Below are positions 1-64,000 of a stretch of 64,000 nucleotides of DNA, in pieces. Numbering within the stretch: the first letter of the stretch is position 1; every line of letters starts with the position of its first letter. Below the pieces are notes generated by a model, which searched no databases, had not been told where the DNA came from, and saw only the letters and a list, made by a program, of their open reading frames with translations. The stretch is taken from the sequence record ON287376.1. One strand, written 5' to 3'. Made by a program: the position numbers and the translations under genes.

Positions 1-1
1 A

Positions 2-1675
2 CGTTTCAAGCGTGACATCTCTAGCGGCTCTATCGAAACCGATTGGTTCTTCGACCCGGTAATGGATATCGCAGACTATAGTCTGACGCTGAACAAAGCC
101 GCTGAGTGGGTGGAAGTAAAAGGTACTGAGTGGTGGCAGACCTGGTTACCAAGCACCCCAGCTTACATTACCATGGTAGGTCCTGGCGGTGTTCGTACCT
201 GTAAGAAACCAGTATGGCTCCGTATGTGGGCCGTGAGCTGGGACTTCCGTGGTACTTTGCTGGACTTCACTGGAGGTGCTGTCGGTCAGACCAACGTCTC
301 CGTAGTCTACGGTCACCGTAACTCTACACTGAGCAACCTGCGCATGTTATCCAGCGTAGCGTTGAAGCAGAAGGGTATCAACGTCTCAACGACTTCCGGT
401 AACATTCACGGTCTGTCCGCAGCGTTCCTGAACTTCAACAACATCTCAATCAACCGTCACGACATTGCTTGGGATCTGGGCGATAACTGCTACCTGAACA
501 ACTGGTTCCAGTGCACCACTCAAGGCTGCCGTCTGCCAATCAACGCACCTAAGTCTGCAAACGCCGGGGAAACTCTGGTATGGACTAAGTGTATCTTCGG
601 TGACGGCATTGGCCCTTACCTGAACACAGGTATGTCGATGACCTTCCACGGTTGCTCGTTCGACTACTCCGGTTACAAAACCGAAGCTGACCAATTGGCT
701 AATGCTGAGAAAGAAGGTTTATTCAATATCGATAACTGTACGGTTCTGATGTATGGTTGCGGTAACGAATATGGTAACTTGAACAGCCGGTGGTCAGGTC
801 CAGTATGGAGAGGTACGGGTATTATCAAGCTCTACGAATGTCAGTGGATCTTGACTACTTCAAGTACAGTCGAACCTAACGAAACGACACCGCACTTGGT
901 ACACAACTACTACTTCGAAGATACTTCTGCCGACCTGTCGTCCAAGGTCTATCTGGAAGGGTTCTACGTCCCTAACCCTGACTTGAACCGATTCTCCGGT
1001 AGTTGGACTAATGGCTGCTTCATCAAAGTCACTGAGTCTTATCCAGGTCGTTATAAGGACATGTGGCGTAACTACACGCTAGGTAAGGGAGCTAACATGT
1101 TAATCTCCCCTAACCCTAACAACGTTGGTTACTTGACCATCAACCGTCCTCGTTGCTCTGGCGGTACTGTGGTTTCTCCTACTGAGACTTCTCTGTTCAA
1201 AGTGACTACTAACGGCAACAAGTTAGTGATCACCAGTTCAGATACTACCAAGGCACCCAAGACCTTCAGTTTCTACACTAAGGGTAAAGCGGGTAACTGG
1301 TACGGTTCTCAGTTGACCGTTAACGGTAACCGTGACATGACCGATGTACGTATTGCAACTAACTGCTTCGGTGTAGTGGGTTACGTAGCTCAGGACAACA
1401 GCATCACCTCGTTGGGCGAGCAACGTCAAACTTGGAACGCCGGTCTTCAGGGTATTAAGACCACGCCTCAGACTACTCCAGGTATGCGCATGACGCAGTT
1501 GGGTACGAGTGAATACCTGCCACTTTGTCCTCCGGGTACCGAGTGGGTTCGTGTCTCTATCGAGATGACTAACTTTGGCATTGCAGCCGGTGAAGCTCCA
1601 GCGGTATTGGAAATCACTGACTTCTACGCTTGCGAAATTGGCATCTGTCGCGACACCAACCACCGCGTTTGGTAA
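2..1675 (+). CDS. Tailspike/depolymerase TSP1 (5'-truncated by window edge)
   Basis: Frame open from base 2; beta-helix-like G/N/C-rich repeats; NAGETLVWTKCIFGD and FHGCSFDYSG motifs shared with TSP2 and TSP9. Confidence 0.75.
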   Translation, partial: RFKRDISSGSIETDWFFDPVMDIADYSLTLNKAAEWVEVKGTEWWQTWLPSTPAYITMVGPGGVRTCKKPVWLRMWAVSWDFRGTLLDFTGGAVGQTNVSVVYGHRNSTLSNLRMLSSVALKQKGINVSTTSGNIHGLSAAFLNFNNISINRHDIAWDLGDNCYLNNWFQCTTQGCRLPINAPKSANAGETLVWTKCIFGDGIGPYLNTGMSMTFHGCSFDYSGYKTEADQLANAEKEGLFNIDNCTVLMYGCGNEYGNLNSRWSGPVWRGTGIIKLYECQWILTTSSTVEPNETTPHLVHNYYFEDTSADLSSKVYLEGFYVPNPDLNRFSGSWTNGCFIKVTESYPGRYKDMWRNYTLGKGANMLISPNPNNVGYLTINRPRCSGGTVVSPTETSLFKVTTNGNKLVITSSDTTKAPKTFSFYTKGKAGNWYGSQLTVNGNRDMTDVRIATNCFGVVGYVAQDNSITSLGEQRQTWNAGLQGIKTTPQTTPGMRMTQLGTSEYLPLCPPGTEWVRVSIEMTNFGIAAGEAPAVLEITDFYACEIGICRDTNHRVW

Positions 1676-1680
1676 AATAG

Positions 1681-1704
1681 AGGAGAGGGCTTCGGCCCTC
1701 TCCT
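1681..1704 (+). terminator. Intrinsic terminator hairpin after TSP1
   Basis: AGGAGAGGGC-TTCG-GCCCTCTCCT. Confidence 0.85.
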
Positions 1705-1710
1705 TATATC

Positions 1711-1721
1711 GTTTCCTATGA
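1711..1721 (+). promoter_or_regulatory. Putative phiKZ-type late promoter (TATG)
   Basis: GTTTCCTATGA 13 nt after terminator, upstream of TSP2. Confidence 0.65.
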
Positions 1722-1751
1722 AATCTAAACAGACTTTGTAAGGTAAATAAA

Positions 1752-4016
1752 ATGGTTGATCAGGTTAAAATATCTGAGCTCGGTAAGGCTACTGTTGTAC
1801 GGGAAAGTGATGTTATTCCTTTAAACAACACCACGACCAGAGGTCTTCCTATTACTAAAGGAGCCAGTGTTGACAACTTAAGAAGTTGTTTCAATTTTGA
1901 ACACGCCTTCTCAAGTGTAGACGAAGGTATTTCCAATACCAATTCTGATGAAGTATTCTACGTTTTTACTGACTCCAATAAAGTGATGGTCGGTAAATAT
2001 ATTAATAGTAATGGCCATGCCTCTATAGTAGTCGGCGAAGACGGTAAACAGGTAACTTACCCGACTGTTAAAGCTAGCGCTAGTATGTCTAGTATTTTTG
2101 AAGCTGACGGGTATAAGGATTTAGGTAAGGTTCAGTACATTGCCGATTTAGTAAATATTGAGCCAAGTAACGATAAACAAAGTATCATTGTAGAACGTTC
2201 AGTAGAAGGCGGCCCTGCTCTCAATTTAATCTACACTTACGATAGTAGATTCCAACAAGGGAATATAGACGGAGTTCTGCGAGTAACCTCCGCCAAAGGT
2301 AAAGTTTGGGTTTTAGATATCTCAAACGGTTTGAATGTCTTTGCGTTCGGATTTGTACCAGAGGCGAACAACTTGGCGCAAACGATCAATAAAGGCGTTA
2401 AATCCCTCGTAGACATGGCTATAACTAATAAAGCGACTTACGGCACATGCTCTCATTTACTGGTACCTGGCGTCAATCCTGCAACCGGCTTAGCCAAGTA
2501 CGTAATGACCGAGACAATTAAACTCCCTAGCTTCATTGGCTTGAGGTTTACTTGTTCGACTCTCCTCGATTATTCAGGTAATGACATTGACGGGATTACG
2601 GTCAATAATACCATGTTCCCTAATGCTACAGATGCCAACCTTATTAGTTGGTACAATACTCAATCGAATGGCGTCACTGTCATTGAATGTCCAGGTAAGG
2701 TCATCGTAAAAGGAGTTGGGTCGGATACCTCTACCGCACACGGAGTTTGGGTGGGTAATACTGTAAAAGGGTTTATCAACTGCCGTGACGTATTAGTTTC
2801 AGATGTAACTATTATCGGATTCAAATACGGCCTACGTCATGATGGGGTGGATAGTTACCTGAACTCTTTCCGTAGGGTAGTCTGTGCCAGGAATTTTAAC
2901 TCGGTTTACTTTAAAGGTACCGGAACTGGTAACGCCGGAGAAAAAATTTCATTCTTCGAATGTCTATTCAGCGACACCTCTTCATCCAACATTGTCCTTG
3001 ATATTTTTGCGTTTGAGTTAACCTTCGATAATTGTAGTTTTGACTATCAGAAAGGCGATGTATTCTTCTTAGGTAAGAGTACAACTCACGGATGGGTTAA
3101 AATTACCAATTCCCATATCGAAGGATTCGATGGTTATCTTATCAACCAACCGGATAAGTGGACGGGTACCGGACAGAAGTTCTACTTCGTCAATACCCAG
3201 GTTTGGGGCGTATACGCCACAATTCCATATAGTCCACCACGTAAACTCTTCGACGCAGAATTGGGAGCATTCTACGTTAGCTTCCAGGATTCCCCGGTAA
3301 ACTTCCGGAATAAGGGTACTAAGGACTACGGGACATTAACTGGATTTGGTAAAACGAATGACAGTAGTTCAGTTACTGGCCAGTTCACTGTGAATAGCTC
3401 CAGAACCGATCCATGTTACTTGATAAGCTATAACCTTGCTGATAACCGTAGGTATCGTTTTACCGGTACAGAAGGCGTAGTATTACCTAACCCGGAACCT
3501 AGCACTGGGATTTCCTACATTACCCGCAACGGTGCAGTAGAAGTCACCTATGGCAAAATTGGGGCAGACGGGCTTCAGAGCGTTGTTATCAACTCTAGTG
3601 ATGTCGGTGCTGAGGTAGACTTCGTCTTCCCTGAAAGGGTCCCGGTCGGTCCACGAGATACCTTTAATAGCATGATATCAGTTAAGCAAGGTAGTGCGAC
3701 TGGTGATGTGAAAGTGTTCGGTATTGCGCGCTGCTTTACAGACCCAACTATGACAGGTAAGAAGAACTCTGCTGACGATAACGTAGTGATCACCACTAAC
3801 TATCCAGTACTAGGTACAACCGCCGATCGTAACTTCCTCCTTTCAGAAGCACTAGGTGAAGTAGGTACTAACGTGACCCGTATCGATTTCGTCGCAACCC
3901 CTCCATTAACATCAACGTTATGGAACGCTGTTAAGAGCGCCAGTATTGGTCTTCGTATTACTGGCTTCACCGGTTCAATCGAGATCAAACTACCAGTGTA
4001 CTGGAAGGTAAAATAA
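1752..4016 (+). CDS. Tailspike/depolymerase TSP2 (754 aa)
   Basis: N-terminal KISELG anchor shared across the array; beta-helix body with NAGEKISFFECLFSD and FDNCSFDY. Confidence 0.8.
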   Translation: MVDQVKISELGKATVVRESDVIPLNNTTTRGLPITKGASVDNLRSCFNFEHAFSSVDEGISNTNSDEVFYVFTDSNKVMVGKYINSNGHASIVVGEDGKQVTYPTVKASASMSSIFEADGYKDLGKVQYIADLVNIEPSNDKQSIIVERSVEGGPALNLIYTYDSRFQQGNIDGVLRVTSAKGKVWVLDISNGLNVFAFGFVPEANNLAQTINKGVKSLVDMAITNKATYGTCSHLLVPGVNPATGLAKYVMTETIKLPSFIGLRFTCSTLLDYSGNDIDGITVNNTMFPNATDANLISWYNTQSNGVTVIECPGKVIVKGVGSDTSTAHGVWVGNTVKGFINCRDVLVSDVTIIGFKYGLRHDGVDSYLNSFRRVVCARNFNSVYFKGTGTGNAGEKISFFECLFSDTSSSNIVLDIFAFELTFDNCSFDYQKGDVFFLGKSTTHGWVKITNSHIEGFDGYLINQPDKWTGTGQKFYFVNTQVWGVYATIPYSPPRKLFDAELGAFYVSFQDSPVNFRNKGTKDYGTLTGFGKTNDSSSVTGQFTVNSSRTDPCYLISYNLADNRRYRFTGTEGVVLPNPEPSTGISYITRNGAVEVTYGKIGADGLQSVVINSSDVGAEVDFVFPERVPVGPRDTFNSMISVKQGSATGDVKVFGIARCFTDPTMTGKKNSADDNVVITTNYPVLGTTADRNFLLSEALGEVGTNVTRIDFVATPPLTSTLWNAVKSASIGLRITGFTGSIEIKLPVYWKVK

Positions 4017-4025
4017 TTTTATCAG

Positions 4026-4039
4026 GGGGCTTCGGCCCC
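4026..4039 (+). terminator. Short hairpin after TSP2
   Basis: GGGGC-TTCG-GCCCC, no U-tract. Confidence 0.45.
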
Positions 4040-4057
4040 AATAACGAGGCTGAGAGA

Positions 4058-6190
4058 ATGCCAGTATCACCGACGAAATATACTAAGATCTCCGACTTAC
4101 CTAAAAAGGAAGTTATGGAGAACGATCAGTTTATCATTAATACCAACGACACTAAGCTGGATCAAACGAGCGTAGCTTCTCTCTACGATATTCGTGAGGG
4201 CGTCTACTTCAGTAACGCAGCTAACACTATCACCGAAGGTCTGGCCTCCGTGGACGATGACGAGATGTTCTTTGTCTACGACACTACAGCTAAGTTCTCT
4301 GTCCTTCAGTACATGAAGGTTCGTAACCAGGCATCACCTGTCATTGGTTCCGATGGCAAACAACGCCGTTTCCCTACTTATCTTTCCATGTTGAATGTAA
4401 CTGCTATCTCGGAAACGTCCGGTTACGACATCATCGGTAAGGTTGACAATTTCGCCGCTCTACGTTCTATCAAACCTACCTACACAGGTCAGCGCGTTAT
4501 CCTGGCTGGGTATTTCTCTGGTAGCTCTTTGGGATCCGGGGAATTTGTGGGGTACGCAGGGACAGCTAACGATGATGGCGGTACTACTGCCTCAGGTGAT
4601 GGCTTTTATTGGAAGCGGAACAAGACTGCCTTTACGCTCGAAGATTTCGGTGGCGGTCAAGTAGACGATACTGAAGCAATGCGTGCATCTCAGAAAGCAC
4701 AAGTAGGCCCTATTACCCTCTCCCCAGGTAAAACCTATTATTACTCATCCCCGGTAAAACATTATTCTAAAGCCGGCTGGATTGGTAACGGTGCTTCTAT
4801 CGTATTCAGAGGGACAGGTAACCGAATTCCGTTTATCTCTTCTCCGACTACAGCCGCTGGCGTTGATAACGACCGCGCAAACGGAAGTACTGCCGTAACT
4901 GGAGCTATCTTTAAAGACCTGACTATTGACGTCAACTATGTCGATACTACGGGTGCATTAGGCTTTGAGTTTGGCGAGAACACGTTAGACAACTGGACGA
5001 ATTGCGTCTTTACTAACGTGACATTCAAGAACGGTAAGTTCGATAACTTGGGGCTGCAGAATAACTCCACCGATAACCAGTTTATCCGCTGTACTTTCAT
5101 TAACGCAGGTGAAGACTCGGTTACTGTACGCGGCGGTTGTCTCCGTAATGAGTTTGTTGAATGTGATGTTGTCAATAGCGCCCAGGTAGCTCACCGAGAC
5201 GGAACCTTCTACGGAGACGGTATCGTCAACAAAGGTCGTGATACCTTGATCAAAAGCTGTCGTTTCATCAATATCGGTAATGGTAAGAAAGGCGCGGGTA
5301 TTGCGAATAACGCTGAAGATACCAAGAACGCTGACGAAGCTAGTAACGGTACTTACCTCAACAACTATTTCATTAACTGTTATGGCGGTTTTGGTTTCGG
5401 TACGGTTAACCCAGACTTCATCGCAGCAGGTGATTTGATTAAAGGTATCAAGGCTATTGGAAACGTATTTGTGAATACGCTTCGAACCGTGATAGGTATT
5501 CGTGATCTTTACCAACCGGTTCTGTTGGATAACGTTATCCTTACCCAGACCACCGGTAACGTAACCACGATTGAGATTACCAACTGCACCAACTTCCAAA
5601 TGACCGGTCGTGTTACAGATGCCGCTGGCTCCGCTATTACGATTACGTCTTCCTCGGGTAAAGTTGATTTGGTGGCGGATAATGTCTCCACGACCAAGAC
5701 ACTCAACGGGGTGGTTATTACCGACAGTAATCGGATTACGGGCAGTATCCGTTTGATCAATGCTCAACGCCGCGGCTGTACTTTCTCTAACTGTAACAAC
5801 ATGGACTTAGACCTCTACGTTGAGTCGCCTGCACAGGACGCGCTGGAAGCAGTTGGCTGTCGTTACTCTAACTTAGATGTTAAGTTGGTGAACGTCCCTG
5901 AACACGGTATGACATTGAACGGCGTTGTTGAAAGTAATATCAAGTTCAACATCAATGATGCGGGAGTTAAAACTCCATCTGCATTTTATCCGATCCGGTT
6001 ACTGGGTGTACGTAACAGTATCCTCAGCGGAGTATCGTCTTCGGCTAATGCGAATAAACCACTTTACGATATTACATCCGATGCTAATAACGTAAACGTA
6101 TTAATCGCCAATAGTCGTCTTGGAGCGGGTACTACGGGTAAAGTACAGGTTGGTCAAGGGTCTACTATTACCCAGAACAATATCATCTAG
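4058..6190 (+). CDS. Tailspike/depolymerase TSP3 (710 aa)
   Basis: KISDLP anchor, LRSIKP...GSGEF...DDGG...W linker, LEDFGGGQVDDTEAM (pectate-lyase-3-like start), then beta-helix repeats. Confidence 0.85.
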   Translation: MPVSPTKYTKISDLPKKEVMENDQFIINTNDTKLDQTSVASLYDIREGVYFSNAANTITEGLASVDDDEMFFVYDTTAKFSVLQYMKVRNQASPVIGSDGKQRRFPTYLSMLNVTAISETSGYDIIGKVDNFAALRSIKPTYTGQRVILAGYFSGSSLGSGEFVGYAGTANDDGGTTASGDGFYWKRNKTAFTLEDFGGGQVDDTEAMRASQKAQVGPITLSPGKTYYYSSPVKHYSKAGWIGNGASIVFRGTGNRIPFISSPTTAAGVDNDRANGSTAVTGAIFKDLTIDVNYVDTTGALGFEFGENTLDNWTNCVFTNVTFKNGKFDNLGLQNNSTDNQFIRCTFINAGEDSVTVRGGCLRNEFVECDVVNSAQVAHRDGTFYGDGIVNKGRDTLIKSCRFINIGNGKKGAGIANNAEDTKNADEASNGTYLNNYFINCYGGFGFGTVNPDFIAAGDLIKGIKAIGNVFVNTLRTVIGIRDLYQPVLLDNVILTQTTGNVTTIEITNCTNFQMTGRVTDAAGSAITITSSSGKVDLVADNVSTTKTLNGVVITDSNRITGSIRLINAQRRGCTFSNCNNMDLDLYVESPAQDALEAVGCRYSNLDVKLVNVPEHGMTLNGVVESNIKFNINDAGVKTPSAFYPIRLLGVRNSILSGVSSSANANKPLYDITSDANNVNVLIANSRLGAGTTGKVQVGQGSTITQNNII

Positions 6191-6195
6191 TCATA
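6191..6195 (-). promoter_or_regulatory. Antisense TATGA between TSP3 stop and hairpin
   Basis: TCATA 1 nt before the stem. Confidence 0.4.
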
Positions 6196-6196
6196 C

Positions 6197-6216
6197 GGCC
6201 AGGGGTTTCCCTGGCC
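6197..6216 (+). terminator. Hairpin after TSP3
   Basis: GGCCAGGG-GTTT-CCCTGGCC. Confidence 0.75.
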
Positions 6217-6222
6217 TATGTT

Positions 6223-6233
6223 TGTTCATATGA
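6223..6233 (+). promoter_or_regulatory. Putative late promoter (TATG)
   Basis: TGTTCATATGA after terminator, upstream of TSP4. Confidence 0.6.
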
Positions 6234-6265
6234 CAGTTTCCTAAAACAATCAGGATAAGTATACA

Positions 6266-8278
6266 ATGGCCGATAAATCACCAGTTAAAATATCTCAGTT
6301 ACCCGAACCTACCGGGACTGGGATTAACGATAGCGATATCTTCGCGGCATCTCGTATAACGGGAGCAGATAAGTTAGAGACTCAACGTATCACTGTCAGC
6401 GAATTGCGTAAGCTGATGGATTACGGTAACGCATTCTCTGACTTGAACGCAGCTATTGCAGCAACCGTTAAAGATCAACAGTTTTACGTATTCGTTGATG
6501 ACTCGAAAGAGTTCGTTTACCGTTACGTGAACATGGGTGGGATTGCATCCCCGGTTCTCGATATGTCAGGGAATCCGCTCAGGGAACCAACCAAAGAACT
6601 TGTTAAACATCTTGAACAAATACGTTCTAGTGTCGGGTTCGGATTGATTGGCCAGATCAAATCATTCGATGAGTTACGAGCAACAGAACCTACCTTCCCT
6701 GGCCAGCGAGTTTTACTCAGCGGATATCGAGAAGGCGCTAACTACGGTGGCGGAGAATTCTTCCATGACGTATCGGATAAAAATGCAGCAGATAACTCCG
6801 GTACAGTGGCAGTTACTCCGGGAGGAGCCCGTTGGAAACGCGTTATCGTTGATACATCTACCAACCATGCCGAGTGGTGGGGTGTGCATTATTCTCAGGC
6901 AGATAACGCCATTGCACTGAAGAAAGCGGCCGATGCATCCCGTAAAAAGATACTGATGCTTCCTCAGGGAAGTAACGCTAACCCAATTGTAATTCGTACC
7001 CCGATCGTATTCCAGACTAACTGTGGGATTAAACTTCGCGGTTGTGGCGTCAAAGACTCAACTACAATCTCCGTTCAGATCGGGCCAGGTTACGAAACCT
7101 ACGGAGCTCTTCACTTCCCAGGCCGTAACCCCACTACCAATGCCATGGAGGCAGGTTTCGCTGGGATTGAAATAAGTAATATTCAGCTGTTAGGTAACAT
7201 GAGTACTTGCCGCGGTATATACCTTCAATACCAATATCAGTCTCTGTTCAGCTACGTTAACGTAGAGCGTTTCAACGGAGCTGGTCTTTATCTCGATAAA
7301 AGTCAGGATAGCGATTTCAACTTCTTTAACGTATGGGATTGCGGTCGTACGTCGGGAGATCGTACCTCTAACGTCGATACCTTCGACATGACTAAAACGG
7401 TAGAGTCGCCTATCGTTGCAGTCAGTACTATATCCAATGACTTCTGTAACTACCTTCGTTTTAACGACTGTCAATTTGAAGACAACCACGTTTGCCCAGT
7501 GATGGATCTTAACTGGGGTATCGAGAACTACATCAATAACTGCCATGTTGAGTTTAACGCTAACTGGGACATCAAAGGTGCACCTACACCTTACTTCCTT
7601 AAGATGCAACAGGGTGTAACTAAAATCAATGGCGGTGGTATTGCCGAATACCAGGGGATCCAACACAACTACGGGGAGCTATATCTTCGCGATGTACGGT
7701 GCTCCCCAGGTATTGTGTACACGATGCTAAACGACGTGACTAGCCGCGCCGAATTCCACGGGATAAGTTTCTACTCTATCCCAGGTCTGGCTCGTAAACG
7801 TTTCACTAAGTTCGAGTACTGTAACTTTTCTCAACCAGTTACGTTGGCGTACCCTAACTCAGATATCTGGTTTGATAAATGTACTTTCGTCGGTGACTTC
7901 ACAACGACCCATGCCGGAGCTGATCTTCGGATGACTATCAGAAGTTGCTATTTCGGTGCCAATGTAACTATTGCCGACGATACGACTAATGTGTTCATGG
8001 ATGGATGTTATATAACTGGGGATGCTAACTATGGTTCCGGTGGTGGGATGTGGGGTAATAACAAAGTCCTTGGTACGTTTACTCAAACAAGTAACGGAGT
8101 CCGTTGGGTAACACCTACGTTCAAACAGGTAGTTGGTACAAGTGCCCCGACTACTGGATCATTCAGAGTAGGTGATTTGTGTTGGAATACTGCACCCACT
8201 GCAGGCGGAGTTACTCACTGGCGATGCGTTACAGCAGGTAGCCCTGGTACCTGGCGCGCAGTCTCCATCGTTTCCTAA
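6266..8278 (+). CDS. Tailspike/depolymerase TSP4 (670 aa)
   Basis: KISQLP anchor and GGGEF linker; C-terminal APTTGSFRVGDLCWNTAPTAGGVTHWRCVTAGSPGTW module typical of tailspikes. Confidence 0.85.
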   Translation: MADKSPVKISQLPEPTGTGINDSDIFAASRITGADKLETQRITVSELRKLMDYGNAFSDLNAAIAATVKDQQFYVFVDDSKEFVYRYVNMGGIASPVLDMSGNPLREPTKELVKHLEQIRSSVGFGLIGQIKSFDELRATEPTFPGQRVLLSGYREGANYGGGEFFHDVSDKNAADNSGTVAVTPGGARWKRVIVDTSTNHAEWWGVHYSQADNAIALKKAADASRKKILMLPQGSNANPIVIRTPIVFQTNCGIKLRGCGVKDSTTISVQIGPGYETYGALHFPGRNPTTNAMEAGFAGIEISNIQLLGNMSTCRGIYLQYQYQSLFSYVNVERFNGAGLYLDKSQDSDFNFFNVWDCGRTSGDRTSNVDTFDMTKTVESPIVAVSTISNDFCNYLRFNDCQFEDNHVCPVMDLNWGIENYINNCHVEFNANWDIKGAPTPYFLKMQQGVTKINGGGIAEYQGIQHNYGELYLRDVRCSPGIVYTMLNDVTSRAEFHGISFYSIPGLARKRFTKFEYCNFSQPVTLAYPNSDIWFDKCTFVGDFTTTHAGADLRMTIRSCYFGANVTIADDTTNVFMDGCYITGDANYGSGGGMWGNNKVLGTFTQTSNGVRWVTPTFKQVVGTSAPTTGSFRVGDLCWNTAPTAGGVTHWRCVTAGSPGTWRAVSIVS

Positions 8279-8282
8279 AACC

Positions 8283-8304
8283 AGAGGAGGGGAAACCCTC
8301 CTCT
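8283..8304 (+). terminator. Terminator after TSP4
   Basis: AGAGGAGGG-GAAA-CCCTCCTCT plus T-tract. Confidence 0.85.
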
Positions 8305-8313
8305 TTTATTTTG

Positions 8314-8324
8314 GGTTCCTATGA
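8314..8324 (+). promoter_or_regulatory. Putative late promoter (TATG)
   Basis: GGTTCCTATGA upstream of TSP5. Confidence 0.65.
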
Positions 8325-8355
8325 ATATTTACACAATACCATGAGGCTCACGTCC

Positions 8356-11300
8356 ATGTCAGATAACGATTTACAATTGCGCATTACCGAGTTGCCGAAG
8401 TTAGACCACTTCGATTCCAACTCTGTTCTCCCTGCGGTAGGGCGTAGTCAAGGCGCTAAGATGACGGGTAAAGTTAACTTCCGCGAAATGCGGAGTTACT
8501 TCGATTTGTCAAACGCCTACGAAACTATTAAGGACGGTGTCGATGCCACTAAGCTAGGCGATACGTTCTTCGTCTACTCTGATGGCACCAGAGTATTCGC
8601 CAACGAATACCAGAACATTGGCGGTGCCGCTACCCCAGTCCAAGATCCCAAAGAAGGAGTCATCTATTACCCAACGCGTATGGGTATTGTAGGCAGTCTG
8701 GCTGTCGGGGCCACCGTAGGCAGCTTTGATGAACTCCGTAACACCCGCCCATTAAAAGAGGGTGTTAGCATTTATCTCAGTAGCTATTATAAAGGCCTTA
8801 ATAAAGGTGGTGGTGAGTTTATTGGTTATTACGGTAAACGCGCCGACGATGGCGGTATGGTAGCTGGTGACGGGAGTAACTACTACTGGGTACGTAACAC
8901 TAACTTCGTCACTCCGGAAATGTTCGGTGCTTACGGTACTCCAGATAAAGACGACTCCGCTGCTATTGAAGGAGCGTTGAACTCCGGCTTAGATGTCCAG
9001 TTCGATGGTAGTGCTACTTATATCGCAAACCGTACTCTTGTCCTGAAGTCAATCAAATGGCAACAGTTCATCGACGGCAACGGAGCTTGGATCAAGTATT
9101 CCGATAAATCCCGTGGTTTGATTAACGAGATTGACGCCAATGGTGTTACTCAACGTTACACGAAGTTCCGTAGCTTCTTCAACTTAAATCTCCAGGGCCC
9201 TGCCACTAAGAACTCTAAGTGGAACGATGTTAACCAGTGCGATGCTTTGTGCATTAGTTACGGTGTAGTTGAGAACTGTAACTTCTACGGTTGGTCTAAC
9301 GCCCTGCGTGGTTTTGGTGAAGCCTACGTGAACAACTGCTTCGGCGACGACCTTCGTACAGCAATGTTCTCTTGCTACGATCCAGGGTATAACGAAATCA
9401 CTAACAGCTCGGTCGGTTGGTGTTCTGGTGACGCGATCATCCTTAAAGGTGGTTCAGGTAAAGCTCACAACGTCGATATCGTCTACGCAGGCTGTATTGA
9501 CAAAAACAACGAAGACGGCGCTACGGCTCTCCCAGGTTGCATTGTGTCATGTGGCGCAGATGGGGCCGGTTCTCAAAACATCCAGATCTCCAACATCAGT
9601 TGCCAATACTTCGGTTGCGCTGGTCTGAACATCCAGGGCGACGGTGTAACAGTTTCCGGTGACATGAACCTGGGTTCTATCTACGAAGATAACTTCCAGT
9701 ACGCTAACCAAGCGGCTGCTTTGTGGATTGGCGCTAAGAACTTCACCATCGGTAACCTGCACTTTAACAAAGTACACGTCGGTGTAGGGATCAACGGTAA
9801 CTGTGCGAATGGTTCGATCGGTAAGATTCGGATCATGAGCAAAACCAACCTGGCAGGATCTACTCTGTTCTCGGCAACAGATGGTCCTAACTCCCAGATT
9901 ACTAAAGTTATCGTGGACGCAATCGACTTCCTCGGCGCCTCTACGATTAACAACGACGTTTACATCAACACCGATGGTCTGTATCTGAAATCGTTCTATA
10001 TCCAATCCTTGAACAACCTTCAGGGCGGTTATACGGTTTCTCTGCGTAAGAACGCCCGTATCGGTAAAATGATTCTGGCGGCTACGACTTCAGCAAGTAC
10101 AAGTCCGGTAATGCTCATCGAGAGCGATTCCGTCATCGATGAACTGGAGTTCCGTCGTAACTTCGGTACTGCATTGGTTGTTGAGAATAATGCTCGTCCG
10201 GTAATCAAACGTCTTTCCTTCCAGTACAAACAAGGTGTCGCGGCTCCATTCGTTATTAAAGGTGACGGAACCATGACCTTGAACTGGGGCGACGTCGATA
10301 TGTTCGGCCCGAGCGTGGCTCGTCCTCAGATCGCCGGTAAGCTCGTAATGAACTCTTACCAAGGCCCTACGTTCCGCCCGTTTGATGCAGCCGTATATGC
10401 CGGCGTAAGTTACCCTAATCGTTCAGTGGATTTTGTCGAAGAACTTCGAATGGTAGGTCCTGCTAAAGAAGGGGATCAGATAGAACTTAAGAGCTACGTG
10501 GCAGGTAAAGGAATAGGGGGCGGTAATTTCATCGGGACGTTGATTACAGCTCCTGATGATGGTGGTATGGCGATTACCGGTAACGGTTACAGCTGGCTTC
10601 GTCAAGTTCAGGACAAACGTGTTAACGTAGAACACTTTGGGGCTATCGGCGATTACGGGAGGATAACTTTGAAGGGTACTGATAGTACGGTAGCCTTAGC
10701 TAACGCGATCGCAGCCGCTAAACGCTTAGGGTACTCTATATTCTTCCCATGTTCAAAGATCAACGAGGGTTACTACACGACTAAAATGTTAGTAATGACC
10801 GGGATTATGAACATAGTCGGAGATAGTATTCGTATTTACGTTGCATCTGACAAGTTCGATAAAACTAGCGGCAGTTACGTGTTATGTTGGGGTAATCCAG
10901 ATACCGATTATAAGGACATCAGTGGGTGGCCTAATATAGCCGATATTCACGTAGAGGACGTTTCTAAACGCGCATCGCCAATGAGCGGTATTTTCTTTAA
11001 ATTCACTGGTGGTAATGTCGGCAGGATTTCCGCGCGCGCATTCGATGGGGCTGGTTACCAGTTTGGTCCAGTGTACGACTCGGTATTCGCTGGGTTGGTG
11101 ACCGAACGCTGCGGTAACGAGACGACCTACTCTCAGTACTGGAGAGGCAATGGAGACGAGACTAACTCAATAACAGTTAGTAACATTCTCTGTCATGATG
11201 CGTATCATAAGGGCGTCTCGATTAACGGTTCTAAGCACAACATCGAGCGTGTCCACATTGAAGCAACCGCTACGTTGGTAACCGATGACGGTTATACCGG

Positions 11301-12210
11301 AAGTACGAAGTCCGGATTAACTTACCTTAACCATCAGTTCTATTTGGTTGCAGGGACTGTAGGTGACTTAACTGTTAACGACTATCGTAGAAGTAACGGT
11401 AAAACGTACTACGGTGATAAAGATGCCCTCGACGTAGGTAGTCATACTCGTCTTGTACTTGATTTATCATCCAGTATAGCCACCTCTTCATCAAGCGCAG
11501 CTAAATCGATAACTAGTACGTTTGGCGGATCGAATATGTATGGTTACATCGGCGCACTATCTACCGACGTTTATCATGCAGAACCTAGCGCCAGGATAAA
11601 CATTGGAAATATCTTGGTTAAAGACACTGCATTTATCTGGGAGTCTGCGCATAAGGTATCCTTTGGTCGTATCCGTAACCTAGGGGCCAGTTACGGTAAT
11701 TTCGATTCTGTTACGTTTACCCTACCGTACGTGGCGACACCAAACTCAACTGCTACTACTAATTTCACCAATTGTACTTTCAACGGCGGAGTTAATGGGT
11801 TGTGTACCGGATACAACTATTTCAACGATTGTACCATCGCTTCAATTTCGTTAAATAGTTCAGCAACTCCCGAAAGAGCTAAGTTCAACAACTGCTTGAT
11901 TACGGGAAATACAATAATCGACGGAGTAAACGCTACAATCAACTCTAAGAATTTATGGTTCTCATCATGTAGATTCTCTGGTAACGTAGCAATTAGTAAT
12001 ATCAAAAACGACGGCCCCCGTTTCACTGGGCAATGCGTATGTTACGGGACAGTAACGGGTTGGGTTACTCCAAACGGGATTCCGGTAGGTACGATGTGTG
12101 AAAGATTGGGCCCGGCAGCAGATGGAGATGGCTTAGTTTACTACTGCTCTAAGCTAGATCCCACTACTTCTGTATCCACTTGGGTACCTGTGGTTAAATT
12201 TACAGCATAG
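8356..12210 (+). CDS. Double (tandem-fused) tailspike TSP5 (1284 aa from ATG 8356)
   Basis: RITELP anchor, linker, PEMFGAYGTPDKDDSAAIEGA helix 1; second linker (GGGNFIG..PDDGG..W) and VEHFGAIGD helix 2 from about 10420; start moved to ATG 8356 (GAGG SD). Confidence 0.85.
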   Translation: MSDNDLQLRITELPKLDHFDSNSVLPAVGRSQGAKMTGKVNFREMRSYFDLSNAYETIKDGVDATKLGDTFFVYSDGTRVFANEYQNIGGAATPVQDPKEGVIYYPTRMGIVGSLAVGATVGSFDELRNTRPLKEGVSIYLSSYYKGLNKGGGEFIGYYGKRADDGGMVAGDGSNYYWVRNTNFVTPEMFGAYGTPDKDDSAAIEGALNSGLDVQFDGSATYIANRTLVLKSIKWQQFIDGNGAWIKYSDKSRGLINEIDANGVTQRYTKFRSFFNLNLQGPATKNSKWNDVNQCDALCISYGVVENCNFYGWSNALRGFGEAYVNNCFGDDLRTAMFSCYDPGYNEITNSSVGWCSGDAIILKGGSGKAHNVDIVYAGCIDKNNEDGATALPGCIVSCGADGAGSQNIQISNISCQYFGCAGLNIQGDGVTVSGDMNLGSIYEDNFQYANQAAALWIGAKNFTIGNLHFNKVHVGVGINGNCANGSIGKIRIMSKTNLAGSTLFSATDGPNSQITKVIVDAIDFLGASTINNDVYINTDGLYLKSFYIQSLNNLQGGYTVSLRKNARIGKMILAATTSASTSPVMLIESDSVIDELEFRRNFGTALVVENNARPVIKRLSFQYKQGVAAPFVIKGDGTMTLNWGDVDMFGPSVARPQIAGKLVMNSYQGPTFRPFDAAVYAGVSYPNRSVDFVEELRMVGPAKEGDQIELKSYVAGKGIGGGNFIGTLITAPDDGGMAITGNGYSWLRQVQDKRVNVEHFGAIGDYGRITLKGTDSTVALANAIAAAKRLGYSIFFPCSKINEGYYTTKMLVMTGIMNIVGDSIRIYVASDKFDKTSGSYVLCWGNPDTDYKDISGWPNIADIHVEDVSKRASPMSGIFFKFTGGNVGRISARAFDGAGYQFGPVYDSVFAGLVTERCGNETTYSQYWRGNGDETNSITVSNILCHDAYHKGVSINGSKHNIERVHIEATATLVTDDGYTGSTKSGLTYLNHQFYLVAGTVGDLTVNDYRRSNGKTYYGDKDALDVGSHTRLVLDLSSSIATSSSSAAKSITSTFGGSNMYGYIGALSTDVYHAEPSARINIGNILVKDTAFIWESAHKVSFGRIRNLGASYGNFDSVTFTLPYVATPNSTATTNFTNCTFNGGVNGLCTGYNYFNDCTIASISLNSSATPERAKFNNCLITGNTIIDGVNATINSKNLWFSSCRFSGNVAISNIKNDGPRFTGQCVCYGTVTGWVTPNGIPVGTMCERLGPAADGDGLVYYCSKLDPTTSVSTWVPVVKFTA

Positions 12211-12213
12211 AAC

Positions 12214-12235
12214 GGAGGAGGGGAAACCCTCCTCC
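12214..12235 (+). terminator. Terminator after TSP5
   Basis: GGAGGAGGG-GAAA-CCCTCCTCC plus T-tract. Confidence 0.85.
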
Positions 12236-12240
12236 TATTT

Positions 12241-12251
12241 TGTTCCTATGA
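12241..12251 (+). promoter_or_regulatory. Putative late promoter (TATG)
   Basis: TGTTCCTATGA upstream of TSP6. Confidence 0.65.
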
Positions 12252-12282
12252 AACATTACTCTCTTATACTAGGTGCAAACCA

Positions 12283-14478
12283 ATGGCCGATAATTTCAGC
12301 GGTATTAAGATTAGTCAGTTAGACGATCCTAATCGTATTAACGACAACGATATCATCCCGTTCACTAACGATGACATGGGCGATAAACAAACACGTAAAA
12401 TAAAGTTAAGTGCCCTACGTGATCAGCTCAATTACGCCAACGCTTTCCTAACCGTACAGGAAGGTTTAGCCAACACTATCCCAGGACAGATCTTCCACGT
12501 ATACGTCGATGAAACCCAGTTAGAAGTCTACGCGTACCTTAACAGTAATGGTGCAGCAGAGATCGTCCAAGATGCGCAGGGTAATCCTTTTAAAGGACAA
12601 ACCGCTAAAGCGCTGGACTTCATTCGCGGTGAGTTAGGACTTACCATGATCGGTCACGTAAGTTCCTTTGCACGACTGCGTGAAATCAAACCTCCTTTCG
12701 AAGGTGCTATTGTAGAACTTCTGGGTTGGAACGAGGGCTCCACTTACGGCGGTGGTCGTTTCCAAGGCAATCTGTCTACGGGAGCTGACGACAACGGTAT
12801 TGTTGCGGCAGGGGACGGTTTCCACTGGCGCCGTATTAATGTCGACGAAGGCATTAACCCAGAGTGGTTCGGTTACGTGAATGGTTCAGGTAATGACGTA
12901 TCCACTACGTTGAAACAAGCCATTGCTCAGGCGGTTAACTTGAAACGTCCTGTTGTATTCCGTGATGGGGCTCAAATGAGTCTAGCGGTAGCAGGGATTG
13001 AAATTCCAATAGGTGTTGATCTTACTGTGGCTAACGGTGGGAGAGCTTACTTTGAAATCACTCACGAAATCGAAACAACCGGACAGTTCCTTGTCAAAAG
13101 TAAAAACCGAATCTCCGGACTTGTCTTCAACTACCCGAAACAAACAAAAGACATCAATGCTAAGCCGATTGTGCGTTACGGACCTATTTTTGTCGGTGCT
13201 GGATTTTATTCTTCTTTCACGGGAATAAACGTAGGTAACGCTTACTACGGATTTAAGATCGGCGGTAACGACGAAGGTTCCGCATCGTATATCACGATGA
13301 AAGATATTAACGGCGCTCCTATCTATCGTGGTATCTCACTTGACCGTGTTCTGGACATCCCTCGTATTTCCGATATCCATTGGAACTACAACATGTACCT
13401 GAACTCCGATCAGGACTACGCACAATCTCTGAAACAGTGGATTCATGAGAATGGTGAGGCGTTCCACTTTGGTCGTGTTGACTTTGCTGAAGTACAACGT
13501 ATCTTTGCATTCGGGTACAGTAAGGGTATCTTCCTGAGAGGTGAGCGTTATGCAGGTAGCGCCGATTCCATTCGCTTCACAGGTTGCGACATGGACATTT
13601 GCGTTAACCCTATCTACGCTCAGAACTTTAGTGGCCAGTTAGTTATTCGTAACGGTAAGTTCACGGGTAACGGTAATAACCTGAACGGGTTGACTGCACC
13701 AGCTAACGGTTGTTTCAACTACTTCCAACGCGTGTCTCCGTATGCACGAGTCATCTTGGATTCGGTTACCATGAATAACTACGACCGCGACGCTATTCGT
13801 ACGGGTAACGACACGGTCATCAGTAACAGTAAGATCTACTCTTACGGCTTGGACAAACAGCAACGTGCAGCAGTAGCTATCATTACCGATAGCAATGCGT
13901 CGTTGACTGTAGATGCTTGTTACTTCGATGCTACTGGTCAACAGAACCGCGGCATTACAGGTATCAGTACTACCGGTCAGTTGTTAATCACTAACGGTAC
14001 TCAAATCCTTAACGCTTCGTTAGAAGGGTATCGTTGGTTAACCGGTTTTGCACTAGTTGAAGAAGGTTGTCGTATCGATGGTCCATCTCGTAACATCAAC
14101 ACGTTCATCACCAATGTCCGTCGCACTATGTACACGGATAATCTCCCTACCGCAGGCGGTGGATGGATTCGCGGCGATAAAGCGATGTTGACTAACCCCG
14201 GTATCGGTACCCAGGCAACCCAGGGCACCTACACTATCCTGGGCTGGATACGCATCACTGCCTCTAATGCCGAAGGTACCAACCACGTATTAGGTGTTGA
14301 CTGGTTAGAGATCAGATCTCAAATTGAACCTGTCCCTAAGTTCAGTTCAGCAGGTAGCGTACGACCAGCGGTAACTGCCATTGGCTATTACTTCTTCGAC
14401 ACCACATTAGGTAAACCAATTTATCTCAAATCTGCTAACCCAGCTGTTTGGGTTGATGGCAATGGTAACCCTGTTTAA
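12283..14478 (+). CDS. Tailspike/depolymerase TSP6 (731 aa)
   Basis: KISQLD anchor, GGGRF linker, INPEWFG start of helix; C-terminal GYYFFDTTLGKPIY...WVDGNGNPV module. Confidence 0.85.
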   Translation: MADNFSGIKISQLDDPNRINDNDIIPFTNDDMGDKQTRKIKLSALRDQLNYANAFLTVQEGLANTIPGQIFHVYVDETQLEVYAYLNSNGAAEIVQDAQGNPFKGQTAKALDFIRGELGLTMIGHVSSFARLREIKPPFEGAIVELLGWNEGSTYGGGRFQGNLSTGADDNGIVAAGDGFHWRRINVDEGINPEWFGYVNGSGNDVSTTLKQAIAQAVNLKRPVVFRDGAQMSLAVAGIEIPIGVDLTVANGGRAYFEITHEIETTGQFLVKSKNRISGLVFNYPKQTKDINAKPIVRYGPIFVGAGFYSSFTGINVGNAYYGFKIGGNDEGSASYITMKDINGAPIYRGISLDRVLDIPRISDIHWNYNMYLNSDQDYAQSLKQWIHENGEAFHFGRVDFAEVQRIFAFGYSKGIFLRGERYAGSADSIRFTGCDMDICVNPIYAQNFSGQLVIRNGKFTGNGNNLNGLTAPANGCFNYFQRVSPYARVILDSVTMNNYDRDAIRTGNDTVISNSKIYSYGLDKQQRAAVAIITDSNASLTVDACYFDATGQQNRGITGISTTGQLLITNGTQILNASLEGYRWLTGFALVEEGCRIDGPSRNINTFITNVRRTMYTDNLPTAGGGWIRGDKAMLTNPGIGTQATQGTYTILGWIRITASNAEGTNHVLGVDWLEIRSQIEPVPKFSSAGSVRPAVTAIGYYFFDTTLGKPIYLKSANPAVWVDGNGNPV

Positions 14479-14490
14479 TAAGGTATTAAA

Positions 14491-16680
14491 ATGAGCGATT
14501 ACAGCGCTAAGATTACGGAACTACCTGGTGGTTCTAAAGTAAGGGAAAGTAGCCTACTGCCATTGGCAACGGCTAAGACAGCAGGTGGAATAACTGAGAA
14601 GTTTACCGTAGCGCAGCTTCGTAAGGGACTGAACTACGAGAACGCGTACAATACCTTAGCCGAAGCTATTCCTGATACGGTACAAGGCGAGGTGTTCTTC
14701 GTATTCACTGGGCCAGACAAAACTGCGGTAGCTGAGTACCTTCGTGGCGCCAGCGGTGCTGGCCAGGTTCTGGATGAAGCGGGAACTCCTGTAGTCCACC
14801 TGACTCCAAAAGGTATGGCATCTTATCGTGTCATTCCTAACATGGCTACCCTGCGTACCACTAAGCCAAAGAACCCTAACGAAATTGTTGAGGTCACCGA
14901 GTATTACACCGGTAAAATGAATGGCGGTGGTCGCTTTGTATCTGCGGTTAATACGACCGTACCTGACGACGGTGGTTACACTACGATTCGCGTTGATGAT
15001 AATACCGTGTGGTATCGCCAGGATCTGCGTGCGTTGACTTTGTGGGACGGTGGTTGCGATAACTCGGTAGCGGATAACGGCCCGTTCATCCAGAACATCC
15101 AATACTCTCGTTCTTTACAACCGATCAAGGTACCGAGTCAATACTTTGGTATCCGTACGCCAATCGTAATCAAAGCTAACAAAGGGTTTGCTTTGTACGC
15201 AGATGGTGCCCATACTGGTCGTGCCGTTTTGCAATGGATGGGTGGTGACTTTAATGACGATACCACTGCAGTTCTGAGCATTACTGTAGACAATCCTACT
15301 GACTTCACTTACTCAGGTGTAGTTCTGAAGGGATTCTCTATCTTGGGTGGCGGTAAAGTCCTACACGGCCTCTACATGCGTAACGTAGGTTACCCTGAGA
15401 TTGATAGCCTTAAGATCGAGAACTTCAAAGGCGCTGGCCTACTCCTCGACCAAGTTCAGGATGGTTACTTCAACTTCCTGGAAGTTCAAATCTGTGGTCG
15501 TACCTCAGGGGACTACGGCGTTTACGCTGATCTGGTCAACTTGAGCAAGACGCAATTCGCACCGATCCACATCATCTCCAGTAAGTCAGGCGATGCATCT
15601 AACATGCTGCGTTTCCAAGGCGGTCAGTGGGAAGCTAACAACTGTTCCCCTACTGTCTACTATCGTGGTGGTATTGGCCTGTGGATCTCCAAGATTCACT
15701 GCGAGCAGCGTAACGGCCCGATGAGTAAGTTTAAACTCTACGATCCTAACTTTGTCATGGACACCAGTCCTGAGAAAGCGGGTCGTGTGTTTATCCAAGT
15801 AGATGGCTCCAGTTCGTCCGAAGTCATGCTGGATCAGATGCAGTCTTCTGAAACCGAACGTTTCGTTTACGCCGGTGGTTACGGTGTGGTCATGATCACG
15901 AACACAACGCGAGGGGGCGGTATTTGTTTAGCCTCTGCCAACCGTGAGTTTGCCATGACTATCACCAATAGCTGGTTGACCGACTGCTACTTTGGCCCGT
16001 CTTCTCGGGTATGGATCGACAACTGCCGTCTTGGTAACCTGACCTGGTCTTACCCGTCTTATACTGGACTGATTTCCAACACCATGATGAAAGACGTCGT
16101 CATGAACAACGACGGCTCTTTCCCGGATATCAACTTCAATAACTGTATCTTCGATAACTTCACTAACTACGTGAAGAACGTCCGTGTTACCGGCGGACAC
16201 TGTAAAGGTAACTTCTCCTTCAACGCCTCTGGCGGTGGCGGCGCAGTAATCGGTACAGTTATTGATGGTACGTTGAGCGTTGATACCAAATGGGGTATTG
16301 ACTTCCGTCCATCTGGCGCAGTGATGAACCAGGTTTACTCAAATAACGCCCCTGCGGAACAAGCGCCTAACGGCACTCGTCCAAACGGTTCTATCTGGGT
16401 TAACAAGAACGTGGTTGCCAACGCACCTGACGGCACTCCTATCTCTTGGGTTAAAGACGCCGCCGGTAAATGGGTTCCGTTTGCATTCGTTGGTACCTTA
16501 GCTAACGGCGTGGTGGCGAAAGAATATACGTTCGCTAACTTACCAGGGGCATCTTTGGCTAAGCGTGCGATTGTTACCTGTACGGATACAGCGAAAACGC
16601 CTAAAGACCAACTGATCTATTCCGATGGGACTAACTGGCGTTACGTGTCCGATCCTGCCACTGTAGTAACTAAAGGCTAA
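14491..16680 (+). CDS. Tailspike/depolymerase TSP7 (729 aa)
   Basis: KITELP anchor, GGGRF..PDDGG..W linker; body resembles TSP4; C-terminal LIYSDGTNWRYV module; 12-nt gap after TSP6 (same operon). Confidence 0.85.
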   Translation: MSDYSAKITELPGGSKVRESSLLPLATAKTAGGITEKFTVAQLRKGLNYENAYNTLAEAIPDTVQGEVFFVFTGPDKTAVAEYLRGASGAGQVLDEAGTPVVHLTPKGMASYRVIPNMATLRTTKPKNPNEIVEVTEYYTGKMNGGGRFVSAVNTTVPDDGGYTTIRVDDNTVWYRQDLRALTLWDGGCDNSVADNGPFIQNIQYSRSLQPIKVPSQYFGIRTPIVIKANKGFALYADGAHTGRAVLQWMGGDFNDDTTAVLSITVDNPTDFTYSGVVLKGFSILGGGKVLHGLYMRNVGYPEIDSLKIENFKGAGLLLDQVQDGYFNFLEVQICGRTSGDYGVYADLVNLSKTQFAPIHIISSKSGDASNMLRFQGGQWEANNCSPTVYYRGGIGLWISKIHCEQRNGPMSKFKLYDPNFVMDTSPEKAGRVFIQVDGSSSSEVMLDQMQSSETERFVYAGGYGVVMITNTTRGGGICLASANREFAMTITNSWLTDCYFGPSSRVWIDNCRLGNLTWSYPSYTGLISNTMMKDVVMNNDGSFPDINFNNCIFDNFTNYVKNVRVTGGHCKGNFSFNASGGGGAVIGTVIDGTLSVDTKWGIDFRPSGAVMNQVYSNNAPAEQAPNGTRPNGSIWVNKNVVANAPDGTPISWVKDAAGKWVPFAFVGTLANGVVAKEYTFANLPGASLAKRAIVTCTDTAKTPKDQLIYSDGTNWRYVSDPATVVTKG

Positions 16681-16688
16681 TATAGACA

Positions 16689-16716
16689 CCCTTGGCAGTA
16701 CTAACGCTGCCAAGGG
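16689..16716 (+). terminator. Terminator after TSP7
   Basis: CCCTTGGCAG..CTGCCAAGGG. Confidence 0.75.
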
Positions 16717-16726
16717 GTTTATGTCG

Positions 16727-16737
16727 TGTTTCTATGA
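16727..16737 (+). promoter_or_regulatory. Putative late promoter (TATG)
   Basis: TGTTTCTATGA upstream of TSP8. Confidence 0.6.
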
Positions 16738-16768
16738 GATTTCGAGCGTAATCAAAAGGTCCAGTATA

Positions 16769-19270
16769 ATGAACAACAATCAAACTAAAATCAGCGAGTT
16801 GCCTAAAGGTGCAAAACTCAAAGAGTCCAGTTTACTACCTGTTGTCAGTAGCTCAGACACCGCAATTGAAACAGAACGCTTTACTCTATCTGATTTCAGA
16901 AGCTGGGCTAACTACGACAATGCTTACTCAACTTTGGCTGACGGCATTAAAGACACTGAAGTGGGTAATACTTTCCTTGTTTACACCAGCGATAACAAAT
17001 ACTCCGTAGCAGAATACGTACGTCTCCCATCCGGAGCGAGTCAGGTTATTGATGGTGAAGGTAATGCGGTTTTTCATTTAACAGCTAAGGGAAGAATCCC
17101 CGTTAAGACAATAGCTGCATTACGTAATCGTACCCCTACGTTAGAGGGAGAGCCGGTCTACGTTATTAGTTACGACGAAACTGTAACTACAGGCGGCGGT
17201 TGGTTCATCGCCAAGAAAGGGGCTGTAGTTGACGATGGCGGTCACCTTATTTCCGTTAATGAATCCTGGTATTGGGAACGATCCGCTAACGAAGTTAACC
17301 TCTTAGACTACGGGATTAAAATCTCTTCTCGTGAAGCCGGGAAAGAAGTTTATTACGACGTCACGGATAAACTGCAGGCTGCGACTAAACGAGCCGGTGA
17401 CAAAGGCTGTCCGTTAGTTTCCAGTGCTACGTTCCAGAACGACCCAGGCAACGACGGTTATCCACGTTGGGGTTATTTCATCACCAAAACATGGGATATC
17501 ACCGGACTTAAATATCTGAACGGTCAGTTTAACATCCTGGTTCGGGGTAATACGTTTGCTGCCACCGGAACAGTGCCAATGGGCGGAACTACTCCATACT
17601 GCATCACTGCACTTAATTGTAAGTGGGGTACGGACGGTAAGTTCTTCGGTACAACGTATGGTAACCTTGTCATCGATAAGTTGAATCTGTTCAACATGGA
17701 CGGATATAACCCTAATGTTGTTCTTAACGGTATCTTGATGATTGCATCGGGTTCTCGTTTTAACTTCATGATGGCAACTAACTTCAATGGCCGCGCTATC
17801 CATTTCGCTGACTCTTACGATAACGTAATGGGTGACATTCGAGTAATGTGGTCTGGGAACCAAAGCGCCTTTGCATTAGAAGTTGGTGCATGGAAAGCTG
17901 ACAGTACGTCTAGTCGCGATGAATCTAACGCCAATACATTCTTGGCAGTAATGGCGCATAACTGCCGTGAGAAGTCGTGGTTGATTGCTGGTAGTAAAAC
18001 CAACGTTGTCCGTATTCACGATGAGGCAATCTTGTCCACTACGGCAACTCCGAGTAATCCTATCGGGATTGAATCACGAAATGGTTACGGGTACACTTCG
18101 TGCTACTTCTCTTCAATTGGCGGGCACTTAGGTGATGTCAGTTTCGCTACTTTCGACAAAGCATCTACTGTTAAACCAGTATTGACCATTGGTTCTTCGG
18201 TCACTTGTAGTTGCGACAACATCGCTTCTGGTCGGGATGGCGCGAACGTTGCAGTTATCTCAGGCGATCCAGGTCCAAGTGGCGCTGGTACTATCGCATC
18301 TGTTACCTGTAACGAATTCCGTACACTGGCCAACGCCAGGACTGCGACTACCGCGCTGGTTTGTAACAACGCAATACTTGTGGATCCTAGCTCCCCTATT
18401 TTGTCAGGGACGATCAACGGAGATTTAACGTTGATGTCCAGCGCCACTTGGATAGGTCTGAGTAATCTTCGCGTTGGCGGCGTGACCAATGTTGGGACAC
18501 CTGCGATGTTTAGTAACTGTACGTTCAACGGTTTACTGAATATCACGTTCGATAACTTCGGCACCATCCTTAACCGGATGCGCCATACGTTCGAACACTG
18601 TAAAATAAACGACGCCGTTAAGTCAGATACGTCGAAAGTCATTTTCCGAGATTGCTCACTTATTTCGACTAAAGACTTTACTATTACGGGTGCGGGTGAA
18701 GGAGTACGCTTTGAGTCTAGTCGCATTAACATGAACGTCATCATGGACAATAAAGCTAGTCTTGAATTCATCGACTCTGAGGCGAATGGGACTAACATCG
18801 CTACCAGTTCTACCGGTACAATTTTAGTTTCTAACTCTAGCTGGTCGACCGGTGCAATTAATGCTACCGCAGCTACGCAAGTTATTATCCGCGAAGGTTC
18901 AGTAATGCAAACCTTGAACGGTGTAGTTAATCTTAGAGTTATCGACTCAACGGTTGCTTCTCCGTTTACGTTGGGTAATAACGCTCGTGTTTGGTTGTCT
19001 AATGCAAACATGAATGATGTAACGATTTCTGGCACAGGTATTAACTTGGATGCCGATAAAACGTTCTTCAACCGTTTCGTATTTGATAGCGGCAAAACCA
19101 ATACCGGTGCGTGGCGTATCTCTCAAGATTGCGTTGCGTGGACAACTGCTAACTGGGTTGTTCCTACCGTTGTATCGGGTTACGGTGTACGTACTTACGA
19201 TATATCTACTGGTACAATTTATAAGGTTGTATCTGGCGCATGGAAAGCAGTAACTGAAACTACAGCGTAA
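16769..19270 (+). CDS. Tailspike/depolymerase TSP8 (833 aa from ATG 16769)
   Basis: KISELP anchor, GGGWF..DDGG..W linker, long beta-helix; start moved to ATG 16769 (AAGGT SD, downstream of the TATG motif). Confidence 0.85.
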   Translation: MNNNQTKISELPKGAKLKESSLLPVVSSSDTAIETERFTLSDFRSWANYDNAYSTLADGIKDTEVGNTFLVYTSDNKYSVAEYVRLPSGASQVIDGEGNAVFHLTAKGRIPVKTIAALRNRTPTLEGEPVYVISYDETVTTGGGWFIAKKGAVVDDGGHLISVNESWYWERSANEVNLLDYGIKISSREAGKEVYYDVTDKLQAATKRAGDKGCPLVSSATFQNDPGNDGYPRWGYFITKTWDITGLKYLNGQFNILVRGNTFAATGTVPMGGTTPYCITALNCKWGTDGKFFGTTYGNLVIDKLNLFNMDGYNPNVVLNGILMIASGSRFNFMMATNFNGRAIHFADSYDNVMGDIRVMWSGNQSAFALEVGAWKADSTSSRDESNANTFLAVMAHNCREKSWLIAGSKTNVVRIHDEAILSTTATPSNPIGIESRNGYGYTSCYFSSIGGHLGDVSFATFDKASTVKPVLTIGSSVTCSCDNIASGRDGANVAVISGDPGPSGAGTIASVTCNEFRTLANARTATTALVCNNAILVDPSSPILSGTINGDLTLMSSATWIGLSNLRVGGVTNVGTPAMFSNCTFNGLLNITFDNFGTILNRMRHTFEHCKINDAVKSDTSKVIFRDCSLISTKDFTITGAGEGVRFESSRINMNVIMDNKASLEFIDSEANGTNIATSSTGTILVSNSSWSTGAINATAATQVIIREGSVMQTLNGVVNLRVIDSTVASPFTLGNNARVWLSNANMNDVTISGTGINLDADKTFFNRFVFDSGKTNTGAWRISQDCVAWTTANWVVPTVVSGYGVRTYDISTGTIYKVVSGAWKAVTETTA

Positions 19271-19278
19271 GATAAATA

Positions 19279-19306
19279 CGATGGCCCGGATCTACTCCGG
19301 CCATCG
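19279..19306 (+). terminator. Hairpin after TSP8
   Basis: CGATGGCC(C)GGA-TCTAC-TCCGGCCATCG. Confidence 0.7.
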
Positions 19307-19317
19307 TGTTCCTATGA
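19307..19317 (+). promoter_or_regulatory. Putative late promoter (TATG)
   Basis: TGTTCCTATGA upstream of TSP9. Confidence 0.65.
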
Positions 19318-19348
19318 ATATCTACAGCCTTAAAATAGGACTAAACAC

Positions 19349-21166
19349 ATGGCAATCATTGGCATTGGGGCAGAGAACACCAGGACTTACCCTGTAGAGA
19401 ATGTCACTGCATTACGTGCAGTTGTACCTCAAGCAGATGGTCAGTTATTTGAAATGGTCGGTGCTCCGATCGATAACGGTACAGGGCGTAACCAAAAAGG
19501 TGGCGTGTTCCGTTACTACGCAGATCTCAACATCGCCGATTATCCAGATGACGGCGGTTACTTTATTAAACCGGGAGCAGGTACTGGTGTTCTGATTCGT
19601 CAGCACGAACCTAACGAGTTCTTTGTTGATTGGTGGATCACTTCCCCAGATACAGACTTCGCGTTCGCTATGACTCGTCTACAGGCTTGTCTGGTTAAAT
19701 TAAACTTAGACTACCCTGTATTGGTCAGAGCAACCGGCCCAACCTACAAGTTGGCTTCTACGTTGAACATCGACGTTACTTACGCCGACTATAACTTCGA
19801 AGATTGTAAATTCATCTGGACGACTAACCCAGCCGTTGCAGTGCAGTTCTCTGCATCTAAAGATGTCGGACCTAAACGCGTCATCGTTTCCCCACGTACC
19901 TATTTCCGGGGCGGTATCTTTGCAGGAGCAGGCGGGGTAGCTAAGGGAACTAACGTAGGGTTCGATTGTTCCTTTGCTCGCGGTAACATTGCAGGGGTAA
20001 ACTTCGAGAACGTGACAATCACTGGATTTGACCGTACCGTTTCTTACGGTTCGAATGCGTACATGTATAGCTGGACCGGGTGTCGTTTCGGTGGTGGTGT
20101 TGCAATCCACACCAAAGCTAACGCCAGTAACTTCGGCGAAAACATGAACTACCATAACTGCGTATTCGGAGATATGTACCGATTCATGGATATGGATACG
20201 GGTGGTGGTTTCTACTTCCATAACTGTAGTTTCGACTATAGCGGGGAGAATGATGCTGCGGTTCCATTATTCCGGGTATCTGGTCAAATCAACTTCAATA
20301 GCTGTCACTTTGAATGGGGTAATGCCAACCGACCTAACTCCGGTAACTCGGTATTCCGTTTAGGCGGAGATTCCACTTACGTAGTTATTCGCGACGGTAT
20401 TATCTTACTTAACGATAATGCGGCTACGGTGCATGACTACTGGTTTAACTTTGGTAGCTCTGGCGCAGCAGCGGCGATCCTCGATACTTACGTTTACGGT
20501 GCGCGGTTTAGTAAGGCATGGGGTTCTCGTGATTTCGAGATGAAGGTCAAGACTAATGGTAACGGGAATACACCTAACGTACCCGCTAACATTACGTCCA
20601 AACGTACGGAAGCCTCATTACTGATCGACCCAACCATGAACGATGTAACCTTACCCGATTTCTGGACAGTGGGTGAATTCGATGGCACTGATCCCGCACG
20701 TACTCGTTTGAAATCGCCTAGTCGTCAAGTTGTAGCTAACGGAGATGGTACTGTTACTTTCGTAGCATTAGCTAAGTCGAATGAACAGCCGGGTATGCTC
20801 TTCCCAGTAAAGGATTTAGAAGTACCGGTAATTAACTTCGATTATAAAGTGAAACATACTCCTGCCAACTTCAACGCATTCGTTACGTGGTTCTGGACTC
20901 GAGTGGAAGGTGACACTCGTGGCTACCGAGTAGTGAAGCGAGTTCAGGCGACAATGCTTGGTCAGCAAACTCTGACACAGAACCCCGACTTCCAGCCAGC
21001 AGTCCCTACTTCGGCCTATACTTTCCGTTGGCCGATTAAACCACGTTGGGCTACTCACATGGAGTTCAGGATTAACATGTCTCAGTTTGAAGCAGCTTCC
21101 GATGGAACACCTAACGGGGTAAGTATCCGGAACCTTTACCACAACTACTTTAACAGCTCAATGTAG
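19349..21166 (+). CDS. Anchor-less tailspike/depolymerase TSP9 (605 aa)
   Basis: Begins at the linker (ALRAVVP..GGVF..PDDGG); no KISELP anchor; NFGENMNYHNCVFGD and FHNCSFDYSG as in TSP1 and TSP2. Confidence 0.75.
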   Translation: MAIIGIGAENTRTYPVENVTALRAVVPQADGQLFEMVGAPIDNGTGRNQKGGVFRYYADLNIADYPDDGGYFIKPGAGTGVLIRQHEPNEFFVDWWITSPDTDFAFAMTRLQACLVKLNLDYPVLVRATGPTYKLASTLNIDVTYADYNFEDCKFIWTTNPAVAVQFSASKDVGPKRVIVSPRTYFRGGIFAGAGGVAKGTNVGFDCSFARGNIAGVNFENVTITGFDRTVSYGSNAYMYSWTGCRFGGGVAIHTKANASNFGENMNYHNCVFGDMYRFMDMDTGGGFYFHNCSFDYSGENDAAVPLFRVSGQINFNSCHFEWGNANRPNSGNSVFRLGGDSTYVVIRDGIILLNDNAATVHDYWFNFGSSGAAAAILDTYVYGARFSKAWGSRDFEMKVKTNGNGNTPNVPANITSKRTEASLLIDPTMNDVTLPDFWTVGEFDGTDPARTRLKSPSRQVVANGDGTVTFVALAKSNEQPGMLFPVKDLEVPVINFDYKVKHTPANFNAFVTWFWTRVEGDTRGYRVVKRVQATMLGQQTLTQNPDFQPAVPTSAYTFRWPIKPRWATHMEFRINMSQFEAASDGTPNGVSIRNLYHNYFNSSM

Positions 21167-21194
21167 TTTTGGCCATTTCCAAATAATTTGAGAT

Positions 21195-21211
21195 CTATAT
21201 ACCCGTGTGAA
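21195..21211 (+). promoter_or_regulatory. Early-promoter-like motif (variant)
   Basis: CTATATAC-CCGTGT-GAA. Confidence 0.4.
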
Positions 21212-21298
21212 TAAGGAAATAAGACAACCATATTCATTCACTTTAACTTAACAGTGTTAGGTCAACCTTCCGGAAAAAGCTAGACCAAAACATTATAC

Positions 21299-21324
21299 GA
21301 GCAGGGGATTAATTTCCCCTGCTC
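21299..21324 (+). terminator. Terminator with no ORF directly upstream
   Basis: GAGCAGGGGA-TTAATT-TCCCCTGCTC plus T-tract. Confidence 0.8.
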
Positions 21325-21355
21325 TATTTTCCATTTTAATAAAAAGGAGCAACAC

Positions 21356-21559
21356 TTGCAAACTCAAGCTATGTCATTTAACGACGCCTACAACATGCTG
21401 GCTAATACTTATCTTAAACGCGGCATTGATATCAGTCGCACAATTAAATGCAACTGCGCCCATTGTGGCGAGGTTCACGACCGTCTCGCTACTGTGCCTT
21501 TGACCGGTAACGAGATTTGCTTCCAGTGCACTTATCGTAAACTGACAGAATCCAAATAG
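21356..21559 (+). CDS. Small C4 zinc-finger protein, TraR/DksA-like finger
   Basis: CAHCGE...ICFQC motif; AAGGAG SD before TTG start. Confidence 0.55.
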   Translation: MQTQAMSFNDAYNMLANTYLKRGIDISRTIKCNCAHCGEVHDRLATVPLTGNEICFQCTYRKLTESK

Positions 21560-21567
21560 GAGATGTC

Positions 21568-21822
21568 ATGGATCTTAAAAACCATCCCAGACCTAATCAG
21601 AAAACGACTATCTGGGAAGCACCCGGTAAAATAAAAACCAAACTTCCTTACCCCCATACTCGTATAGAGCGATACCATGAACTTCGAGCTATGGCAGATG
21701 AAGCTGGGAACGATTATACTCTGAGGCAGTTCATCGGTTGTAAAATATTCGATTTATTGGCGATTACCGATGAGCAGTACCAGAGCAGGATCGAGTACGA
21801 ACACAAATACCTCTCGCATTAA
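21568..21822 (+). CDS. Hypothetical protein, paralogue of the next gene
   Basis: GGAG SD; TKLPYPHTRIER motif shared with 21857-22213. Confidence 0.7.
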   Translation: MDLKNHPRPNQKTTIWEAPGKIKTKLPYPHTRIERYHELRAMADEAGNDYTLRQFIGCKIFDLLAITDEQYQSRIEYEHKYLSH

Positions 21823-21856
21823 TAAACCAATTCCTAAAACCTTTCAGGAGAATATC

Positions 21857-22213
21857 ATGAGCAACAATATCCGTCATTCGCAAGCTTATTACAGTTCCAA
21901 ACACCATCCAGTAGTATTAGAGGCCCAACGGGAAGCTGGCACCAAACTCCCGTATCCGCATACGCGAGCCGAACGTATCGAAGAACTCAAGCTCCAACTT
22001 AGTACGGTTGAACCAGATACCTATCTGGAACGTTTCGTTAAATCTTACCTCTACGAAGCAGAAAGCTTGTCTGATGAAGAGTATCAGGTAAAGATTGACG
22101 ACAAAGCTAACTTTGACTCTTTAGTCAAAGAGGAAGAAGAAAAGGCCTTATCACGAAAAACAGCAGTCGGAACAGCCACAGGTTTTGTGGGCGTTAAAGT
22201 TCGCGAAGATTAA
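21857..22213 (+). CDS. Hypothetical protein, paralogue of the previous gene
   Basis: AGGAG SD before ATG 21857; TKLPYPHTRAER motif. Confidence 0.7.
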   Translation: MSNNIRHSQAYYSSKHHPVVLEAQREAGTKLPYPHTRAERIEELKLQLSTVEPDTYLERFVKSYLYEAESLSDEEYQVKIDDKANFDSLVKEEEEKALSRKTAVGTATGFVGVKVRED

Positions 22214-22268
22214 TCGTTAATAACCAGTTAAACTCTCTAAACCAAACTCAATTAACAAGGAATTAAAA

Positions 22269-22850
22269 ATGTCTACTATCATCAATACTCCAAACAACAA
22301 AACTGTTTCTAACCGCTTCTTCTACTACACCGTTGCAGCCTTCGCTGTCTTCGCAACCATCGTTGGCATATCCGAAAACGATACCGTCAACCTGATCGCT
22401 TGGGTTGTTCTCATGGTCGTCAACGTTAACCTGGCGCATTGCGATAACGAAGAAGTAAAAGCTGCCGGTTACAAACCAACTACCGTCTGGCTGAATATGC
22501 TGCTCTCTCCTATCGGCTGGGGTATCGTTCGTGTTATCCGTACCCGTAACGGCGGCTTCCATAACTTCAAAGGCATCATCGGTTATGTTGTCGGTGTTCT
22601 GGCAGTATTGATGGTTCTGGGCCTGGCCACTGAGCCTAACGAAGACGAAGCAATTGCAACCCGCACTTGTGAAATCATCAACGAACAAACTGAGCCATTC
22701 TTCCTGGAAGGCGTTAAATGCGATCACGCTGAGTTCGACAGCAAACCAGGCAAATACACCTGGGTCATTAACGTGTACAAAACCGATGGTGACGTTACCA
22801 TGGTAAACGCACGCTACGACGCTAAGAACGATATGATCACCGTGTTCTAA
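22269..22850 (+). CDS. Membrane protein (several TM segments plus soluble C-terminal domain)
   Basis: AAGGA SD, phage-like codon usage, hydrophobic segments. Confidence 0.7.
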   Translation: MSTIINTPNNKTVSNRFFYYTVAAFAVFATIVGISENDTVNLIAWVVLMVVNVNLAHCDNEEVKAAGYKPTTVWLNMLLSPIGWGIVRVIRTRNGGFHNFKGIIGYVVGVLAVLMVLGLATEPNEDEAIATRTCEIINEQTEPFFLEGVKCDHAEFDSKPGKYTWVINVYKTDGDVTMVNARYDAKNDMITVF

Positions 22851-22914
22851 AGTCTTACGCTCCCTTGGTTACTATGGACATTATATCCGTTGTAGCTTAG
22901 GGAGCTAATAGACT

Positions 22915-23121
22915 ATGGGACGTTCTATTTTTGTTGAGTCTATCCATGAGGCGCTTTCTTTAGTGCCTGACGAGAATCTGCCACTGGCGCTGGAAGCGAT
23001 TGAATTGCTCAGCGACTGCACACCTCCATGGGAAGACTTGACGCATGAGGAACAGCTGAAAGGCGTGTTGTCTCATGTTGTACCTTTCGGTTGGGTACAA
23101 GAAGAATTTGTACCGATGTAA
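22915..23121 (+). CDS. Hypothetical protein (68 aa)
   Basis: ORF with GGAG upstream, followed by a hairpin. Confidence 0.55.
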   Translation: MGRSIFVESIHEALSLVPDENLPLALEAIELLSDCTPPWEDLTHEEQLKGVLSHVVPFGWVQEEFVPM

Positions 23122-23127
23122 CAGCAT

Positions 23128-23155
23128 AGGGAGAGTAGCCGCGGCTACTCTCCTT
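23128..23155. terminator. Bidirectional hairpin between convergent genes
   Basis: AGGGAGAGTAGCC-GC-GGCTACTCTCCTT. Confidence 0.8.
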
Positions 23156-23164
23156 TATGTCGAC

Positions 23165-23368
23165 TTAGAGGCTATTGACTACCTGAGTAAAACCTTGGGT
23201 ATCCTTAACCAAGAAGTCACCAACCTTAGGCTGATGTTTTTCCATGAACCATTTCATAAATGACTCTTTAGAGCCACCTTCGAAATGGAGAACCGTAAGT
23301 TCACGGCTAGTTTTGGACGGAGTAATGTTTTCAATTTTACGTGCAGTTTCTACTACTAACTGATTCAT
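23165..23368 (-). CDS. Hypothetical protein (67 aa), the only well-supported minus-strand gene
   Basis: TAAGGT SD 7 nt upstream, minus-strand TATGA about 40 nt upstream, converges on hairpin 23128-23155. Confidence 0.7.
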   Translation of the reverse strand: MNQLVVETARKIENITPSKTSRELTVLHFEGGSKESFMKWFMEKHQPKVGDFLVKDTQGFTQVVNSL

Positions 23369-23405
23369 TGATCTGACCTTAATGGAAATTTTAATTTTGG
23401 GTAAT

Positions 23406-23416
23406 TCATAAGATAT
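23406..23416 (-). promoter_or_regulatory. Putative late promoter for the minus-strand gene
   Basis: Minus-strand TATGA about 40 nt upstream of ATG 23368. Confidence 0.35.
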
Positions 23417-23644
23417 GAGATTACATTCTCATTATGAATTGAACCTGACATCATTATTGAGAGGTACCTAATGGCCAGTAAGAGTAGAATAAAAAGGATC
23501 GAAAGTAAGAAGTTAAACGCAACGCCAAGAGCGCCTATAAAGGACTCTGTTGCACTCAACCCGGATGACATGGACAAGATGTCATCTAAAACAATTGCGC
23601 GCTTAGAAAGGCGTACAAAGCTTATTTATTGAGGAATCAAAAAG

Positions 23645-23878
23645 ATGACCAGTAAAGCATTTTACATCATTGCAGCAATCATTTTGGTAATCGGCTGGGC
23701 AGTTGTAGGTTACTGTATCTACGACGCGTTCCATCAGGTTAGTGCCTGGTATATTTTCGGTAACGTGGCCTGCGCTATTATGGTCTTTATCTGGATGGGC
23801 GCGTTGATCGTTGCGGTTGGTATGCAAGTAAAACCAACTAAAATGGAACACGCCCATGACAAAGCCGGAAACTACTGA
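23645..23878 (+). CDS. Small two-TM membrane protein
   Basis: GAGGA SD; two hydrophobic helices. Confidence 0.7.
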   Translation: MTSKAFYIIAAIILVIGWAVVGYCIYDAFHQVSAWYIFGNVACAIMVFIWMGALIVAVGMQVKPTKMEHAHDKAGNY

Positions 23879-24176
23879 CCAAGCGATGGCGAAGCTGTTT
23901 GAAAGATGGCAGCGTAATCTTGAGACAGCAATCTACCATGTGTACATTAAAGTCATCCCTTACGACTTTGATACACTTTGTACTTTAATGCACCGTGAGA
24001 TGGGATTATCGGGTGGCGCTGGCGCCGATGTGGTCGATGGCCGCTACGTTAAAGTCTACGGTAAGTTTTACGAAGACAAATATCGGATCATGTTCAAAGT
24101 AGAACAAGATACGCCGATATACATGTTCTTCACGGAAGATGATATTCGTGCAGTTTATAATCGTTTCGTCAAGTGA
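23856..24176 (+). CDS. Hypothetical protein (106 aa)
   Basis: Overlaps the previous stop; followed by a terminator. Confidence 0.65.
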   Translation: MTKPETTDQAMAKLFERWQRNLETAIYHVYIKVIPYDFDTLCTLMHREMGLSGGAGADVVDGRYVKVYGKFYEDKYRIMFKVEQDTPIYMFFTEDDIRAVYNRFVK

Positions 24177-24179
24177 GTG

Positions 24180-24217
24180 CTAGAGCGGAAGTGTCCTTTA
24201 TGGGCACTCCGCTCTAG
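24180..24217 (+). terminator. Terminator before the virion-protein pair
   Basis: CTAGAGCGGA..TCCGCTCTAG. Confidence 0.75.
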
Positions 24218-24254
24218 TTATTTGTACCTGCCTTTTATTTTTTGACACTAGCTC

Positions 24255-24265
24255 GCTTACTATGA
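24255..24265 (+). promoter_or_regulatory. Putative late promoter (TATG)
   Basis: GCTTACTATGA upstream of the 683-aa virion gene. Confidence 0.5.
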
Positions 24266-24316
24266 CACCTTATAAAACCCCATTCCTGAGCATGTTACAG
24301 GAGAAGGAAACTTGCC

Positions 24317-26368
24317 ATGGTTGACTTAACCAAAGACGCTAAACTCATTGCGATTGACCTCATCAATGAAGCTAACGGAACTAACTTTACCGATAAAACT
24401 ATCGCGTTGTCAGGGCCGGTTGTAAACAACTTCGTGTTGAACGGTCTGAATACGGAAGTTACTGCTTCGCCTAACGCAGGTGATAGCAATGACATTCCGG
24501 TAACTACTTATTATTCCCGTCTCCATCTGAACCATTTGCTGGAACGTCCTTACGCCGCCTTAGAGAACCAAGCACCTTCTCGCCTGGCTGGTTTACTTCC
24601 TTCTATCAACGCTAAGTATCGCCTCGGTCTGACCGCTGCAGATATCGTTGATGGCCCGTATCGTCCTGACGATGTAGCGACTGGTATTCGTCACGTTCAG
24701 ATCGAAGCTAACCCGAACAGTTACGGTTACATCGGTAAGACTGACATCTATCTGGGTGATAGCGCTCTGGTAGCCGATTGGTTTGAACGTCCTCATTATC
24801 AGTTCTCTCGTGACTTCGGCGCAGTTACCTTCATGGGTAACAGCTATAACTTCCCTGATACCGATATCCGATTCGCTGGCCCTATTCAGACTATTACTCT
24901 CAATAGCCGGATCAAAGCTGTGAGCATCGATACTGACCGCCAATACCGTGCTTTCGAAAGCTACCCGGTAAACGGTACGTTGGTTGCGCACTTCAATAAC
25001 GGCGTGATGAAAGAGATCGTTGGTAACCGTGGCGAAACGAGCTACGATGAAAACGGTATTCTTCTGGATATCATGCCGGATCTCCCTTCCTTCATGGACA
25101 ACATCCACGAAGATGTACGCATCCTCAAATCGTACGGTAACGGGAACATTACCTACAGCACCGACTACGACGTAGGTAAGCGCAAGGCAACTTCTGGCTT
25201 GACTTACTACGTTGATAACGTAGCGGGTAACGATCAGAACGATGGTCAGTCGGAAGGTAAAGCATTCAAGTCGTTTAACCGCGCATTGATGGCAACTCCT
25301 GCTGCCCGTATCATCATGGTCAAAGGGACGGATGTTTATTACGATGCCAACAACGGCTGGACGAGTTCAGTTAATAACCGTTCTCTGGACGTCATCGGCT
25401 TCGGCCCTAAAAAGCCTATCTTCACGGCGACCGTAAACGACCTCACCTGGAAACAGCAAAGTGAGTCCATGTGGTATACCGACCGTATCCGTTTGGCTGC
25501 CTTCGTTGACATGAACAACGTAACGCTGGCCGCTGGCCCAGTCCGTATGACCGCTGCTAAGACGCTGGACGACTGCCGTATCAACCAGTCTACCTATTAC
25601 TTCGACAACGTGTCTGGTCGTACTTACGTTCACTTGTTTGACGATCGTCAACCAGATGACAAAGTTCTGGGTATCATGGCAAGTAACTCTGGTCGTACCG
25701 AGAACGGGTCTACTGTTTACATGGAAAACCTTCAGTTCCAGTACACTTACCGTGGCTTCCAGACTGAAATCACTCAGGCTAAAGTAGTTGGGTATCTGTA
25801 CGCTAAGAACTGCGACTTCGGCTGGAGCTGGACTGATGCTGGTCTTAACAGCTGGGGTACTAACGTTGTTACTCAGGGCTGTACCGCTCAGTGGTGTCAG
25901 CGTGGCGGTTTCCGTTATAACTCAGACCGCGTAACTCCAACCATGGGTATCAAACCTTGGGTTGTTGAAATCGGCGCAGTTGTTAAGCAGTGCGGTTTTG
26001 ACGGTACTGGTCAGGGCGTAGGTTCCGGTATCTCCGGTAACGTAACTATCATGCGTATTGGCGGTAGCTATTCTGATTGCGAAGGTAACTTCGTTCAGGA
26101 CACCGGTGACAATACCTACTCGCTCAACCTGAGTTTGACTACGTTTAAATCTCGGTGGAATAACCCAGATGCGGCCGCGTACACTAACGGCCTGAACTCA
26201 GTGCGTGCAGCAGTTGCACATTACTGGAGCTGCACTATGGACAGCAGCGCTTTGTCTATCTATCCGAAAGGCAAAGGTCAAGCGTTCTTGCACAACACGT
26301 TAGTAGGTGCACGTCCCTGCTACCAGCGCGAAACGCCGTATCGTTTTATTTACACTAAGAAAGGGTAA
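24317..26368 (+). CDS. Virion tail-fibre-like protein with jumbo-phage anchor and beta-helix domain (683 aa)
   Basis: N-terminal LINEANG...LLPSINAKYRLGLTAADIVDGP anchor of the type seen in phiKZ-like virion proteins; YYVDNVAGNDQNDG..AFKSF motif then beta-helix; TATG motif upstream. Confidence 0.65.
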   Translation: MVDLTKDAKLIAIDLINEANGTNFTDKTIALSGPVVNNFVLNGLNTEVTASPNAGDSNDIPVTTYYSRLHLNHLLERPYAALENQAPSRLAGLLPSINAKYRLGLTAADIVDGPYRPDDVATGIRHVQIEANPNSYGYIGKTDIYLGDSALVADWFERPHYQFSRDFGAVTFMGNSYNFPDTDIRFAGPIQTITLNSRIKAVSIDTDRQYRAFESYPVNGTLVAHFNNGVMKEIVGNRGETSYDENGILLDIMPDLPSFMDNIHEDVRILKSYGNGNITYSTDYDVGKRKATSGLTYYVDNVAGNDQNDGQSEGKAFKSFNRALMATPAARIIMVKGTDVYYDANNGWTSSVNNRSLDVIGFGPKKPIFTATVNDLTWKQQSESMWYTDRIRLAAFVDMNNVTLAAGPVRMTAAKTLDDCRINQSTYYFDNVSGRTYVHLFDDRQPDDKVLGIMASNSGRTENGSTVYMENLQFQYTYRGFQTEITQAKVVGYLYAKNCDFGWSWTDAGLNSWGTNVVTQGCTAQWCQRGGFRYNSDRVTPTMGIKPWVVEIGAVVKQCGFDGTGQGVGSGISGNVTIMRIGGSYSDCEGNFVQDTGDNTYSLNLSLTTFKSRWNNPDAAAYTNGLNSVRAAVAHYWSCTMDSSALSIYPKGKGQAFLHNTLVGARPCYQRETPYRFIYTKKG

Positions 26369-26378
26369 GTGAACCAAT

Positions 26379-28445
26379 ATGAGTAATTACTCCCAACAAA
26401 GTAAGGTTCTGTTAGTTAGCGTAATTAACCAGGACAAAGGTACGTTCATTTCTCCTAATGACGTATACTTCATCGGACCAACCGCTAACGATCACCCCGA
26501 CTACGATACGAAAGTCACCATGGTCGCCTTGGAGGATTCACCTTATCGTGACTCCAAGGTTATCGAGTACAACAAAGTAGAGTTCTCGGGTATCTTCTCC
26601 GTACCGCTCATCTTTACTGCCGCAGGTAATATCCTGACTACGTCTGACTTGATCAAACGTATCAACGAAGAATACGGTACTCAGTTAGATGATACCGACA
26701 TCATCGTTGAACCAGTAACACCAGTGTTGCTGAGCAGTACTGTGGCAATGGTGACGGTTCGTGCTGCGCCTAACGCACTGATCATCAAAGGTCAGTTGAC
26801 GGTTTACTTCTCTGACACCGCATCCATTCGTAAGTGGATTCGTAACGTAAGTACGGAGTATTCCAGTGACGGTAAAACTCTGCGTATCTCTGGCTCTAAC
26901 CGCCGCGTAGATAAAAAGGTTGTCATCGGTAATGCTATCGATTATCTCCCGGCTACGAGCGCCATGGCGCTTTCTCTGGGGGCTGACGGTAAGTTCAACG
27001 AAGTAATGACTTTACCTACTCAGAGTCCGGTGAAGGTTCGCTTCCGTGAAGGTTCCCTGTTAGAAGTTGTGGGTCCGAGCGATGAGACTAGCTACGACCG
27101 TAATGGTAAGTTGCTTCGTATCTCTCCTCAGCTGCCACCGATCTTCGAAACTATCGGGAACCTGGCACAGATCAAAGCAACGTTCGACGATAACGGCCCA
27201 GACTTCAATCCGAACTATTCGATTAAAGTTAAACGGGCACGTTCTGGTGTTGTCTACTACGTTGACTCTGTAAATGGCAATGACCTGAACGGTCAGGGGA
27301 CCGAACAGTCCCCGTACAAGAGCTTCAACGCAGCGATCACTCGTACTCCGCTGGCACGGACTATCGTCATCAAAGACGGTTCTTCGTTCAAGAGCGGAGA
27401 AGGCCCAAGTGCGCCAATCGAAGACCGTTCACTGGATATCGTTACTTCCGGTACGAACAAGGTCACCCTGAGTGGTGCATGTAAGGTAAGCGCGTGGACT
27501 AAGTCGCCAGGTCAAGACAACGTCTACGTTGCAACCCTGACTGATAAAGTGGGCGGTGTTGCTGACTACATCGCAGCCGGTACGTCTGGTCGTGCTACTC
27601 AGTTGACTGCCGTAGCATCTATTGCTGCTGCAGCTACAACCAAAGGTAGTTACTACCCCGAAGAAGGAAAGGTCTACGTCCATACGCTGGATGATCGTGC
27701 ACCGGATAATAAGTTGGTTGTTATCTCAGCCAACCCAGTAATCAGTGTAAAAGGTAACTCACAGGTTTACCTGGAGAACCTGATCATCGTCGATAGCATC
27801 AACGGTGTTGTAGTTGAAGCGACCAGTGTTGACAAAGTTCCTAACTTCTACGCAGTGAACTGTGAGTTTAAAAACTCGGCAGGTCGCGGTTTAAGTGGTT
27901 ACGGTTCGACTGTTCAGACTGAAGGCTGTAAGTTCACGGCGAACGCCAGTAACGCAACCTACTACGATCTGGATCGTCAGTCCCCTGGTCTGGGCATCAA
28001 GTCCCGCTTCAGTGAGTCGAGTAACACCTTTGAGTGGAACGGTACTGTCGATCCATTCACGGGCTCAACAACACTCGCTATCGCCGGTACGGTCGGTACA
28101 CGTTGTAAGAACGTCTACTCCAACTGCTTCGGTCGCCCTATCCTGGATTACGGTACAAATACCGCAACAGCCAACTACTCGTTGACTGTGGGTCAAAGTA
28201 CGATTAACGATGTATTGAACGGTGCGCTGATTACTTCAGGTCACCCAGATACAAGTCGTTACGGTCGTGCGATGACGTTGGTGTTCTCGTCTAAACTGAC
28301 TCAGCGCGATGGTGCATTTACCTTAGCGTCAATCGGTAACGGTAACATCTACCTGTACGATACCCCGGTAGGTAAGATGGGCCAGTATGGATTGAGCGAT
28401 CCGTACAAGTTCATCTACACCTCGAGCCAACGAGCTCAACAGTGA
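26379..28445 (+). CDS. Paralogous virion tail-fibre-like protein with beta-helix domain (688 aa)
   Basis: Same layout: LIKRINEEYGTQLDDTDIIVEP anchor, YYVDSVNGNDLNG..PYKSF, VYVHTLDDRAPD. Confidence 0.65.
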   Translation: MSNYSQQSKVLLVSVINQDKGTFISPNDVYFIGPTANDHPDYDTKVTMVALEDSPYRDSKVIEYNKVEFSGIFSVPLIFTAAGNILTTSDLIKRINEEYGTQLDDTDIIVEPVTPVLLSSTVAMVTVRAAPNALIIKGQLTVYFSDTASIRKWIRNVSTEYSSDGKTLRISGSNRRVDKKVVIGNAIDYLPATSAMALSLGADGKFNEVMTLPTQSPVKVRFREGSLLEVVGPSDETSYDRNGKLLRISPQLPPIFETIGNLAQIKATFDDNGPDFNPNYSIKVKRARSGVVYYVDSVNGNDLNGQGTEQSPYKSFNAAITRTPLARTIVIKDGSSFKSGEGPSAPIEDRSLDIVTSGTNKVTLSGACKVSAWTKSPGQDNVYVATLTDKVGGVADYIAAGTSGRATQLTAVASIAAAATTKGSYYPEEGKVYVHTLDDRAPDNKLVVISANPVISVKGNSQVYLENLIIVDSINGVVVEATSVDKVPNFYAVNCEFKNSAGRGLSGYGSTVQTEGCKFTANASNATYYDLDRQSPGLGIKSRFSESSNTFEWNGTVDPFTGSTTLAIAGTVGTRCKNVYSNCFGRPILDYGTNTATANYSLTVGQSTINDVLNGALITSGHPDTSRYGRAMTLVFSSKLTQRDGAFTLASIGNGNIYLYDTPVGKMGQYGLSDPYKFIYTSSQRAQQ

Positions 28446-28512
28446 TTATATGAGCGTCTGTAACATCGATGCTTCGTAAACGTTTTTGAGTTCTGATGGT
28501 TAATCCATATTG

Positions 28513-28536
28513 GGAGGAGGGCTTCGGCTCTCCTCC
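28513..28536 (+). terminator. Terminator after the 688-aa gene
   Basis: GGAGGAGGGC-TTCG-GCTCTCCTCC plus T7. Confidence 0.85.
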
Positions 28537-28602
28537 TTTTTTTACGCCTCTTTGGAATTATTTGAAGAAGTACTCAAATTAACCCCATTGAAGGAAACAC
28601 CT

Positions 28603-29745
28603 GTGAACGTAGAACTCAAACTGATCGACCCACGTTATAAATCCAGCGAGTGGGCAATCCCTGACTACAAAACCTCCGGTGCTGCAGCAATCGATGTATT
28701 GGCATGTGTCGATACCGAAATCGTTATTAACCCAGGCGAAGTCAAGATGATTCCTCTGGGTATCGCATTCCACCTGAACGACTCCGAAGTAGCAGCAATC
28801 CTGATGCCACGTTCTGGTCTGGGTTCTAAAGAAGGTGTGATCCTGGGTAACACTCTGGGTCTGATCGACTCCGATTTCCAAGGCCAGGTACAGGCTCCTA
28901 TCTGGAACCGTAACTTCGCCGATAAACAAATCCGTATCCAGCCGGGTGATCGCATTGCTCAGCTGATGTTCGTACCGGTAGTTCGCCCTACCTTTAAAGT
29001 AGTGGAAGAGTTCAGTGAAACTACTGAGCGTGGTGAAGGCGGTTTCGGCTCCACTGGAGTAGCAACCAAATCGGTTGAAGAAGTGATCGACGCTATCGTT
29101 GACTTTCACTCCGACGTCCTGGTAAAGAAAGGCCCGTACGCATTGAAAGATGCAATGGCGATGCCGCGTGGTGAGCTGGCTGCTACGTTCAAGTATTTCC
29201 TGATCGAAGGCTGGGTTGGTAAGATCCAGGTAGAGTTCAAAGAGCTGATCGCGAAATACCCTGGTGTAGAAGTCCGTATGGCGTTGAAAGAACTGCCAGG
29301 TGAACATGTACAGGCTATCTACACCCGTCACTACAAAGACGCGGTAGAATCTGCCAAGAAACCTATCTCCCCTGAACACCCACAGGCTGAACAAATCGGT
29401 AAACTGGGTTCGTACACCAATCAGGCAGTTGATCCAGCAACCATGAGTAAGGAGGAGCTGATTGACGCGATCGTTGTCAAGCACACCGTGGATCTGTACG
29501 ACACCAAAAAGGATGCCGTTGTCAAGAGTGACCTGGGTGGCTACGAAGAACTGAAACGCATTCTGGATAACACTATCCGCCAGCGTTCGATGATTTACGC
29601 CATTGCCCATTTCAAAGAGATCGTCCGTGGCTATACCGGCAACGCTGTGGAGATGTTCCTGAACACGATGGATGAACGCACCATCTACAACATCTACATT
29701 CGCCACTACGGTAAGAAACCGCTTTCTGCGACATTCGGTAGTTAA
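28603..29745 (+). CDS. dut: Trimeric dUTPase fused to a tandemly duplicated C-terminal domain (380 aa from GTG 28603)
   Basis: dUTPase motifs SGAAAIDV, PRSGLG, GLIDSDFQG, GDRIAQL, RGEGGFGSTG; AAGGA SD before GTG 28603. Confidence 0.92.
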   Translation: MNVELKLIDPRYKSSEWAIPDYKTSGAAAIDVLACVDTEIVINPGEVKMIPLGIAFHLNDSEVAAILMPRSGLGSKEGVILGNTLGLIDSDFQGQVQAPIWNRNFADKQIRIQPGDRIAQLMFVPVVRPTFKVVEEFSETTERGEGGFGSTGVATKSVEEVIDAIVDFHSDVLVKKGPYALKDAMAMPRGELAATFKYFLIEGWVGKIQVEFKELIAKYPGVEVRMALKELPGEHVQAIYTRHYKDAVESAKKPISPEHPQAEQIGKLGSYTNQAVDPATMSKEELIDAIVVKHTVDLYDTKKDAVVKSDLGGYEELKRILDNTIRQRSMIYAIAHFKEIVRGYTGNAVEMFLNTMDERTIYNIYIRHYGKKPLSATFGS

Positions 29746-29751
29746 TAAGCG

Positions 29752-29757
29752 TCATAG
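29752..29757 (-). promoter_or_regulatory. Antisense CTATGA between dut stop and hairpin
   Basis: TCATAG just before the stem. Confidence 0.45.
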
Positions 29758-29758
29758 C

Positions 29759-29782
29759 GGTGAGAGGGTAATTCCTCTCACC
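29759..29782 (+). terminator. Terminator after dut
   Basis: GGTGAGAGG-GTAATT-CCTCTCACC. Confidence 0.85.
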
Positions 29783-29807
29783 TTATTTTACATCGGAAGG
29801 TATTACA

Positions 29808-30377
29808 ATGTCCCACGCTAAGTTCTTTTTAGTCAAGCCATACGGTATAGGTTACGTAGTGACTAACGCTATGGGCTCCATTATGACAATTAACGACTTG
29901 CCTCTTTGTAGATCGTTAAATGGAAAGTTTGTTGACTCAGCGGGTTGTCCGGACTTTGTTGTACATCGCTTAATTGCAGGGGCTAGGGAAGCTGCTGAGC
30001 TCTTGGAAGAGACATCGATTAACGCGATGCTTATGGAGATGGATGAAGAAGACGAAAAAAGAAAAGAGAAAGAGAAGAAGGCCTTACTTAATGATAAGAA
30101 GTACGCTACGTTCTACGCTATCTTGGCGTTGATATTCGCAGCACTTTATTTTACTTCGCCAACCACCGATGGAGCCCCAAAATGGCAGACATTATTCTCG
30201 ACCCCAACCAAGACGGAATCACCCACATCAACATCTACTCCAAGTCCAGATGTATGCTCGGGAAGTTCCTGTCCCATTTCAGCAGAACCCCTTTCGAACA
30301 CCCTACTCTGGGACGGTTCGAATCCATGGAAGCACTTTGGTATTTTGCAAAGACGGGATACCAGCACGAAGAACTAA
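29808..30377 (+). CDS. Single-TM hypothetical protein; 3' end overlaps the next gene by 196 nt
   Basis: GAAGG SD; TM segment FYAILALIFAALYF; S/T/P-rich tail lies in the overlap. Confidence 0.6.
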   Translation: MSHAKFFLVKPYGIGYVVTNAMGSIMTINDLPLCRSLNGKFVDSAGCPDFVVHRLIAGAREAAELLEETSINAMLMEMDEEDEKRKEKEKKALLNDKKYATFYAILALIFAALYFTSPTTDGAPKWQTLFSTPTKTESPTSTSTPSPDVCSGSSCPISAEPLSNTLLWDGSNPWKHFGILQRRDTSTKN

Positions 30378-30682
30378 GAGGACTTTGGGGCTACGAAGCC
30401 AAACGACAAGGTCAGCAGTTCGCCACTGTTCATGATGACAATTTCCTCAAGGTCATTCATGAGGGCAACCGGGCTAAGATTGAAGCCTACCCTAGGCAGC
30501 TCGAAGCATTCAAAAAGAATAAGCTCCCGTTTACGCACTATTACGTATTTGGTAAAGCAACATGGGATAACGGTGTACCCACATGGATTGGTGAGTATAA
30601 AGTTCAGGATGCTTCTAATGGCTCAGCCCTAGTCTGTTTCTGGGAAACACTCAAGACAGAGTACGATTTCGAATCTATTTGA
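30182..30682 (+). CDS. NADAR-superfamily (T4 gp30.3-like) protein
   Basis: INIYS..LSHFSRTPF..FESMEALW..K..GLWGYEAKRQG aligns by eye with recalled gp30.3 (LSNFAQWPF..FGGLEGFL..K..GLSGLAAQQAG); GGAG SD. Confidence 0.55.
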   Translation: MADIILDPNQDGITHINIYSKSRCMLGKFLSHFSRTPFEHPTLGRFESMEALWYFAKTGYQHEELRGLWGYEAKRQGQQFATVHDDNFLKVIHEGNRAKIEAYPRQLEAFKKNKLPFTHYYVFGKATWDNGVPTWIGEYKVQDASNGSALVCFWETLKTEYDFESI

Positions 30683-30685
30683 CAG

Positions 30686-30703
30686 CTATATTACTTATTT
30701 GAA
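30686..30703 (+). promoter_or_regulatory. Putative phiKZ-type early promoter
   Basis: CTATATTAC-TTATTT-GAA; TATATTAC is the phiKZ early consensus. Confidence 0.7.
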
Positions 30704-30745
30704 TAGGATACAAATCCTAATTAACCACTTTTAAGGAATCGATAG

Positions 30746-31150
30746 ATGAAATTAATGAAAAGTAGCTTCTCTGGTTTAGTGGCTCAAGCTCGTGCCGAAT
30801 TCAATTGTCTGAATGACAACAAAGATCGAGAAGACTACCTTCATTTATTAGAAGGAAAGCTGTCTCGCTTTACCTGGTCTCATTTCGGCGAAAAGGAATT
30901 CACTAACCCAAAAAATAAAATCCGTGCTCGCCGTATTGCGTATCTGTCCAAAGTCTTCCTGTACGAGTTGGTTTTACTCGCCATTAAGAAAGATCCGAAC
31001 AGAATCGCATTGGTCACTTATAGTCGCCATATTCGTCGTGATGCTAACGCCGCCTGGGTACGTTACGAAGCCGCCATTAACACTAACCAAGGCAGTTGGT
31101 GGCAGCAGATTAAATTCTACTTCGATGCCCGTAAATTCAACAGCCTTTAA
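30746..31150 (+). CDS. Hypothetical protein (134 aa)
   Basis: AAGGA SD; first gene after early-promoter motif 30686. Confidence 0.7.
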   Translation: MKLMKSSFSGLVAQARAEFNCLNDNKDREDYLHLLEGKLSRFTWSHFGEKEFTNPKNKIRARRIAYLSKVFLYELVLLAIKKDPNRIALVTYSRHIRRDANAAWVRYEAAINTNQGSWWQQIKFYFDARKFNSL

Positions 31151-31165
31151 TTAGAAGGAACCGTC

Positions 31166-31651
31166 ATGATCTGTGTTAACCAATATGTCTTCAACGCTTA
31201 TTACTCTTACCTGTCAGAAAACGGCGATGGCCGTGTTCACATGTTCGTTATGAAAGAGGGGATCAATAACCCTCGTTTGTTACCGTATGTCAATAAAGAC
31301 TACCTGGTACTGAACATCTCCGGCCGTGCTTGCCCCGAGATGCGCGTGGAAGCTACCGGGATCAATTTCAAGGCCAGCTTCGGCGGTGTTCCTCTGACCG
31401 ACTTCCTTAGTTGGAATCATATCGCATTCATGGCTGCGCCGAATAACCCGGAGCTAGGTATTCTCCCGTTACCTCACCCGGTTCAATGGGTTGATAACGA
31501 ACCCGCTACCGAGTTGGGCGAGTTGGCTAAAAGCGAAACTGTGCCGACATCCGAGCTCAGTAAGATCAATAACTATGTCCCTATGGGGCGTAGTATCGAG
31601 CGCAAAGAGCGTCCAAATCCATTCTCTGTTATTAAAGGCGGAAAGGAATGA
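31166..31651 (+). CDS. sspB: SspB-like ClpXP adaptor
   Basis: YVFNAYYSYLSEN, LVLNISGRA, FKASFGGVP match E. coli SspB YLLRAFYEWLLDN, IVLNIAPRA, FNARFGGIP; C-terminal FSVIK resembles the LRVVK ClpX-binding tail. Confidence 0.8.
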   Translation: MICVNQYVFNAYYSYLSENGDGRVHMFVMKEGINNPRLLPYVNKDYLVLNISGRACPEMRVEATGINFKASFGGVPLTDFLSWNHIAFMAAPNNPELGILPLPHPVQWVDNEPATELGELAKSETVPTSELSKINNYVPMGRSIERKERPNPFSVIKGGKE

Positions 31652-32121
31652 CCCAGTTAGGTTGGTACCCGGATAATTTCGGCGAGCTTCCTTTGGAAGA
31701 AGCACTTCAGTATTCTGTCGACCTCGGTAAACGGGCCTTGGACGATAAGGAAAAAGGCAACCTGAGCAAAGGGCTCTGCAAGCTAGCCCATCTTCCGGAA
31801 GTCTGCATCAAGCGTTGGGACCACGGCCCCATTGTACAACGTCGTATTGTCTGTGCAGCTAATCGTTATACTGATCAACACGGTAAAGAGTACATCATTG
31901 CCGGTGCCCGGCATACGCAGATATTGATGCGAGAAATGGTCAAGACTTTAGGGGAACTCGGATTGCATCTGGAGCATAAGCGTATGGACGACCAAGGTTT
32001 CATCGACCAGTTCGAAGAATATCATACTCGAAAAGATGCATTGATCATTGCCGTACATGCTGGTCAAATGCGTGAGCCAGTTTTCTCCAGAGGCGAGCTG
32101 TTCTCCGAAAACCTTTACTAA
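31648..32121 (+). CDS. Conserved phage hypothetical protein (IVCAA..DQGFIDQ..LFSENLY type)
   Basis: Motif pattern recurrent in phage hypotheticals; coupled to the sspB stop. Confidence 0.7.
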   Translation: MTQLGWYPDNFGELPLEEALQYSVDLGKRALDDKEKGNLSKGLCKLAHLPEVCIKRWDHGPIVQRRIVCAANRYTDQHGKEYIIAGARHTQILMREMVKTLGELGLHLEHKRMDDQGFIDQFEEYHTRKDALIIAVHAGQMREPVFSRGELFSENLY

Positions 32122-32136
32122 TAAGGATAAACACTT

Positions 32137-32604
32137 ATGGCCAGTTTCGAAGTAAATGGCGAGGGAAATCACTTTAGTTTCGGTGACTCAGTTCTAGGAC
32201 AATCTCTCGCCAGCACTTTGGGAGTCTTCGTGTTCCCCTGTGCGGAACTTAAGAACTTATCGTACGCGATCGGCGGAACCCCGGACATTATCCTTAACGA
32301 CTACACGGATAAGTCCCGTAAAGCCAAAATGGTTTACAAGGTTCCTGTCGACCCTTGGTACATCGACCGCCGAGTAAAACATCTTCGTCAGGATTATTTC
32401 AACGGCCTGGCAATCCCGCTTAAAATTGCCAGTAATAAGAGCGACACCATTAAAGAAATGCGTGTCGTTCTGGAAGATAACGGCGGTAATCGCTACCCGA
32501 TCATTGCGCTACAAATTCGTTTCGACGAACATGGCGTATGGCATACCTTGAATAACTCAGAAGGTATTTCGGGTATTGTCAAGTTCGTTAAATCTCTCAA
32601 CTAA
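32137..32604 (+). CDS. Hypothetical protein (155 aa)
   Basis: AAGGA SD, operon context. Confidence 0.7.
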   Translation: MASFEVNGEGNHFSFGDSVLGQSLASTLGVFVFPCAELKNLSYAIGGTPDIILNDYTDKSRKAKMVYKVPVDPWYIDRRVKHLRQDYFNGLAIPLKIASNKSDTIKEMRVVLEDNGGNRYPIIALQIRFDEHGVWHTLNNSEGISGIVKFVKSLN

Positions 32605-32619
32605 CCCAGGAGGTTCCAA

Positions 32620-32751
32620 ATGGGGCCACTATTGGAATTAGTTTCAAAAATTGTATTCTTCTCAATTCTCGCCAATATGGTAATCGGCGGGGTACAAAAG
32701 ATTTCGTCTAAGGAAAAGAAAGATGGAAAAGTTTCTGATATCGATGGGTAA
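32620..32751 (+). CDS. Small hydrophobic peptide (43 aa, not in ORF track)
   Basis: AGGAGG SD; MGPLLELVSKIVFFSILANMVIGG..; fills the gap. Confidence 0.55.
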   Translation: MGPLLELVSKIVFFSILANMVIGGVQKISSKEKKDGKVSDIDG

Positions 32752-32872
32752 GGCCGTCGTCATTAAAGTCGCAAGTACGTTGGCCATTCGCGGCACTCAC
32801 TACGTTGTTAACTGGGCATCTAAACGTAAGGTGAAGAAGAATGAGCAAAGTACTCCTGAACTCGAGTCGTGA
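32723..32872 (+). CDS. Small peptide (49 aa, not in ORF track)
   Basis: MEKFLISMGKAVVIK..; overlaps both neighbours in operon fashion. Confidence 0.4.
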   Translation: MEKFLISMGKAVVIKVASTLAIRGTHYVVNWASKRKVKKNEQSTPELES

Positions 32873-33191
32873 GTTACACGTAGATACGGTGCAGGCGTTG
32901 TTCATGGCAATCGTTATGCCGCTCCTGTTTCCGTTCTACGTTGTTTTAACGGGCAACTTCTGGTTTGCCCTAGGGTTCTTCCTCGTGGCCGCTGTGTTCA
33001 CGCAGGGAATCGATTATTGGGAGTTACGAAGAGCTATCCGCCGCAAACATCTGTTTAGTCCATGGTGGATTCTGGCAATCTTCTTCTACTACCTCGTCCG
33101 GGATAAGTCTGGTTTCCCGAACTTCAAGTTATTCTACATCAACGGTTTCATGGTAGCGATCTCTTTGTTCTTGGTCGCATTTATCATCTAA
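32841..33191 (+). CDS. Membrane protein (116 aa)
   Basis: Multiple hydrophobic helices. Confidence 0.65.
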   Translation: MSKVLLNSSRELHVDTVQALFMAIVMPLLFPFYVVLTGNFWFALGFFLVAAVFTQGIDYWELRRAIRRKHLFSPWWILAIFFYYLVRDKSGFPNFKLFYINGFMVAISLFLVAFII

Positions 33192-33220
33192 CCAATCTTT
33201 CTGAATTAAGAGGCTTTTAA

Positions 33221-33544
33221 ATGAAAGGTGTAAAACTGATCCCTGTTCCGAAGGGCTTCAAAGGTCTGAAAACTGGTGATCGCTTTATCCTCTCCGTAGA
33301 GAACAATGGCGAATACCGCGCTTTCTTTACCGACTCTACTCGCAAAGAGTCTGACCTGGATCTGTTGGCTATTGCCGACAACAAAACGCACGACCCGTTC
33401 AACCGGAAAGGCGTTAAGTTCTCGGCGCATGAAGTCCATGCTAAAACGCAGGACAGCATCACAATCCGTCCGGTATTGATCGGTAGCGCTGAGCCTGTTA
33501 CTCAGTCTTACAAGCTCTCTCCGAAAAACCTGCTGTCAGCCTAA
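33221..33544 (+). CDS. Hypothetical protein (107 aa)
   Basis: GAGG SD, phage-like codon usage. Confidence 0.7.
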   Translation: MKGVKLIPVPKGFKGLKTGDRFILSVENNGEYRAFFTDSTRKESDLDLLAIADNKTHDPFNRKGVKFSAHEVHAKTQDSITIRPVLIGSAEPVTQSYKLSPKNLLSA

Positions 33545-33557
33545 TTGGAGCTACACG

Positions 33558-33947
33558 ATGGCCGTTAAGAAAATCAAACACACCTGCGAGCTCGGTAACT
33601 TCGCCGATCTTGGTGCAGTGGCGTTCAGAACTTACCTGGATATCCTTAAGGCGTTGAATCGCAATAAGGGTGATACCATCCTGGTTTCCAGTGAAAAGAT
33701 CTTCATCGAAGTTAAGGCCTTCATTAGCTCCACTATGGGTGGTGAAGAAATGCTGAAGCGTCTGACTCACATCGCGATTGGAACGGCTCCTAGCGCCTTA
33801 GACAATCGTTTCCGTGGCATTAGTGGTAGTAACATGTACGTTGTCATGGAACAGAAGCGTTTCGCTACTTTCCATCCGGTAATTTGGAAATACGCTGATT
33901 TGCCGAAAATCAATAGCCACATTTCAATTTACCGTATCCAGGAGTAA
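33558..33947 (+). CDS. Hypothetical protein (129 aa)
   Basis: GGAG SD. Confidence 0.7.
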   Translation: MAVKKIKHTCELGNFADLGAVAFRTYLDILKALNRNKGDTILVSSEKIFIEVKAFISSTMGGEEMLKRLTHIAIGTAPSALDNRFRGISGSNMYVVMEQKRFATFHPVIWKYADLPKINSHISIYRIQE

Positions 33948-33951
33948 TCCG

Positions 33952-34191
33952 ATGGGTCTGAAAGTTATTACCAAGGAAGAAGAGGAACAACGTATCCTCG
34001 AAACCGCTCATGAACTCATTGACGGCACTAGTGAGTGGATCAACTACCTTGACGGCGACAGCACGCAAGTTCAGTTGGACGGGTATTTCAATCTGGAAGA
34101 ACTGGAAGCTATCTGTGCTGTCAAACGTAAAGCGCTGGGTGCAGAAGCTACTGGTCTGAAGGAAGCAGTTGATCTCAAGTACAATTCGTAA
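33952..34191 (+). CDS. Hypothetical protein (79 aa)
   Basis: AGGAG SD; ends before a terminator. Confidence 0.7.
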   Translation: MGLKVITKEEEEQRILETAHELIDGTSEWINYLDGDSTQVQLDGYFNLEELEAICAVKRKALGAEATGLKEAVDLKYNS

Positions 34192-34197
34192 ACACAG

Positions 34198-34221
34198 GCG
34201 AGAGGGTTAATTCCCTCTCGC
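34198..34221 (+). terminator. Terminator
   Basis: GCGAGAGGG-TTAATT-CCCTCTCGC. Confidence 0.85.
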
Positions 34222-34273
34222 TTATTTTACGCTCTAGTGATTTCTTTTTGATTAAAGTAAGGGGAGCTGAAGA

Positions 34274-34624
34274 ATGAAAACTACTGATGTAACTAAGATT
34301 GAAGATGGACTGATGTCTGTAAAGGAAGGGGATCGTATCCTGCTCGCTATGGATAACAAAGAAGAAGACCAAGAGAATTGGTTGTTCGTCTACAATCCAG
34401 GCTCAGGCTGCACTAGTAATCGCGAAGTCTACGCAGCTGCAATTGCATTCAACGACAAAATAAAACCATTGGAGCCTACTTCCATTGTCGTTCCCGTTTA
34501 TATCTCCTGGGCTGATGAAAGCTACGTCCAGGGGATGCTCATTAGTCACGACGGTTCTATCGTTGCACCTATTCGTTTCCATCGCAGCGTAGATCGCGTC
34601 CTCATTGATCGGAGTACCCAGTAA
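34274..34624 (+). CDS. Hypothetical protein (116 aa)
   Basis: GGGGAG SD. Confidence 0.65.
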   Translation: MKTTDVTKIEDGLMSVKEGDRILLAMDNKEEDQENWLFVYNPGSGCTSNREVYAAAIAFNDKIKPLEPTSIVVPVYISWADESYVQGMLISHDGSIVAPIRFHRSVDRVLIDRSTQ

Positions 34625-35103
34625 TGAAAGGTTTGAAACATCACGAATATTCTCTGGCGATTGAACGTTTCCGTAAGTGGAAGAAAGAGGGGTTTAAAGG
34701 TGCTGACGCCGGGTTACCGGAACTACTGGAAGAGCTTAATAACATCCCTCAGGTAATTCCGTTGTGGTCATGCATCGGCCACCCTGACCGCCCAGGGAGT
34801 CAACCCTACATTACCTTTGGCGTGAAGAACGGAGATGCACCTGGTCGATACGCCGATGAGATCATGGACGAGATCTTCGTCTCTGGTATTCTCAAGTTCG
34901 AATACGGCCTGATGGTGGCTCCTTGGCATGAGGATGAAGATTACATCATGGCTGAAGATATGTTGGAGTTCACCATCCCAACCTTCACCATTCGCGGTAC
35001 TGTAATGGGCAATGATGTTGAACAGAACAAAATGGCGAAAGAGCTGTTTATCTCCAACATCCAATCTATCATCATGAAGTTAGAGGCGTACACTGGATCA
35101 TGA
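34624..35103 (+). CDS. Hypothetical protein with LN..P...WSCIGH motif
   Basis: TAATG coupling; SCxGH motif. Confidence 0.7.
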   Translation: MKGLKHHEYSLAIERFRKWKKEGFKGADAGLPELLEELNNIPQVIPLWSCIGHPDRPGSQPYITFGVKNGDAPGRYADEIMDEIFVSGILKFEYGLMVAPWHEDEDYIMAEDMLEFTIPTFTIRGTVMGNDVEQNKMAKELFISNIQSIIMKLEAYTGS

Positions 35104-35582
35104 GTATTAAGAAACAGATCTTACAGGTTCTGACTAACTCCACTATGTCGGATAGCGATAAAATTACCGCTGTTCGGGAATTAGTTGACACGATTCCACC
35201 TGGGACAAAAGATACAGTAGCCATCATGGTCGCTCCTAATTGCGTCCATAAGCTATTCCGTTTAACCAACTTTAGAGAACTTGAAGAGATCGTCATCGAT
35301 AACATTATCGTAGACGGGCACTCTTTAGGTGCCATGGTTCCTGTCGTGTTTAACTCAGTTACTCACGCCTCTGGTATCCATACGCAACGTATCACTGTCC
35401 AAACTCTGAAATACGGGCAGATTGCAGTAAGGGTATCGGTGGGGTTACAACGCGGTATCGTAAACGTCAAAGTCGAGCGTACTCCTACTGCAGTCGTTAA
35501 TAACTATCTCGGATTAGATTCCACTCAGGATGTTTCCGAGTTACCGGTATCGGCTCTGTTGAAAATCACCGGATTCCGTTGA
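35100..35582 (+). CDS. Hypothetical protein (160 aa)
   Basis: ATGA overlap with the previous stop. Confidence 0.7.
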   Translation: MSIKKQILQVLTNSTMSDSDKITAVRELVDTIPPGTKDTVAIMVAPNCVHKLFRLTNFRELEEIVIDNIIVDGHSLGAMVPVVFNSVTHASGIHTQRITVQTLKYGQIAVRVSVGLQRGIVNVKVERTPTAVVNNYLGLDSTQDVSELPVSALLKITGFR

Positions 35583-35590
35583 GGTAAAGA

Positions 35591-35875
35591 ATGGCAACTT
35601 ACAGCAACACTTTCTCCGTATCCTTCGAGTTCAAAGACTACAAGTCTAATACTCGGGATATCTACGTAGAGCACCTGGTAATGGACTGGGGCGTTCCAAA
35701 ACGTAAACTGGACCGAATGTCTGTCCGTCAACTTAAATCGCTCTACGAGCGTCTGAAGACCGGTTATAAGGCTAAGACGAAAACCCGTAGTGCAGTTAAA
35801 CAATACAGTCGTAATGCTGACGTCGTAGTCATGGGCAAATACATGGACACGGGGATGAGCAATGGCTTTTGTTAA
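35591..35875 (+). CDS. Basic hypothetical protein (94 aa)
   Basis: GAGGT SD. Confidence 0.65.
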   Translation: MATYSNTFSVSFEFKDYKSNTRDIYVEHLVMDWGVPKRKLDRMSVRQLKSLYERLKTGYKAKTKTRSAVKQYSRNADVVVMGKYMDTGMSNGFC

Positions 35876-36269
35876 CGTCGTGAAGGTAAAGTCACCACCG
35901 GTCAAAAAGGAACGGAAAGAACCAGTACCGTTCCTCCGTATCAGCGCTAAACAGGGGACCTGTATGTTATCCCCTGAATTCTTGGCGTCGTTTGAAGAAG
36001 AGTTTGATAGCATTAATTTCTATTTCGACGAGTGGACTAACGAGTTTCGTTTCAAGTTAGGGACGGGTCTACTCACGAGGATTAAAGCCGGTGGCAACTT
36101 CTACATCCCGTCTAAGATATCTCGTGATATTAACGGTAAACACACTCGCTACCCTGAGAGTCATTACGGGTATCGTGGATGGTGTCGATCGTTCTATTAC
36201 GAATTGACTTTGAAAGATGACGGGTATTGGTACGGTGAATATATCGGTCGCCATAACCCGAATAAATAG
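35862..36269 (+). CDS. Hypothetical protein (135 aa)
   Basis: Overlapping operon arrangement. Confidence 0.65.
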   Translation: MAFVNVVKVKSPPVKKERKEPVPFLRISAKQGTCMLSPEFLASFEEEFDSINFYFDEWTNEFRFKLGTGLLTRIKAGGNFYIPSKISRDINGKHTRYPESHYGYRGWCRSFYYELTLKDDGYWYGEYIGRHNPNK

Positions 36270-36346
36270 ATGCTGTAAAAGAACTTGCTTGTATTGCACT
36301 GAGCAAACTCCCTAAGAAACCCGAATAACTTATAAGGAATACCATA

Positions 36347-36925
36347 ATGTTTGACAAAACCAAGCTCCACCCTAAACCGATTCATCGCGGTACTAACAAC
36401 TTTTACCAGCACTGGCGTTATGGTATTCCTCACCATACTCGCACCGGGGTAAAAATAAATAACGGCGATGTTATCGACGGAGTCGAGTTCCGTGTCACGA
36501 TAAACGATGATGGCAGGTATTCATCGGCAGGTCCGATAATTGATGGTATGGTTCATGGCGAATGCTGCCCGGTTGTAGAGGATGCATTTGTTGTAACTAC
36601 TTACAACTATAGCCATGATACCGACCTTAGTCTGGAAAGGACAGTTGACTTACTCCAGTACAGCAAACGTACTATCATCGTTGGTTACAGCTCTGAGATC
36701 GCTAAGTTGAAATCAATGCTTTCTCCAGAACAATTTAAGTTGGCAACGTTCCACGTCATTCATGACATGTGTACTGTAGACGACTTCAGAAGGGCTGTGA
36801 AGCGTGCCTGTAACAATCCAGGCAAACACCCAATGGTCTTCCTGGGATGTCTTCAAGAGGCAGTTGGTGCCGCTATGGCCGGTATCTCCGATATCGAGAA
36901 CGAACACTACATCTTCATCTGGTAA
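36347..36925 (+). CDS. Hypothetical protein (192 aa)
   Basis: AAGGA SD; terminator follows. Confidence 0.7.
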   Translation: MFDKTKLHPKPIHRGTNNFYQHWRYGIPHHTRTGVKINNGDVIDGVEFRVTINDDGRYSSAGPIIDGMVHGECCPVVEDAFVVTTYNYSHDTDLSLERTVDLLQYSKRTIIVGYSSEIAKLKSMLSPEQFKLATFHVIHDMCTVDDFRRAVKRACNNPGKHPMVFLGCLQEAVGAAMAGISDIENEHYIFIW

Positions 36926-36933
36926 CAGCCAGG

Positions 36934-36955
36934 GCCAGGGGTTAATTCCCCTGGC
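36934..36955 (+). terminator. Terminator
   Basis: GCCAGGGG-TTAATT-CCCCTGGC plus T-tract. Confidence 0.85.
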
Positions 36956-37017
36956 TTTATTTTTTTGTACGTACCGAACACTATTTATAGTTAACTTAAT
37001 TAACCGAGGTAAGTTAA

Positions 37018-37410
37018 ATGAGCCTTGTATTGAAATTAGCTACTCTACCTAAACCTGACCTGAATAACATCACTCGTCAGTGGATTAATATCTCGAAAGA
37101 GTTCGATGCCGGGATGATTAGCGATGAGCTTTTCTACCATCGCTTCGAAGAGGTAGCTACGGCCAAAACACCAGATTTCCTTTTGTTCATCCAGGACTGC
37201 TATTCTAAATTCCACAACGAGTCGTATGCGTCCATACCGGACGGAAATGGTTTTGCTGTTCACCCAGACTTACTGAAAGCATTGGGCGATTTGGAAGCGA
37301 ACGGTATTACTGCTATTGCCGACCAGGAGTTCTTGAACGCCATTAAGAAGTTGGCTAATGAAGTAGACCACAGCAAGACCTGGGTATTCTTCTACGTCGA
37401 GAAGAAATAG
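37018..37410 (+). CDS. Hypothetical protein (130 aa)
   Basis: GAGGT SD. Confidence 0.7.
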   Translation: MSLVLKLATLPKPDLNNITRQWINISKEFDAGMISDELFYHRFEEVATAKTPDFLLFIQDCYSKFHNESYASIPDGNGFAVHPDLLKALGDLEANGITAIADQEFLNAIKKLANEVDHSKTWVFFYVEKK

Positions 37411-37411
37411 A

Positions 37412-37678
37412 ATGCGTACTCTCTCTTATTACTCCGCTATGGATCAGTCCCCCGCCAAGTTTAAACGAGCTAGTCATACACTCTCTTTCCTTTCTTTTAA
37501 GACAACGGTTCCGTTCAGAATCATTAATCGGCTCACGCTGAAGAACGCGATTAAGTTGGCTAAGAAAGAGGGTTATAGCCTGGATAAGGATTGGCGAGAA
37601 TATCCATGTAAATGGCACCTGCGTCCAGATTACGAACTGGAGCAATGTGCATGTGAACCTCCGTGTAAACCAGTATAA
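37412..37678 (+). CDS. Basic hypothetical protein (88 aa)
   Basis: Fills the gap between coupled genes. Confidence 0.55.
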   Translation: MRTLSYYSAMDQSPAKFKRASHTLSFLSFKTTVPFRIINRLTLKNAIKLAKKEGYSLDKDWREYPCKWHLRPDYELEQCACEPPCKPV

Positions 37679-37687
37679 GGTAAACAA

Positions 37688-38542
37688 ATGCAGCAGTATT
37701 CTGATTTAGGTAACCGCATCATCAACGAAGGTATTTGGATTGAGAACCCACGTACCGGCGTTAAATGTAAAACTGTACTGAACCACACGTTCGTCTATGA
37801 CGTCGGTAACTGTGAAGTTCCGGTGGTCACTACGCGTAAGGTTCCTTACCGTGGCGCGTTCGGTGAGTTCATCGGTTATCTTCAGGGTAAAGACAGCGCA
37901 GCCGATCTGCGTGAACTGGGTAGCAAAACCTGGGATGGTAATGCTAACGAAAACAAATCGTGGTTAGCTAACCCTAACCGTAAAGGTGAAGATGACCTCG
38001 GTCGTATCTATGGCGTCCAAATGAGGGACTGGGTTAACCAATTTGGTGAGCATTTCGATCAGTTGAAGAAAGTCATCAATAACCTGAAACAAGGCATTGA
38101 CGACCGGGGTGAAGTCGTGACGTTCTGGAACCCAGGCGAATTCGACTACGGCTGTCTGCGCCCCTGTATGCACACACATACCTTCTCTATCTTCGACGGT
38201 AAACTGCACATGACTTCAGTCAGTCGCTCAGTGGACGTTCCGCTGGGCTTACCGGCTAACATGATGCAGTGTTACTTCTTCCTGGATCTGGTTGCCCGTC
38301 TGACCGGCCTGGTTCCTGGTAAGGTAACTCACCACATGATCAACGTCCATGTCTACGAGAACCAGTACGATCTGTTCGTTGAAGAAATGAAACGTCCGGT
38401 CATGGAATCCAACGCTACTCTGTGGCTAGATCCTCGGTTACTTCTGTCGGGGATTGATGGTATCGATACGCTGACCAAAGAGTCTGTCGTATTAGAAGAC
38501 TACTCAGCTCATCCACCGATCAAATATCCTTTCACCGTTTAA
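37688..38542 (+). CDS. thyA: Thymidylate synthase
   Basis: DLGRIYGVQ, catalytic LRPCM, RSVDVPLGLPAN, HVYENQ motifs; uninterrupted ORF. Confidence 0.95.
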   Translation: MQQYSDLGNRIINEGIWIENPRTGVKCKTVLNHTFVYDVGNCEVPVVTTRKVPYRGAFGEFIGYLQGKDSAADLRELGSKTWDGNANENKSWLANPNRKGEDDLGRIYGVQMRDWVNQFGEHFDQLKKVINNLKQGIDDRGEVVTFWNPGEFDYGCLRPCMHTHTFSIFDGKLHMTSVSRSVDVPLGLPANMMQCYFFLDLVARLTGLVPGKVTHHMINVHVYENQYDLFVEEMKRPVMESNATLWLDPRLLLSGIDGIDTLTKESVVLEDYSAHPPIKYPFTV

Positions 38543-38545
38543 CTG

Positions 38546-38550
38546 TCATA
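38546..38550 (-). promoter_or_regulatory. Antisense TATGA between thyA stop and hairpin
   Basis: TCATA 2 nt before the stem. Confidence 0.45.
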
Positions 38551-38552
38551 TT

Positions 38553-38577
38553 CCGTAGGGGTATTTAGCCCCTACGG
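38553..38577 (+). terminator. Hairpin after thyA
   Basis: CCGTAGGGG..CCCCTACGG. Confidence 0.8.
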
Positions 38578-38602
38578 TTACTGTCTTAATAGGGAGTACA
38601 TT

Positions 38603-39334
38603 ATGGGCGCAGTATTCGATATTAGTTTCAATCAGGATACCGTTGTTCAAGGTATTAAGATTAATAAGGGCTACGACCAAGTTCGCCATGACTTAGGTTT
38701 CGGTTTGATTACTCTGGATGCTACCGGTAAAATAACCGGCGGTTATGGTGAAGGCGTTACTGAGGAAACTCTGACTAAAATGACCGGTGTCCTCGATTGT
38801 ACCGATCGTCAGTATTTCTTCTACAAGGGTCAATTGTTGTTCCCGCAAGCAATTGTCTCTTCGGAGTTCTCTAGACTGTTCGACACGTTTTACAGAGACT
38901 TCGGTCCGTGTGTACACGATGGTAAAATCATCACTATGTCGGAAGACGGTGCTGAGTATTTCCTCAGTGCTCTGAACCACTACCGTAAAGCTCTGAGCAC
39001 CGATTACAAAGTGAAAGGTACTTTCGAGCTCTACTTCCAAAAAGATAACCCGTACTTCAACACCGGGTTCTTTGGACGTGCTCCTATCGAAGAGTATTTG
39101 GAAGATCTCGATAAGTTAAGGGAATATTACCAGACCGGCACCGAGAATTGGCGCATCGGCACGGTAGTTAAAGAACACACCGTTGAAGAGATGTTTGAGT
39201 TGCTTCGTCAGAAGTGGGGCGATGCTGATGTCAACACGACTAAAGTCAAAGCGATTGGCGGCGGATTCTGGGAGCTCATGCGCTCGGAAGGCATTCCGGA
39301 ATTCTCATTTGACGGCGAAATTAAAATCTACTGA
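38603..39334 (+). CDS. Hypothetical protein (243 aa)
   Basis: GGGAG SD. Confidence 0.75.
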   Translation: MGAVFDISFNQDTVVQGIKINKGYDQVRHDLGFGLITLDATGKITGGYGEGVTEETLTKMTGVLDCTDRQYFFYKGQLLFPQAIVSSEFSRLFDTFYRDFGPCVHDGKIITMSEDGAEYFLSALNHYRKALSTDYKVKGTFELYFQKDNPYFNTGFFGRAPIEEYLEDLDKLREYYQTGTENWRIGTVVKEHTVEEMFELLRQKWGDADVNTTKVKAIGGGFWELMRSEGIPEFSFDGEIKIY

Positions 39335-39341
39335 GGTAATC

Positions 39342-39518
39342 ATGAAACCAGGTAACTTAGGTAAAACTCCTGTAACTGGGACACACGGCTACGTTGCAGA
39401 TTCATCTTTCTATCCGTCTAACCAACCTTGTGTTCGTCGTAAAGTTACCATGAAACGTAGTCGCGTGGCGACGGCAGTTGGCATGGAAGTTTGGGTATTT
39501 AGGAGAGGGATGCAGTGA
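39342..39518 (+). CDS. Small basic protein (58 aa from ATG 39342)
   Basis: GAGGT SD before ATG 39342; coupled to the next gene. Confidence 0.5.
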   Translation: MKPGNLGKTPVTGTHGYVADSSFYPSNQPCVRRKVTMKRSRVATAVGMEVWVFRRGMQ

Positions 39519-40144
39519 ATAAAACTAACGACGAAACTAAATGCTTCAAGAAGATCAAGGACGGTGTTTATATCGTCCACTGTAAGGACGGGTTAGTCGA
39601 TGCCCTGAAAGACTTCTCTGGTGAAGCGGGCTATCGCGCTTTGTCCATGGAGAAATACGACGTACCGGATACGTACCCGTCGTTGGTTACTCTTTCCGTT
39701 GTCTATTACGGTAACCACGCGTATAAGGTTCAATATTTGTCCTTGAGCGAAGTCAATAGCGCCGTGGCTGAAATGGAACCTATGGAGCAAAAGACTTACA
39801 CGTTGACTATCGGCGTGGAAGTAAAGGGTGGTTCTACCCGGATCTCTAAATCTTTTACTCTATCAGACAAGATAGTATTGAGCGCCTCGGCTATTTATCT
39901 TAAGGTACTCGACGCTATCTCAAATGATCGCTCTATTACGGATGGTGAGTTAGGGCTTATTAGTCAACCCATTCGTACCATGGCGATTAACATTGCAAGG
40001 AACGGGATATCCAGTAGTCCCGAATCGGCATCTACTGAAACGGTAAATCTGATTTATTTCATAACCGCTGATCGTAAACTAACCGACGAGCAGGCGAGTG
40101 CTTTAAAAGAACTCAACGACCTCTTCGATATAACCGGCAACTAA
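39515..40144 (+). CDS. Hypothetical protein (209 aa)
   Basis: GTGA overlap; AGGAGAGG upstream. Confidence 0.65.
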   Translation: MNKTNDETKCFKKIKDGVYIVHCKDGLVDALKDFSGEAGYRALSMEKYDVPDTYPSLVTLSVVYYGNHAYKVQYLSLSEVNSAVAEMEPMEQKTYTLTIGVEVKGGSTRISKSFTLSDKIVLSASAIYLKVLDAISNDRSITDGELGLISQPIRTMAINIARNGISSSPESASTETVNLIYFITADRKLTDEQASALKELNDLFDITGN

Positions 40145-40158
40145 AAAGGAACGTAACA

Positions 40159-41019
40159 GTGAAATACAGAATCGATACCAATATCCACAACCCAGCCCAA
40201 CCAATTTCCATCATCGTGGATCATGATGATAAGGACTGGCGCAAGAAGGCTTTCATTACCCTGGTGGAAAAATACGAACAACAGGACGTAGACGTCAGGG
40301 ATGCAATTAACCCGATTCTCACAATGTGCGAAGACGGAAATATATGTACTGGCCACATTGCTTTTGCGCCAAGTGGATGGAACATGGCGTACACGATCAC
40401 TCGTCTATTGGGTGAAGAAGGTTGGAACAATCTGCTCTACGCCATCTCAGATGAACCTGAACCGACCGATGAACTGAAGGAACTGATGGGCAGTCCTCGT
40501 CGCTACGTTAGACACGATCCTAAAGTAGTGACTATCGAAATTACTGGCCAAGCACGGTCTGGTAAAACATCGGTTGCCGCTATCTTGTATCGCTTACTGG
40601 AAAGTGCCGGGGTTTCAACTACCCTGCAGTCAGATGACTTGTCAGTTGTCAGTGAAACACCAGACATCATGGCAGCTGTAGCTCGTCTGAAGGCGACTGG
40701 GTCTAAAGTAGTGATCAAAGACTTGCCGAGTACTGGCGATGCTCTTAAGATGGTCTATACTGTTCCTGAGCTGATTCAAATGCTTCGTGAACTTGAAGGT
40801 GGCTCCAGTCTACTGATCCGCGTAGCTGAGAACGGCACCCTCTATCGTGAAGAGTACGAATATACCCCGGTGGAAACGTTCAACGCGCTTCTCGACCTGT
40901 CGCTGATTGGGTACGCTGGTAACCCGCACCATGGTTCCGTTGAACTCACTTCACTGGGCCAAGTTGTATTCGATCAGTACACTGCGTTTATCGCCGATGA
41001 AGAAGACGAAGAAGTATAA
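40159..41019 (+). CDS. Multidomain protein with a central P-loop (GQARSGKT)
   Basis: Walker A after a hydrophobic strand (VVTIEITG); acidic tail. Confidence 0.7.
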   Translation: MKYRIDTNIHNPAQPISIIVDHDDKDWRKKAFITLVEKYEQQDVDVRDAINPILTMCEDGNICTGHIAFAPSGWNMAYTITRLLGEEGWNNLLYAISDEPEPTDELKELMGSPRRYVRHDPKVVTIEITGQARSGKTSVAAILYRLLESAGVSTTLQSDDLSVVSETPDIMAAVARLKATGSKVVIKDLPSTGDALKMVYTVPELIQMLRELEGGSSLLIRVAENGTLYREEYEYTPVETFNALLDLSLIGYAGNPHHGSVELTSLGQVVFDQYTAFIADEEDEEV

Positions 41020-41020
41020 G

Positions 41021-41025
41021 TCATA
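41021..41025 (-). promoter_or_regulatory. Antisense TATGA after the P-loop gene
   Basis: TCATA 2 nt before the stem. Confidence 0.45.
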
Positions 41026-41027
41026 AC

Positions 41028-41049
41028 AGCTAGGGGATTTCCCCTAGCT
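41028..41049 (+). terminator. Terminator
   Basis: AGCTAGGGG-ATTT-CCCCTAGCT plus T-tract. Confidence 0.85.
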
Positions 41050-41058
41050 TTTTATTTT

Positions 41059-41514
41059 TTGGAGCAATGTATGTTTGAATGGTTAAAACGTTTGATTCAA
41101 AAGGATTATTACCAACGTAAGTTAGAGATGAATATCCGCCTTTGGACGTTGCACTTACGCGACCACAAGGGAACGGACTGTTACAAGTTCACAACGAGAT
41201 TGGATGCTAATCCTCGGTTCCACAAGTACGGTGAGAATCATACTCGTAACTATTATTACAACCTGGCGTTAGATGCATTTACCCGGATGCGTGACAACGG
41301 TAGGTTGAAAGAATTCAAGTTAACGGAGAGCTCTGATTACATTCGTTGCTACTACCGTTTCCCTACTAAGTCAGGAACGCTACATCACCACTACATCTCG
41401 CTCGCTTACTTTGACGTCGTTGATTTTGCAGTTGAGATGGATGCAATCATGGATTTCAGTAGGGTCACCAAACGTAACGTCAGATTCGGTTACCTTAGCA
41501 CGAGGTATTTTTAA
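41059..41514 (+). CDS. Hypothetical protein (about 150 aa)
   Basis: ORF after terminator; start may be the ATG a few codons in (GGAG SD). Confidence 0.65.
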   Translation: MEQCMFEWLKRLIQKDYYQRKLEMNIRLWTLHLRDHKGTDCYKFTTRLDANPRFHKYGENHTRNYYYNLALDAFTRMRDNGRLKEFKLTESSDYIRCYYRFPTKSGTLHHHYISLAYFDVVDFAVEMDAIMDFSRVTKRNVRFGYLSTRYF

Positions 41515-41606
41515 ACTCTCGTTAAGTAAATCGTAAAACTGACTTTTTTGCATCTTTGTTTGGGTTGTATTTCAACATGGCTAACCCTTCGGTTTAAGAT
41601 AAGTCA

Positions 41607-41617
41607 TCATAGAACAG
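41607..41617 (-). promoter_or_regulatory. Putative minus-strand late promoter
   Basis: Reverse complement reads CTGTTCTATGA, close to the +strand consensus. Confidence 0.45.
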
Positions 41618-41694
41618 GTCGGAGTCTGATTATTTTTTACGGGTCTAATGGTAGTATGAAGCTAACCCTCAAACCGTTAGCCGTGGGGAAAATA

Positions 41695-41720
41695 GTTGGA
41701 GTGGTTAACCCCACTCCAAC
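41695..41720 (+). terminator. Hairpin just before the early promoter
   Basis: GTTGGAGTGG-TTAACC-CCACTCCAAC. Confidence 0.7.
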
Positions 41721-41731
41721 CTATTTAACGT

Positions 41732-41749
41732 CTATATTACCTTTTTGAA
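41732..41749 (+). promoter_or_regulatory. Putative early promoter
   Basis: CTATATTAC-CTTTTT-GAA. Confidence 0.7.
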
Positions 41750-41785
41750 TAGCAGTTCAAATTAACCTAAATAAGGACCACTAAA

Positions 41786-42292
41786 ATGACTACTCCAGAA
41801 TCCCGTAAAGAAGCTCTGAAACATTTCATCCAGTCTCCAGCTACCGCTGAAGCCATCAGTGAATTCCGTCGCGATGAAGATCGTAAAGTTGGTAAGTTTA
41901 TCGATACCGTTATGGGTGATGTGGAACGTGCGATGGGAGTCATGTTTACTGACCTGGCTTCGATCTCCGCCACAGCCTGCCTGGCTGACAAATGGGCGGT
42001 TCACTCAAACCAAGGTGGCGAATCCTATTTCAGCTACAAAGCAGAAGTGGCGGGTTACACTGTCATCGGTACTATTGAAGTTAACTCTACTGTTACCTTC
42101 AGAATCAAATACAACGAAGAAGATTACAGTCGTATTACTTCCGGTGTATGTTTCTGCGCTATGCATCGTACCGAAGTTATCAAGCAACTCGAAGCTCTCC
42201 TCACACTGCATTATCCGGATATCGCAGTAATGGTAGATACGCCAAAGATCGACTTCACTAACGAAGCCATGAACAAAACCATCCGTCAATAA
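41786..42292 (+). CDS. Hypothetical protein (168 aa)
   Basis: AAGGA SD; first gene after early-promoter motif 41732. Confidence 0.75.
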   Translation: MTTPESRKEALKHFIQSPATAEAISEFRRDEDRKVGKFIDTVMGDVERAMGVMFTDLASISATACLADKWAVHSNQGGESYFSYKAEVAGYTVIGTIEVNSTVTFRIKYNEEDYSRITSGVCFCAMHRTEVIKQLEALLTLHYPDIAVMVDTPKIDFTNEAMNKTIRQ

Positions 42293-42305
42293 TTCTAAGG
42301 AGAAA

Positions 42306-42839
42306 ATGATGGGAACTTATATTTACGCAGAGTCACAATGTAAGAAAGGTAAGACCTGGGTTGATACTTACAGCTCCTTCGGTCCTTTAAAAAGTAGCGA
42401 GCTTAGCCAACTATTTGGTTGGGGTAAATCAAATTACCTGGCCGATGAGGTAGGCTTTATCCTTTCTAAACACAACGGTGCGCCGGAGGTTTTATTCTCA
42501 TCTGAGTTTGAGTGGGATTACGACTACGCTCGTAACTGGTTTATGGGCTCTGAATTAATTGCTCTGGTGGATTCGGGTAAGACCATTCCTCGTCGCGGTT
42601 ATCTTTCCCGTAAGGAATTCTTGACCTGGGACGGGAAAAGTGAATTGGATAGCTACTCAGGCAACGCTTGGGGCAAAACCGTCCATATGGCTGCGGCGAA
42701 TAAAGTGGATGATTACGATTGCGTTCTGGTTACCTGGGAAAGTACGCTTAGTTCGGTGTTAGGTACCTTCGGCACTTTTGTACGTGAAGAAGTTGCTGAG
42801 CATGGCGATGTTCGTATCGTTTATGGTTTCGATCAATAA
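42306..42839 (+). CDS. Conserved phage hypothetical protein (MGTYIYAE type)
   Basis: AAGGAG SD. Confidence 0.75.
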   Translation: MMGTYIYAESQCKKGKTWVDTYSSFGPLKSSELSQLFGWGKSNYLADEVGFILSKHNGAPEVLFSSEFEWDYDYARNWFMGSELIALVDSGKTIPRRGYLSRKEFLTWDGKSELDSYSGNAWGKTVHMAAANKVDDYDCVLVTWESTLSSVLGTFGTFVREEVAEHGDVRIVYGFDQ

Positions 42840-42854
42840 CTCCAAGGAGGAGAC

Positions 42855-43295
42855 ATGACCCTTTTAGCGCGCTACATTAAAGCTAACGAACCGGCACCTA
42901 AAGTGGATAAGGATGAGGAGTTTATCGAGAAGGTAAAACTAAACGCCTCGCTGGTAGTTATTGGGTACGTAACTGATATCTACGAGTCGGCCAAGAAACT
43001 CATCGATGAGAAGTCCAATCCGCTTTATTGGACAATGTCCGTCAATGAGGAGAAAAACGAACTCACGGCGAAGAGTCGTAATACTTTCAAACGCGAAGGT
43101 ATTACTTTCGATGTTGAGATAATTATCGTATCCCAGCCCGATAAAGAAAGTCTCATTGTCAAGTACGGCTTTGATGATGAGAAAGTCAAGTACATCGTTC
43201 AATACTACAGCGCTGACATAGAGGCGCTGATTGAATCGACCTTGGCGATGTCGAACTATAATTTCAGTAACGTGGAAATCGAGTTCCCTTCTTAG
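42855..43295 (+). CDS. Hypothetical protein (146 aa)
   Basis: AGGAGG SD. Confidence 0.75.
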   Translation: MTLLARYIKANEPAPKVDKDEEFIEKVKLNASLVVIGYVTDIYESAKKLIDEKSNPLYWTMSVNEEKNELTAKSRNTFKREGITFDVEIIIVSQPDKESLIVKYGFDDEKVKYIVQYYSADIEALIESTLAMSNYNFSNVEIEFPS

Positions 43296-43311
43296 GGTGG
43301 AGGATAATAGC

Positions 43312-43707
43312 ATGGGTTTAGATATTGATTTTTGCAAAGTACCAAAAAGTGCAGTTGATCCCAAAGTCGTGGAAGTACACGAACGTTTCGGTGCACTCAG
43401 TGAAAATGGCTGTAGTTACATGATAGATTACCCTCGTTTGTCCGATAACCCGGAGAAAGAAGAGATTCAATATTACCGCAAGTGGCACGACGTTAGAAAT
43501 ACCATGGCGGGATTGTTTGATGCTACCAACCAATGCGACTACTATTTATTGACTAAGGAAGATGTCGCACTACTACTTGAGAACGTTGAGAATAGCGACG
43601 GATGGTTGCTTGAATCCGAGCGAGTTGAGTTTATCGCCATGATCAAGTCTAAGCTCATCGACTTCCCATTCGATACTCATTATCTGACATACTCCTGGAT
43701 TTCTTGA
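43312..43707 (+). CDS. Conserved phage hypothetical protein (MGLD..YYRKWH type)
   Basis: GGAGG SD before ATG 43312. Confidence 0.75.
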   Translation: MGLDIDFCKVPKSAVDPKVVEVHERFGALSENGCSYMIDYPRLSDNPEKEEIQYYRKWHDVRNTMAGLFDATNQCDYYLLTKEDVALLLENVENSDGWLLESERVEFIAMIKSKLIDFPFDTHYLTYSWIS

Positions 43708-43736
43708 TTTAATCGTAAATAGGCAAAGGTCTTAAA

Positions 43737-44021
43737 ATGGCAAGGTCAGTTCTCTTTATCGCAATCCCGGTTATCGTTGTCACCGCTGTTGGTTATTACC
43801 AAAACCTCACTGCAAACACCAAGATCACATCGGAGATCGAATCGATGGGATACAAAGGGGTTAACTTGATGCAGCGTACCATGGACTGCTCAAGGGGTTA
43901 TAGCGGGGAGATCTTCACCGGGACTAGCGAAAAGAATGAACGTGTCTATGCAGCTTTCTGCACAGCAGATAACCAACCTCCGTTCATCGAGGTGATCCGT
44001 AACTCTGGAGAAATAAAGTGA
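43737..44021 (+). CDS. Membrane-anchored/exported protein with two Cys (94 aa)
   Basis: N-terminal hydrophobic helix; DCS..AFC. Confidence 0.7.
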   Translation: MARSVLFIAIPVIVVTAVGYYQNLTANTKITSEIESMGYKGVNLMQRTMDCSRGYSGEIFTGTSEKNERVYAAFCTADNQPPFIEVIRNSGEIK

Positions 44022-44698
44022 AAACCGTAGAGAAGAAGATTCGATCAGAGCTTCAAATTGCAAACTACGAGCGTTACTTCGGTGACCATTCCGTAGAACA
44101 CGCACGTAAGGTCGCAGAGCTGGCTACTCAGTTGGCCGAATTCCGCTGGACTGGTCATTGCCCGGAACGCGTAGTTTCTCAATATCGTTCATCTGATTAT
44201 TGGGAGCGTCTGCTGGATATCAACTACAAAACGTATTGTCGTCTGGTTTCCAGTGACCATTACAAATTCATCATGGACTATCTGTTCAAGATGGAGAACG
44301 CAGCCGGGAACTATCGTGAAGCTACCAAAACGGCGATCAAAGTCTTCTACGTCATCTCCGGATATTCTCAGTTCGAAGACCTGACGGATGTCGAAAAAGC
44401 ATCGATTCCGTTCATTGTCAATATGGACATCTGGCGCCGTAATATCATTGCGAGCGATTTCAGTTTCTCCGCTGAATCGGCCGAGTTCCTGGAAACATTT
44501 GTAGATCCCATCTACGTCGGCATGGATACGTTCCAGTTCGATGAAGACAACGACGATGAGTCGTGGGGTATCGCCAAGGTAACTACCGCTAAAGAGCTAC
44601 TGAGCCTGATGGTTGCAGTTAGCCGTTTCATCCTCAAACAGGATGAGGCGGAAGCGCAGGAACTCAACGGTCACGGGTTCCCTGATCGCATTGGTTGA
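44018..44698 (+). CDS. Hypothetical protein (226 aa)
   Basis: GGAG SD, coupled start, terminator follows. Confidence 0.75.
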   Translation: MKTVEKKIRSELQIANYERYFGDHSVEHARKVAELATQLAEFRWTGHCPERVVSQYRSSDYWERLLDINYKTYCRLVSSDHYKFIMDYLFKMENAAGNYREATKTAIKVFYVISGYSQFEDLTDVEKASIPFIVNMDIWRRNIIASDFSFSAESAEFLETFVDPIYVGMDTFQFDEDNDDESWGIAKVTTAKELLSLMVAVSRFILKQDEAEAQELNGHGFPDRIG

Positions 44699-44706
44699 TT
44701 AAAACG

Positions 44707-44712
44707 TCATAG
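44707..44712 (-). promoter_or_regulatory. Antisense CTATGA after the 226-aa gene
   Basis: TCATAG abutting the stem. Confidence 0.45.
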
Positions 44713-44735
44713 CCCAGGGGAATAACTCCCCTGGG
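44713..44735 (+). terminator. Terminator
   Basis: CCCAGGGGA..TCCCCTGGG. Confidence 0.8.
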
Positions 44736-44765
44736 AATTATTCACTTTGTTTAGTAAGGGACAAC

Positions 44766-45245
44766 ATGAACAGCAAGCTTTTGAATCCTGTAAAATCTGG
44801 GTTATTAATCCTGATCTCCGCATTGGTCGTCAACTTCTTTAGTGAGGGAGACTCATTCTACAACTTCCTTAAAATAATCGCCCTTTATACAGTTCTGGAA
44901 ATTGCCAGTCTGTATATCGGCGGCGCTATAAATAATAAAACCTTAGGTAACCCTAAGAAAGTTTACAGCAACAGTAAATATTACGTAGAGGCTAATAAAA
45001 GTCTCAACCATTTCTTCCTGGTAGACAAAACGCCGTACAGCAACATTAACCGGACTATCATCGAAGTCTCTGAGGCGACTGAAGAAAGGCTCAATGATAA
45101 ATCGCCGTTAATCAAAGCGTTCGTCATTACAATCCTGGAATCCCAAAACTGGTCAATGAAGGATATCCTCGAAGCCGAGTTATTCATCGAGCAGTATCCT
45201 GAAGAAATGAAATCAGCTCGTGACTTTGTAGAAATCATCGGCTAA
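44766..45245 (+). CDS. Two-TM membrane protein (159 aa)
   Basis: AAGGG SD; two N-terminal hydrophobic segments. Confidence 0.7.
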   Translation: MNSKLLNPVKSGLLILISALVVNFFSEGDSFYNFLKIIALYTVLEIASLYIGGAINNKTLGNPKKVYSNSKYYVEANKSLNHFFLVDKTPYSNINRTIIEVSEATEERLNDKSPLIKAFVITILESQNWSMKDILEAELFIEQYPEEMKSARDFVEIIG

Positions 45246-45263
45246 TTAAAAAGGAAAAGAAAA

Positions 45264-45788
45264 ATGATCGTAAGCATGATTTTAGCACTGGACAAAAACA
45301 TGTTGGTTGGTAAGGATGATACTTTACCGTGGAACGAACCTATCGACATGCAGTGGTTTAAACGCAAGACTCGGCACAAAGCCATTCTCATGGGCTACCG
45401 TACCTACATGGGTATTGGTAAACCTTTACCTGGTCGTTTGAATCTGGTGATGGCCAGCAGCGAACCAGAAGTCCCTGGTGCCACGGTAGTACCTGACCTG
45501 TACGATGCTACTCAGGCCGCTAAGAAACACCACTACAACGAGCTGGTGATCTGTGGAGGCCCTAGTTTATACAACCGTTACATTCTCTCGGTAGATAAGA
45601 TCTATCTGACCGTATTAGAGAATGAGTACGAAGGTAATGTCTACCTGAAGAACGATGTCATCGCAGAACTCATGCGCGTTCAGTCTAAAGAGACACTGAC
45701 TGAGTCGGGTTTTGTTTTGGAGGATATCCGCACCGTTGAGGGTGTTGGTCAATTCAAAATCTTTACACGTGTCCGTCGTCCGCTTTAA
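45264..45788 (+). CDS. folA: Dihydrofolate reductase
   Basis: VGKDDTLPW..DMQWFK, ILMG.RT..IGKPLPGRLNLV, VICGGPSLY, IYLTV motifs. Confidence 0.93.
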   Translation: MIVSMILALDKNMLVGKDDTLPWNEPIDMQWFKRKTRHKAILMGYRTYMGIGKPLPGRLNLVMASSEPEVPGATVVPDLYDATQAAKKHHYNELVICGGPSLYNRYILSVDKIYLTVLENEYEGNVYLKNDVIAELMRVQSKETLTESGFVLEDIRTVEGVGQFKIFTRVRRPL

Positions 45789-45807
45789 ATAATCCCTGGA
45801 GAAAAGA

Positions 45808-46140
45808 ATGAAGGCAACAACCCGTACCTACGACCGGGATACGATCGAATATATCGATGCCCTGTTGTTCGAAGGTAAGAAAGGTACCCTGGTGCAACGC
45901 GACGGTAAGATGTACTTCTACTGCGACGACATGCGCTTGGACTGCGGTGAGGTAGAAAGGACTAAACCCGTTGCTAACGACTCAACGGAAAACCTACTCT
46001 TTACCACGGCACCGAATGAAGAGTATGGTAAGGAGTTCAAGGAAAATGGTGACTTCATCATTCTTCGTGAGAACACCCATTACGGTCTGGTATTCCGTGG
46101 CAAGAAAATTCGCCCACTTAAATTTGCGGAGATGGCATGA
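45808..46140 (+). CDS. Hypothetical protein (110 aa)
   Basis: GGAG SD. Confidence 0.7.
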   Translation: MKATTRTYDRDTIEYIDALLFEGKKGTLVQRDGKMYFYCDDMRLDCGEVERTKPVANDSTENLLFTTAPNEEYGKEFKENGDFIILRENTHYGLVFRGKKIRPLKFAEMA

Positions 46141-47102
46141 TTAATTTCTTTAAGAAGTGGTTCGCTAAGAGCGAAGAAGCTCCAAAAGACACTACTTCTG
46201 AATCTAAGGTGTCAGCTGACGAAATCGTCAGTGTTGTTAAGATGATAACTATTGTTGAAGACACCAATAAGGTTATCGACTATTGCGCAGATAAATTACT
46301 CTACGTCATCACATCGAGTGACGAATTCTTCACTCGTACTTTGTCGGCAAATATTCTCCGTCTGCACAATGGGGTGATCAATATTGCCTACCGGAATACC
46401 CCAGTTGATTTACACGGCTATAACGGTGCAAGGGAATGGCTGAATAATAACGGTCATGAGGTTAAGAGTATAGACCAAGTCTTTAGGGACAAAGTTGACC
46501 AACTTATGGCTGAGCGCGGTTATTACCCAACCCATGCTAAGCAGATATTCTCCCTTAACGTAAGTAGCTTGAATAACCCATACGCTACTGATTCTTTTGA
46601 CCATCTCTGTATTGGGATGGAACGTAGCTACGTCAAGGATTCGGTCGACTTGACGCTAAAGGGATTCGACGACTACGCGCGCGACTTCGATGCAGCTAAG
46701 TCGTGGTTAGCTAAAAGCCATTTCGCTGATCGGTTTGCGCCAGTCTTAGAGCACTTACTGAAAGTTCAGGAAACCACAGTAAGTTCCCAAGAGCCGGTTA
46801 AAGAAAACCCTCTTGGCCGTGACGGAATGATTACTGTCAGAAAGGACGAGAGATTAGAAGAGTTGGTGCTTAGTACCGGCCTGTCTTTAGGGGCAATCCG
46901 TTGTTCTAAGGATAAGGTTGAAATTCCGTTCCGGCTGGACGAAATGGATCATGAATTTATCTACCGTGTTCATGACCCTCGGGCAGTCGTCACCTTCCTT
47001 TGGGAAGCGCTAGATCCGTTGGTAACTAAGGGTAAGATGACGGTGTCTAATCGCAACTACTACGGTGACGATAGCGCTTACGTTATCACTTTAACAATTT
47101 AA
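46137..47102 (+). CDS. Hypothetical protein (321 aa)
   Basis: ATGA coupling; terminator follows. Confidence 0.75.
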   Translation: MINFFKKWFAKSEEAPKDTTSESKVSADEIVSVVKMITIVEDTNKVIDYCADKLLYVITSSDEFFTRTLSANILRLHNGVINIAYRNTPVDLHGYNGAREWLNNNGHEVKSIDQVFRDKVDQLMAERGYYPTHAKQIFSLNVSSLNNPYATDSFDHLCIGMERSYVKDSVDLTLKGFDDYARDFDAAKSWLAKSHFADRFAPVLEHLLKVQETTVSSQEPVKENPLGRDGMITVRKDERLEELVLSTGLSLGAIRCSKDKVEIPFRLDEMDHEFIYRVHDPRAVVTFLWEALDPLVTKGKMTVSNRNYYGDDSAYVITLTI

Positions 47103-47109
47103 TTTAACG

Positions 47110-47135
47110 CCTTCCTCTATTCAGATAGAGGAAGG
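47110..47135 (+). terminator. Terminator
   Basis: CCTTCCTCTAT-TCAG-ATAGAGGAAGG. Confidence 0.75.
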
Positions 47136-47160
47136 TTCTATTCTGCCCTAGGAGATAACC

Positions 47161-47619
47161 ATGCTTGCAACGTTAGTAGATATCATCCGTACTTACGAAA
47201 AAGAAGTGAAACGTTACATTACCCTGCACTTCTCTGCTAACCCGAACGATTTGGCGTTTGGTTTTGGTAAACTGTATCCGGGTAAAGGTCACTTCGTCTC
47301 TCTGGCACGAGAGAACCCTAACACGATCATTGTCGATGGTCAGTTCCGTTGTGTCTGGATCGACAACGACGTCGACTTCGAAACACTCTTCCATGAGATT
47401 CGGGCTACAGAATTGCCTGTCCACGTATTCGGTTCCGGTAGTGTAAGGATGCCTGAGGATTTAGGTCCTGAGCGCATGAACTACGGGTTCCCTGTAAAAA
47501 TGGTATTCGTTGCACATGTGGCAATTGAGTACCTCCGTGGCCACGGGGTAATTGAGGTAGTCTTGGTGCGAGACATCCGTCAGCCTTCTCGCGTCTCTCA
47601 AACTTTCGAGATTGAATAA
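47161..47619 (+). CDS. Hypothetical protein (152 aa)
   Basis: AGGAG SD. Confidence 0.7.
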   Translation: MLATLVDIIRTYEKEVKRYITLHFSANPNDLAFGFGKLYPGKGHFVSLARENPNTIIVDGQFRCVWIDNDVDFETLFHEIRATELPVHVFGSGSVRMPEDLGPERMNYGFPVKMVFVAHVAIEYLRGHGVIEVVLVRDIRQPSRVSQTFEIE

Positions 47620-48005
47620 TGAGCGACAAAATCGTTCGGGTCTATTCTGGGTCACTTACCCCGGCCCTCAGCGCAGTCCTGTTGGAATATAACACCAACC
47701 AAAGCGCTATCCTTCAAGCAGCTAATAAACCTGGTGAGTTCATCTTGGGGAAAAGCGGTTTCCATTTCCTCATGGTAGACGATACCGTTGGAACGGAACG
47801 AATGAAGTTTCTTTCCGATCGAAATAACTACCCAGATGCCACCGTTGTCATTAGTTGTATTTCTACGAAATTCAGCGACCTGGTCGCACTAGGTTACATT
47901 AGTTCATCCCACATGACTATAGATGTTATTGATGGTGAACTCTGGGCTACTGTTAACCGTAGTAAGTATTTATCATTGGGGACTACGATACGCATATGTT
48001 ACTGA
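47619..48005 (+). CDS. Hypothetical protein (128 aa)
   Basis: TAATG coupling. Confidence 0.65.
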   Translation: MSDKIVRVYSGSLTPALSAVLLEYNTNQSAILQAANKPGEFILGKSGFHFLMVDDTVGTERMKFLSDRNNYPDATVVISCISTKFSDLVALGYISSSHMTIDVIDGELWATVNRSKYLSLGTTIRICY

Positions 48006-48103
48006 TCGACGAACCTGAAGACCGTGGAGCATTTCAGCAGGAAGACCCCTCTGACTTCACCGGCAACCAACCCGTAAACTCTTAATCGAAAGGTAGATAA
48101 TAA

Positions 48104-49762
48104 ATGGAACAGATTCAAAACGCAGGTACTGAACACGAAGCTGGTAAATCTCAATTCGACTTCGACCTGTTGGTTGAAGTAGTAAAAGAAAACATCAAAC
48201 TCAACAGTAGCGCACCTAACCTCCGTTTCGGCGAAAGCTCGTTCTTCCCACTCTTCCGCGTCAACGTGGCGCACGCTAACTCGAGCAAATCTCTGTACGA
48301 CATTTACCTGGACTCCTTCGGTGAACAGGATCGCAAAGAGCTGACCTGCCGGACCTGTAAGCGTTGGTTGGAAGCTAACGGCAATCTCGTTACCATCGGT
48401 GCCGGCGGAGAAGTTTCATCTGTCGCTTTTAATACCGAGACTGGTAAGTTGGCCGAACTGCCAGTGGAAGTCTCTAACCTGCTTCTGAAGCTCCAGAGTG
48501 CAGTTGAGCGTTCTCCGGTTAATGGTTACCGTACACTTAGCCGCGGTAGCGATACTGCAGTACCTAACGATGGTCGGTGGCTGCACTTCCACGGTACCCT
48601 GGGTTCTATTCCTCTGAACCCGGTCAAAGTTAACTACGCAGGTGAAGAGAATGCGGCGGCTGAGAAAGTATTGGTAATGCGCAATGCGCTGAACCGTTGG
48701 TCTCTGGATATTCTGTCTCATGCAAAAGCGCTGGCTACCTACGGTGCTCTGCGCAATCACCGCCATCGTAACCGCATCAAGCAGTACGTCGATAACGCTA
48801 AGCTGTACCATGCGATTAAAGACAACCGTAAGCGTGATGCACTGGTTTGGCTGTGGGCTAATACCCTGACTCCAGATCAGACTAACGTAGTCGGTACATC
48901 CCTGGGCATGTTGTTCGACGCCCTGGTGGAAGGCGGTGAGGATCTGGCACTGACTCGTTATATCCGTGAAACTGACGGTGTTAACTATCAGCGGCCGACT
49001 GAAGAGCCTACAGTACGTGAGCTCGATGAAGCACAAGAGCTGGTGTCTAAGAACGGTTGGGATCGTTCGTTCCACCGTACCGCTGCTAAGCTGGAAGACA
49101 TCCAGTACCTGTTCTGGGTACCGGGTGAAACTAAGCAGGAAGAAGGTCGCCAGGGTGTATTCAGCCAGGTGAAAACCAAGGATGCGCAACCTGAGAAGGC
49201 GGCAGTTGAAGGTGGCCGTATCTCGATTCTGGACTTCATGTCTAAAGTCGTACCTAACGCTACTTCTATCCAGTTCAAGTTCAATCCTCGCGGCGTGTTT
49301 AACTTCCTGTTCTACACGAAAGCCGAATTCGCCGATGCACCTCCTATCCTGAAGTGGGATCGCGAAGACCGCCGTAATACCGTTTCCGGTTACCAGTATA
49401 GCCAGTCAATCTATCCTGAGTATGCCGGTATCGATTCTCCACGTGTCGACGTCATTGGGATTACGGTTCCGCCTGAAACCTGGGCTAACCCAGAGATGGA
49501 ATACGGTACACTGAAGGAACCAGTGTTCTTGCTTAAAGGTGCGTACGATATCCGTAACAGCCAGAGCGCTTTGTTCCCTGAGAACATGCGCCATGAGCTG
49601 CACGGTTCCCGTCGCGTTATTGAAGCGTTCTCTTCCAGCACACCGCTGGCTGATAAAGTCGGCGTAACAGGTATTACTCCGATCAACTTCTCGCAACTGA
49701 CCGCGGAAGTCGTTACTAAAGACGGCGAGAAAGTGAACTACTCGTTTATCGGTAATCACTAA
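48104..49762 (+). CDS. Conserved large-phage hypothetical protein (552 aa; LYDIYLDSF..TCRTCKRW)
   Basis: AAGGT SD, strongly adapted codon usage, CxxC motif. Confidence 0.85.
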   Translation: MEQIQNAGTEHEAGKSQFDFDLLVEVVKENIKLNSSAPNLRFGESSFFPLFRVNVAHANSSKSLYDIYLDSFGEQDRKELTCRTCKRWLEANGNLVTIGAGGEVSSVAFNTETGKLAELPVEVSNLLLKLQSAVERSPVNGYRTLSRGSDTAVPNDGRWLHFHGTLGSIPLNPVKVNYAGEENAAAEKVLVMRNALNRWSLDILSHAKALATYGALRNHRHRNRIKQYVDNAKLYHAIKDNRKRDALVWLWANTLTPDQTNVVGTSLGMLFDALVEGGEDLALTRYIRETDGVNYQRPTEEPTVRELDEAQELVSKNGWDRSFHRTAAKLEDIQYLFWVPGETKQEEGRQGVFSQVKTKDAQPEKAAVEGGRISILDFMSKVVPNATSIQFKFNPRGVFNFLFYTKAEFADAPPILKWDREDRRNTVSGYQYSQSIYPEYAGIDSPRVDVIGITVPPETWANPEMEYGTLKEPVFLLKGAYDIRNSQSALFPENMRHELHGSRRVIEAFSSSTPLADKVGVTGITPINFSQLTAEVVTKDGEKVNYSFIGNH

Positions 49763-49769
49763 TCGTTGT

Positions 49770-49774
49770 TCATA
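49770..49774 (-). promoter_or_regulatory. Antisense TATGA after the 552-aa gene
   Basis: TCATA 2 nt before the stem. Confidence 0.45.
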
Positions 49775-49776
49775 TC

Positions 49777-49795
49777 GGCGGGGATTTTCCCCGCC
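49777..49795 (+). terminator. Terminator
   Basis: GGCGGGGA-TTT-TCCCCGCC plus T-tract. Confidence 0.85.
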
Positions 49796-49830
49796 TTTAT
49801 TTTTTGTTTGAATCTAAACTTTTTTGAAGC

Positions 49831-49848
49831 CTATATTACTTTATTGAG
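49831..49848 (+). promoter_or_regulatory. Putative early promoter
   Basis: CTATATTAC-TTTATT-GAG. Confidence 0.7.
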
Positions 49849-49879
49849 GATAGAATTCCAATTTAGCGGAGAAACTTTT

Positions 49880-50434
49880 ATGGAGTATCAAGTATATCGA
49901 GGCTTAGTTCGTAAAGCACCTATCACTGAATCAGTTCATCCATCCATAACCTTTGCTGGTAATAAAGCAACGGCTGAGTATTACGCCCACAATCCAAACA
50001 ACGCTGACCTGAAGGGTAATTTCCCTACGGTCTACTCGGCGACGATTGAGATCAATAACCCTTTCATTGTCGATAAGGATTACTCTGGCATCGAGTTCAA
50101 ACAACTCCTTCGTGTTATGAGTAAGGTCGAGGTTTATAAGCTGATCTTAGAACACGAAGAATATGTCAAGGGGACTTACCTTTATCAGGAGTTCGTAAGG
50201 GAAGGTGCGTTGAGTAGTAACTACGTTCTGGAGTGTATCGGGAGAAGCCCGTCTCTTCTGGAAGTGGCTTTACCTGCGTATGTGTTCCTGGATAATCCCG
50301 ATATCATTTCGAGACTTATTCGTTCAGGTTTTGACGGATCGATTCATCGCGGTACGGGTGTCTCTATGGATGACGTAGAATATCGGATCTGGCTGAGTCA
50401 CTCCCAGATAAAGAAACATTGTTCCTGTAATTAG
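49880..50434 (+). CDS. ADP-ribosyltransferase-like (ART-PolyVal-type) protein (184 aa)
   Basis: VYRG..ITF..A..YA..VY.A.I...NP..GFDGSI..EYRIW...QIK; GGAG SD; directly after an early-promoter motif. Confidence 0.55.
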   Translation: MEYQVYRGLVRKAPITESVHPSITFAGNKATAEYYAHNPNNADLKGNFPTVYSATIEINNPFIVDKDYSGIEFKQLLRVMSKVEVYKLILEHEEYVKGTYLYQEFVREGALSSNYVLECIGRSPSLLEVALPAYVFLDNPDIISRLIRSGFDGSIHRGTGVSMDDVEYRIWLSHSQIKKHCSCN

Positions 50435-50442
50435 GAGGGGTT

Positions 50443-50832
50443 ATGAAACCTATTGAACCTGGCTGTATGGCGGTTATAATTTCCCAGACTAAAGAAGAAG
50501 ATCGTAACGAAGTCGGTAAAGTAGTAAGAGTAGTTGGGCTTGTTCCCGATGGGGAAAGTCTCTATTCTTTGGAAGGAGTGACTACGTGTACTGGGGAGTC
50601 GATTAAATCAACTGGGGCATTCATACCGGATGTTAGAAGTTGGGTAGTTCTTGGTGACATCGTGGTCGCTAAACTTACCACGGATAAGTACGGTACCATC
50701 TATGCTAAAGGTGAAATCACAATCGGTGGCTTTACCGGTAACGGGATGGTTGCCGAACATCGTTTAATGCGTATCGATGGTTTTGAGGACGAAGACAAAG
50801 CCAAAGAAAAAGATTTACTGCTTACGGAGTAG
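50443..50832 (+). CDS. Hypothetical protein (129 aa)
   Basis: AGGAGG SD. Confidence 0.7.
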   Translation: MKPIEPGCMAVIISQTKEEDRNEVGKVVRVVGLVPDGESLYSLEGVTTCTGESIKSTGAFIPDVRSWVVLGDIVVAKLTTDKYGTIYAKGEITIGGFTGNGMVAEHRLMRIDGFEDEDKAKEKDLLLTE

Positions 50833-50838
50833 AAAAAC

Positions 50839-51279
50839 ATGTACCTCCCAATTACTTTTGACCTGCTGCGCGAGAAATCAACGGGAACGATCGTTGAAGT
50901 AACTTCTTCTGATGCGGAACAGTCTACCATCAGTTTTGTTCCAGTGATCGATAAAGAAGGTAATGTCATTACATCCGGCATTACCGATATCCTCTCTCTG
51001 GAAGAGATGGTTAAGCAGTTCGAACTACTGGAGAACCTATCTTACTTCAACGTGCGTGAAGAAGGTCAGATGGACTTTGGTAGCATGGTAGTCGTTAAGG
51101 ATAACGATGAAGTTAACAAGCTGATGCTTGCCTACTACGAATACATGGATCAACCGATGATGCTCCAGTATCTCGAGATCGATGTAGAGTGGCCGGCATT
51201 GGCTGTAGTAATGAACCAGGCTCTCTTTGTAGAGTCGGTAAACAAAGTCAGTAAACTCATTCAAACTGTTAAAGGTTAA
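50839..51279 (+). CDS. Hypothetical protein (146 aa)
   Basis: GGAG SD. Confidence 0.7.
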   Translation: MYLPITFDLLREKSTGTIVEVTSSDAEQSTISFVPVIDKEGNVITSGITDILSLEEMVKQFELLENLSYFNVREEGQMDFGSMVVVKDNDEVNKLMLAYYEYMDQPMMLQYLEIDVEWPALAVVMNQALFVESVNKVSKLIQTVKG

Positions 51280-51289
51280 GGAAAGTCAA

Positions 51290-51745
51290 ATGTCCGATAA
51301 AACTATTGCCCGTCGTGTCTTCATCGCTTCTTCTGATCTGGTTAACAAAATAGGCTATACGGCCTTTAACCAGGTCTTGCTGAACGCCAAACATATTCAG
51401 TGTGCATTCGGGTTACCTTACCCAGACGCAGGCTCTGCTAAGCTGGCAGAACCGTATTCCTACTCTCCGCTGCCAAACAACGGTTACGATACCGTAGAGA
51501 ACCCGGTAGCTTATCTGCACGATTTCCGCCGTACTCCTTCTGGTATCTACGCACTGATCTCCCCGATGGAAGGTTGCACTAACAAAACCTTCCTGAAGGC
51601 GCTGGCAGGTACGCAGCAGACGTTCAAGTTCGTTCCACGCGTCATCCTGAAGAAAGCGAAACTCAAGTCAGTGAACAACTTCCACCTGCAGGCGACCAAC
51701 CGGGACTTCCACGAGATCATCACTTTTGACATGATCTGGAAATAA
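51290..51745 (+). CDS. Hypothetical protein (151 aa)
   Basis: AAGGA SD; terminator follows. Confidence 0.75.
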   Translation: MSDKTIARRVFIASSDLVNKIGYTAFNQVLLNAKHIQCAFGLPYPDAGSAKLAEPYSYSPLPNNGYDTVENPVAYLHDFRRTPSGIYALISPMEGCTNKTFLKALAGTQQTFKFVPRVILKKAKLKSVNNFHLQATNRDFHEIITFDMIWK

Positions 51746-51749
51746 CTAA

Positions 51750-51755
51750 TCATAG
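51750..51755 (-). promoter_or_regulatory. Antisense CTATGA after the 151-aa gene
   Basis: TCATAG just before the stem. Confidence 0.45.
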
Positions 51756-51756
51756 C

Positions 51757-51776
51757 GGGTAGGGATTTCCCTACCC
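51757..51776 (+). terminator. Terminator
   Basis: GGGTAGGG-ATTT-CCCTACCC. Confidence 0.85.
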
Positions 51777-51810
51777 TTTATACTCCCATTTAATTAAGTA
51801 AGGAAATGTC

Positions 51811-52263
51811 ATGAAAGGTATTAGCGATTATTTGTTATCCATGTTGATTGAAGAAGGTACTGTTACTCGTGCTGAGATTAAGGACTTTATCCGTATCATC
51901 AAAGAGCCTTCTTCTTACGCGACGATTCGCATCGTAGTTCCTAAAGACGCTGGGCTTGCTTTCCTGAAAGATCATATTCAGGCCGATGAGATCAAAGCAT
52001 TGAAGTTCCGTCGGGTTCGCATTGTTGATGCGCAGTGGCGGGTTGGAGAAACGTTAGTCAACTTGGGTGATAATAAGCCGGGGTTCATCTACCGTGAAGA
52101 CTCCCACTCTACGTTCCACTTGGATCAGGTGGTAGGTTATCGCGACCTGGGCCTGCGGTTCTCGTTTAAGGCCGACACCCTTGCGAGTGGTTTTACTCGT
52201 GATGTTTTCTTCCGTCAGCCTGACTGGGTGGAATTGGAATTCGCTGGGGTATTACTGAAATGA
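51811..52263 (+). CDS. Hypothetical protein (150 aa)
   Basis: AAGGA SD. Confidence 0.7.
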   Translation: MKGISDYLLSMLIEEGTVTRAEIKDFIRIIKEPSSYATIRIVVPKDAGLAFLKDHIQADEIKALKFRRVRIVDAQWRVGETLVNLGDNKPGFIYREDSHSTFHLDQVVGYRDLGLRFSFKADTLASGFTRDVFFRQPDWVELEFAGVLLK

Positions 52264-52763
52264 TTACAACGCTCATCACCTACCGTAAGGGCAGTGGGAT
52301 GAATCAGATATGTAAGCAACTGCCGATTAAGCACAATGCAGTTGTGTCTGAATCCACTGTCTCGATTGTCTACGCTAAATGGGCGAGTGGTGTAGAGATG
52401 ACCAACCCTGATGTCGAAGTCAAGATGGAAGGTAAATTACTTTCTTTCTCCATGATCCCTCCTGTTGTCGTTGATGACAATGAAGGGATTGATCTCTTCG
52501 TCAACGATCGTTGGTTAGTTGATCTGAGTAAGATCACTACTGTCGATCAACCGGAGATCATCATCTTCGAGATCGAAACGGGTATTAAGTCGGCCAGTCT
52601 TTATCGCCACCACTCGGGTAAGATCTATCAGGTTATTACTTTAAGTAACATGAAAGTAACCAAACCCGAGTACAAAGAGACGGTAACTTATCGGGATATC
52701 GAAAGCGGCACGATTTACAGTCGTCCTCTTGAAGAATTCACTAAGAGCTTTACAGCTCTCTAA
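52260..52763 (+). CDS. Protein with a C-terminal DUF1653-like domain
   Basis: LYRHHSGKIYQVI..VTYRD..IYSRPLEEF pattern. Confidence 0.65.
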   Translation: MITTLITYRKGSGMNQICKQLPIKHNAVVSESTVSIVYAKWASGVEMTNPDVEVKMEGKLLSFSMIPPVVVDDNEGIDLFVNDRWLVDLSKITTVDQPEIIIFEIETGIKSASLYRHHSGKIYQVITLSNMKVTKPEYKETVTYRDIESGTIYSRPLEEFTKSFTAL

Positions 52764-52778
52764 AAAGGTAACAAGTAA

Positions 52779-54020
52779 ATGTTAGAGTCAATAATGACTG
52801 TGCTTGAGAAATTCAACCACATTGCAAAAGACAACATGTTACTTAGCGTGTTGTTTGGCGGCTCTGGGGTGATGTTGATTACAGCGGTGGTGAAGGGCTT
52901 ACCATCTAAGTTGTTCAACTTCTTCTTACACCACCTCACTACGCGCATCAACATGGAGACAATCTTCAACTATACGCACTTTTCTAACTTTGAAGAGTGG
53001 TTCTCCGGTAGTAAGTGGGTTCGCTACGTCCGTTCGGTACAGCCGTCAGTAACGGGTAACGGCAAACAGTCTGCCGGGATGGGGACTCATTGGTTCTTCT
53101 ATAAATGCAGGCCTGTTAAGTTCACTAAGAAGATGGTACAGAGCAATGGTCGTAATGATGGGTCAATGGATATGGAATTCCGATTCTTTACCCGTAACCA
53201 TGCGCTCATCGATCAATTCTTTGCGGAGATATCTCGCTCGCCAGATCGTAATACGCACACGTATATTTCAGAACAAGGTGCAGGTGCCTCGGTTAAGATA
53301 CCTAGTCGTGATCTCGATACAGTAGTTATCGATGCTGAGACTAAAACGAAGATCATCACTACAATCGATAACTTCAGGAAGAACCGTCAGTGGTACTACG
53401 ATCGCGGTATTCCGTATAAGTTAGTTATCCTGCTCCACGGTTTGCCGGGTACGGGTAAGACGTCATTGATCCGTAGCATCGCCGGTTATCTGAAGATGGA
53501 TATCATGGTATTCGACCCACGTCGTGATCCTTACAACATCGGTGCCAATCTACGCGGATTGTGGCCGGGGTACATTGGGGTTATCGAGGACATTAACGCC
53601 AAACCAATGTCTAAGGACTTAGCGATTGAACGGGAACCTGATCCTTTCTCTCCAGTAAACTCCCCTGCATCCAATAAGCCGCCTATCAACGAAGTGGACA
53701 TGAAGTCCATGTTGAACGCGTTGGACGGGCCAGTGCCGTTGGACGATAAGATCATCTTCATTACGTCTAACCACGTAGAGGAGTTGGATCCTACCTTTAT
53801 TCGTCCAGGTCGTATTGATCTTTCCATCGAGATCAAACCACTGACCTACAGGGAAGTTAATGAGTTCAGTATCCTTAATTACGGCCGTGGCATTTCTGAT
53901 GATGAGTCATACGGTACAATCACTGGCGCTGCACTTCAACAGATCATGTTGGATAACATCGGTGATTTCGATGGCTTCTACAAAACACTTAAAACAAAAC
54001 TTTCCGAAGAGGTAGCGTAA
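52779..54020 (+). CDS. BCS1-like membrane-anchored AAA+ ATPase (413 aa)
   Basis: N-terminal TM; WYYDRGIPYK..LLHGLPGTGKTS, IEDI, MLNALDG, TSNHVEELDP..IRPGRID. Confidence 0.85.
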   Translation: MLESIMTVLEKFNHIAKDNMLLSVLFGGSGVMLITAVVKGLPSKLFNFFLHHLTTRINMETIFNYTHFSNFEEWFSGSKWVRYVRSVQPSVTGNGKQSAGMGTHWFFYKCRPVKFTKKMVQSNGRNDGSMDMEFRFFTRNHALIDQFFAEISRSPDRNTHTYISEQGAGASVKIPSRDLDTVVIDAETKTKIITTIDNFRKNRQWYYDRGIPYKLVILLHGLPGTGKTSLIRSIAGYLKMDIMVFDPRRDPYNIGANLRGLWPGYIGVIEDINAKPMSKDLAIEREPDPFSPVNSPASNKPPINEVDMKSMLNALDGPVPLDDKIIFITSNHVEELDPTFIRPGRIDLSIEIKPLTYREVNEFSILNYGRGISDDESYGTITGAALQQIMLDNIGDFDGFYKTLKTKLSEEVA

Positions 54021-54454
54021 TGTTTTCACCCATGTTCGAGATGATCGGTAACTTCCTCAACGGTTGTCCTCGGTCTTTCATCACTACCGATGGTTCAGTG
54101 ACGCTGGAAGAGATGAAGGGGTGGTTTGGTAACGGTTACAATATCGTTGTCTTTACTCCCCCGGAAGATACTTCCAAATCACGTTCTTACCTCGCTAAGA
54201 TGTTTGAGCAGGACGCCGCTGAATTAGAAAGCGAAGAAGGTGAGAAGAAGATTTACTTCTACGAGTCAGAGGAAACCGACAGCTATCTGGATATGGCTAT
54301 TCTGGTTTCCACCGACGCGTTGGTTGAGTTCTCGCGTTACATTGATGTTGACGACAAGAACTTCAGTTACATCAACGCTACCATCAAAAAGTGCCGTGGT
54401 TACGAATCTTACGGTAAAGTCACGCTACAACTGCCAATGGGGTATCCGCTGTGA
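54020..54454 (+). CDS. Acidic hypothetical protein (144 aa)
   Basis: TAATG coupling; GAGGT SD. Confidence 0.7.
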   Translation: MFSPMFEMIGNFLNGCPRSFITTDGSVTLEEMKGWFGNGYNIVVFTPPEDTSKSRSYLAKMFEQDAAELESEEGEKKIYFYESEETDSYLDMAILVSTDALVEFSRYIDVDDKNFSYINATIKKCRGYESYGKVTLQLPMGYPL

Positions 54455-54843
54455 TCGAATACGTTATCTCAGAAACACAGATCGCTGACAAGACAAAGAA
54501 GCGCCTGAGTGAACAACTCGGCGAAGGTCGGGAGATTACTGCGGTTCTCTCCTTCGATCAATCTTACGTCATGGAACGTAAAGGTCCAGACTTTTCTGGT
54601 CTGTTGGTAATCACCGGGCCGCTGCTAGAATACCATATCTTCCGTAAGGTCGGTATGAAGTTCGTTCATGCAGGCGCCATGAAAACTTCCATTTCAACCG
54701 TGTCACTCAGCGATGATAACTACAACGCGATGGCCGGTCTTGGAGTGGAGGATAAACTCACCGCTCTTTCCCATAAGGTCAAAGAGCTCCATCCACATAT
54801 CCTCGCCTACTTTAAGACGGAGGAAATGAAAGGAGTACTCTGA
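54451..54843 (+). CDS. Hypothetical protein (130 aa)
   Basis: GTGA coupling. Confidence 0.65.
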   Translation: MIEYVISETQIADKTKKRLSEQLGEGREITAVLSFDQSYVMERKGPDFSGLLVITGPLLEYHIFRKVGMKFVHAGAMKTSISTVSLSDDNYNAMAGLGVEDKLTALSHKVKELHPHILAYFKTEEMKGVL

Positions 54844-55220
54844 TGAAGAAGTTGATCATCGGCGTCGTTGCGTTGATGCTGGCGGTTTCGTTTAGCTACG
54901 CAAAAGATCCGGTCGTGTTCCGTGAAGGTTATATCTTCGAAGCTATATTCACGGGTGACGTAGTCCGCGTTAAAACTTTTGACTCCGGAGTTAATTGCAC
55001 TTACGATAGTCGGGTTGATAACGTAGATGAGTTCGAAGGTAAGTACTACACGATGCGGTACAGTTGCTGGATCATTCCTGCCAAGTACTTTAACAGCGTT
55101 CATCTGACTTACTACTACGACTCGGACACCTTTAATCTGATCTATCGTAGAAACTCGAAAGGAGAGATCATTTACGAAGGGATTTGGGACGCTAAGGATG
55201 TGCTCGATGTACGCCAGTAA
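54843..55220 (+). CDS. Secreted two-Cys protein (signal peptide)
   Basis: MKKLIIGVVALMLAVSFSYA signal; VNCT..YSCW. Confidence 0.75.
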   Translation: MKKLIIGVVALMLAVSFSYAKDPVVFREGYIFEAIFTGDVVRVKTFDSGVNCTYDSRVDNVDEFEGKYYTMRYSCWIIPAKYFNSVHLTYYYDSDTFNLIYRRNSKGEIIYEGIWDAKDVLDVRQ

Positions 55221-55593
55221 AGCTCTCCTTGATCTGGAGGGGATACAGGTGCTACAGGTTGACAGGGAAGTCAATCTACGTACGCTAGTGAGCTATTACC
55301 CTGTACCTGACGCTCGGGATATTCTCCGCGCAATAGGACATCCTTGGGTGGAGATAAAGAGCGACTATCGATCCATCTTCTACTGCACGCTACGCAAAGG
55401 TACAGATCAGAAACGGTCGTTCATGGATTCGGCTAAGGTGAATAGTTTCTTGAGCAAAGCCAAGGCCGAGGGTAAGGGTGCATTACTCATCGTCCGCGGT
55501 TCACTGGTCTATTCAGAGGCCAAGGAAGGCGTTAAACGTAAAGTGCGAGTCTACCGTAATCAACTGGGAAATATAACGGAAGTGCTATTGTGA
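55198..55593 (+). CDS. Hypothetical protein (about 130 aa)
   Basis: Overlapping operon arrangement; start uncertain. Confidence 0.6.
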   Translation: MCSMYASKALLDLEGIQVLQVDREVNLRTLVSYYPVPDARDILRAIGHPWVEIKSDYRSIFYCTLRKGTDQKRSFMDSAKVNSFLSKAKAEGKGALLIVRGSLVYSEAKEGVKRKVRVYRNQLGNITEVLL

Positions 55594-55862
55594 TGAAACC
55601 TTCAAGTAAGAGTATTATCATTTCGTGGGTGGTGGCAATCATGTATATTCTTTACATCGTTGCCCTGATGGTATCGCCATTACATTGGCTACCGTGGATC
55701 ATCGTTGTTCGAGTGACTCCTTTTATTGGTATTTGGCTCTACGATCGTTACAAGGGAAATAAAGCCCACGGGTTCTTCTCATACGTGCTTATGCCGCAAG
55801 GTATACTGTCCATAGCGATCTTAAACTTCAAACATGATGTCAAGTACGTCTTTGGCAAATAA
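55590..55862 (+). CDS. Membrane protein (90 aa)
   Basis: Hydrophobic helices; terminator follows. Confidence 0.65.
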   Translation: MMKPSSKSIIISWVVAIMYILYIVALMVSPLHWLPWIIVVRVTPFIGIWLYDRYKGNKAHGFFSYVLMPQGILSIAILNFKHDVKYVFGK

Positions 55863-55873
55863 ACGCACAGAAG

Positions 55874-55901
55874 CTCTCCTAGGGATCATTCCCTAGGAGA
55901 G
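55874..55901 (+). terminator. Terminator
   Basis: CTCTCCTAGGG..CCCTAGGAGAG. Confidence 0.75.
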
Positions 55902-55934
55902 TCCTATTATATCCATTTCCAATTTTTTTGGTGT

Positions 55935-55952
55935 CTATATAACCAGCGCGAA
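55935..55952 (+). promoter_or_regulatory. Early-promoter-like motif (variant)
   Basis: CTATATAAC-CAGCGC-GAA. Confidence 0.45.
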
Positions 55953-56000
55953 GGTCTATAGTAAAGCCTTCTTTTCAAAACATTACAAAAGGGAAAGCTT

Positions 56001-56519
56001 ATGTTAAAGCGAGTAAAGTCCTATTTACTTGGGGTTATCAACAACTACCGAGTAGATAAGGCTATGAAGGAGGACATGGGCGGGAGGGCGTGTTACGTGG
56101 TAGGTATCACGTTAGATCGTTTTTGGGAGGAGCCTGAGTTAAAGTTGTTTAATAAAATACATTTAGACGACTTAACCATGACCATCAAAGATCTGTCCCC
56201 TGAGGAGATCGTAGATAAATCCATGTTTCTCTATAACCTATTCTCTAAAGCCTACCAAAGCAACTTTGTGAAGCTTCTGGCAATAGGTACTATCATCTAC
56301 ACTTTCCCGAAACAGTCACTTATTCTACTAATACTTTCAGCGTTGATTTCATTCTACATAATGCTGGTTAAGGAACGTAGATTGATCACTATCGACTTAG
56401 TCATGAAACACGAGCATAAAGAGTTGGACGACCTAACTCGTCCAACTCTGGTTATGTGCTTTAAATCACTAGTCGTTCGGTTACTACCTAAGATAAAGCG
56501 GAGGTTAAACATCAGTTAA
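56001..56519 (+). CDS. Membrane protein (172 aa)
   Basis: AAGGG SD; TM pair; after early-promoter-like motif 55935. Confidence 0.65.
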   Translation: MLKRVKSYLLGVINNYRVDKAMKEDMGGRACYVVGITLDRFWEEPELKLFNKIHLDDLTMTIKDLSPEEIVDKSMFLYNLFSKAYQSNFVKLLAIGTIIYTFPKQSLILLILSALISFYIMLVKERRLITIDLVMKHEHKELDDLTRPTLVMCFKSLVVRLLPKIKRRLNIS

Positions 56520-56611
56520 ACCAACAAGGGGAGCTTAGGGAATCGGAAGTTTCTTAGGCTCTCCTCATAACAATACTTTATACCTAAAATTTTACAAATG
56601 GAGATCTAATA

Positions 56612-56932
56612 ATGAAAACAATCATTACCGTACTAACTACTGTTCTTATTGCAACTGTACCTTTCCTTCCTAAAGCGGAAGCAAGCAACGTCTACCATAC
56701 CGACAAGGGCGTTACATTCACCATTGATGGTAAGTTAGCAGAAATCGAGCAGAATGGTAAAGTCACCAAGTGCGCTTTGGTAATCAGTAAAGATGCTACC
56801 TCTGCCTGGAAATGCAGCAACGGCAAGCAGCTCTGGATTCGTAACAAGCCGGAAAGTGAACTGATCACGTTCGCTATCTTCGATCAGAAAGACGACTACC
56901 CGGACTTCATTGATTCGGTTCTGAAGAAATAA
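56612..56932 (+). CDS. Secreted two-Cys protein (signal peptide)
   Basis: GGAG SD; signal ending KAEA; TKCA..WKCS. Confidence 0.75.
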   Translation: MKTIITVLTTVLIATVPFLPKAEASNVYHTDKGVTFTIDGKLAEIEQNGKVTKCALVISKDATSAWKCSNGKQLWIRNKPESELITFAIFDQKDDYPDFIDSVLKK

Positions 56933-56943
56933 CCAAAAAATAC

Positions 56944-56961
56944 GGAGGGGAAATCCCCTCC
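56944..56961 (+). terminator. Terminator
   Basis: GGAGGGG-AAAT-CCCCTCC. Confidence 0.8.
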
Positions 56962-57007
56962 TTTAATAACTAAATACAAACACTTTAAACTTAAAAAGGA
57001 AATAACA

Positions 57008-57460
57008 ATGAACCCGATCCAACACCTCAAGAAATTCGTTAAGTCAGACGTAGAAGGTCATGCTTTCATCGCGCTGTCTGATTCACCTTTCCAGACCGCA
57101 ATTGTAAAATGCATTCTTGGGAACGAATTCGGCGAAGCGTTTGAATTGGCCAAGGCTAATAAAAACTCATTCAAATTCTTCGAAATAAAAGAACAGAAAT
57201 ATGCCGTAGTGGTGGCCAACGAATACGACTTCACAACCTACATGGACTTACCTGGACTAGTGAACCTGGAAACTGAACTGGGAACTCGCGTAATCGTCTT
57301 TGGAGAGTATGCCCAAGGCGAAGTGCTGGGTAACCTGTTAATCGCTGTTGGGGCTTCCTGGTACGGTTTTACGGCGCCATGGAAACATCACAACGATGCT
57401 CTCCATTATGTCACTTCCAGATATGCCGGTTGTGAAATGGCTCAGTGCAAAATTGCTTAA
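57008..57460 (+). CDS. Hypothetical protein (150 aa)
   Basis: AAGGA SD; flanked by terminators. Confidence 0.75.
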   Translation: MNPIQHLKKFVKSDVEGHAFIALSDSPFQTAIVKCILGNEFGEAFELAKANKNSFKFFEIKEQKYAVVVANEYDFTTYMDLPGLVNLETELGTRVIVFGEYAQGEVLGNLLIAVGASWYGFTAPWKHHNDALHYVTSRYAGCEMAQCKIA

Positions 57461-57468
57461 CAAACTTT

Positions 57469-57491
57469 ACTAGGGGACATGTTCCCCTAGT
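57469..57491 (+). terminator. Terminator
   Basis: ACTAGGGGA..TCCCCTAGT. Confidence 0.8.
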
Positions 57492-57529
57492 TTATTCTCA
57501 CTTGTCCCAATCTTAATTAGGAAAACCAA

Positions 57530-57889
57530 ATGAAACTCATCCACGCTATCTTCGCTATCGCTCTTCTGACTTTTGCTGGTTCTGCTTATGCTAACAACTA
57601 TCGTCTGTACGATGACTACAGCAATGAGATTACTCTTCGCGGTAACCTGCTGAAAATTAAGAACGACGCACACGGCGGTGTTACTCGTTGTACCTTCAAC
57701 GAAAACGTCACGGGTAAAGAAAGTGATGGTACAACTTACCGTGGCGCTAACTACCTTTGTGGTGGTAAGATGTGGGCTACCTTCACCACTAACCAAGAAC
57801 GTCACACTGTAGAGGTTAGCGTCTTCCTGTACAAAGATACTCTCTACACCAAAGAACTGCCGCTGGCTGCTCTTGAACTCATCGACTAA
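57530..57889 (+). CDS. Secreted two-Cys protein (signal peptide)
   Basis: Signal ending SAYA; TRCT..YLCG. Confidence 0.8.
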   Translation: MKLIHAIFAIALLTFAGSAYANNYRLYDDYSNEITLRGNLLKIKNDAHGGVTRCTFNENVTGKESDGTTYRGANYLCGGKMWATFTTNQERHTVEVSVFLYKDTLYTKELPLAALELID

Positions 57890-57907
57890 TCAATAAGGCA
57901 ATCTGAC

Positions 57908-58249
57908 ATGAACCGTTTTATCATCGTATTACTGGCTTTGATTTCTTTTAGCGCTTATGCTGACACCACGACCCTTAGTGAGGGAACTGACTTTAATGCC
58001 GTGATCGGTGATAAAACCTCAGTCGTTAATTACGACGACCAGACCCTGTATTGTGAATTAGAGAAGACCAGCCGGGAACTCGATTCAGAATACGGCAAGT
58101 ATCAACTGAAACTCTATAGCTGTGGCGCCAACATCATGTTCGCCCACAAGACCTACGACAGCCAACCTTTCACGCAAGCTATCATCGGTGACAAGGCAAC
58201 CAATGTAGTTTACTACAGCAACTACTTCAATAAGGAAACAACTAAATGA
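57908..58249 (+). CDS. Secreted two-Cys protein (signal peptide)
   Basis: Signal ending SAYA; LYCE..YSCG. Confidence 0.8.
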   Translation: MNRFIIVLLALISFSAYADTTTLSEGTDFNAVIGDKTSVVNYDDQTLYCELEKTSRELDSEYGKYQLKLYSCGANIMFAHKTYDSQPFTQAIIGDKATNVVYYSNYFNKETTK

Positions 58250-58611
58250 AATTCGTTATCGCGTTATTCGTAGCCGTACTGTCCCTGGCGTCTTTCTCTG
58301 CCAATGCAAGTCTGATCCATATGAGCGATGCACCTGAATACGATTTCGTAGTAGGTGACACTACTGCTCGGGTCAAAAACCTGCAAACCAATAAAACCTC
58401 TCGCTGTACGCTGATGTACAATGACAACGGTATCGATAAAGATAACCTCGTCTACGTCGTTAGCTTCTTCCAATGCGATGCAGGATTCGAGCTGATGGCC
58501 AAGATCACAACCGAGAACGGCAACATCATCGTAGCCATGATTCGTAACGGTGCCAATAAAGAGTTCTATCGCAAGTACGCTCCTAAAGGTACTTGGGTTG
58601 TCATGAACTAA
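58246..58611 (+). CDS. Secreted two-Cys protein (signal peptide)
   Basis: Signal ending SANA; SRCT..FQCD. Confidence 0.8.
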   Translation: MKFVIALFVAVLSLASFSANASLIHMSDAPEYDFVVGDTTARVKNLQTNKTSRCTLMYNDNGIDKDNLVYVVSFFQCDAGFELMAKITTENGNIIVAMIRNGANKEFYRKYAPKGTWVVMN

Positions 58612-58615
58612 ACCG

Positions 58616-58643
58616 ATCCCTCTACCTATCCGGGTAGGGGGAT
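58616..58643 (+). terminator. Terminator after the secreted-protein trio
   Basis: ATCCCTCTACC..GGTAGGGGGAT. Confidence 0.75.
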
Positions 58644-58739
58644 TATTTTACGTATTACTCTTTTATTTTTTATGAACGCGAAACGTTTCTGAACTCCCCC
58701 GTTTCAGAAACCTCTTAATCTCCCGCTAAGGTGGTACAG

Positions 58740-59516
58740 ATGGGTCGTCAAAAAGCCGCGACAGTTAAACGTCGCGATGTTCGTAAAGCAAAAAGACAAA
58801 ACAACCGTGGCATTGATAATCTGGTAGAGTTCCCGACTGCCGGTGGTCACGACGTTATCGGCATGGCTAAAGAGAAGCGCGATACAAGCCCTCTGGAGCC
58901 ACGTAACGATAACCAAGCGCAATACCTTAACGCTTTAGAACTAAGCAACATCATCGTGTCTACGGGCTCTGCTGGTGCAGGTAAAACCTATATCTGCGCC
59001 GCCTGGGCAGCTGATCGTCTTCTGGCAAAAGAGACTGATCGGATTATCGTAACACGTCCGGTGTTGACTGCTGAAGAAGATCTGGGTTTCTTGCCCGGTG
59101 ACATCTCCGAAAAATTCCGCCCGTTCTTCCGTCCGGTTTACGACGTGTTGCGTAAACGCCTGGGTAATAGCTTCCTAGAGTATTGCCTGAAACCGATGAT
59201 CGAGAAAGTCGAGATTGCACCTTTCGCTTATATGCGTGGTCGTACGTTCGATGATGCGGTTGTCATTCTGGACGAAGCTCAGAACGTTACTGTCAACCAG
59301 ATGCGTCTCTTCATTACGCGTATCGGGATGAACTCCACTGTAATTATCAATGGCGACATTGAGCAGTGCGATCTGCCAAACAAAAACGATTCAGGTCTGC
59401 TTGATCTGATTCGTCGTATTGAAGAACGGGATATTGACATTCCCGTAATCAAGTTCGTTAAGGATGACTGCGTGCGTTCGCCAATCTGTCAGCTGGGTCT
59501 GGAGATTTATTCGTAA
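58740..59516 (+). CDS. phoH: PhoH-family ATPase
   Basis: PRNDNQ..Y, GSAGAGKT, RIIVTRP, LGFLPGD, PFAYMRGRTF, ILDEAQN, GDIEQCDL; TAAGGT SD before ATG 58740. Confidence 0.95.
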   Translation: MGRQKAATVKRRDVRKAKRQNNRGIDNLVEFPTAGGHDVIGMAKEKRDTSPLEPRNDNQAQYLNALELSNIIVSTGSAGAGKTYICAAWAADRLLAKETDRIIVTRPVLTAEEDLGFLPGDISEKFRPFFRPVYDVLRKRLGNSFLEYCLKPMIEKVEIAPFAYMRGRTFDDAVVILDEAQNVTVNQMRLFITRIGMNSTVIINGDIEQCDLPNKNDSGLLDLIRRIEERDIDIPVIKFVKDDCVRSPICQLGLEIYS

Positions 59517-59522
59517 CCATTG

Positions 59523-59546
59523 GGTAGAGGGCTTCGGCTCTCTACC
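59523..59546 (+). terminator. Terminator after phoH
   Basis: GGTAGAGGGC-TTCG-GCTCTCTACC. Confidence 0.85.
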
Positions 59547-59567
59547 TTATTCGAATTCTTTTCAGAA

Positions 59568-59585
59568 CTATATCACTTATTTGAA
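59568..59585 (+). promoter_or_regulatory. Putative early promoter (variant)
   Basis: CTATATCAC-TTATTT-GAA. Confidence 0.6.
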
Positions 59586-59620
59586 TGAACATTTAATAAA
59601 ACATATTGGAGTTTTTAAAG

Positions 59621-59737
59621 ATGGGTGATTTCTTGGACTTTATCATGGGTGCTATTCTTTGTTCTGCTGCTGCGGGGGAATTGGACGAAGAAGAGGAAGA
59701 ACTGGAAGTTGAAGAAGTAGAGGATGAAGACGATTAA
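59621..59737 (+). CDS. 38-aa highly acidic peptide (not in ORF track)
   Basis: MGDFLDFIMGAILCSAAAGELDEEEEELEVEEVEDEDD; GGAG SD; between early-promoter motif and its own terminator. Confidence 0.7.
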   Translation: MGDFLDFIMGAILCSAAAGELDEEEEELEVEEVEDEDD

Positions 59738-59748
59738 GTTCGTTCTTC

Positions 59749-59768
59749 GGCAGGGGTAGTTCCCTGCC
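59749..59768 (+). terminator. Terminator after the acidic peptide
   Basis: GGCAGGG-GTAGTT-CCCTGCC plus T-tract. Confidence 0.75.
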
Positions 59769-59777
59769 CTCTATTTT

Positions 59778-60089
59778 TTGTTTTGTCTAATAAGGAGATT
59801 CGTTGTGCCTCGTTTACTTACGTTGATTGTCCCGATTTATGCTGCTGCACTTACTTATATTTTCTCAGTGATCTACAAAGACCTCAGTGAAGATACACTC
59901 ATGGTTATTACTACGCTGGGTTTCTCCGGAGTAGTCGTTTGCATTATGCTTTATAGCTACGGTATCTTCCGTAGCACGAATCGCCTCAAGGCGTGGTTGG
60001 AGAAAGGGTACTTGGATTACCTGTCGATGATCCCAAGTATTTCATTCGCCGTTTCATTAACGATCCTTTTCTACATCATGGACATTTAA
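59778..60089 (+). CDS. Membrane protein (about 100 aa)
   Basis: Three hydrophobic segments; start uncertain. Confidence 0.6.
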   Translation: MFCLIRRFVVPRLLTLIVPIYAAALTYIFSVIYKDLSEDTLMVITTLGFSGVVVCIMLYSYGIFRSTNRLKAWLEKGYLDYLSMIPSISFAVSLTILFYIMDI

Positions 60090-60090
60090 A

Positions 60091-60420
60091 ATGATAGAGT
60101 ATATTCGTTCTGAGAATTTCCTGTCTGGCTTTTACTTCGTTCTCTTCGTGATGTCAACCTTCACGTTCATCGGGATTCGTCACTCTGAAGTCATTGGTCA
60201 GTTGACTAGAGCGACGACTTGGGTGTTGGTCGCAGCTGGTCTTATGACTATCTTTGGTTTTGTGGTTATCGCGCCCATTACCGAAGACTGGAGTCATCTC
60301 GGCTTCCTGCCCTTCACTTCGTTCCTCGGTTACGTTGTAGCCAGGGTCACTACGTCGATGGAGAACGAGAGAGCCGATAACAAGTCTAAACGACGGAGCA
60401 TTCACCATGCTAAAGACTGA
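60091..60420 (+). CDS. Membrane protein (109 aa)
   Basis: Three hydrophobic segments. Confidence 0.65.
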   Translation: MIEYIRSENFLSGFYFVLFVMSTFTFIGIRHSEVIGQLTRATTWVLVAAGLMTIFGFVVIAPITEDWSHLGFLPFTSFLGYVVARVTTSMENERADNKSKRRSIHHAKD

Positions 60421-60706
60421 CCAAAAATACCCGCGTCGTGGCGGGGCGGTAGAGAACTTAATCTACCTCGTGCAATTCGTGGTGGTTGTCTTTGGGTACT
60501 TCCAGTTCTTGGTTGAGCCTGAAGACATTTACAACCAACTGGTCTTTATTTTCATTGCGTCGATTATCATTGAGAATCTGGCAGTACTGTGGATTCTCCG
60601 TGCTAAGATCGTTACCTCGGTCACTAATGCAGTTATCTGGTGTGCATTGGGATCGGTACTGGGTTGCGTTATTACAGCCTGGTACTTTGAGGTATTCACG
60701 CTTTAA
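60407..60706 (+). CDS. Membrane protein (99 aa)
   Basis: GGAG SD; three hydrophobic segments. Confidence 0.65.
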   Translation: MLKTDQKYPRRGGAVENLIYLVQFVVVVFGYFQFLVEPEDIYNQLVFIFIASIIIENLAVLWILRAKIVTSVTNAVIWCALGSVLGCVITAWYFEVFTL

Positions 60707-60718
60707 AGGAATCGCTAG

Positions 60719-61300
60719 ATGTCAAATCTTTACTTCTACTACGCTTCCATGAACTCAGGGAAATCGACCACGCTTATTCAGTCGGCTTACAACTACCGTG
60801 AACGCCGTATGCGTCCTCTGGTAATGAAGCCTGCAATCGATACGCGTGACTCTGAGCAAGAAGTCGTCAGTCGAATCGGCCTTCACGTTGAAGCTGTCAT
60901 CATCCGTGAAGAGATGGATCTTCCGAGCTATATCCGTAACGACATTTTGTTAAACGGAAAGCTGGATTGTATCCTGGTTGATGAGGCTCAATTCCTCACT
61001 GCTGCTCAAGTAAGTCAGTTAGCCTTCATTGTAGACGCTATGGATATCCCAGTGCTCTGCTATGGGCTGCGTAACGACTTCTGTGGCGAAGCGTTCCCTG
61101 GTTCTGCTCGACTGTTAGCAATGGCTGATAAGTTGGTAGAAATCAAATCGATCTGTTGGTGCGGTTCTAAATCTACTCACGTTCTCCGTTTGGATGGCGA
61201 GGGTAAGGTTCTGCGTTCTGGCCCACAGGTTCAGATTGGGGGTAACGATAGCTACGTAGCTGTCTGCCGTAAACATTGGCGGGAGGGGAAATATGAGTAG
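60719..61300 (+). CDS. tdk: Thymidine kinase
   Basis: YASMNSGKST, KPAIDTR, SRIG, VDEAQFL, CYGLRNDF, C..C zinc site, IGGNDSYVAVCRKHW. Confidence 0.95.
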   Translation: MSNLYFYYASMNSGKSTTLIQSAYNYRERRMRPLVMKPAIDTRDSEQEVVSRIGLHVEAVIIREEMDLPSYIRNDILLNGKLDCILVDEAQFLTAAQVSQLAFIVDAMDIPVLCYGLRNDFCGEAFPGSARLLAMADKLVEIKSICWCGSKSTHVLRLDGEGKVLRSGPQVQIGGNDSYVAVCRKHWREGKYE

Positions 61301-61541
61301 TGCGTGTAAGGTTGCCATTGCCGTTACACTGGCGTGTTTGACGGTGTTAACTTTGGCACTCGCCGTTCCTAACTTTCACGATGTCGTTCCTTTCTGGATC
61401 GCGCCTATCGCTTCGATCGTTTCTTTCATTGTAGCGGTCGGACTCTTCGTTAGTAAATACCGCGAGGCCAAATGGGCTATTATCGTCCAGTACGTTTCGC
61501 TGTACGTCTATATCGTGTCAGTTATCTGTATCAGTAACTAA
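61293..61541 (+). CDS. Membrane protein (82 aa)
   Basis: Hydrophobic helices; terminator follows. Confidence 0.65.
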   Translation: MSSACKVAIAVTLACLTVLTLALAVPNFHDVVPFWIAPIASIVSFIVAVGLFVSKYREAKWAIIVQYVSLYVYIVSVICISN

Positions 61542-61545
61542 GCGT

Positions 61546-61569
61546 AGGGAGGGGTTAATTCCTCTCCCT
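61546..61569 (+). terminator. Terminator
   Basis: AGGGAGGGG-TTAATT-CCTCTCCCT. Confidence 0.8.
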
Positions 61570-61639
61570 TATTTTTAACCTAAAGGGAACGTATTATGAA
61601 TAATGCGCATTTCTCCTGGCCTGATGAGTGGTACTGTTA

Positions 61640-62080
61640 ATGTCTGAACATTCGCGCGTAGTTAACGAAGATGGCACCATTACTATCTTCGTAAGTAAGT
61701 TAGGTGTCCCGTCTAAAATCGACGGACGGATCTATAACGCTTCGGAAGAAGTAATCGATAAGTTCACTAAGGACAACATCGGTAAAGTCGTAGGTACGTT
61801 TGGGCACCCGGACATGACTGGCTTTGTCGATGTCGCCGATTACTTCAAGCGACTCGAAGCAAAAGATACGTTTAACAGCATCGGGATCTTGGTAGACGCC
61901 GACCTTAAGGCAGACGAGCCGTATCTCGTAATCGAACCGAGCAAGCGCCTCAGAAAGATGGTTGACGATAACGTACCATTTGGACTAGGTATACGCGCTA
62001 TTGTGATCGCACATTCACTTGAGTCGAACAATGTTCTAACTATTGAAAAACTCATCGGCTACGATGTCGTCACTAAGTAA
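61640..62080 (+). CDS. Degenerate T4 gp21-like prohead protease fold (146 aa)
   Basis: DGRIY..VVGTFGHPD resembles NxRxY..ALGELxHP; GLGIRA replaces the catalytic GVSSRG. Confidence 0.45.
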   Translation: MSEHSRVVNEDGTITIFVSKLGVPSKIDGRIYNASEEVIDKFTKDNIGKVVGTFGHPDMTGFVDVADYFKRLEAKDTFNSIGILVDADLKADEPYLVIEPSKRLRKMVDDNVPFGLGIRAIVIAHSLESNNVLTIEKLIGYDVVTK

Positions 62081-62090
62081 CTAAAAACAT

Positions 62091-62106
62091 GAGGGCTTCG
62101 GCCCTC
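62091..62106 (+). terminator. Terminator
   Basis: GAGGGC-TTCG-GCCCTC plus T-tract. Confidence 0.75.
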
Positions 62107-62130
62107 TATTATTTTTGTCAGGAGATCACC

Positions 62131-62682
62131 ATGGCTAACAAAACGAGAGAACAGATGCTCGAAGAATTGAAAGTAGCAATTAACGCAAACGTCCAACAAT
62201 GCTCCCGCATCGCAAAAACAAAAGAAGAAGCGGCCGTCATGGTCGCCGGGTCTATCCTCCGTATTCTGGACGGGGTAACTTCTTCTTTCCCTCACGCAGT
62301 TAACCTGGTGGCTAACGCGAACACGAAAGAGGATAAAGAATATCTTCGCTCAACTAACCGCGATTGGCTGAGTGAGGACACCGACTTTACTCCAATGGAT
62401 TATATCTATAAATCGATAACGATCGATTACCAACCTGCAGATTTCTTCCCGTCTTTAGTTAAGCGTTATAAAGACATGGCTATGTCGCTTAATCTGGAAG
62501 ACCCTACCATGACAGGTAGTCATTTGGTCTGGATGTTAGAAGAGTTGGCTTCTAATGAAGATCAGTCCGATACCAAGAAACATCGTTGGTTAGGTTACAT
62601 CCAGGGCATCCTTATTGCGCACGGCGTAACTACCGTCGATGAAGAACGTAACTTTACTCGGAGGATCTTCAATGGTGCGTAA
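62131..62682 (+). CDS. Conserved phage hypothetical protein (KKHRWLGYIQG..ERNFTR)
   Basis: AGGAG SD before ATG 62131; the ORF-track start at 62089 lies in a terminator. Confidence 0.75.
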   Translation: MANKTREQMLEELKVAINANVQQCSRIAKTKEEAAVMVAGSILRILDGVTSSFPHAVNLVANANTKEDKEYLRSTNRDWLSEDTDFTPMDYIYKSITIDYQPADFFPSLVKRYKDMAMSLNLEDPTMTGSHLVWMLEELASNEDQSDTKKHRWLGYIQGILIAHGVTTVDEERNFTRRIFNGA

Positions 62683-62797
62683 GGTTTGGGAACGTCGATT
62701 AGAGATCATTATTGTTTTGGTCTTTGTTGTTTGTATCCCGGCCGCTGTAGTCGCGGCATTGATGTTCCTTCTGGAAATGAACGGTAGCCTTAAATGA
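62672..62797 (+). CDS. Small TM peptide (41 aa, not in ORF track)
   Basis: GGAGG SD; single hydrophobic helix; coupled on both sides. Confidence 0.55.
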   Translation: MVRKVWERRLEIIIVLVFVVCIPAAVVAALMFLLEMNGSLK

Positions 62798-62919
62798 ATT
62801 CTAAAGAAAACTTCATTTCATGGATTAACTCGATAGTAACCGCTGCAGTAATCGCGCTGCCGGTACTAATCTCGATGATCTTACTCCTTTACTTTTCTAC
62901 TGGTGGGGAAGTCTACTGA
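62794..62919 (+). CDS. Small TM peptide (41 aa, not in ORF track)
   Basis: ATGA and TGATG coupling; single hydrophobic helix. Confidence 0.55.
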   Translation: MNSKENFISWINSIVTAAVIALPVLISMILLLYFSTGGEVY

Positions 62920-63380
62920 TGTTCCTTGAAACGTATCGTGATATGTGGAGATCCTTCTATACTCGCTACCGTTACGAAGGGGCAAAAGGAAAGGTCTTTA
63001 AATTCGCCGTATCTGAAGACGTGGCCGATACCTTAGATAAACGCATGGCAGTAATATTCCTAAAAGAGCCTGGTCAAGAACCTAAGCTCCTTTGGGTCTA
63101 TTACAACGAACCCATTTACCCTACAGTTTTCATCAGAGCGCTGAAGGCTGCGGGCGTTATTAAAGAGGGTATCGGTTACGAACACGGCTGTGCCGCCAAT
63201 CTCAGCGTGTCTAGACACTCTCGTAGCGATGTCTGGCAGATCTACACTGGTTCGCGGCCATTGTTGAAAGTAGGGTTGTTTAGCTCTACGTTCTACGCCA
63301 AAGCTATCGATCACGTCGGCTTCTTGGTAAATGACCATAAAGCCTTTCTCAAATTCTGTACTAATAAGGGTCTAAAATGA
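62919..63380 (+). CDS. Hypothetical protein (153 aa)
   Basis: TGATG coupling. Confidence 0.7.
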   Translation: MFLETYRDMWRSFYTRYRYEGAKGKVFKFAVSEDVADTLDKRMAVIFLKEPGQEPKLLWVYYNEPIYPTVFIRALKAAGVIKEGIGYEHGCAANLSVSRHSRSDVWQIYTGSRPLLKVGLFSSTFYAKAIDHVGFLVNDHKAFLKFCTNKGLK

Positions 63381-64000
63381 GCATTGCTACATTAGAGAAA
63401 TATAAAAAAGGTTTCCATGAATCTAAGCGCTTTACTCCTTGGATGGTTAACTTTGCCGAGGGTTTCATCGACCTATTCCTCGTAGCAGACGGGGAATACT
63501 CTTATTTGTTGAGTAGTCGTTTTACGTTGCACGAGCTGAGTGGTCACATCTCCGACCAACCTGCGTTACTCGCAGCGGTCACGGCCATATGGCAATCAAA
63601 TCCTAACCTGGTTCGCGTTGTACTGCGCGTCTGCGATCTTTTGCAAAACGGTCATCGACTCGACGTACTTGAAGAGATCGATCCAAATAAGGTTAAGTAC
63701 GACCAGATGTCGGATGTAACCTATTACGAAGGTTACGATATCGTTAAACAGGGCGATGAGTGGCTGGCGGTCTATCGTTCGAGAGTCCATCCTAGCGATA
63801 CTTACAGCACCTGGCAAAGTTTCGGGGAACGTACTCCGGTTAAGTTCCCATACGACCCGCTGGATGAAGCGGAGAAGACTTACTACACGACCCCGTATAT
63901 CCCTCTTCCGTCTGGCGGTGAGGAACTGGAGTATACGACCATTCCTAAAGGGACGGATGTTGATCTTTGGTTAACTGAACAGGCAACTAAGTACTACTAC
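63377..64000 (+). CDS. Hypothetical protein, 3'-truncated by window edge (MSIATLEKYKKGFHES..)
   Basis: ATGA coupling, AAGGG SD; frame open to the window end. Confidence 0.7.
   Translation, partial: MSIATLEKYKKGFHESKRFTPWMVNFAEGFIDLFLVADGEYSYLLSSRFTLHELSGHISDQPALLAAVTAIWQSNPNLVRVVLRVCDLLQNGHRLDVLEEIDPNKVKYDQMSDVTYYEGYDIVKQGDEWLAVYRSRVHPSDTYSTWQSFGERTPVKFPYDPLDEAEKTYYTTPYIPLPSGGEELEYTTIPKGTDVDLWLTEQATKYYY

Follow-up and report, generated by a model that had tools for sequence, protein, structure and literature searches.

A nine-gene array of predicted tailspikes with putative slot-specific anchors in the giant Serratia phage Kodama

Organization of the array

The window analyzed here is a 64-kb stretch (ON287376.1, bases 124001–188000) of a published giant phage, Serratia phage vB_SmaM-Kodama, of the genus Moabitevirus in the family Chimalliviridae. 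This placement bears out a first-pass annotation of the DNA as that of a phiKZ-like jumbo phage, and Kodama is phiKZ-like and nucleus-forming on the basis of its taxonomy, its split multisubunit RNA polymerase genes (RNAP beta subunit genes lie near the array), and a phiKZ-type internal head protein (a PF12699 phiKZ_IP match). Positions 2–21166 of the window are filled by nine plus-strand open reading frames of 605–1299 aa, which match the annotated genes KODAMA_01200–01280, are named T1–T9 (Table 1), and confirm the array of nine genes first proposed; head and virion genes surround them. The full T1 protein is matched by the anchor profile at E 4e-41 and by the neck profile at E 6e-26. For T5 and T8, the starts of the longest open reading frames give way to the better-supported starts at 8356 and 16769; in the case of T5, the preferred ATG lies 31 nt past a promoter-like motif, which the longer frame opening at a TTG would overlap.

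Table 1. Positions, within the 64-kb window, of the array genes, their intergenic elements, and the two downstream spike-like genes
Feature	Position	Strand	Description
T1 (KODAMA_01200)	2..1675	+	5' end outside window; full protein 738 aa; anchor and most of neck upstream of window
Cassette before T2	1680..1722	+	GC-rich hairpin 1680–1705, then TTCCTATGAA at 1713–1722
T2	1752..4016	+	754 aa; anchor ~aa 1–112, neck 126–189, then body
Hairpin between T2 and T3	4019..4044	+	without TATG motif
T3	4058..6190	+	710 aa; anchor, neck 128–188, then body
Cassette before T4	6197..6234	+	hairpin 6197–6216, then variant motif TTCATATGAC at 6225–6234
T4	6266..8278	+	670 aa; anchor aa 1 to ~97–110, neck helix 110–123, neck domain 124–195, body (AlphaFold models)
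Cassette before T5	8283..8325	+	hairpin 8283–8304, then TTCCTATGAA at 8316–8325
T5	8356..12210	+	1284 aa; anchor, neck 1, body a, neck 2, body b
T5 internal second neck	10423..10605	+	neck profile E 8e-24; body b begins behind it
Cassette before T6	12214..12252	+	hairpin 12214–12235, then TTCCTATGAA at 12243–12252
T6	12283..14478	+	731 aa; anchor, neck 125–184, then body
T7	14491..16680	+	729 aa; anchor, neck 115–177, then body
Cassette before T8	16689..16738	+	hairpin 16689–16716, then TTCTATGAG at 16730–16738
T8	16769..19270	+	833 aa; anchor, neck, right-handed beta-helix body
Cassette before T9	19280..19318	+	hairpin 19280–19305, then TTCCTATGAA at 19309–19318
T9	19349..21166	+	605 aa; without anchor; 14-residue N-terminus, neck 15–85, beta-helix body
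KODAMA_01370	24317..26368	+	683 aa, spike-like; DUF7941 aa 1–147; tail-fiber/hydrolase body
KODAMA_01380	26379..28445	+	688 aa, annotated "pectin lyase"; paralogue of KODAMA_01370, DUF7941 N-terminus likewise

Anchor and neck domains

An N-terminal anchor of ~95–115 aa is common to T1–T8, with a pairwise identity of 21–50% between paralogues and profile matches at E 1e-39 to 1e-43. Alignment and profile thus uphold the shared N-terminal domain earlier described for the second to eighth genes and extend it to the full T1 gene, and the N-terminal alignment reproduces the reported motifs (KISELP, NAY, F.V(Y/F), and LR..P..G...GGG.F...DDGG...W.R). No anchor was found in T9 by either approach; of the nine genes said to share one, eight do, and T9 has the neck only. 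The anchor family is rare, a profile search of 1.84 billion proteins having returned just 132 cluster representatives, and its position is always N-terminal. The Kodama genome holds nine copies, the ninth in a gene outside the array, a concentration far beyond chance given that rarity. The anchor model is confident (pLDDT 89, pTM 0.73, modeled as a monomer), and no solved fold resembles it (best Z 3.5; no Foldseek match below 1e-3), while all anchors belong to one fold-level family with a conserved hydrophobic core. In phage databases, the family was found by tblastn, profile, and BFVD searches only in Moabitevirus and in phiKp24-type Klebsiella jumbo phages. To judge from sequence, the anchor is probably a lineage-specific domain and putatively the particle-binding N-terminus of T1–T8.

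The small beta neck domain, which sits directly before the body, is by contrast with the anchor widespread; it is matched by its profile in T1–T9 and in an internal second copy in T5, at pairwise identities of 14–48%. Pfam 38 calls it as PF27114 (Phage_tail_beta) in eight of the nine genes (T1 and T3–T9), and T2, which is weaker in Pfam, still gives a neck-profile match (E 3e-22). Solved tailspikes are matched in sequence at E 1e-9 to 1e-13 in the PDB, namely DpK2 (7lzj), Depo32 (7vyv), WceF (6tgf), CBA120 TSP2 and TSP4, and the K2-2 TSP; the second neck of T5 (aa 706–781) likewise matches WceF 6tgf. In structure, the T4 neck superimposes on residues 264–330 of CBA120 TSP2 with Z 12.4 and an rmsd of 1.5 Å over 67 residues at 43% identity.

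Bodies and the second anchor type

Ten bodies follow these necks (T5 supplies two), in agreement with the earlier count of at least ten receptor-binding modules, and most are unrelated in sequence and not alignable by BLASTP. Three remote pairs emerge from BLASTP: T1 with the T9 beta-helix (28% over 258 aa, E 1e-15), T4 with T7 (33% over 189 aa, E 1e-25), and T5b with T8. T5 carries an anchor and is a two-body protein that has an additional neck and body beyond the first pair. The T9 body is placed by Atlas structure comparison with right-handed beta-helix and tailspike clusters (TM 0.64–0.67), and the T8 body, with an Atlas features score of 0.95, resembles NosD/Beta_helix and pectate-lyase-like clusters (TM 0.46–0.49). 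Homologues of the T3 body (36–42% identity) carry PF13229 Beta_helix and sit on other anchors, such as the P22 Head_binding domain in a Serratia prophage, Tail_spike_N, and that of Serratia phage 3M. For the T2 body, a PDB sequence search gives a weak match to Kp7 type II tail fiber 7xyc (E 3e-4), and the T1 and T9 bodies are likewise weakly matched. PHROG tail-spike/tail-fiber matches occur among the array bodies, including tail-spike matches in T7 and in T4 (aa 297–416); homologues of the T6 body have no Pfam domain. A right-handed beta-helix is accordingly shown or inferred for eight of the ten bodies, directly for T8 and T9, through PF13229-bearing homologues for T3, and through remote homology or PHROG for T1, T2, T4, T5b, and T7, the tally leaving out T6 and T5a. 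To this extent, the first description of tailspike- or depolymerase-like genes, in which a conserved neck precedes beta-helix bodies of diverse kinds, is supported.

A second anchor type, DUF7941, heads two spike-like genes downstream of the array (Table 1), of which KODAMA_01370 is conserved at 97.8–99.7% across Moabitevirus phages except Totoro. A 188-aa gene consisting of DUF7941 only precedes the array and is 70% identical between Kodama and phiKp24.

Intergenic cassettes

Hairpins and short motifs recur between the array genes (Table 1), and the 12-nt gap between T6 and T7 holds neither. The spacing from the TATG motif to the ATG is fixed at 30–31 nt, and TYCTATGAR occurs only seven times in the genome, in every instance just upstream of a spike gene or of the DUF7941-only gene. 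The late promoter of phiKZ is TATG, with +1 at the G (PMC4666361), and the Kodama motif, although short and comparable only indirectly, resembles it. Most array genes are probably expressed late as units of their own, in which the terminator hairpin of the preceding gene would be followed by a TATG late-promoter-like motif.

Module exchange among relatives

Between relatives, bodies are swapped, fused, or lost, and the anchors remain with their slots. Slots 2, 4, 5b, and 8 hold different bodies in Moabite and Haymo. In slot 4, the swap junction lies at ~aa 97–110; the T4 body is replaced in Moabite between junctions at ~nt 6556 and 8276, and a public contig follows T4 to nt 6556, carries 1785 different letters in place of the next 1719 nt, and resumes the match at nt 8276. 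Similarly, the junction in T5 falls at the second neck, and body b is swapped from around that neck (10423–10605) in Moabite, 2050HW, and ParM-25. Everything downstream of about residue 95, as far as the stop codon, behaves as an exchangeable cassette, with the anchor tied to array position. In the anchor tree, sequences cluster by slot with support of 98–100 whatever body follows, within two supergroups that each contain members from Serratia and Klebsiella phages. By this phylogenetic evidence, the eight anchors are ancient paralogues, each specific to its slot, rather than copies of one interchangeable plug. The single anchor type first supposed is too simple: one family does account for the eight anchors, but T9 is anchorless, T5b rides on T5, and DUF7941 spikes lie downstream. 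Slot-specific conservation could also just mirror recombination sites or the avoidance of mixed trimers, and need not imply distinct docking sites.

Array size varies from four to nine genes among relatives with viability kept, and one relative was isolated on Pectobacterium. Totoro and Kodama infect the same strain, although just four array genes are intact in Totoro; hence, the array would be accessory for any one host and may widen or shift the host range.

Comparison with other multi-spike phages

The Klebsiella jumbo phage vB_KpM_FBKp24 (phiKp24, Maaswegvirus) is known for its "hyperbranched" receptor-binding apparatus (PMC9700779, PMC8386662, PMC13385381). Its branched fibers were seen by cryo-EM/ET and it infects nine capsule types (PMC9700779), and 11 of its 14 receptor-binding proteins are confirmed depolymerases (PMC13385381). 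Both phages are nucleus-forming jumbo phages with nine copies of a homologous anchor in each genome, which match mutually by tblastn, profile, and BFVD and fall in one tree; seven of the nine phiKp24 anchors lie in a locus syntenic with the Kodama array. The PF27114 neck, diverse beta-helix bodies, the gene order (prohead protease, small genes, DUF7941-only gene, receptor-binding array), and extra DUF7941-anchored spikes nearby (of the gp294/295 type in phiKp24) are also common to both. The hosts differ (Serratia against Klebsiella); the Kodama genes all lie on one strand, whereas those of phiKp24 form two divergent blocks; the two-body spike T5 is found in Kodama; and the Kodama bodies bear no relation to the Klebsiella K-type enzymes. 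The phiKp24 fiber network has been seen on virions; the published account of Kodama gives virion dimensions only. The Kodama array is the Serratia counterpart of the many-fibered phiKp24 tail, a genuine and informative case of a system whose kind is already described, and the proposal of depolymerases with a broad capsule range gains from the broad range and 11 active enzymes of this homologous apparatus (PMC9700779, PMC13385381).

Other phages share parts of this architecture. Ackermannviridae phage CBA120 also bears several tailspikes with differing beta-helix bodies per virion (TSP1–4), and TSP2 has a small neck domain before its helix as in Kodama; however, there are four spikes rather than nine or more, and they assemble through T4 gp10-like XD domains on TSP2 and TSP4, to which the Kodama anchor has no similarity (best Z 2.4–2.7, to neck-like domains only). 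The Klebsiella jumbo phages phiK64-1 and RaK2 (Alcyoneusvirus) carry numerous consecutive depolymerase genes and infect across a broad range of capsule types, and the phiK64-1 S2-4 structure has the neck domain in common with Kodama (Z 8.4), but they are not Chimalliviridae, and neither tblastn nor BFVD revealed the anchor family in them. In Depo32 and DpK2 of KP32-type podophages and in WceF/AmsF, sequence similarity begins near anchor residue 92 and extends across the neck, in keeping with where the exchangeable cassette starts, whereas the N-terminal particle-binding part either belongs to the T7 gp17 type or is missing; KP32-type virions carry one or two receptor-binding proteins, and WceF is a bacterial rather than a phage protein.

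Docking of the spikes

The best explanation, to which a probability of roughly 80% is assigned, is that the array forms the principal locus for receptor binding in a nucleus-forming jumbo phage, with ten bodies, modular T1–T8, body swapping, and late expression units. Anatomy, homology, distribution, swapping, and motif were observed directly; virion presence, trimer state, enzymatic activity, and docking mode are what we infer. The nine genes would encode tailspike-type proteins, presumably trimers, whose ten putatively enzymatic bodies presumably bind and cut differing surface polysaccharides (capsule, O-antigen, exopolysaccharide) of Serratia and perhaps of related enterobacteria. T1–T8 would each be built from a ~95-aa lineage-specific anchor, a short neck helix, the PF27114 neck, and a variable beta-helix body. 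In the preferred mechanism, each anchor paralogue may occupy a dedicated site of a conserved baseplate-proximal scaffold, such that many different spikes stand side by side; T5 would carry two bodies in series, and the anchorless T9 would have to attach by other means or via another spike.

The published phiKp24 model is instead hierarchical and branched, not parallel, with gp306 as the primary fiber through T4 gp10-like domains (PMC9700779), and an equivalent arrangement in Kodama, in which one or two primary fibers (likeliest the long T5) sit on the baseplate with the others docked in layers, is possible though the less probable course. It has behind it the cryo-ET and modeling of phiKp24 (PMC9700779), the need of T9 for some other attachment, and the double length and two bodies of T5. 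Nevertheless, profile mapping shows that the anchor adjoins the neck directly in T1–T8 and that no domain is inserted between anchor and neck in any Kodama spike. The 212-aa insert of gp306 has no homologue in the Kodama genome at E <= 1, a sequence-level blank that is weak evidence, as a fold-level relative is possible. Moreover, the anchor family heads the proposed primary fiber gp306, gp301, and several "secondary" fibers of phiKp24 alike, which misfits a ranking by N-terminal type.

Competition for shared sockets, whereby anchors fit a limited number of common sites and virions carry random or regulated subsets as a mixed, bet-hedging population, is unlikely: the single fold-level family with its conserved core and the tolerated variation in array size agree with it, but the paralogues are merely 21–50% identical, and their deep, well-supported slot lineages, spanning both host genera in each supergroup, point to long-standing specialization rather than interchangeability. 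It is very improbable that the proteins are soluble enzymes freed at lysis or exopolysaccharide biosynthesis proteins, as GenBank labels T3–T8 and the remote KODAMA_02220 ("amylovoran biosynthesis protein AmsF"), for that label derives from the neck domain alone, the bacterial WceF (6tgf) that the neck resembles is itself described as tailspike-like in fold, a soluble enzyme would have no apparent need of a dedicated N-terminal domain whose slot order is preserved between genera, and the locus lies among head and virion genes with phiKp24 tail fibers as homologues.

Parallel docking could be taken further in a proposal that is doubtful, namely that the anchor is an undescribed docking domain whose paralogues are position-specific plugs older than the split between the Serratia and Klebsiella jumbo-phage genera, forming, with the co-regulated and highly conserved upstream DUF7941-only protein, a socket-and-plug scaffold for eight or nine spikes side by side. 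If this were true, the layered phiKp24 model, which ranks primary and secondary fibers by N-terminal length, would need revision, because the same anchor heads proposed fibers of both ranks.

Significance

Phages of Serratia marcescens, a hospital pathogen, are under consideration for therapy. Kodama offers about 13 putative glycan-specific bodies (ten in the array, one in a remote gene, and two on DUF7941 anchors) as a catalogue of candidate Serratia surface-polysaccharide enzymes. The array also provides an independent view, from a second genus, of the phiKp24 apparatus, and flags a possibly over-simple point in the published model. Natural cut-and-paste sites are apparent near anchor residues 95–110 and, in T5, at its second neck, with the anchors tied to their slots; such swap sites and slot-bound anchors are needed to understand how a crowded tail is constructed and how host range shifts.

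Layout of the Spike Array

The first 21.2 kb of the window are 100% identical to the genome of Serratia phage vB_SmaM-Kodama (ON287376.1; 275,052 bp), a Moabitevirus, and this genus has been assigned to Chimalliviridae, the nucleus-forming phiKZ-like family; in that record the window spans bases 124001–188000. Close relatives of Kodama include 2050HW, BUCT660, Yaphecito, Moabite, Haymo, and Pectobacterium phage vB_ParM-25, with Totoro being more distant. Positions 2–21166 are filled by nine plus-strand ORFs of 605–1299 aa (KODAMA_01200–01280, hereafter T1–T9, each array position being termed a slot); T1 is truncated at the window edge, and its full product of 738 aa has an N-terminus like those of the other spikes. 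The N-termini of T1–T8 have ~110 residues in common (the anchor; 21–50% pairwise identity in the alignment), followed by a domain of ~65 residues (the neck; 14–48%) and a variable body. An anchor profile matches T1–T8 (E = 1e-39 to 1e-43), and a neck profile matches T1–T9 together with one internal site in T5; in T9, 14 residues only precede the neck. As the long ORF of T5 carries a second neck (aa 705–765) and then a second body, the array holds ten bodies, those of T5 being designated T5a and T5b. Beyond the neck, the bodies cannot be aligned by BLASTP, except for three remote pairs, i.e., T1 with T9, T4 with T7, and T5b with T8.

The first-pass annotation had described nine depolymerase genes on one shared anchor. 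Its N-terminal motifs were reproduced in the aligned N-termini, and the shared anchor holds by profile and alignment for T1–T8 but not for T9 with its short leader. The observation is thus confirmed, and the accompanying interpretation, a phiKZ-like jumbo phage whose receptor-binding modules dock through a common anchor type, is largely correct.

Start codons and genes of the spike system with their coordinates
Feature	Coordinates	Strand	Content	Remark
T5 start	ATG 8356, preferred over 8311 (longest ORF, TTG)	+		annotated ATG 30–31 nt past motif
T8 start	16769, preferred over 16721 (longest ORF)	+		annotated ATG 30–31 nt past motif
KODAMA_01190	record 122787–123353 (L010:432–998), upstream of the window		188 aa, DUF7941 alone	directly upstream of T1
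KODAMA_01370	window 24317–26368		683 aa, N-terminal DUF7941 (PF25613) + tail-fibre/hydrolase body	
KODAMA_01380	window 26379–28445		688 aa, N-terminal DUF7941 (PF25613) + tail-fibre/hydrolase body	
KODAMA_02220	record 194630–196807 (L002:44631–46808), outside the window	minus	725 aa, anchor + neck	ninth anchor copy

Neck Domain and Bodies

The neck has sequence matches among solved tailspikes, namely DpK2 (7lzj), Depo32 (7vyv), WceF (6tgf), TSP2 and TSP4 of CBA120, K2-2 TSP, and Fri1. When T4 residues 1–195 are modelled with AlphaFold (pLDDT 85), residues 126–194 superimpose on residues 264–330 of CBA120 TSP2 with Z = 12.4, an rmsd of 1.5 Å, and 43% identity, and the match of the T4 neck to solved tailspikes is also seen by Foldseek. 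Precomputed newer Pfam tables call PF27114 (Phage_tail_beta) in T1 and T3–T9, and a Pfam-A copy older than that family yields zero matches for all nine proteins. It is on account of this neck domain that six array genes, and seven Kodama spike genes in all (window 4058–16680 and elsewhere in the record), are called “amylovoran biosynthesis protein AmsF” in GenBank; since the label rests on the neck domain alone, the reading of the spikes as amylovoran biosynthesis proteins was rejected, and the name is a misnomer.

The evidence for a beta-helix differs from body to body. For T8 and T9, the similarity is to clusters of right-handed beta-helix, pectate-lyase-like, and tailspike proteins, with a structural TM of 0.64–0.67 for T9, and homologues of the T3 body (36–42% identity over the full body length) carry PF13229 (Beta_helix) behind different N-termini, such as the P22 Head_binding domain in a Serratia prophage and Tail_spike_N; another T3 homologue occurs in Serratia phage 3M. 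Moreover, T4 and T7 match a PHROG tail-spike family, T5 matches PHROG tail-fibre families, and T2 has a weak PDB match to a Klebsiella phage tail fibre. In sequence searches of the PDB, T9 gives zero matches, T1 only two at chance level (E = 0.5–0.85), and T3, T5, and T6 neck matches only; a beta-helix fold could not be demonstrated for T6 and T5a.

The Anchor Family

The anchor itself is rare. An exhaustive profile search of 1.84 billion proteins returned 132 cluster representatives, nearly all of which have the anchor at residue 1; when the T4 anchor was used in a word-indexed search for homologues, 5 matches only were returned, and in the phage collection the anchor is found in 23 records, which are Moabitevirus phages and phiKp24-type Klebsiella jumbo phages. 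Against the PDB, the anchor profile gives chance-level matches only (E ≥ 0.6). A confident model of T4 residues 1–124 built with 90 sequences (pLDDT 89, pTM 0.73) predicts a beta-hairpin, a small alpha/beta unit, and a 14-residue helix, for which the best VIA score among solved structures is Z = 3.5 and no Foldseek hit to the PDB falls below E = 1e-3; among predicted viral structures, only family members (Moabitevirus, phiKp24, and nameless entries) are matched at E ≤ 0.001. Several VIA alignments (Z = 2.4–3.0) place anchor residues 55–99 on the neck-type domains of other tailspikes, which hints at an ancient duplication of this small neck-type domain and is too weak to be claimed as such. Small proteins of 206–220 aa, in which the anchor precedes a C-terminal part of ~100 aa without neck or beta-helix, are encoded by phiKp24 (locus L016, record ~124893–125225) and in metagenomes (P0035, P0107, P0124, and P0138); they may occupy the docking sites of the spikes as binders without enzymatic function or as caps.

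The remaining Kodama anchor gene, KODAMA_02220, lies solitary 50 kb downstream of the array, where its neighbour encodes a phiKZ-type internal head protein; KODAMA_02220 shows 96.7–98.3% conservation among the close Moabitevirus phages and is preceded by the same upstream motif as the spike genes. A second anchor type, DUF7941, is a PHROG “virion structural protein” and heads the paralogues KODAMA_01370 and KODAMA_01380, which are conserved at 97.8–99.7% in Moabitevirus other than Totoro, with their bodies unswapped. DUF7941 alone constitutes KODAMA_01190, whose conservation is 100% across Moabitevirus, compared with 92% for Totoro and ~70% for phages of the phiKp24 group; genes of this type also adjoin anchor genes on metagenomic contigs, and KODAMA_01190 is a candidate for the socket or adaptor of the array. 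In Kodama (L001:1–2757) and Totoro (L008:1–4656), the region preceding the window contains an HNH endonuclease gene that separates two genes annotated as RNA polymerase beta subunit pieces.

Expression Signals

A GC-rich hairpin followed by TTCCTATGAA or a close variant, the end of which lies 30–31 nt upstream of the ATG, occupies each of the gaps preceding T2, T4, T5, T6, T8, and T9; the T3 gap has a hairpin without the motif, and T7 starts 12 nt past T6. The longest ORFs of T5 and T8 begin upstream of or over this promoter-like motif; the annotated ATGs are the better starts. The pattern TYCTATGAR occurs seven times genome-wide, at five array sites, before KODAMA_02220, and before KODAMA_01190, as against 20 occurrences of the reversed control, so that it is not enriched overall and its placement is what stands out. 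The late promoter of phiKZ is TATG with the start at G (PMC4666361). Most spikes would thus appear to be separate late transcription units with one common promoter subtype. A sigma-70 scan gave 17 sites, fewer than the 27 in shuffled sequence, in line with a phage that encodes RNA polymerases of its own. In public sequencing runs, the maximum share of T4 words in any run was 23%, and the one clear RNA library gave a 194-nt contig that covers part of T4 at its anchor, which does not demonstrate transcription.

Exchange, Fusion, and Loss of Bodies

Identity was measured slot by slot across the relatives. In Moabite and Haymo, T1, T3, T6, T7, and T9 are kept at 95–100% identity; slot 2 has another body diverging from about aa 50–100, T5b is replaced from the second neck onward, slot 8 holds an entirely different gene, and in slot 4 the identity of successive 50-aa windows falls from 100 to 96, 48, 38, and then ~20%. 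A public contig follows Kodama in slot 4 to nt 6556 (residue 97), carries 1785 other letters in place of 1719 nt, and resumes the Kodama sequence at nt 8276 with the stop codon and hairpin. Together with the similarity to Depo32 and DpK2, which starts at residue 92, these junctions define the exchangeable cassette as neck helix, neck domain, and body, and confine the true anchor to residues ~1–95.

Neighbouring spikes have also been joined or lost. BUCT660 (L007:18283–21288) carries the in-frame fusion T6(1–462)::T8(305–849) and has lost T7, and Totoro (L008:20176–23991), which shares its isolation strain with Kodama although it keeps only four intact array genes, carries the in-frame fusion T4(1–346)::T7(88–729). 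Totoro also has an anchor that has decayed to a 69-aa ORF and a stop-containing stretch, as well as a 185-aa remnant in which the neck of T8 is joined to the C-terminus of T9. Such fusions may be a route to two-body spikes such as T5. In 2050HW (L004), slots 2, 7, and 8 are each split into two ORFs, reflecting either real frameshifts or sequencing errors of an older assembly. ParM-25 (L006), whose isolation host is recorded as Pectobacterium aroidearum, has T1–T9 at 94–100% aa identity with a Moabite-type T5b, and counterparts of KODAMA_02220 and the DUF7941 pair at 96.7–99.4%, none of these spikes being unique to it; either these spikes serve phages of two host genera or the recorded host should be verified.

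Docking of the Spikes

The closest documented counterpart is phiKp24, a jumbo phage that forms a nucleus and has shell and tubulin proteins clustering with their 2050HW counterparts (PMC8386662). It is reported to bear 14 tail fibres, arranged in a “hyperbranched” manner, and to infect nine capsule types (PMC9700779), and depolymerase activity has by now been confirmed for 11 of the 14 RBPs (PMC13385381). The phiKp24 fibre locus is syntenic with the Kodama array (prohead protease, small genes, a 188-aa “virion structural protein”, and then the fibres), with the Kodama-type anchor present in seven fibres (gp301, 306, 307, 308, 309, 310, and 312) and in two proteins outside that locus.

In a maximum-likelihood tree of 45 anchors, the anchors cluster by array position (support 98–100) irrespective of the body behind, those of slot 4 being followed by four different architectures; the phiKp24 anchors pair one to one with KpYy_2_45 anchors. 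Since two supergroups of anchors (support 92/91) each have Serratia and Klebsiella phage members, the paralogues diverged before the genera split. The slot-wise clustering would favour position-specific docking, and it could alternatively reflect recombination location only or a selective disadvantage of mixed trimers. The favoured reading, held tentatively at a probability of about 45%, is that slot-specific plugs dock side by side. A branched assembly, as proposed for phiKp24 (PMC9700779), would accommodate T9 without its anchor and is less likely; however, a hierarchy of the gp306 type is disfavoured, as the anchor of every Kodama spike that has one is followed by the neck with no domain in between, a sequence search detected no homologue of the gp306 insert in the Kodama genome, and the proposed primary and secondary fibres of phiKp24 are headed by the same anchor. 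Competition of the spikes for shared sites seems improbable.

A search of the literature yielded no publication devoted to the Moabitevirus array. The array is a Serratia member of an already known system, to which the present analysis adds modest new points: the anchor family is defined and shown to be rare and to be inherited slot by slot, the boundaries of the exchangeable cassette are located, and a spike-specific promoter motif and natural fusions and losses are described.

Follow-up and report, generated by a model that had tools for sequence, protein, structure and literature searches.

In bacterial bidirectional intrinsic terminators the hairpin is flanked by a 5' A-tract and a 3' U-tract, and polymerase arriving from either side can be stopped. 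For the jumbo phage phiKZ, the available portion of the ONT-cappable-seq map of Putzeys et al. 2024 (PMC10914365) gives 61 terminators in which a stem-loop is followed by TTAT, six bidirectional terminator regions, and 149 start sites, of which 66 have the late motif and only four belong to antisense RNAs; the same portion places 9% of the terminators in the six phages studied antisense to genes. The related phage 201phi2-1 has 15 bidirectional sites among 132 termination sites (Poppeliers et al. 2024, PMC11512511). The phiKZ late promoter has the core TATG with the start site at the G; all four bases are required, and a pocket in the GP123 subunit of the non-virion RNA polymerase (nvRNAP) binds them on the non-template strand in single-stranded form (Yakunina et al. 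2015, PMC4666361; Chen et al. 2026, PMC12809450). Promoters facing backward into genes are described in other phages, as far as the accessible parts of the reports go: seven late promoters in AR9 (PMC5312081) and P001 in LUZ19 (PMC10914365), alongside early antisense RNAs in PAK_P3 (PMC4933390).

The DNA analysed here is a 64,000-nt window of record ON287376.1, from Serratia phage vB_SmaM-Kodama, a phiKZ-like nucleus-forming jumbo phage of the genus Moabitevirus; positions are those of the window unless marked as record positions. Genome-wide counts take the Kodama genome as seven separate pieces and cover 97 oriented terminator hairpins, and the comparison genomes are Moabite, Totoro and one phiKZ-species genome. 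With a perfect hairpin defined by a stem of at least 7 bp, the window holds 24, 21 of them intergenic, plus several hairpins with a wobble pair or mismatch, where the preliminary description had counted about 29. The hairpins of Kodama are terminators, confined to gene 3' ends: a perfect hairpin stands at 18 of 19 convergent, none of 19 divergent and 57 of 294 co-directional junctions, TAT lies within 0-4 nt 3' of the stem in 62 of the 97, and several of the hairpins carry a terminator annotation in the Moabite record.

The preliminary description had placed TCATA at the foot of seven hairpins and CATA at two more, and all nine sites read as claimed, with the motif ending 0-2 nt 5' of a GC-rich stem and 0-8 nt past a stop codon. 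TCATA at 6191-6195 follows a 710-aa tailspike-like gene (CDS 4058-6190) and precedes, after a 1-nt spacer, the hairpin at 6197-6216 (8-bp stem, 4-nt loop) and TATG at 6217-6220, with which its CATA pairs in the predicted fold. Behind the dUTPase gene (CDS 28603-29745), TCATA at 29752-29756 lies 2 nt before the hairpin at 29759-29782, which the Moabite record lists as a terminator; the site is identical in Moabite and retained in Totoro with a changed flank. The thymidylate synthase gene (CDS 37688-38542) is followed by TCATA at 38546-38550, a 2-nt spacer and the hairpin at 38553-38577 with no T-run past the stem; TCATA and the stem are retained in Moabite and Totoro, although both have a different loop, 3' flank and downstream gene. 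The site at 41021-41025 (2-nt spacer, hairpin 41028-41049), after a 286-aa gene (CDS 40159-41019), is not conserved in Totoro or Moabite, and gene order is different there. At 44707-44711 (1-nt spacer, hairpin 44713-44735, weak T-run), after a 226-aa gene (CDS 44018-44698), GTCATAG is retained in both phages despite changed upstream bases. The 552-aa gene (CDS 48104-49762) precedes TCATA at 49770-49774 (2-nt spacer, hairpin 49777-49795); Totoro has a different hairpin here, yet again CATA after the stop codon. An early-promoter-like word lies downstream, at 49831. Finally, TCATA at 51750-51754 (2-nt spacer, hairpin 51757-51776), after a 151-aa gene (CDS 51290-51745), reads ACATAG in Totoro, where the outermost stem pair is altered on both sides. 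Three of the seven (29752, 44707, 51750) are TCATAG, hence the minus-strand CTATGA noted earlier.

The first CATA site, at 23125-23128, lies 1 nt before a hairpin at 23130-23153 that is followed by TATG at 23156-23159; the hairpin is common to convergent genes (plus-strand CDS 22915-23121, minus-strand CDS 23165-23368), and its CATA, read on the minus strand, is the TATG after the minus-strand gene's own terminator. The second, at 28506-28509 upstream of the dUTPase gene, is followed after 2 nt by a hairpin at 28512-28537 (11 pairs, one G-T) and a T-run, and has been lost in Totoro. The 1299-aa gene has an extra CATA at 12206-12209, which overlaps its stop codon; the hairpin at 12214-12235 comes 4 nt later. 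Of the four TCATA hairpins in the 28-48 kb region, two (38553, 44713) have no canonical T-run. In T-tail and stem length, hairpins with CATA are like those without it.

The excess over chance claimed for the foot motif was confirmed both by random draws and by the genome-wide count. TCATA ends 0-2 nt before 7 of the 21 intergenic perfect hairpins of the window; when 21 intergenic positions were drawn at random 20,000 times, none of the 1,024 5-mers scored above 5 in any draw. The word occurs 23 times in the window against 76 expected from base composition; intergenic DNA, 4,174 nt in all, accounts for 12 of the 23, and the hairpin feet for seven. In the whole genome, 33 of the 97 hairpins have a CATA that ends 0-3 nt 5' of the stem (expected 0.7-1.5, Poisson P < 1e-32), and CATA is the top 4-mer in this slot. 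TCATA is a subset of this wider CATA rule: in the 33 feet CATA is preceded by T 15 times, by A 13 times and by G five times, and it is followed by G 19 times. The foot motif is also found at phiKZ hairpins, where CATA stands 1-3 nt before the stem and is preceded by A or G (42 feet in the phiKZ-species genome, 19 of them in co-directional arrays), and it is variably present in Moabite and Totoro, having been kept, lost and re-created among these two phages and Kodama.

It is very improbable that the seven sites have no function, having arisen by copying of a single ancestral terminator or simply from base composition next to stop codons. Several window stems do have in common a G run, an AT-rich loop and a C run, but stems, spacers and upstream bases all differ from site to site, the CATA foot recurs in phiKZ, and composition as the cause is excluded by permutation and Poisson tests. 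Totoro, moreover, gains the motif at the orthologues of 34192, 36926 and 55863 and loses it at others, and these independent gains, with the statistics, refute this explanation.

TATG is the exact reverse complement of CATA, and the 5' CATA could simply pair with a 3' TAT(G) and lengthen the hairpin, as A- and U-tracts do in bacteria; a second motif that lengthens the hairpin is reported for 201phi2-1 (PMC11512511). The minimum-energy fold pairs the 5' ATA in 25 of the 48 cases, 6191 and 51750 among them, yet no other of the six window TCATA sites covered by the fold test pairs. The 5' and 3' spacers are not matched in length, C stands opposite G in one of 15 cases in co-directional arrays, and 5' ATA and 3' TAT co-occur no more often than by chance (Fisher P 0.19 overall, 0.76 co-directional). 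This absence of co-occurrence largely refutes stem extension at co-directional sites, and as a general account it is quite improbable. The hairpins are positioned as terminators and their flank is selected, but not for base pairing.

What the flank does is suggested by the convergent junctions, where one element serves two terminators, as the 5' CATA for one gene and, read from the other strand, as the 3' TATG for the gene facing it (window 23125-23159; record positions 26172, 83629, 76260 and 260919). The element also keeps an equal distance from the stem 5' and 3' of it. From the minus strand, the 5' element reads as hairpin, short spacer, TATG. This is the layout of convergent gene ends on either strand and of the mapped phiKZ terminators with their stem-loop and TTAT, and on these grounds we tentatively favor, at somewhat less than even chances, the view that TCATA is the Moabitevirus form of a family-wide terminator feature, a mirrored flank giving a two-way stop. 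Terminator hairpins of phiKZ-like phages would then have inverted flanks, with CATA 0-3 nt to the 5' side of the stem and TAT(G or T) 0-4 nt to its 3' side, and the hairpin would insulate against polymerase travelling antisense. The element may be recognized as DNA by nvRNAP through the GP123 pocket, and binding of TATG beside a newly formed hairpin may favor pausing and release over initiation; against this last step, the pocket is reported to be incomplete once the complex is transcribing.

The two flanks are not equal, however. Where TAT is present, G follows it in 15 of 21 flanks at convergent junctions and in 4 of 44 at co-directional ones. Co-directional arrays of Kodama have TATG on the antisense flank at 19 of 58 hairpins and on the sense flank at 4 of 58 (P 8e-4), so that the flanks are not mirror images, which counts against the two-way stop. 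So does the TCATA class read on the minus strand, with no T-run after TATG (AC is commonest there) and G in 7 of 15 spacers, whereas sense-flank spacers are mostly pyrimidines. Sense terminators in these arrays work with T replacing G, so termination there does not depend on the G. In front of early genes, where TATG would signal a late start, Moabitevirus may have purged the sense-side G, and such purging would leave the antisense copy conspicuous.

The same imbalance was to be expected if TATG beside a hairpin can fire, as in early-gene arrays it occurs on the antisense flank at 11 of 30 hairpins and on the sense flank at none of 30. The preliminary description had proposed that the minus-strand TATG(A) at each foot is an active late nvRNAP promoter, with RNA from the G running back into the gene that has just ended and late antisense RNA thereby directed at early and middle operons. 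The foot TATG contains the whole of the known late-promoter core, and a GP123 homologue is present in Kodama (30% identity, E 6e-71), with 8 of the 16 pocket residues identical and 3 more conservative. Plus-strand TATGA does precede every tailspike-like gene, as had been described, 32-34 nt before the start codon: at 1717-1721 (32 nt before the 754-aa tailspike-like gene), 6229-6233 (34 nt before the 670-aa gene), 8320-8324, 12247-12251, 16733-16737 and 19313-19317 (each 33 nt before starts at 8356, 12283, 16769 and 19349, the first as annotated). The sites at 6229 and 16733 are second sites, separate from the hairpin-abutting TATG at 6217 and 16720, and stand 12-13 nt after these with the constant leader of 33-34 nt, a point in favor of the two-way stop. 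TATGA at 24261-24265 lies 53 nt before the start of a 683-aa gene (24317), and a minus-strand TATGA at 23407-23411 (plus-strand CATA at 23407), with no adjoining hairpin, lies 39 nt before the start of the window's only minus-strand gene. With codon usage allowed for, TATG inside genes is depleted to 0.60x on the sense and 0.62x on the antisense strand while control tetramers of the same composition stay at 0.96-1.02, and bare TATG therefore appears hazardous. The C of CATA is without a pairing partner in 14 of 15 co-directional cases, which indicates selection as sequence and not as structure; the T that makes TATGA is more frequent at co-directional (11 T, 5 A) than at convergent feet (4 T, 8 A), not significantly (P 0.12). 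At the thymidylate synthase site Moabite and Totoro retain TCATA though the hairpin is without a sense T-run, and the seven AR9 promoters, which by the accessible part of that report give antisense RNA late in infection (PMC5312081), are a precedent.

The core, the GP123 homologue, the depletion in genes and the early-array counts thus speak for antisense late promoters, but phiKZ speaks against them, as the 42 equivalent feet of the phiKZ-species genome face four antisense RNAs with a defined start in the published map. TATG is necessary and not sufficient in phiKZ, the downstream region shifting late-promoter activity about 30-fold. Most antisense intergenic TATG abut a stem; the 12 nt upstream average 56% GC (at least 58% in 37 of 56) against 39% at sense promoter-like sites; Kodama's own sense sites and the likely P119L site are AT- or pyrimidine-rich. 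The element is also found where late genes converge on each other, and late silencing by antisense RNA would be self-defeating there; one of the seven window TCATA sites comes after a tailspike (late) gene. The further proposal, that a hairpin and its TATG together may form the promoter by providing the melted DNA that nvRNAP needs in vitro, is not supported: nvRNAP transcribes linear PCR fragments of P119L, no GC hairpin is found at the presumed P119L TATG or in any of the 19 divergent intergenic regions of Kodama, which hold late-gene sense TATG, and late promoters therefore function without hairpins. No Moabitevirus transcriptome was found in the literature searched. Active antisense promoters at the feet are, on balance, doubtful, if a serious possibility.

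The asymmetry of the G has a simple explanation if the signal is RNA, with CAUA and the hairpin at the mRNA 3' end bound by a protein for 3'-end processing, stability or export from the phage nucleus: every terminator would need a 5' CATA of its own, and a 3' TATG would appear only at junctions where the gene opposite requires one. On the coding strand no tetramer is more depleted than CATA, and the authors of the phiKZ map, in its available portion, propose a shared RNA-level mode of action for conserved terminators (PMC10914365). With codon usage allowed for, though, TATG is depleted in genes as much as CATA, which DNA-level recognition on both strands explains and a sense-RNA signal does not. 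CAUA plus hairpin has no known binding protein or cleavage site, an Rfam search of the window gave no match, and an RNA signal is accordingly unlikely.

Compared with the systems described above, the Kodama feet, as candidate promoters, would resemble the AR9, LUZ19 and PAK_P3 cases in a backward-facing phage-specific promoter directed into another temporal class, with shut-off proposed; those cases rest on mapped transcripts, none described at a terminator foot in the accessible parts of the reports, whereas the Kodama feet are known from sequence. With the phiKZ late promoter they share the same four letters, on the minus strand, in a phage with a GP123 homologue and with TATGA at a fixed distance before tailspike-like genes. 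They are sequence-derived candidate sites with no gene to drive on that strand, and their upstream DNA is a GC-rich stem instead of AT- or pyrimidine-rich. Bacterial bidirectional terminators are alike in the perfect palindrome, the complementary flanking tracts and the position at convergent gene pairs; in Kodama the flank is a specific word (CATA/TATG) and not a homopolymer run, and it is frequent inside one-way arrays, where its C has no pairing partner. From the phiKZ terminators Kodama differs in arm order (usually G-rich first, against C-rich first in the phiKZ motif), in the base before CATA (mostly T in Kodama and Totoro, A or G in phiKZ) and in the sense-side G, largely gone in Kodama (4/58) against 19/70 in the phiKZ-species genome; the phiKZ motif, in the available portion of its publication, is a stem with a 3' TTAT and no 5' element described (PMC10914365). 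The terminators of phiKZ and 201phi2-1 (motifs A and B) nevertheless share with those of Kodama a GC-rich stem-loop just past the stop codon, TAT within 0-4 nt, and the use of the same hairpins by both strands at convergent junctions.

The window matches the genome of Serratia phage vB_SmaM-Kodama (ON287376.1) with 100% identity at about 124001-188000 of the record, plus strand. Kodama belongs to Moabitevirus, a genus of phiKZ-like jumbo phages with both virion and non-virion multisubunit RNA polymerases; eight records, including 2050HW, Moabite and Haymo, are 95-98% identical to the window, and Totoro is 84% identical. All but one of the 88 genes annotated in the window lie on the plus strand. 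The whole Kodama genome was analysed as seven separate pieces, and an ORF caller run on both strands, which produced many shadow genes, was replaced by fixing the 28 annotated minus-strand genes; the resulting gene set recovers 86 of the 88 annotated stops in the window. Sites resembling sigma-70-type promoters are scarce (17 at 1-20000 against 27.1 ± 4.6 expected, and 9 at 28000-47900 against 31.2 ± 6.3), as would fit a phage independent of the host polymerase.

The preliminary description reported TCATA at seven positions (6191, 29752, 38546, 41021, 44707, 49770 and 51750) and CATA at two more (23125 and 28506) at the upstream foot of terminator-like hairpins, and all nine were found as claimed, ending 0-2 nt 5' of a GC-rich stem and 0-8 nt past the stop codon. 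The 64-kb window contains 23 copies of TCATA, where base composition predicts 76; intergenic DNA, 4,174 nt in all, holds 12 of them, and seven stand at hairpin feet. The enrichment is, as proposed, beyond chance, with TCATA in the 0-2 nt slot at 7 of 21 intergenic perfect hairpins; with intergenic positions drawn at random 20,000 times, the top-scoring 5-mer never passed five. The association of TCATA with the foot is real. A backup stop codon within TCATAG or TCATAA was considered and rejected, because its frame relative to the gene stop, checked by eye, is inconsistent: the TAG or TAA inside the foot is in frame at 29752 and out of frame at 41021, 44707 and 51750.

The hairpins themselves, which start at 6197, 29759, 38553, 41028, 44713, 49777 and 51757, have 8-9 perfect pairs, lie 5-14 nt past the stop codon and have fold energies, flanks included, of -16.9 to -20.2 kcal/mol at the six of seven sites covered. 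A T-run scan accepts 6197, 29759 and 41028 and not 38553 or 44713, and by eye a T-run is also seen at 49777 and a weak T-run at 51757. Throughout Kodama, perfect hairpins are found at 18 of 19 convergent, none of 19 divergent and 57 of 294 co-directional junctions, and the Moabite record annotates several of the hairpins discussed here as terminators. All stems counted are perfect Watson-Crick palindromes, able to fold on both strands; an Rfam scan of the window gave no family match. By their placement, these hairpins are terminators and not parts of promoters. The suggestion that hairpin plus TATG may itself be the promoter is accordingly unsupported: the hairpins sit at the 3' ends of genes, structural genes at the divergent Kodama regions are preceded at 25-70 nt by sense TATG sites that have no hairpin close by, the TATG presumed to be that of the phiKZ late promoter P119L lies between the divergent gp118 and gp119, where the upstream DNA is AT-rich and there is no GC hairpin, and linear PCR fragments of P119L are transcribed by the non-virion RNA polymerase, nvRNAP (PMC4666361). 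Separately, a 12-bp perfect hairpin at 56420-56449 lies within the coding sequence of a 172-aa gene (56001-56519); its stem is flanked by CATA one base upstream and by TTATG two bases downstream, giving it the look of a terminator within a reading frame.

Extending the census to the whole genome, where 121 perfect hairpins yielded 97 oriented terminator candidates (convergent-junction hairpins being entered once per strand), showed the foot to be enriched genome-wide and the rule to be wider than TCATA. CATA is the top 4-mer in the slot 0-3 nt before the stem and occurs there in 33 of the 97 candidates, against 0.7-1.5 expected (P < 1e-32). Of these feet, 15 have T before the motif, 13 have A and 5 have G, and G follows it in 19. 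Past the stem, TAT starts within 0-4 nt in 62 of the 97 candidates, the next base being T in 35 and G in 19, and is present at six of the seven TCATA hairpins of the window, 38553 being the exception. Two subdivisions of the set were tried and abandoned: hairpins with CATA are no weaker as sense terminators, to judge from T-tails and stem lengths no different from the others, and T versus A before CATA separates co-directional from convergent cases only as a trend (11:5 against 4:8, P 0.12, not significant).

Moabite has an identical TCATA at five of six compared sites, and Totoro keeps it at the dUTPase, thymidylate synthase (thyA) and 226-aa sites with the bases on both sides changed; at the 151-aa site the T before CATA is A in Totoro. 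The motif is lost in Totoro where the hairpin itself has been replaced, and is present there and absent from Kodama at the orthologues of 34192, 36926 and 55863, while stems carry changes on both sides that preserve pairing, for example at the 151-aa site. Because the motif is kept, lost and newly present between Kodama, Moabite and Totoro, it is, as these alignments indicate, under selection with turnover and not descended from one duplicated terminator. Two terminators read CACAG in Kodama and CATAG in Totoro. Directly past the thyA hairpin, Moabite and Totoro also carry a small additional gene with an alanyl-tRNA-synthetase-like annotation, where Kodama has none (38543-38602 in the window; 20246-20704 and 10891-11349 in the DNA pieces L008 and L014), and in both phages that hairpin is immediately followed by a ribosome-binding site, with no T-run.

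The foot is also found in other genera. In phiKZ (accession from PMC8244752) many terminator stems have CATA 1-3 nt ahead of them; the base in front of the motif is A or G, with no T among those in the 92 kb examined. PaZh_1, a genome of the species Phikzvirus phiKZ, matches phiKZ at 96-99% identity across most of a 50-kb comparison; its 85 intergenic hairpins give 100 oriented candidates, 42 of them with CATA. PaZh_1 and a second genome, KpSz_1 (capsid protein 69% identical), are unannotated, and as their genes came from a cruder ORF caller, their junctions are sorted only approximately into convergent and co-directional ones; on this sorting PaZh_1 has CATA at 19 of its 70 co-directional candidates and at 23 of its 30 convergent ones, and in KpSz_1 it is mainly convergent (7 of 12 flanks with a 5' ATA), with only 2 of 25 co-directional terminators carrying it, so that the co-directional habit is not universal. 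Taken across genomes, the foot is best described as a selected terminator flank in Moabitevirus and phiKZ whose antisense strand reads TATG.

Within genes the same tetramers are avoided. CATA is the most depleted plus-strand 4-mer of the window, with 74 copies where base composition predicts 283 and a second-order model 167, and TATG on the plus strand stands at 0.51 of expectation. When synonymous codons were shuffled in 339 genes, CATA was at 0.62 (z -10) and TATG at 0.60 (z -18) of expectation, compared with 0.96-1.02 for tetramers of the same composition. Other plus-strand tetramers depleted in the window are CTAG (0.29), ATAG (0.31), TGTG (0.38) and CACA (0.38). For TATG the literature supplies a cause, since TATG is the core of the phiKZ late promoter, with the start at the G and all four bases needed in vitro (PMC7598289, PMC4666361). 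GP123, a subunit of nvRNAP, has a pocket that binds TATG as single-stranded non-template DNA (PMC12809450). Kodama has a GP123 homologue at record 54755-56368 (30% identity, E 6e-71), in which 8 of 16 pocket residues are identical and three conservative in a pairwise alignment whose low identity leaves single positions uncertain.

The late-promoter-like TATGA that had been noted before the tailspike genes bears out, each tailspike-like gene having it 32-34 nt ahead of the start codon. At least 10 large tailspike-like genes, annotated as AmsF-like or pectin lyase, stand in a row at 62-28445, and most of the 5' members up to 21166 have their own terminator hairpin together with TATGA at the constant leader of 32-34 nt, a layout suggestive of duplication of an expression cassette. 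The only minus-strand gene of the window (68 aa) has its own TATGA 39 nt before the start, the two together spanning 23165-23411, and shares hairpin 23130-23153 with the convergent plus-strand gene. Between two divergent genes of the DNA piece L003, at 16405-16430 (record coordinates), CATA and TATG lie back to back around a 6-base palindrome without a GC hairpin, forming a compact pair of outward-facing late-promoter-like sites.

What the foot does is best approached from the convergent junctions, where the 5' CATA of one gene's terminator is the 3' TATG of the opposing gene's, so that a hairpin, a short spacer and TATG end genes on both strands. Read on the minus strand, the foot is TATG 0-3 nt past the stem, and the identical layout ends minus-strand genes at record 19728, 70169 and 93091. 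The TCATA class gives TATGA, then most often C and no T-run, and hairpins with A before CATA give TATGT followed by T-rich DNA. Given that one module serves the ends of genes on either strand, the co-directional foot is most simply read as a terminator module facing backwards: the hairpin, with a backward-facing copy of the gene-ending module, would stop polymerase arriving from either side. We tentatively prefer this two-way stop, while rating it at somewhat below an even chance. Bidirectional and antisense-oriented terminators appear in published maps (PMC10914365; PMC11512511). Indirect support comes from phiKZ, whose map contains 149 start sites, 66 of them with the late motif, yet defines the start of only four antisense RNAs, against 42 CATA feet in the phiKZ-species genome.

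The preliminary description had instead read the foot as a late promoter on the antisense strand, from which late polymerase would start at the minus-strand TATG(A). All seven TCATA sites indeed present TATGA on the minus strand, that is, TATG on the non-template strand, and what keeps this reading alive is the asymmetry of the co-directional flanks in Kodama, with TATG antisense at 19 of 58 and sense at 4 of 58 (P 8e-4). In early regions the figures are 11 of 30 and 0 of 30 (P 3e-4), these regions being bounded by early-promoter-like words, of which the window has five and the rest of the plus strand eight. The word concerned, nine bases long, AT-rich and beginning CTATAT, lies on the plus strand upstream of small-gene arrays at 30686, 41732, 49831, 55935 and 59568, and 13 of its 16 copies genome-wide are on the plus strand, at record 154 kb-240 kb; it comes in two flavours, told apart by the following sequence, and the copies are probably early promoters of the virion polymerase, some perhaps middle promoters. 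Flanks in the phiKZ-species genome are symmetric (19 and 19 of 70), from which we infer that Moabitevirus lost the forward G before early genes and kept the backward one. Should the purging of the forward G reflect an ability of TATG to fire beside a hairpin, the retained backward copy would share that ability. The related jumbo phage AR9 offers a precedent with seven late antisense promoters (PMC5312081). The context of the sites, however, is unlike that of the phage's own late sites. Most of the 56 antisense intergenic TATG sites abut a GC-rich stem, the 12 nt upstream averaging 56% GC compared with 39% at sense sites; no minus-strand gene lies downstream of the seven TATGA feet; the same foot occurs between convergent late genes; and a sense TATG that abuts a hairpin before a tailspike gene is followed by a separate TATGA at the fixed leader length. 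No Moabitevirus transcriptome was found in the literature searched. We rate an antisense start as rather unlikely, though second only to the two-way stop.

The flank asymmetry would equally be accounted for by a signal in the sense RNA, at CAUA plus hairpin, which the preliminary description had raised as the alternative; this leaves the equal depletion of TATG in genes unexplained, and we regard it as improbable. Extension of the stem, with CATA pairing to the 3' TATG, was tested at co-directional sites through co-occurrence, spacer register, C-G matching and minimum-energy folds and rejected as the main cause, as the 5' and 3' elements co-occur no more than expected by chance, the spacers on the two sides mismatch and C faces G in only 1 of 15 co-directional cases; it is accordingly quite improbable, and the C, which is the minus-strand G, is thus selected as sequence. 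That the foot has no function is very hard to credit. A small share of belief, below that given to a sense-RNA signal, is kept for readings not listed here.

The specificity of nvRNAP has been called puzzling in papers, its sole known signal being four bases, and the present data offer three handles on its choice of sites: TATG is purged from genes on both strands beyond codon usage, it persists, and has arisen again and again, in backward orientation at the upstream foot of terminators, and the forward-facing copy at terminators is missing ahead of early genes. Whether it acts as a stop or a start, the backward TATG points to terminators as sites where nvRNAP reads the tetramer; a related candidate reading is that the same four letters are a start for nvRNAP in one context and a stop beside a hairpin. 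If the foot were an antisense promoter, each early or middle operon of Moabitevirus would end in a start site for late antisense RNA across it, and the terminators themselves would provide a shut-off genome-wide. Should the foot be no more than the mirrored half of the known terminator motif, it extends the work on phiKZ and 201phi2-1 modestly to another genus. The Kodama 3' flank agrees with the 61 phiKZ terminators, described in PMC10914365 as a stem-loop followed by TTAT.
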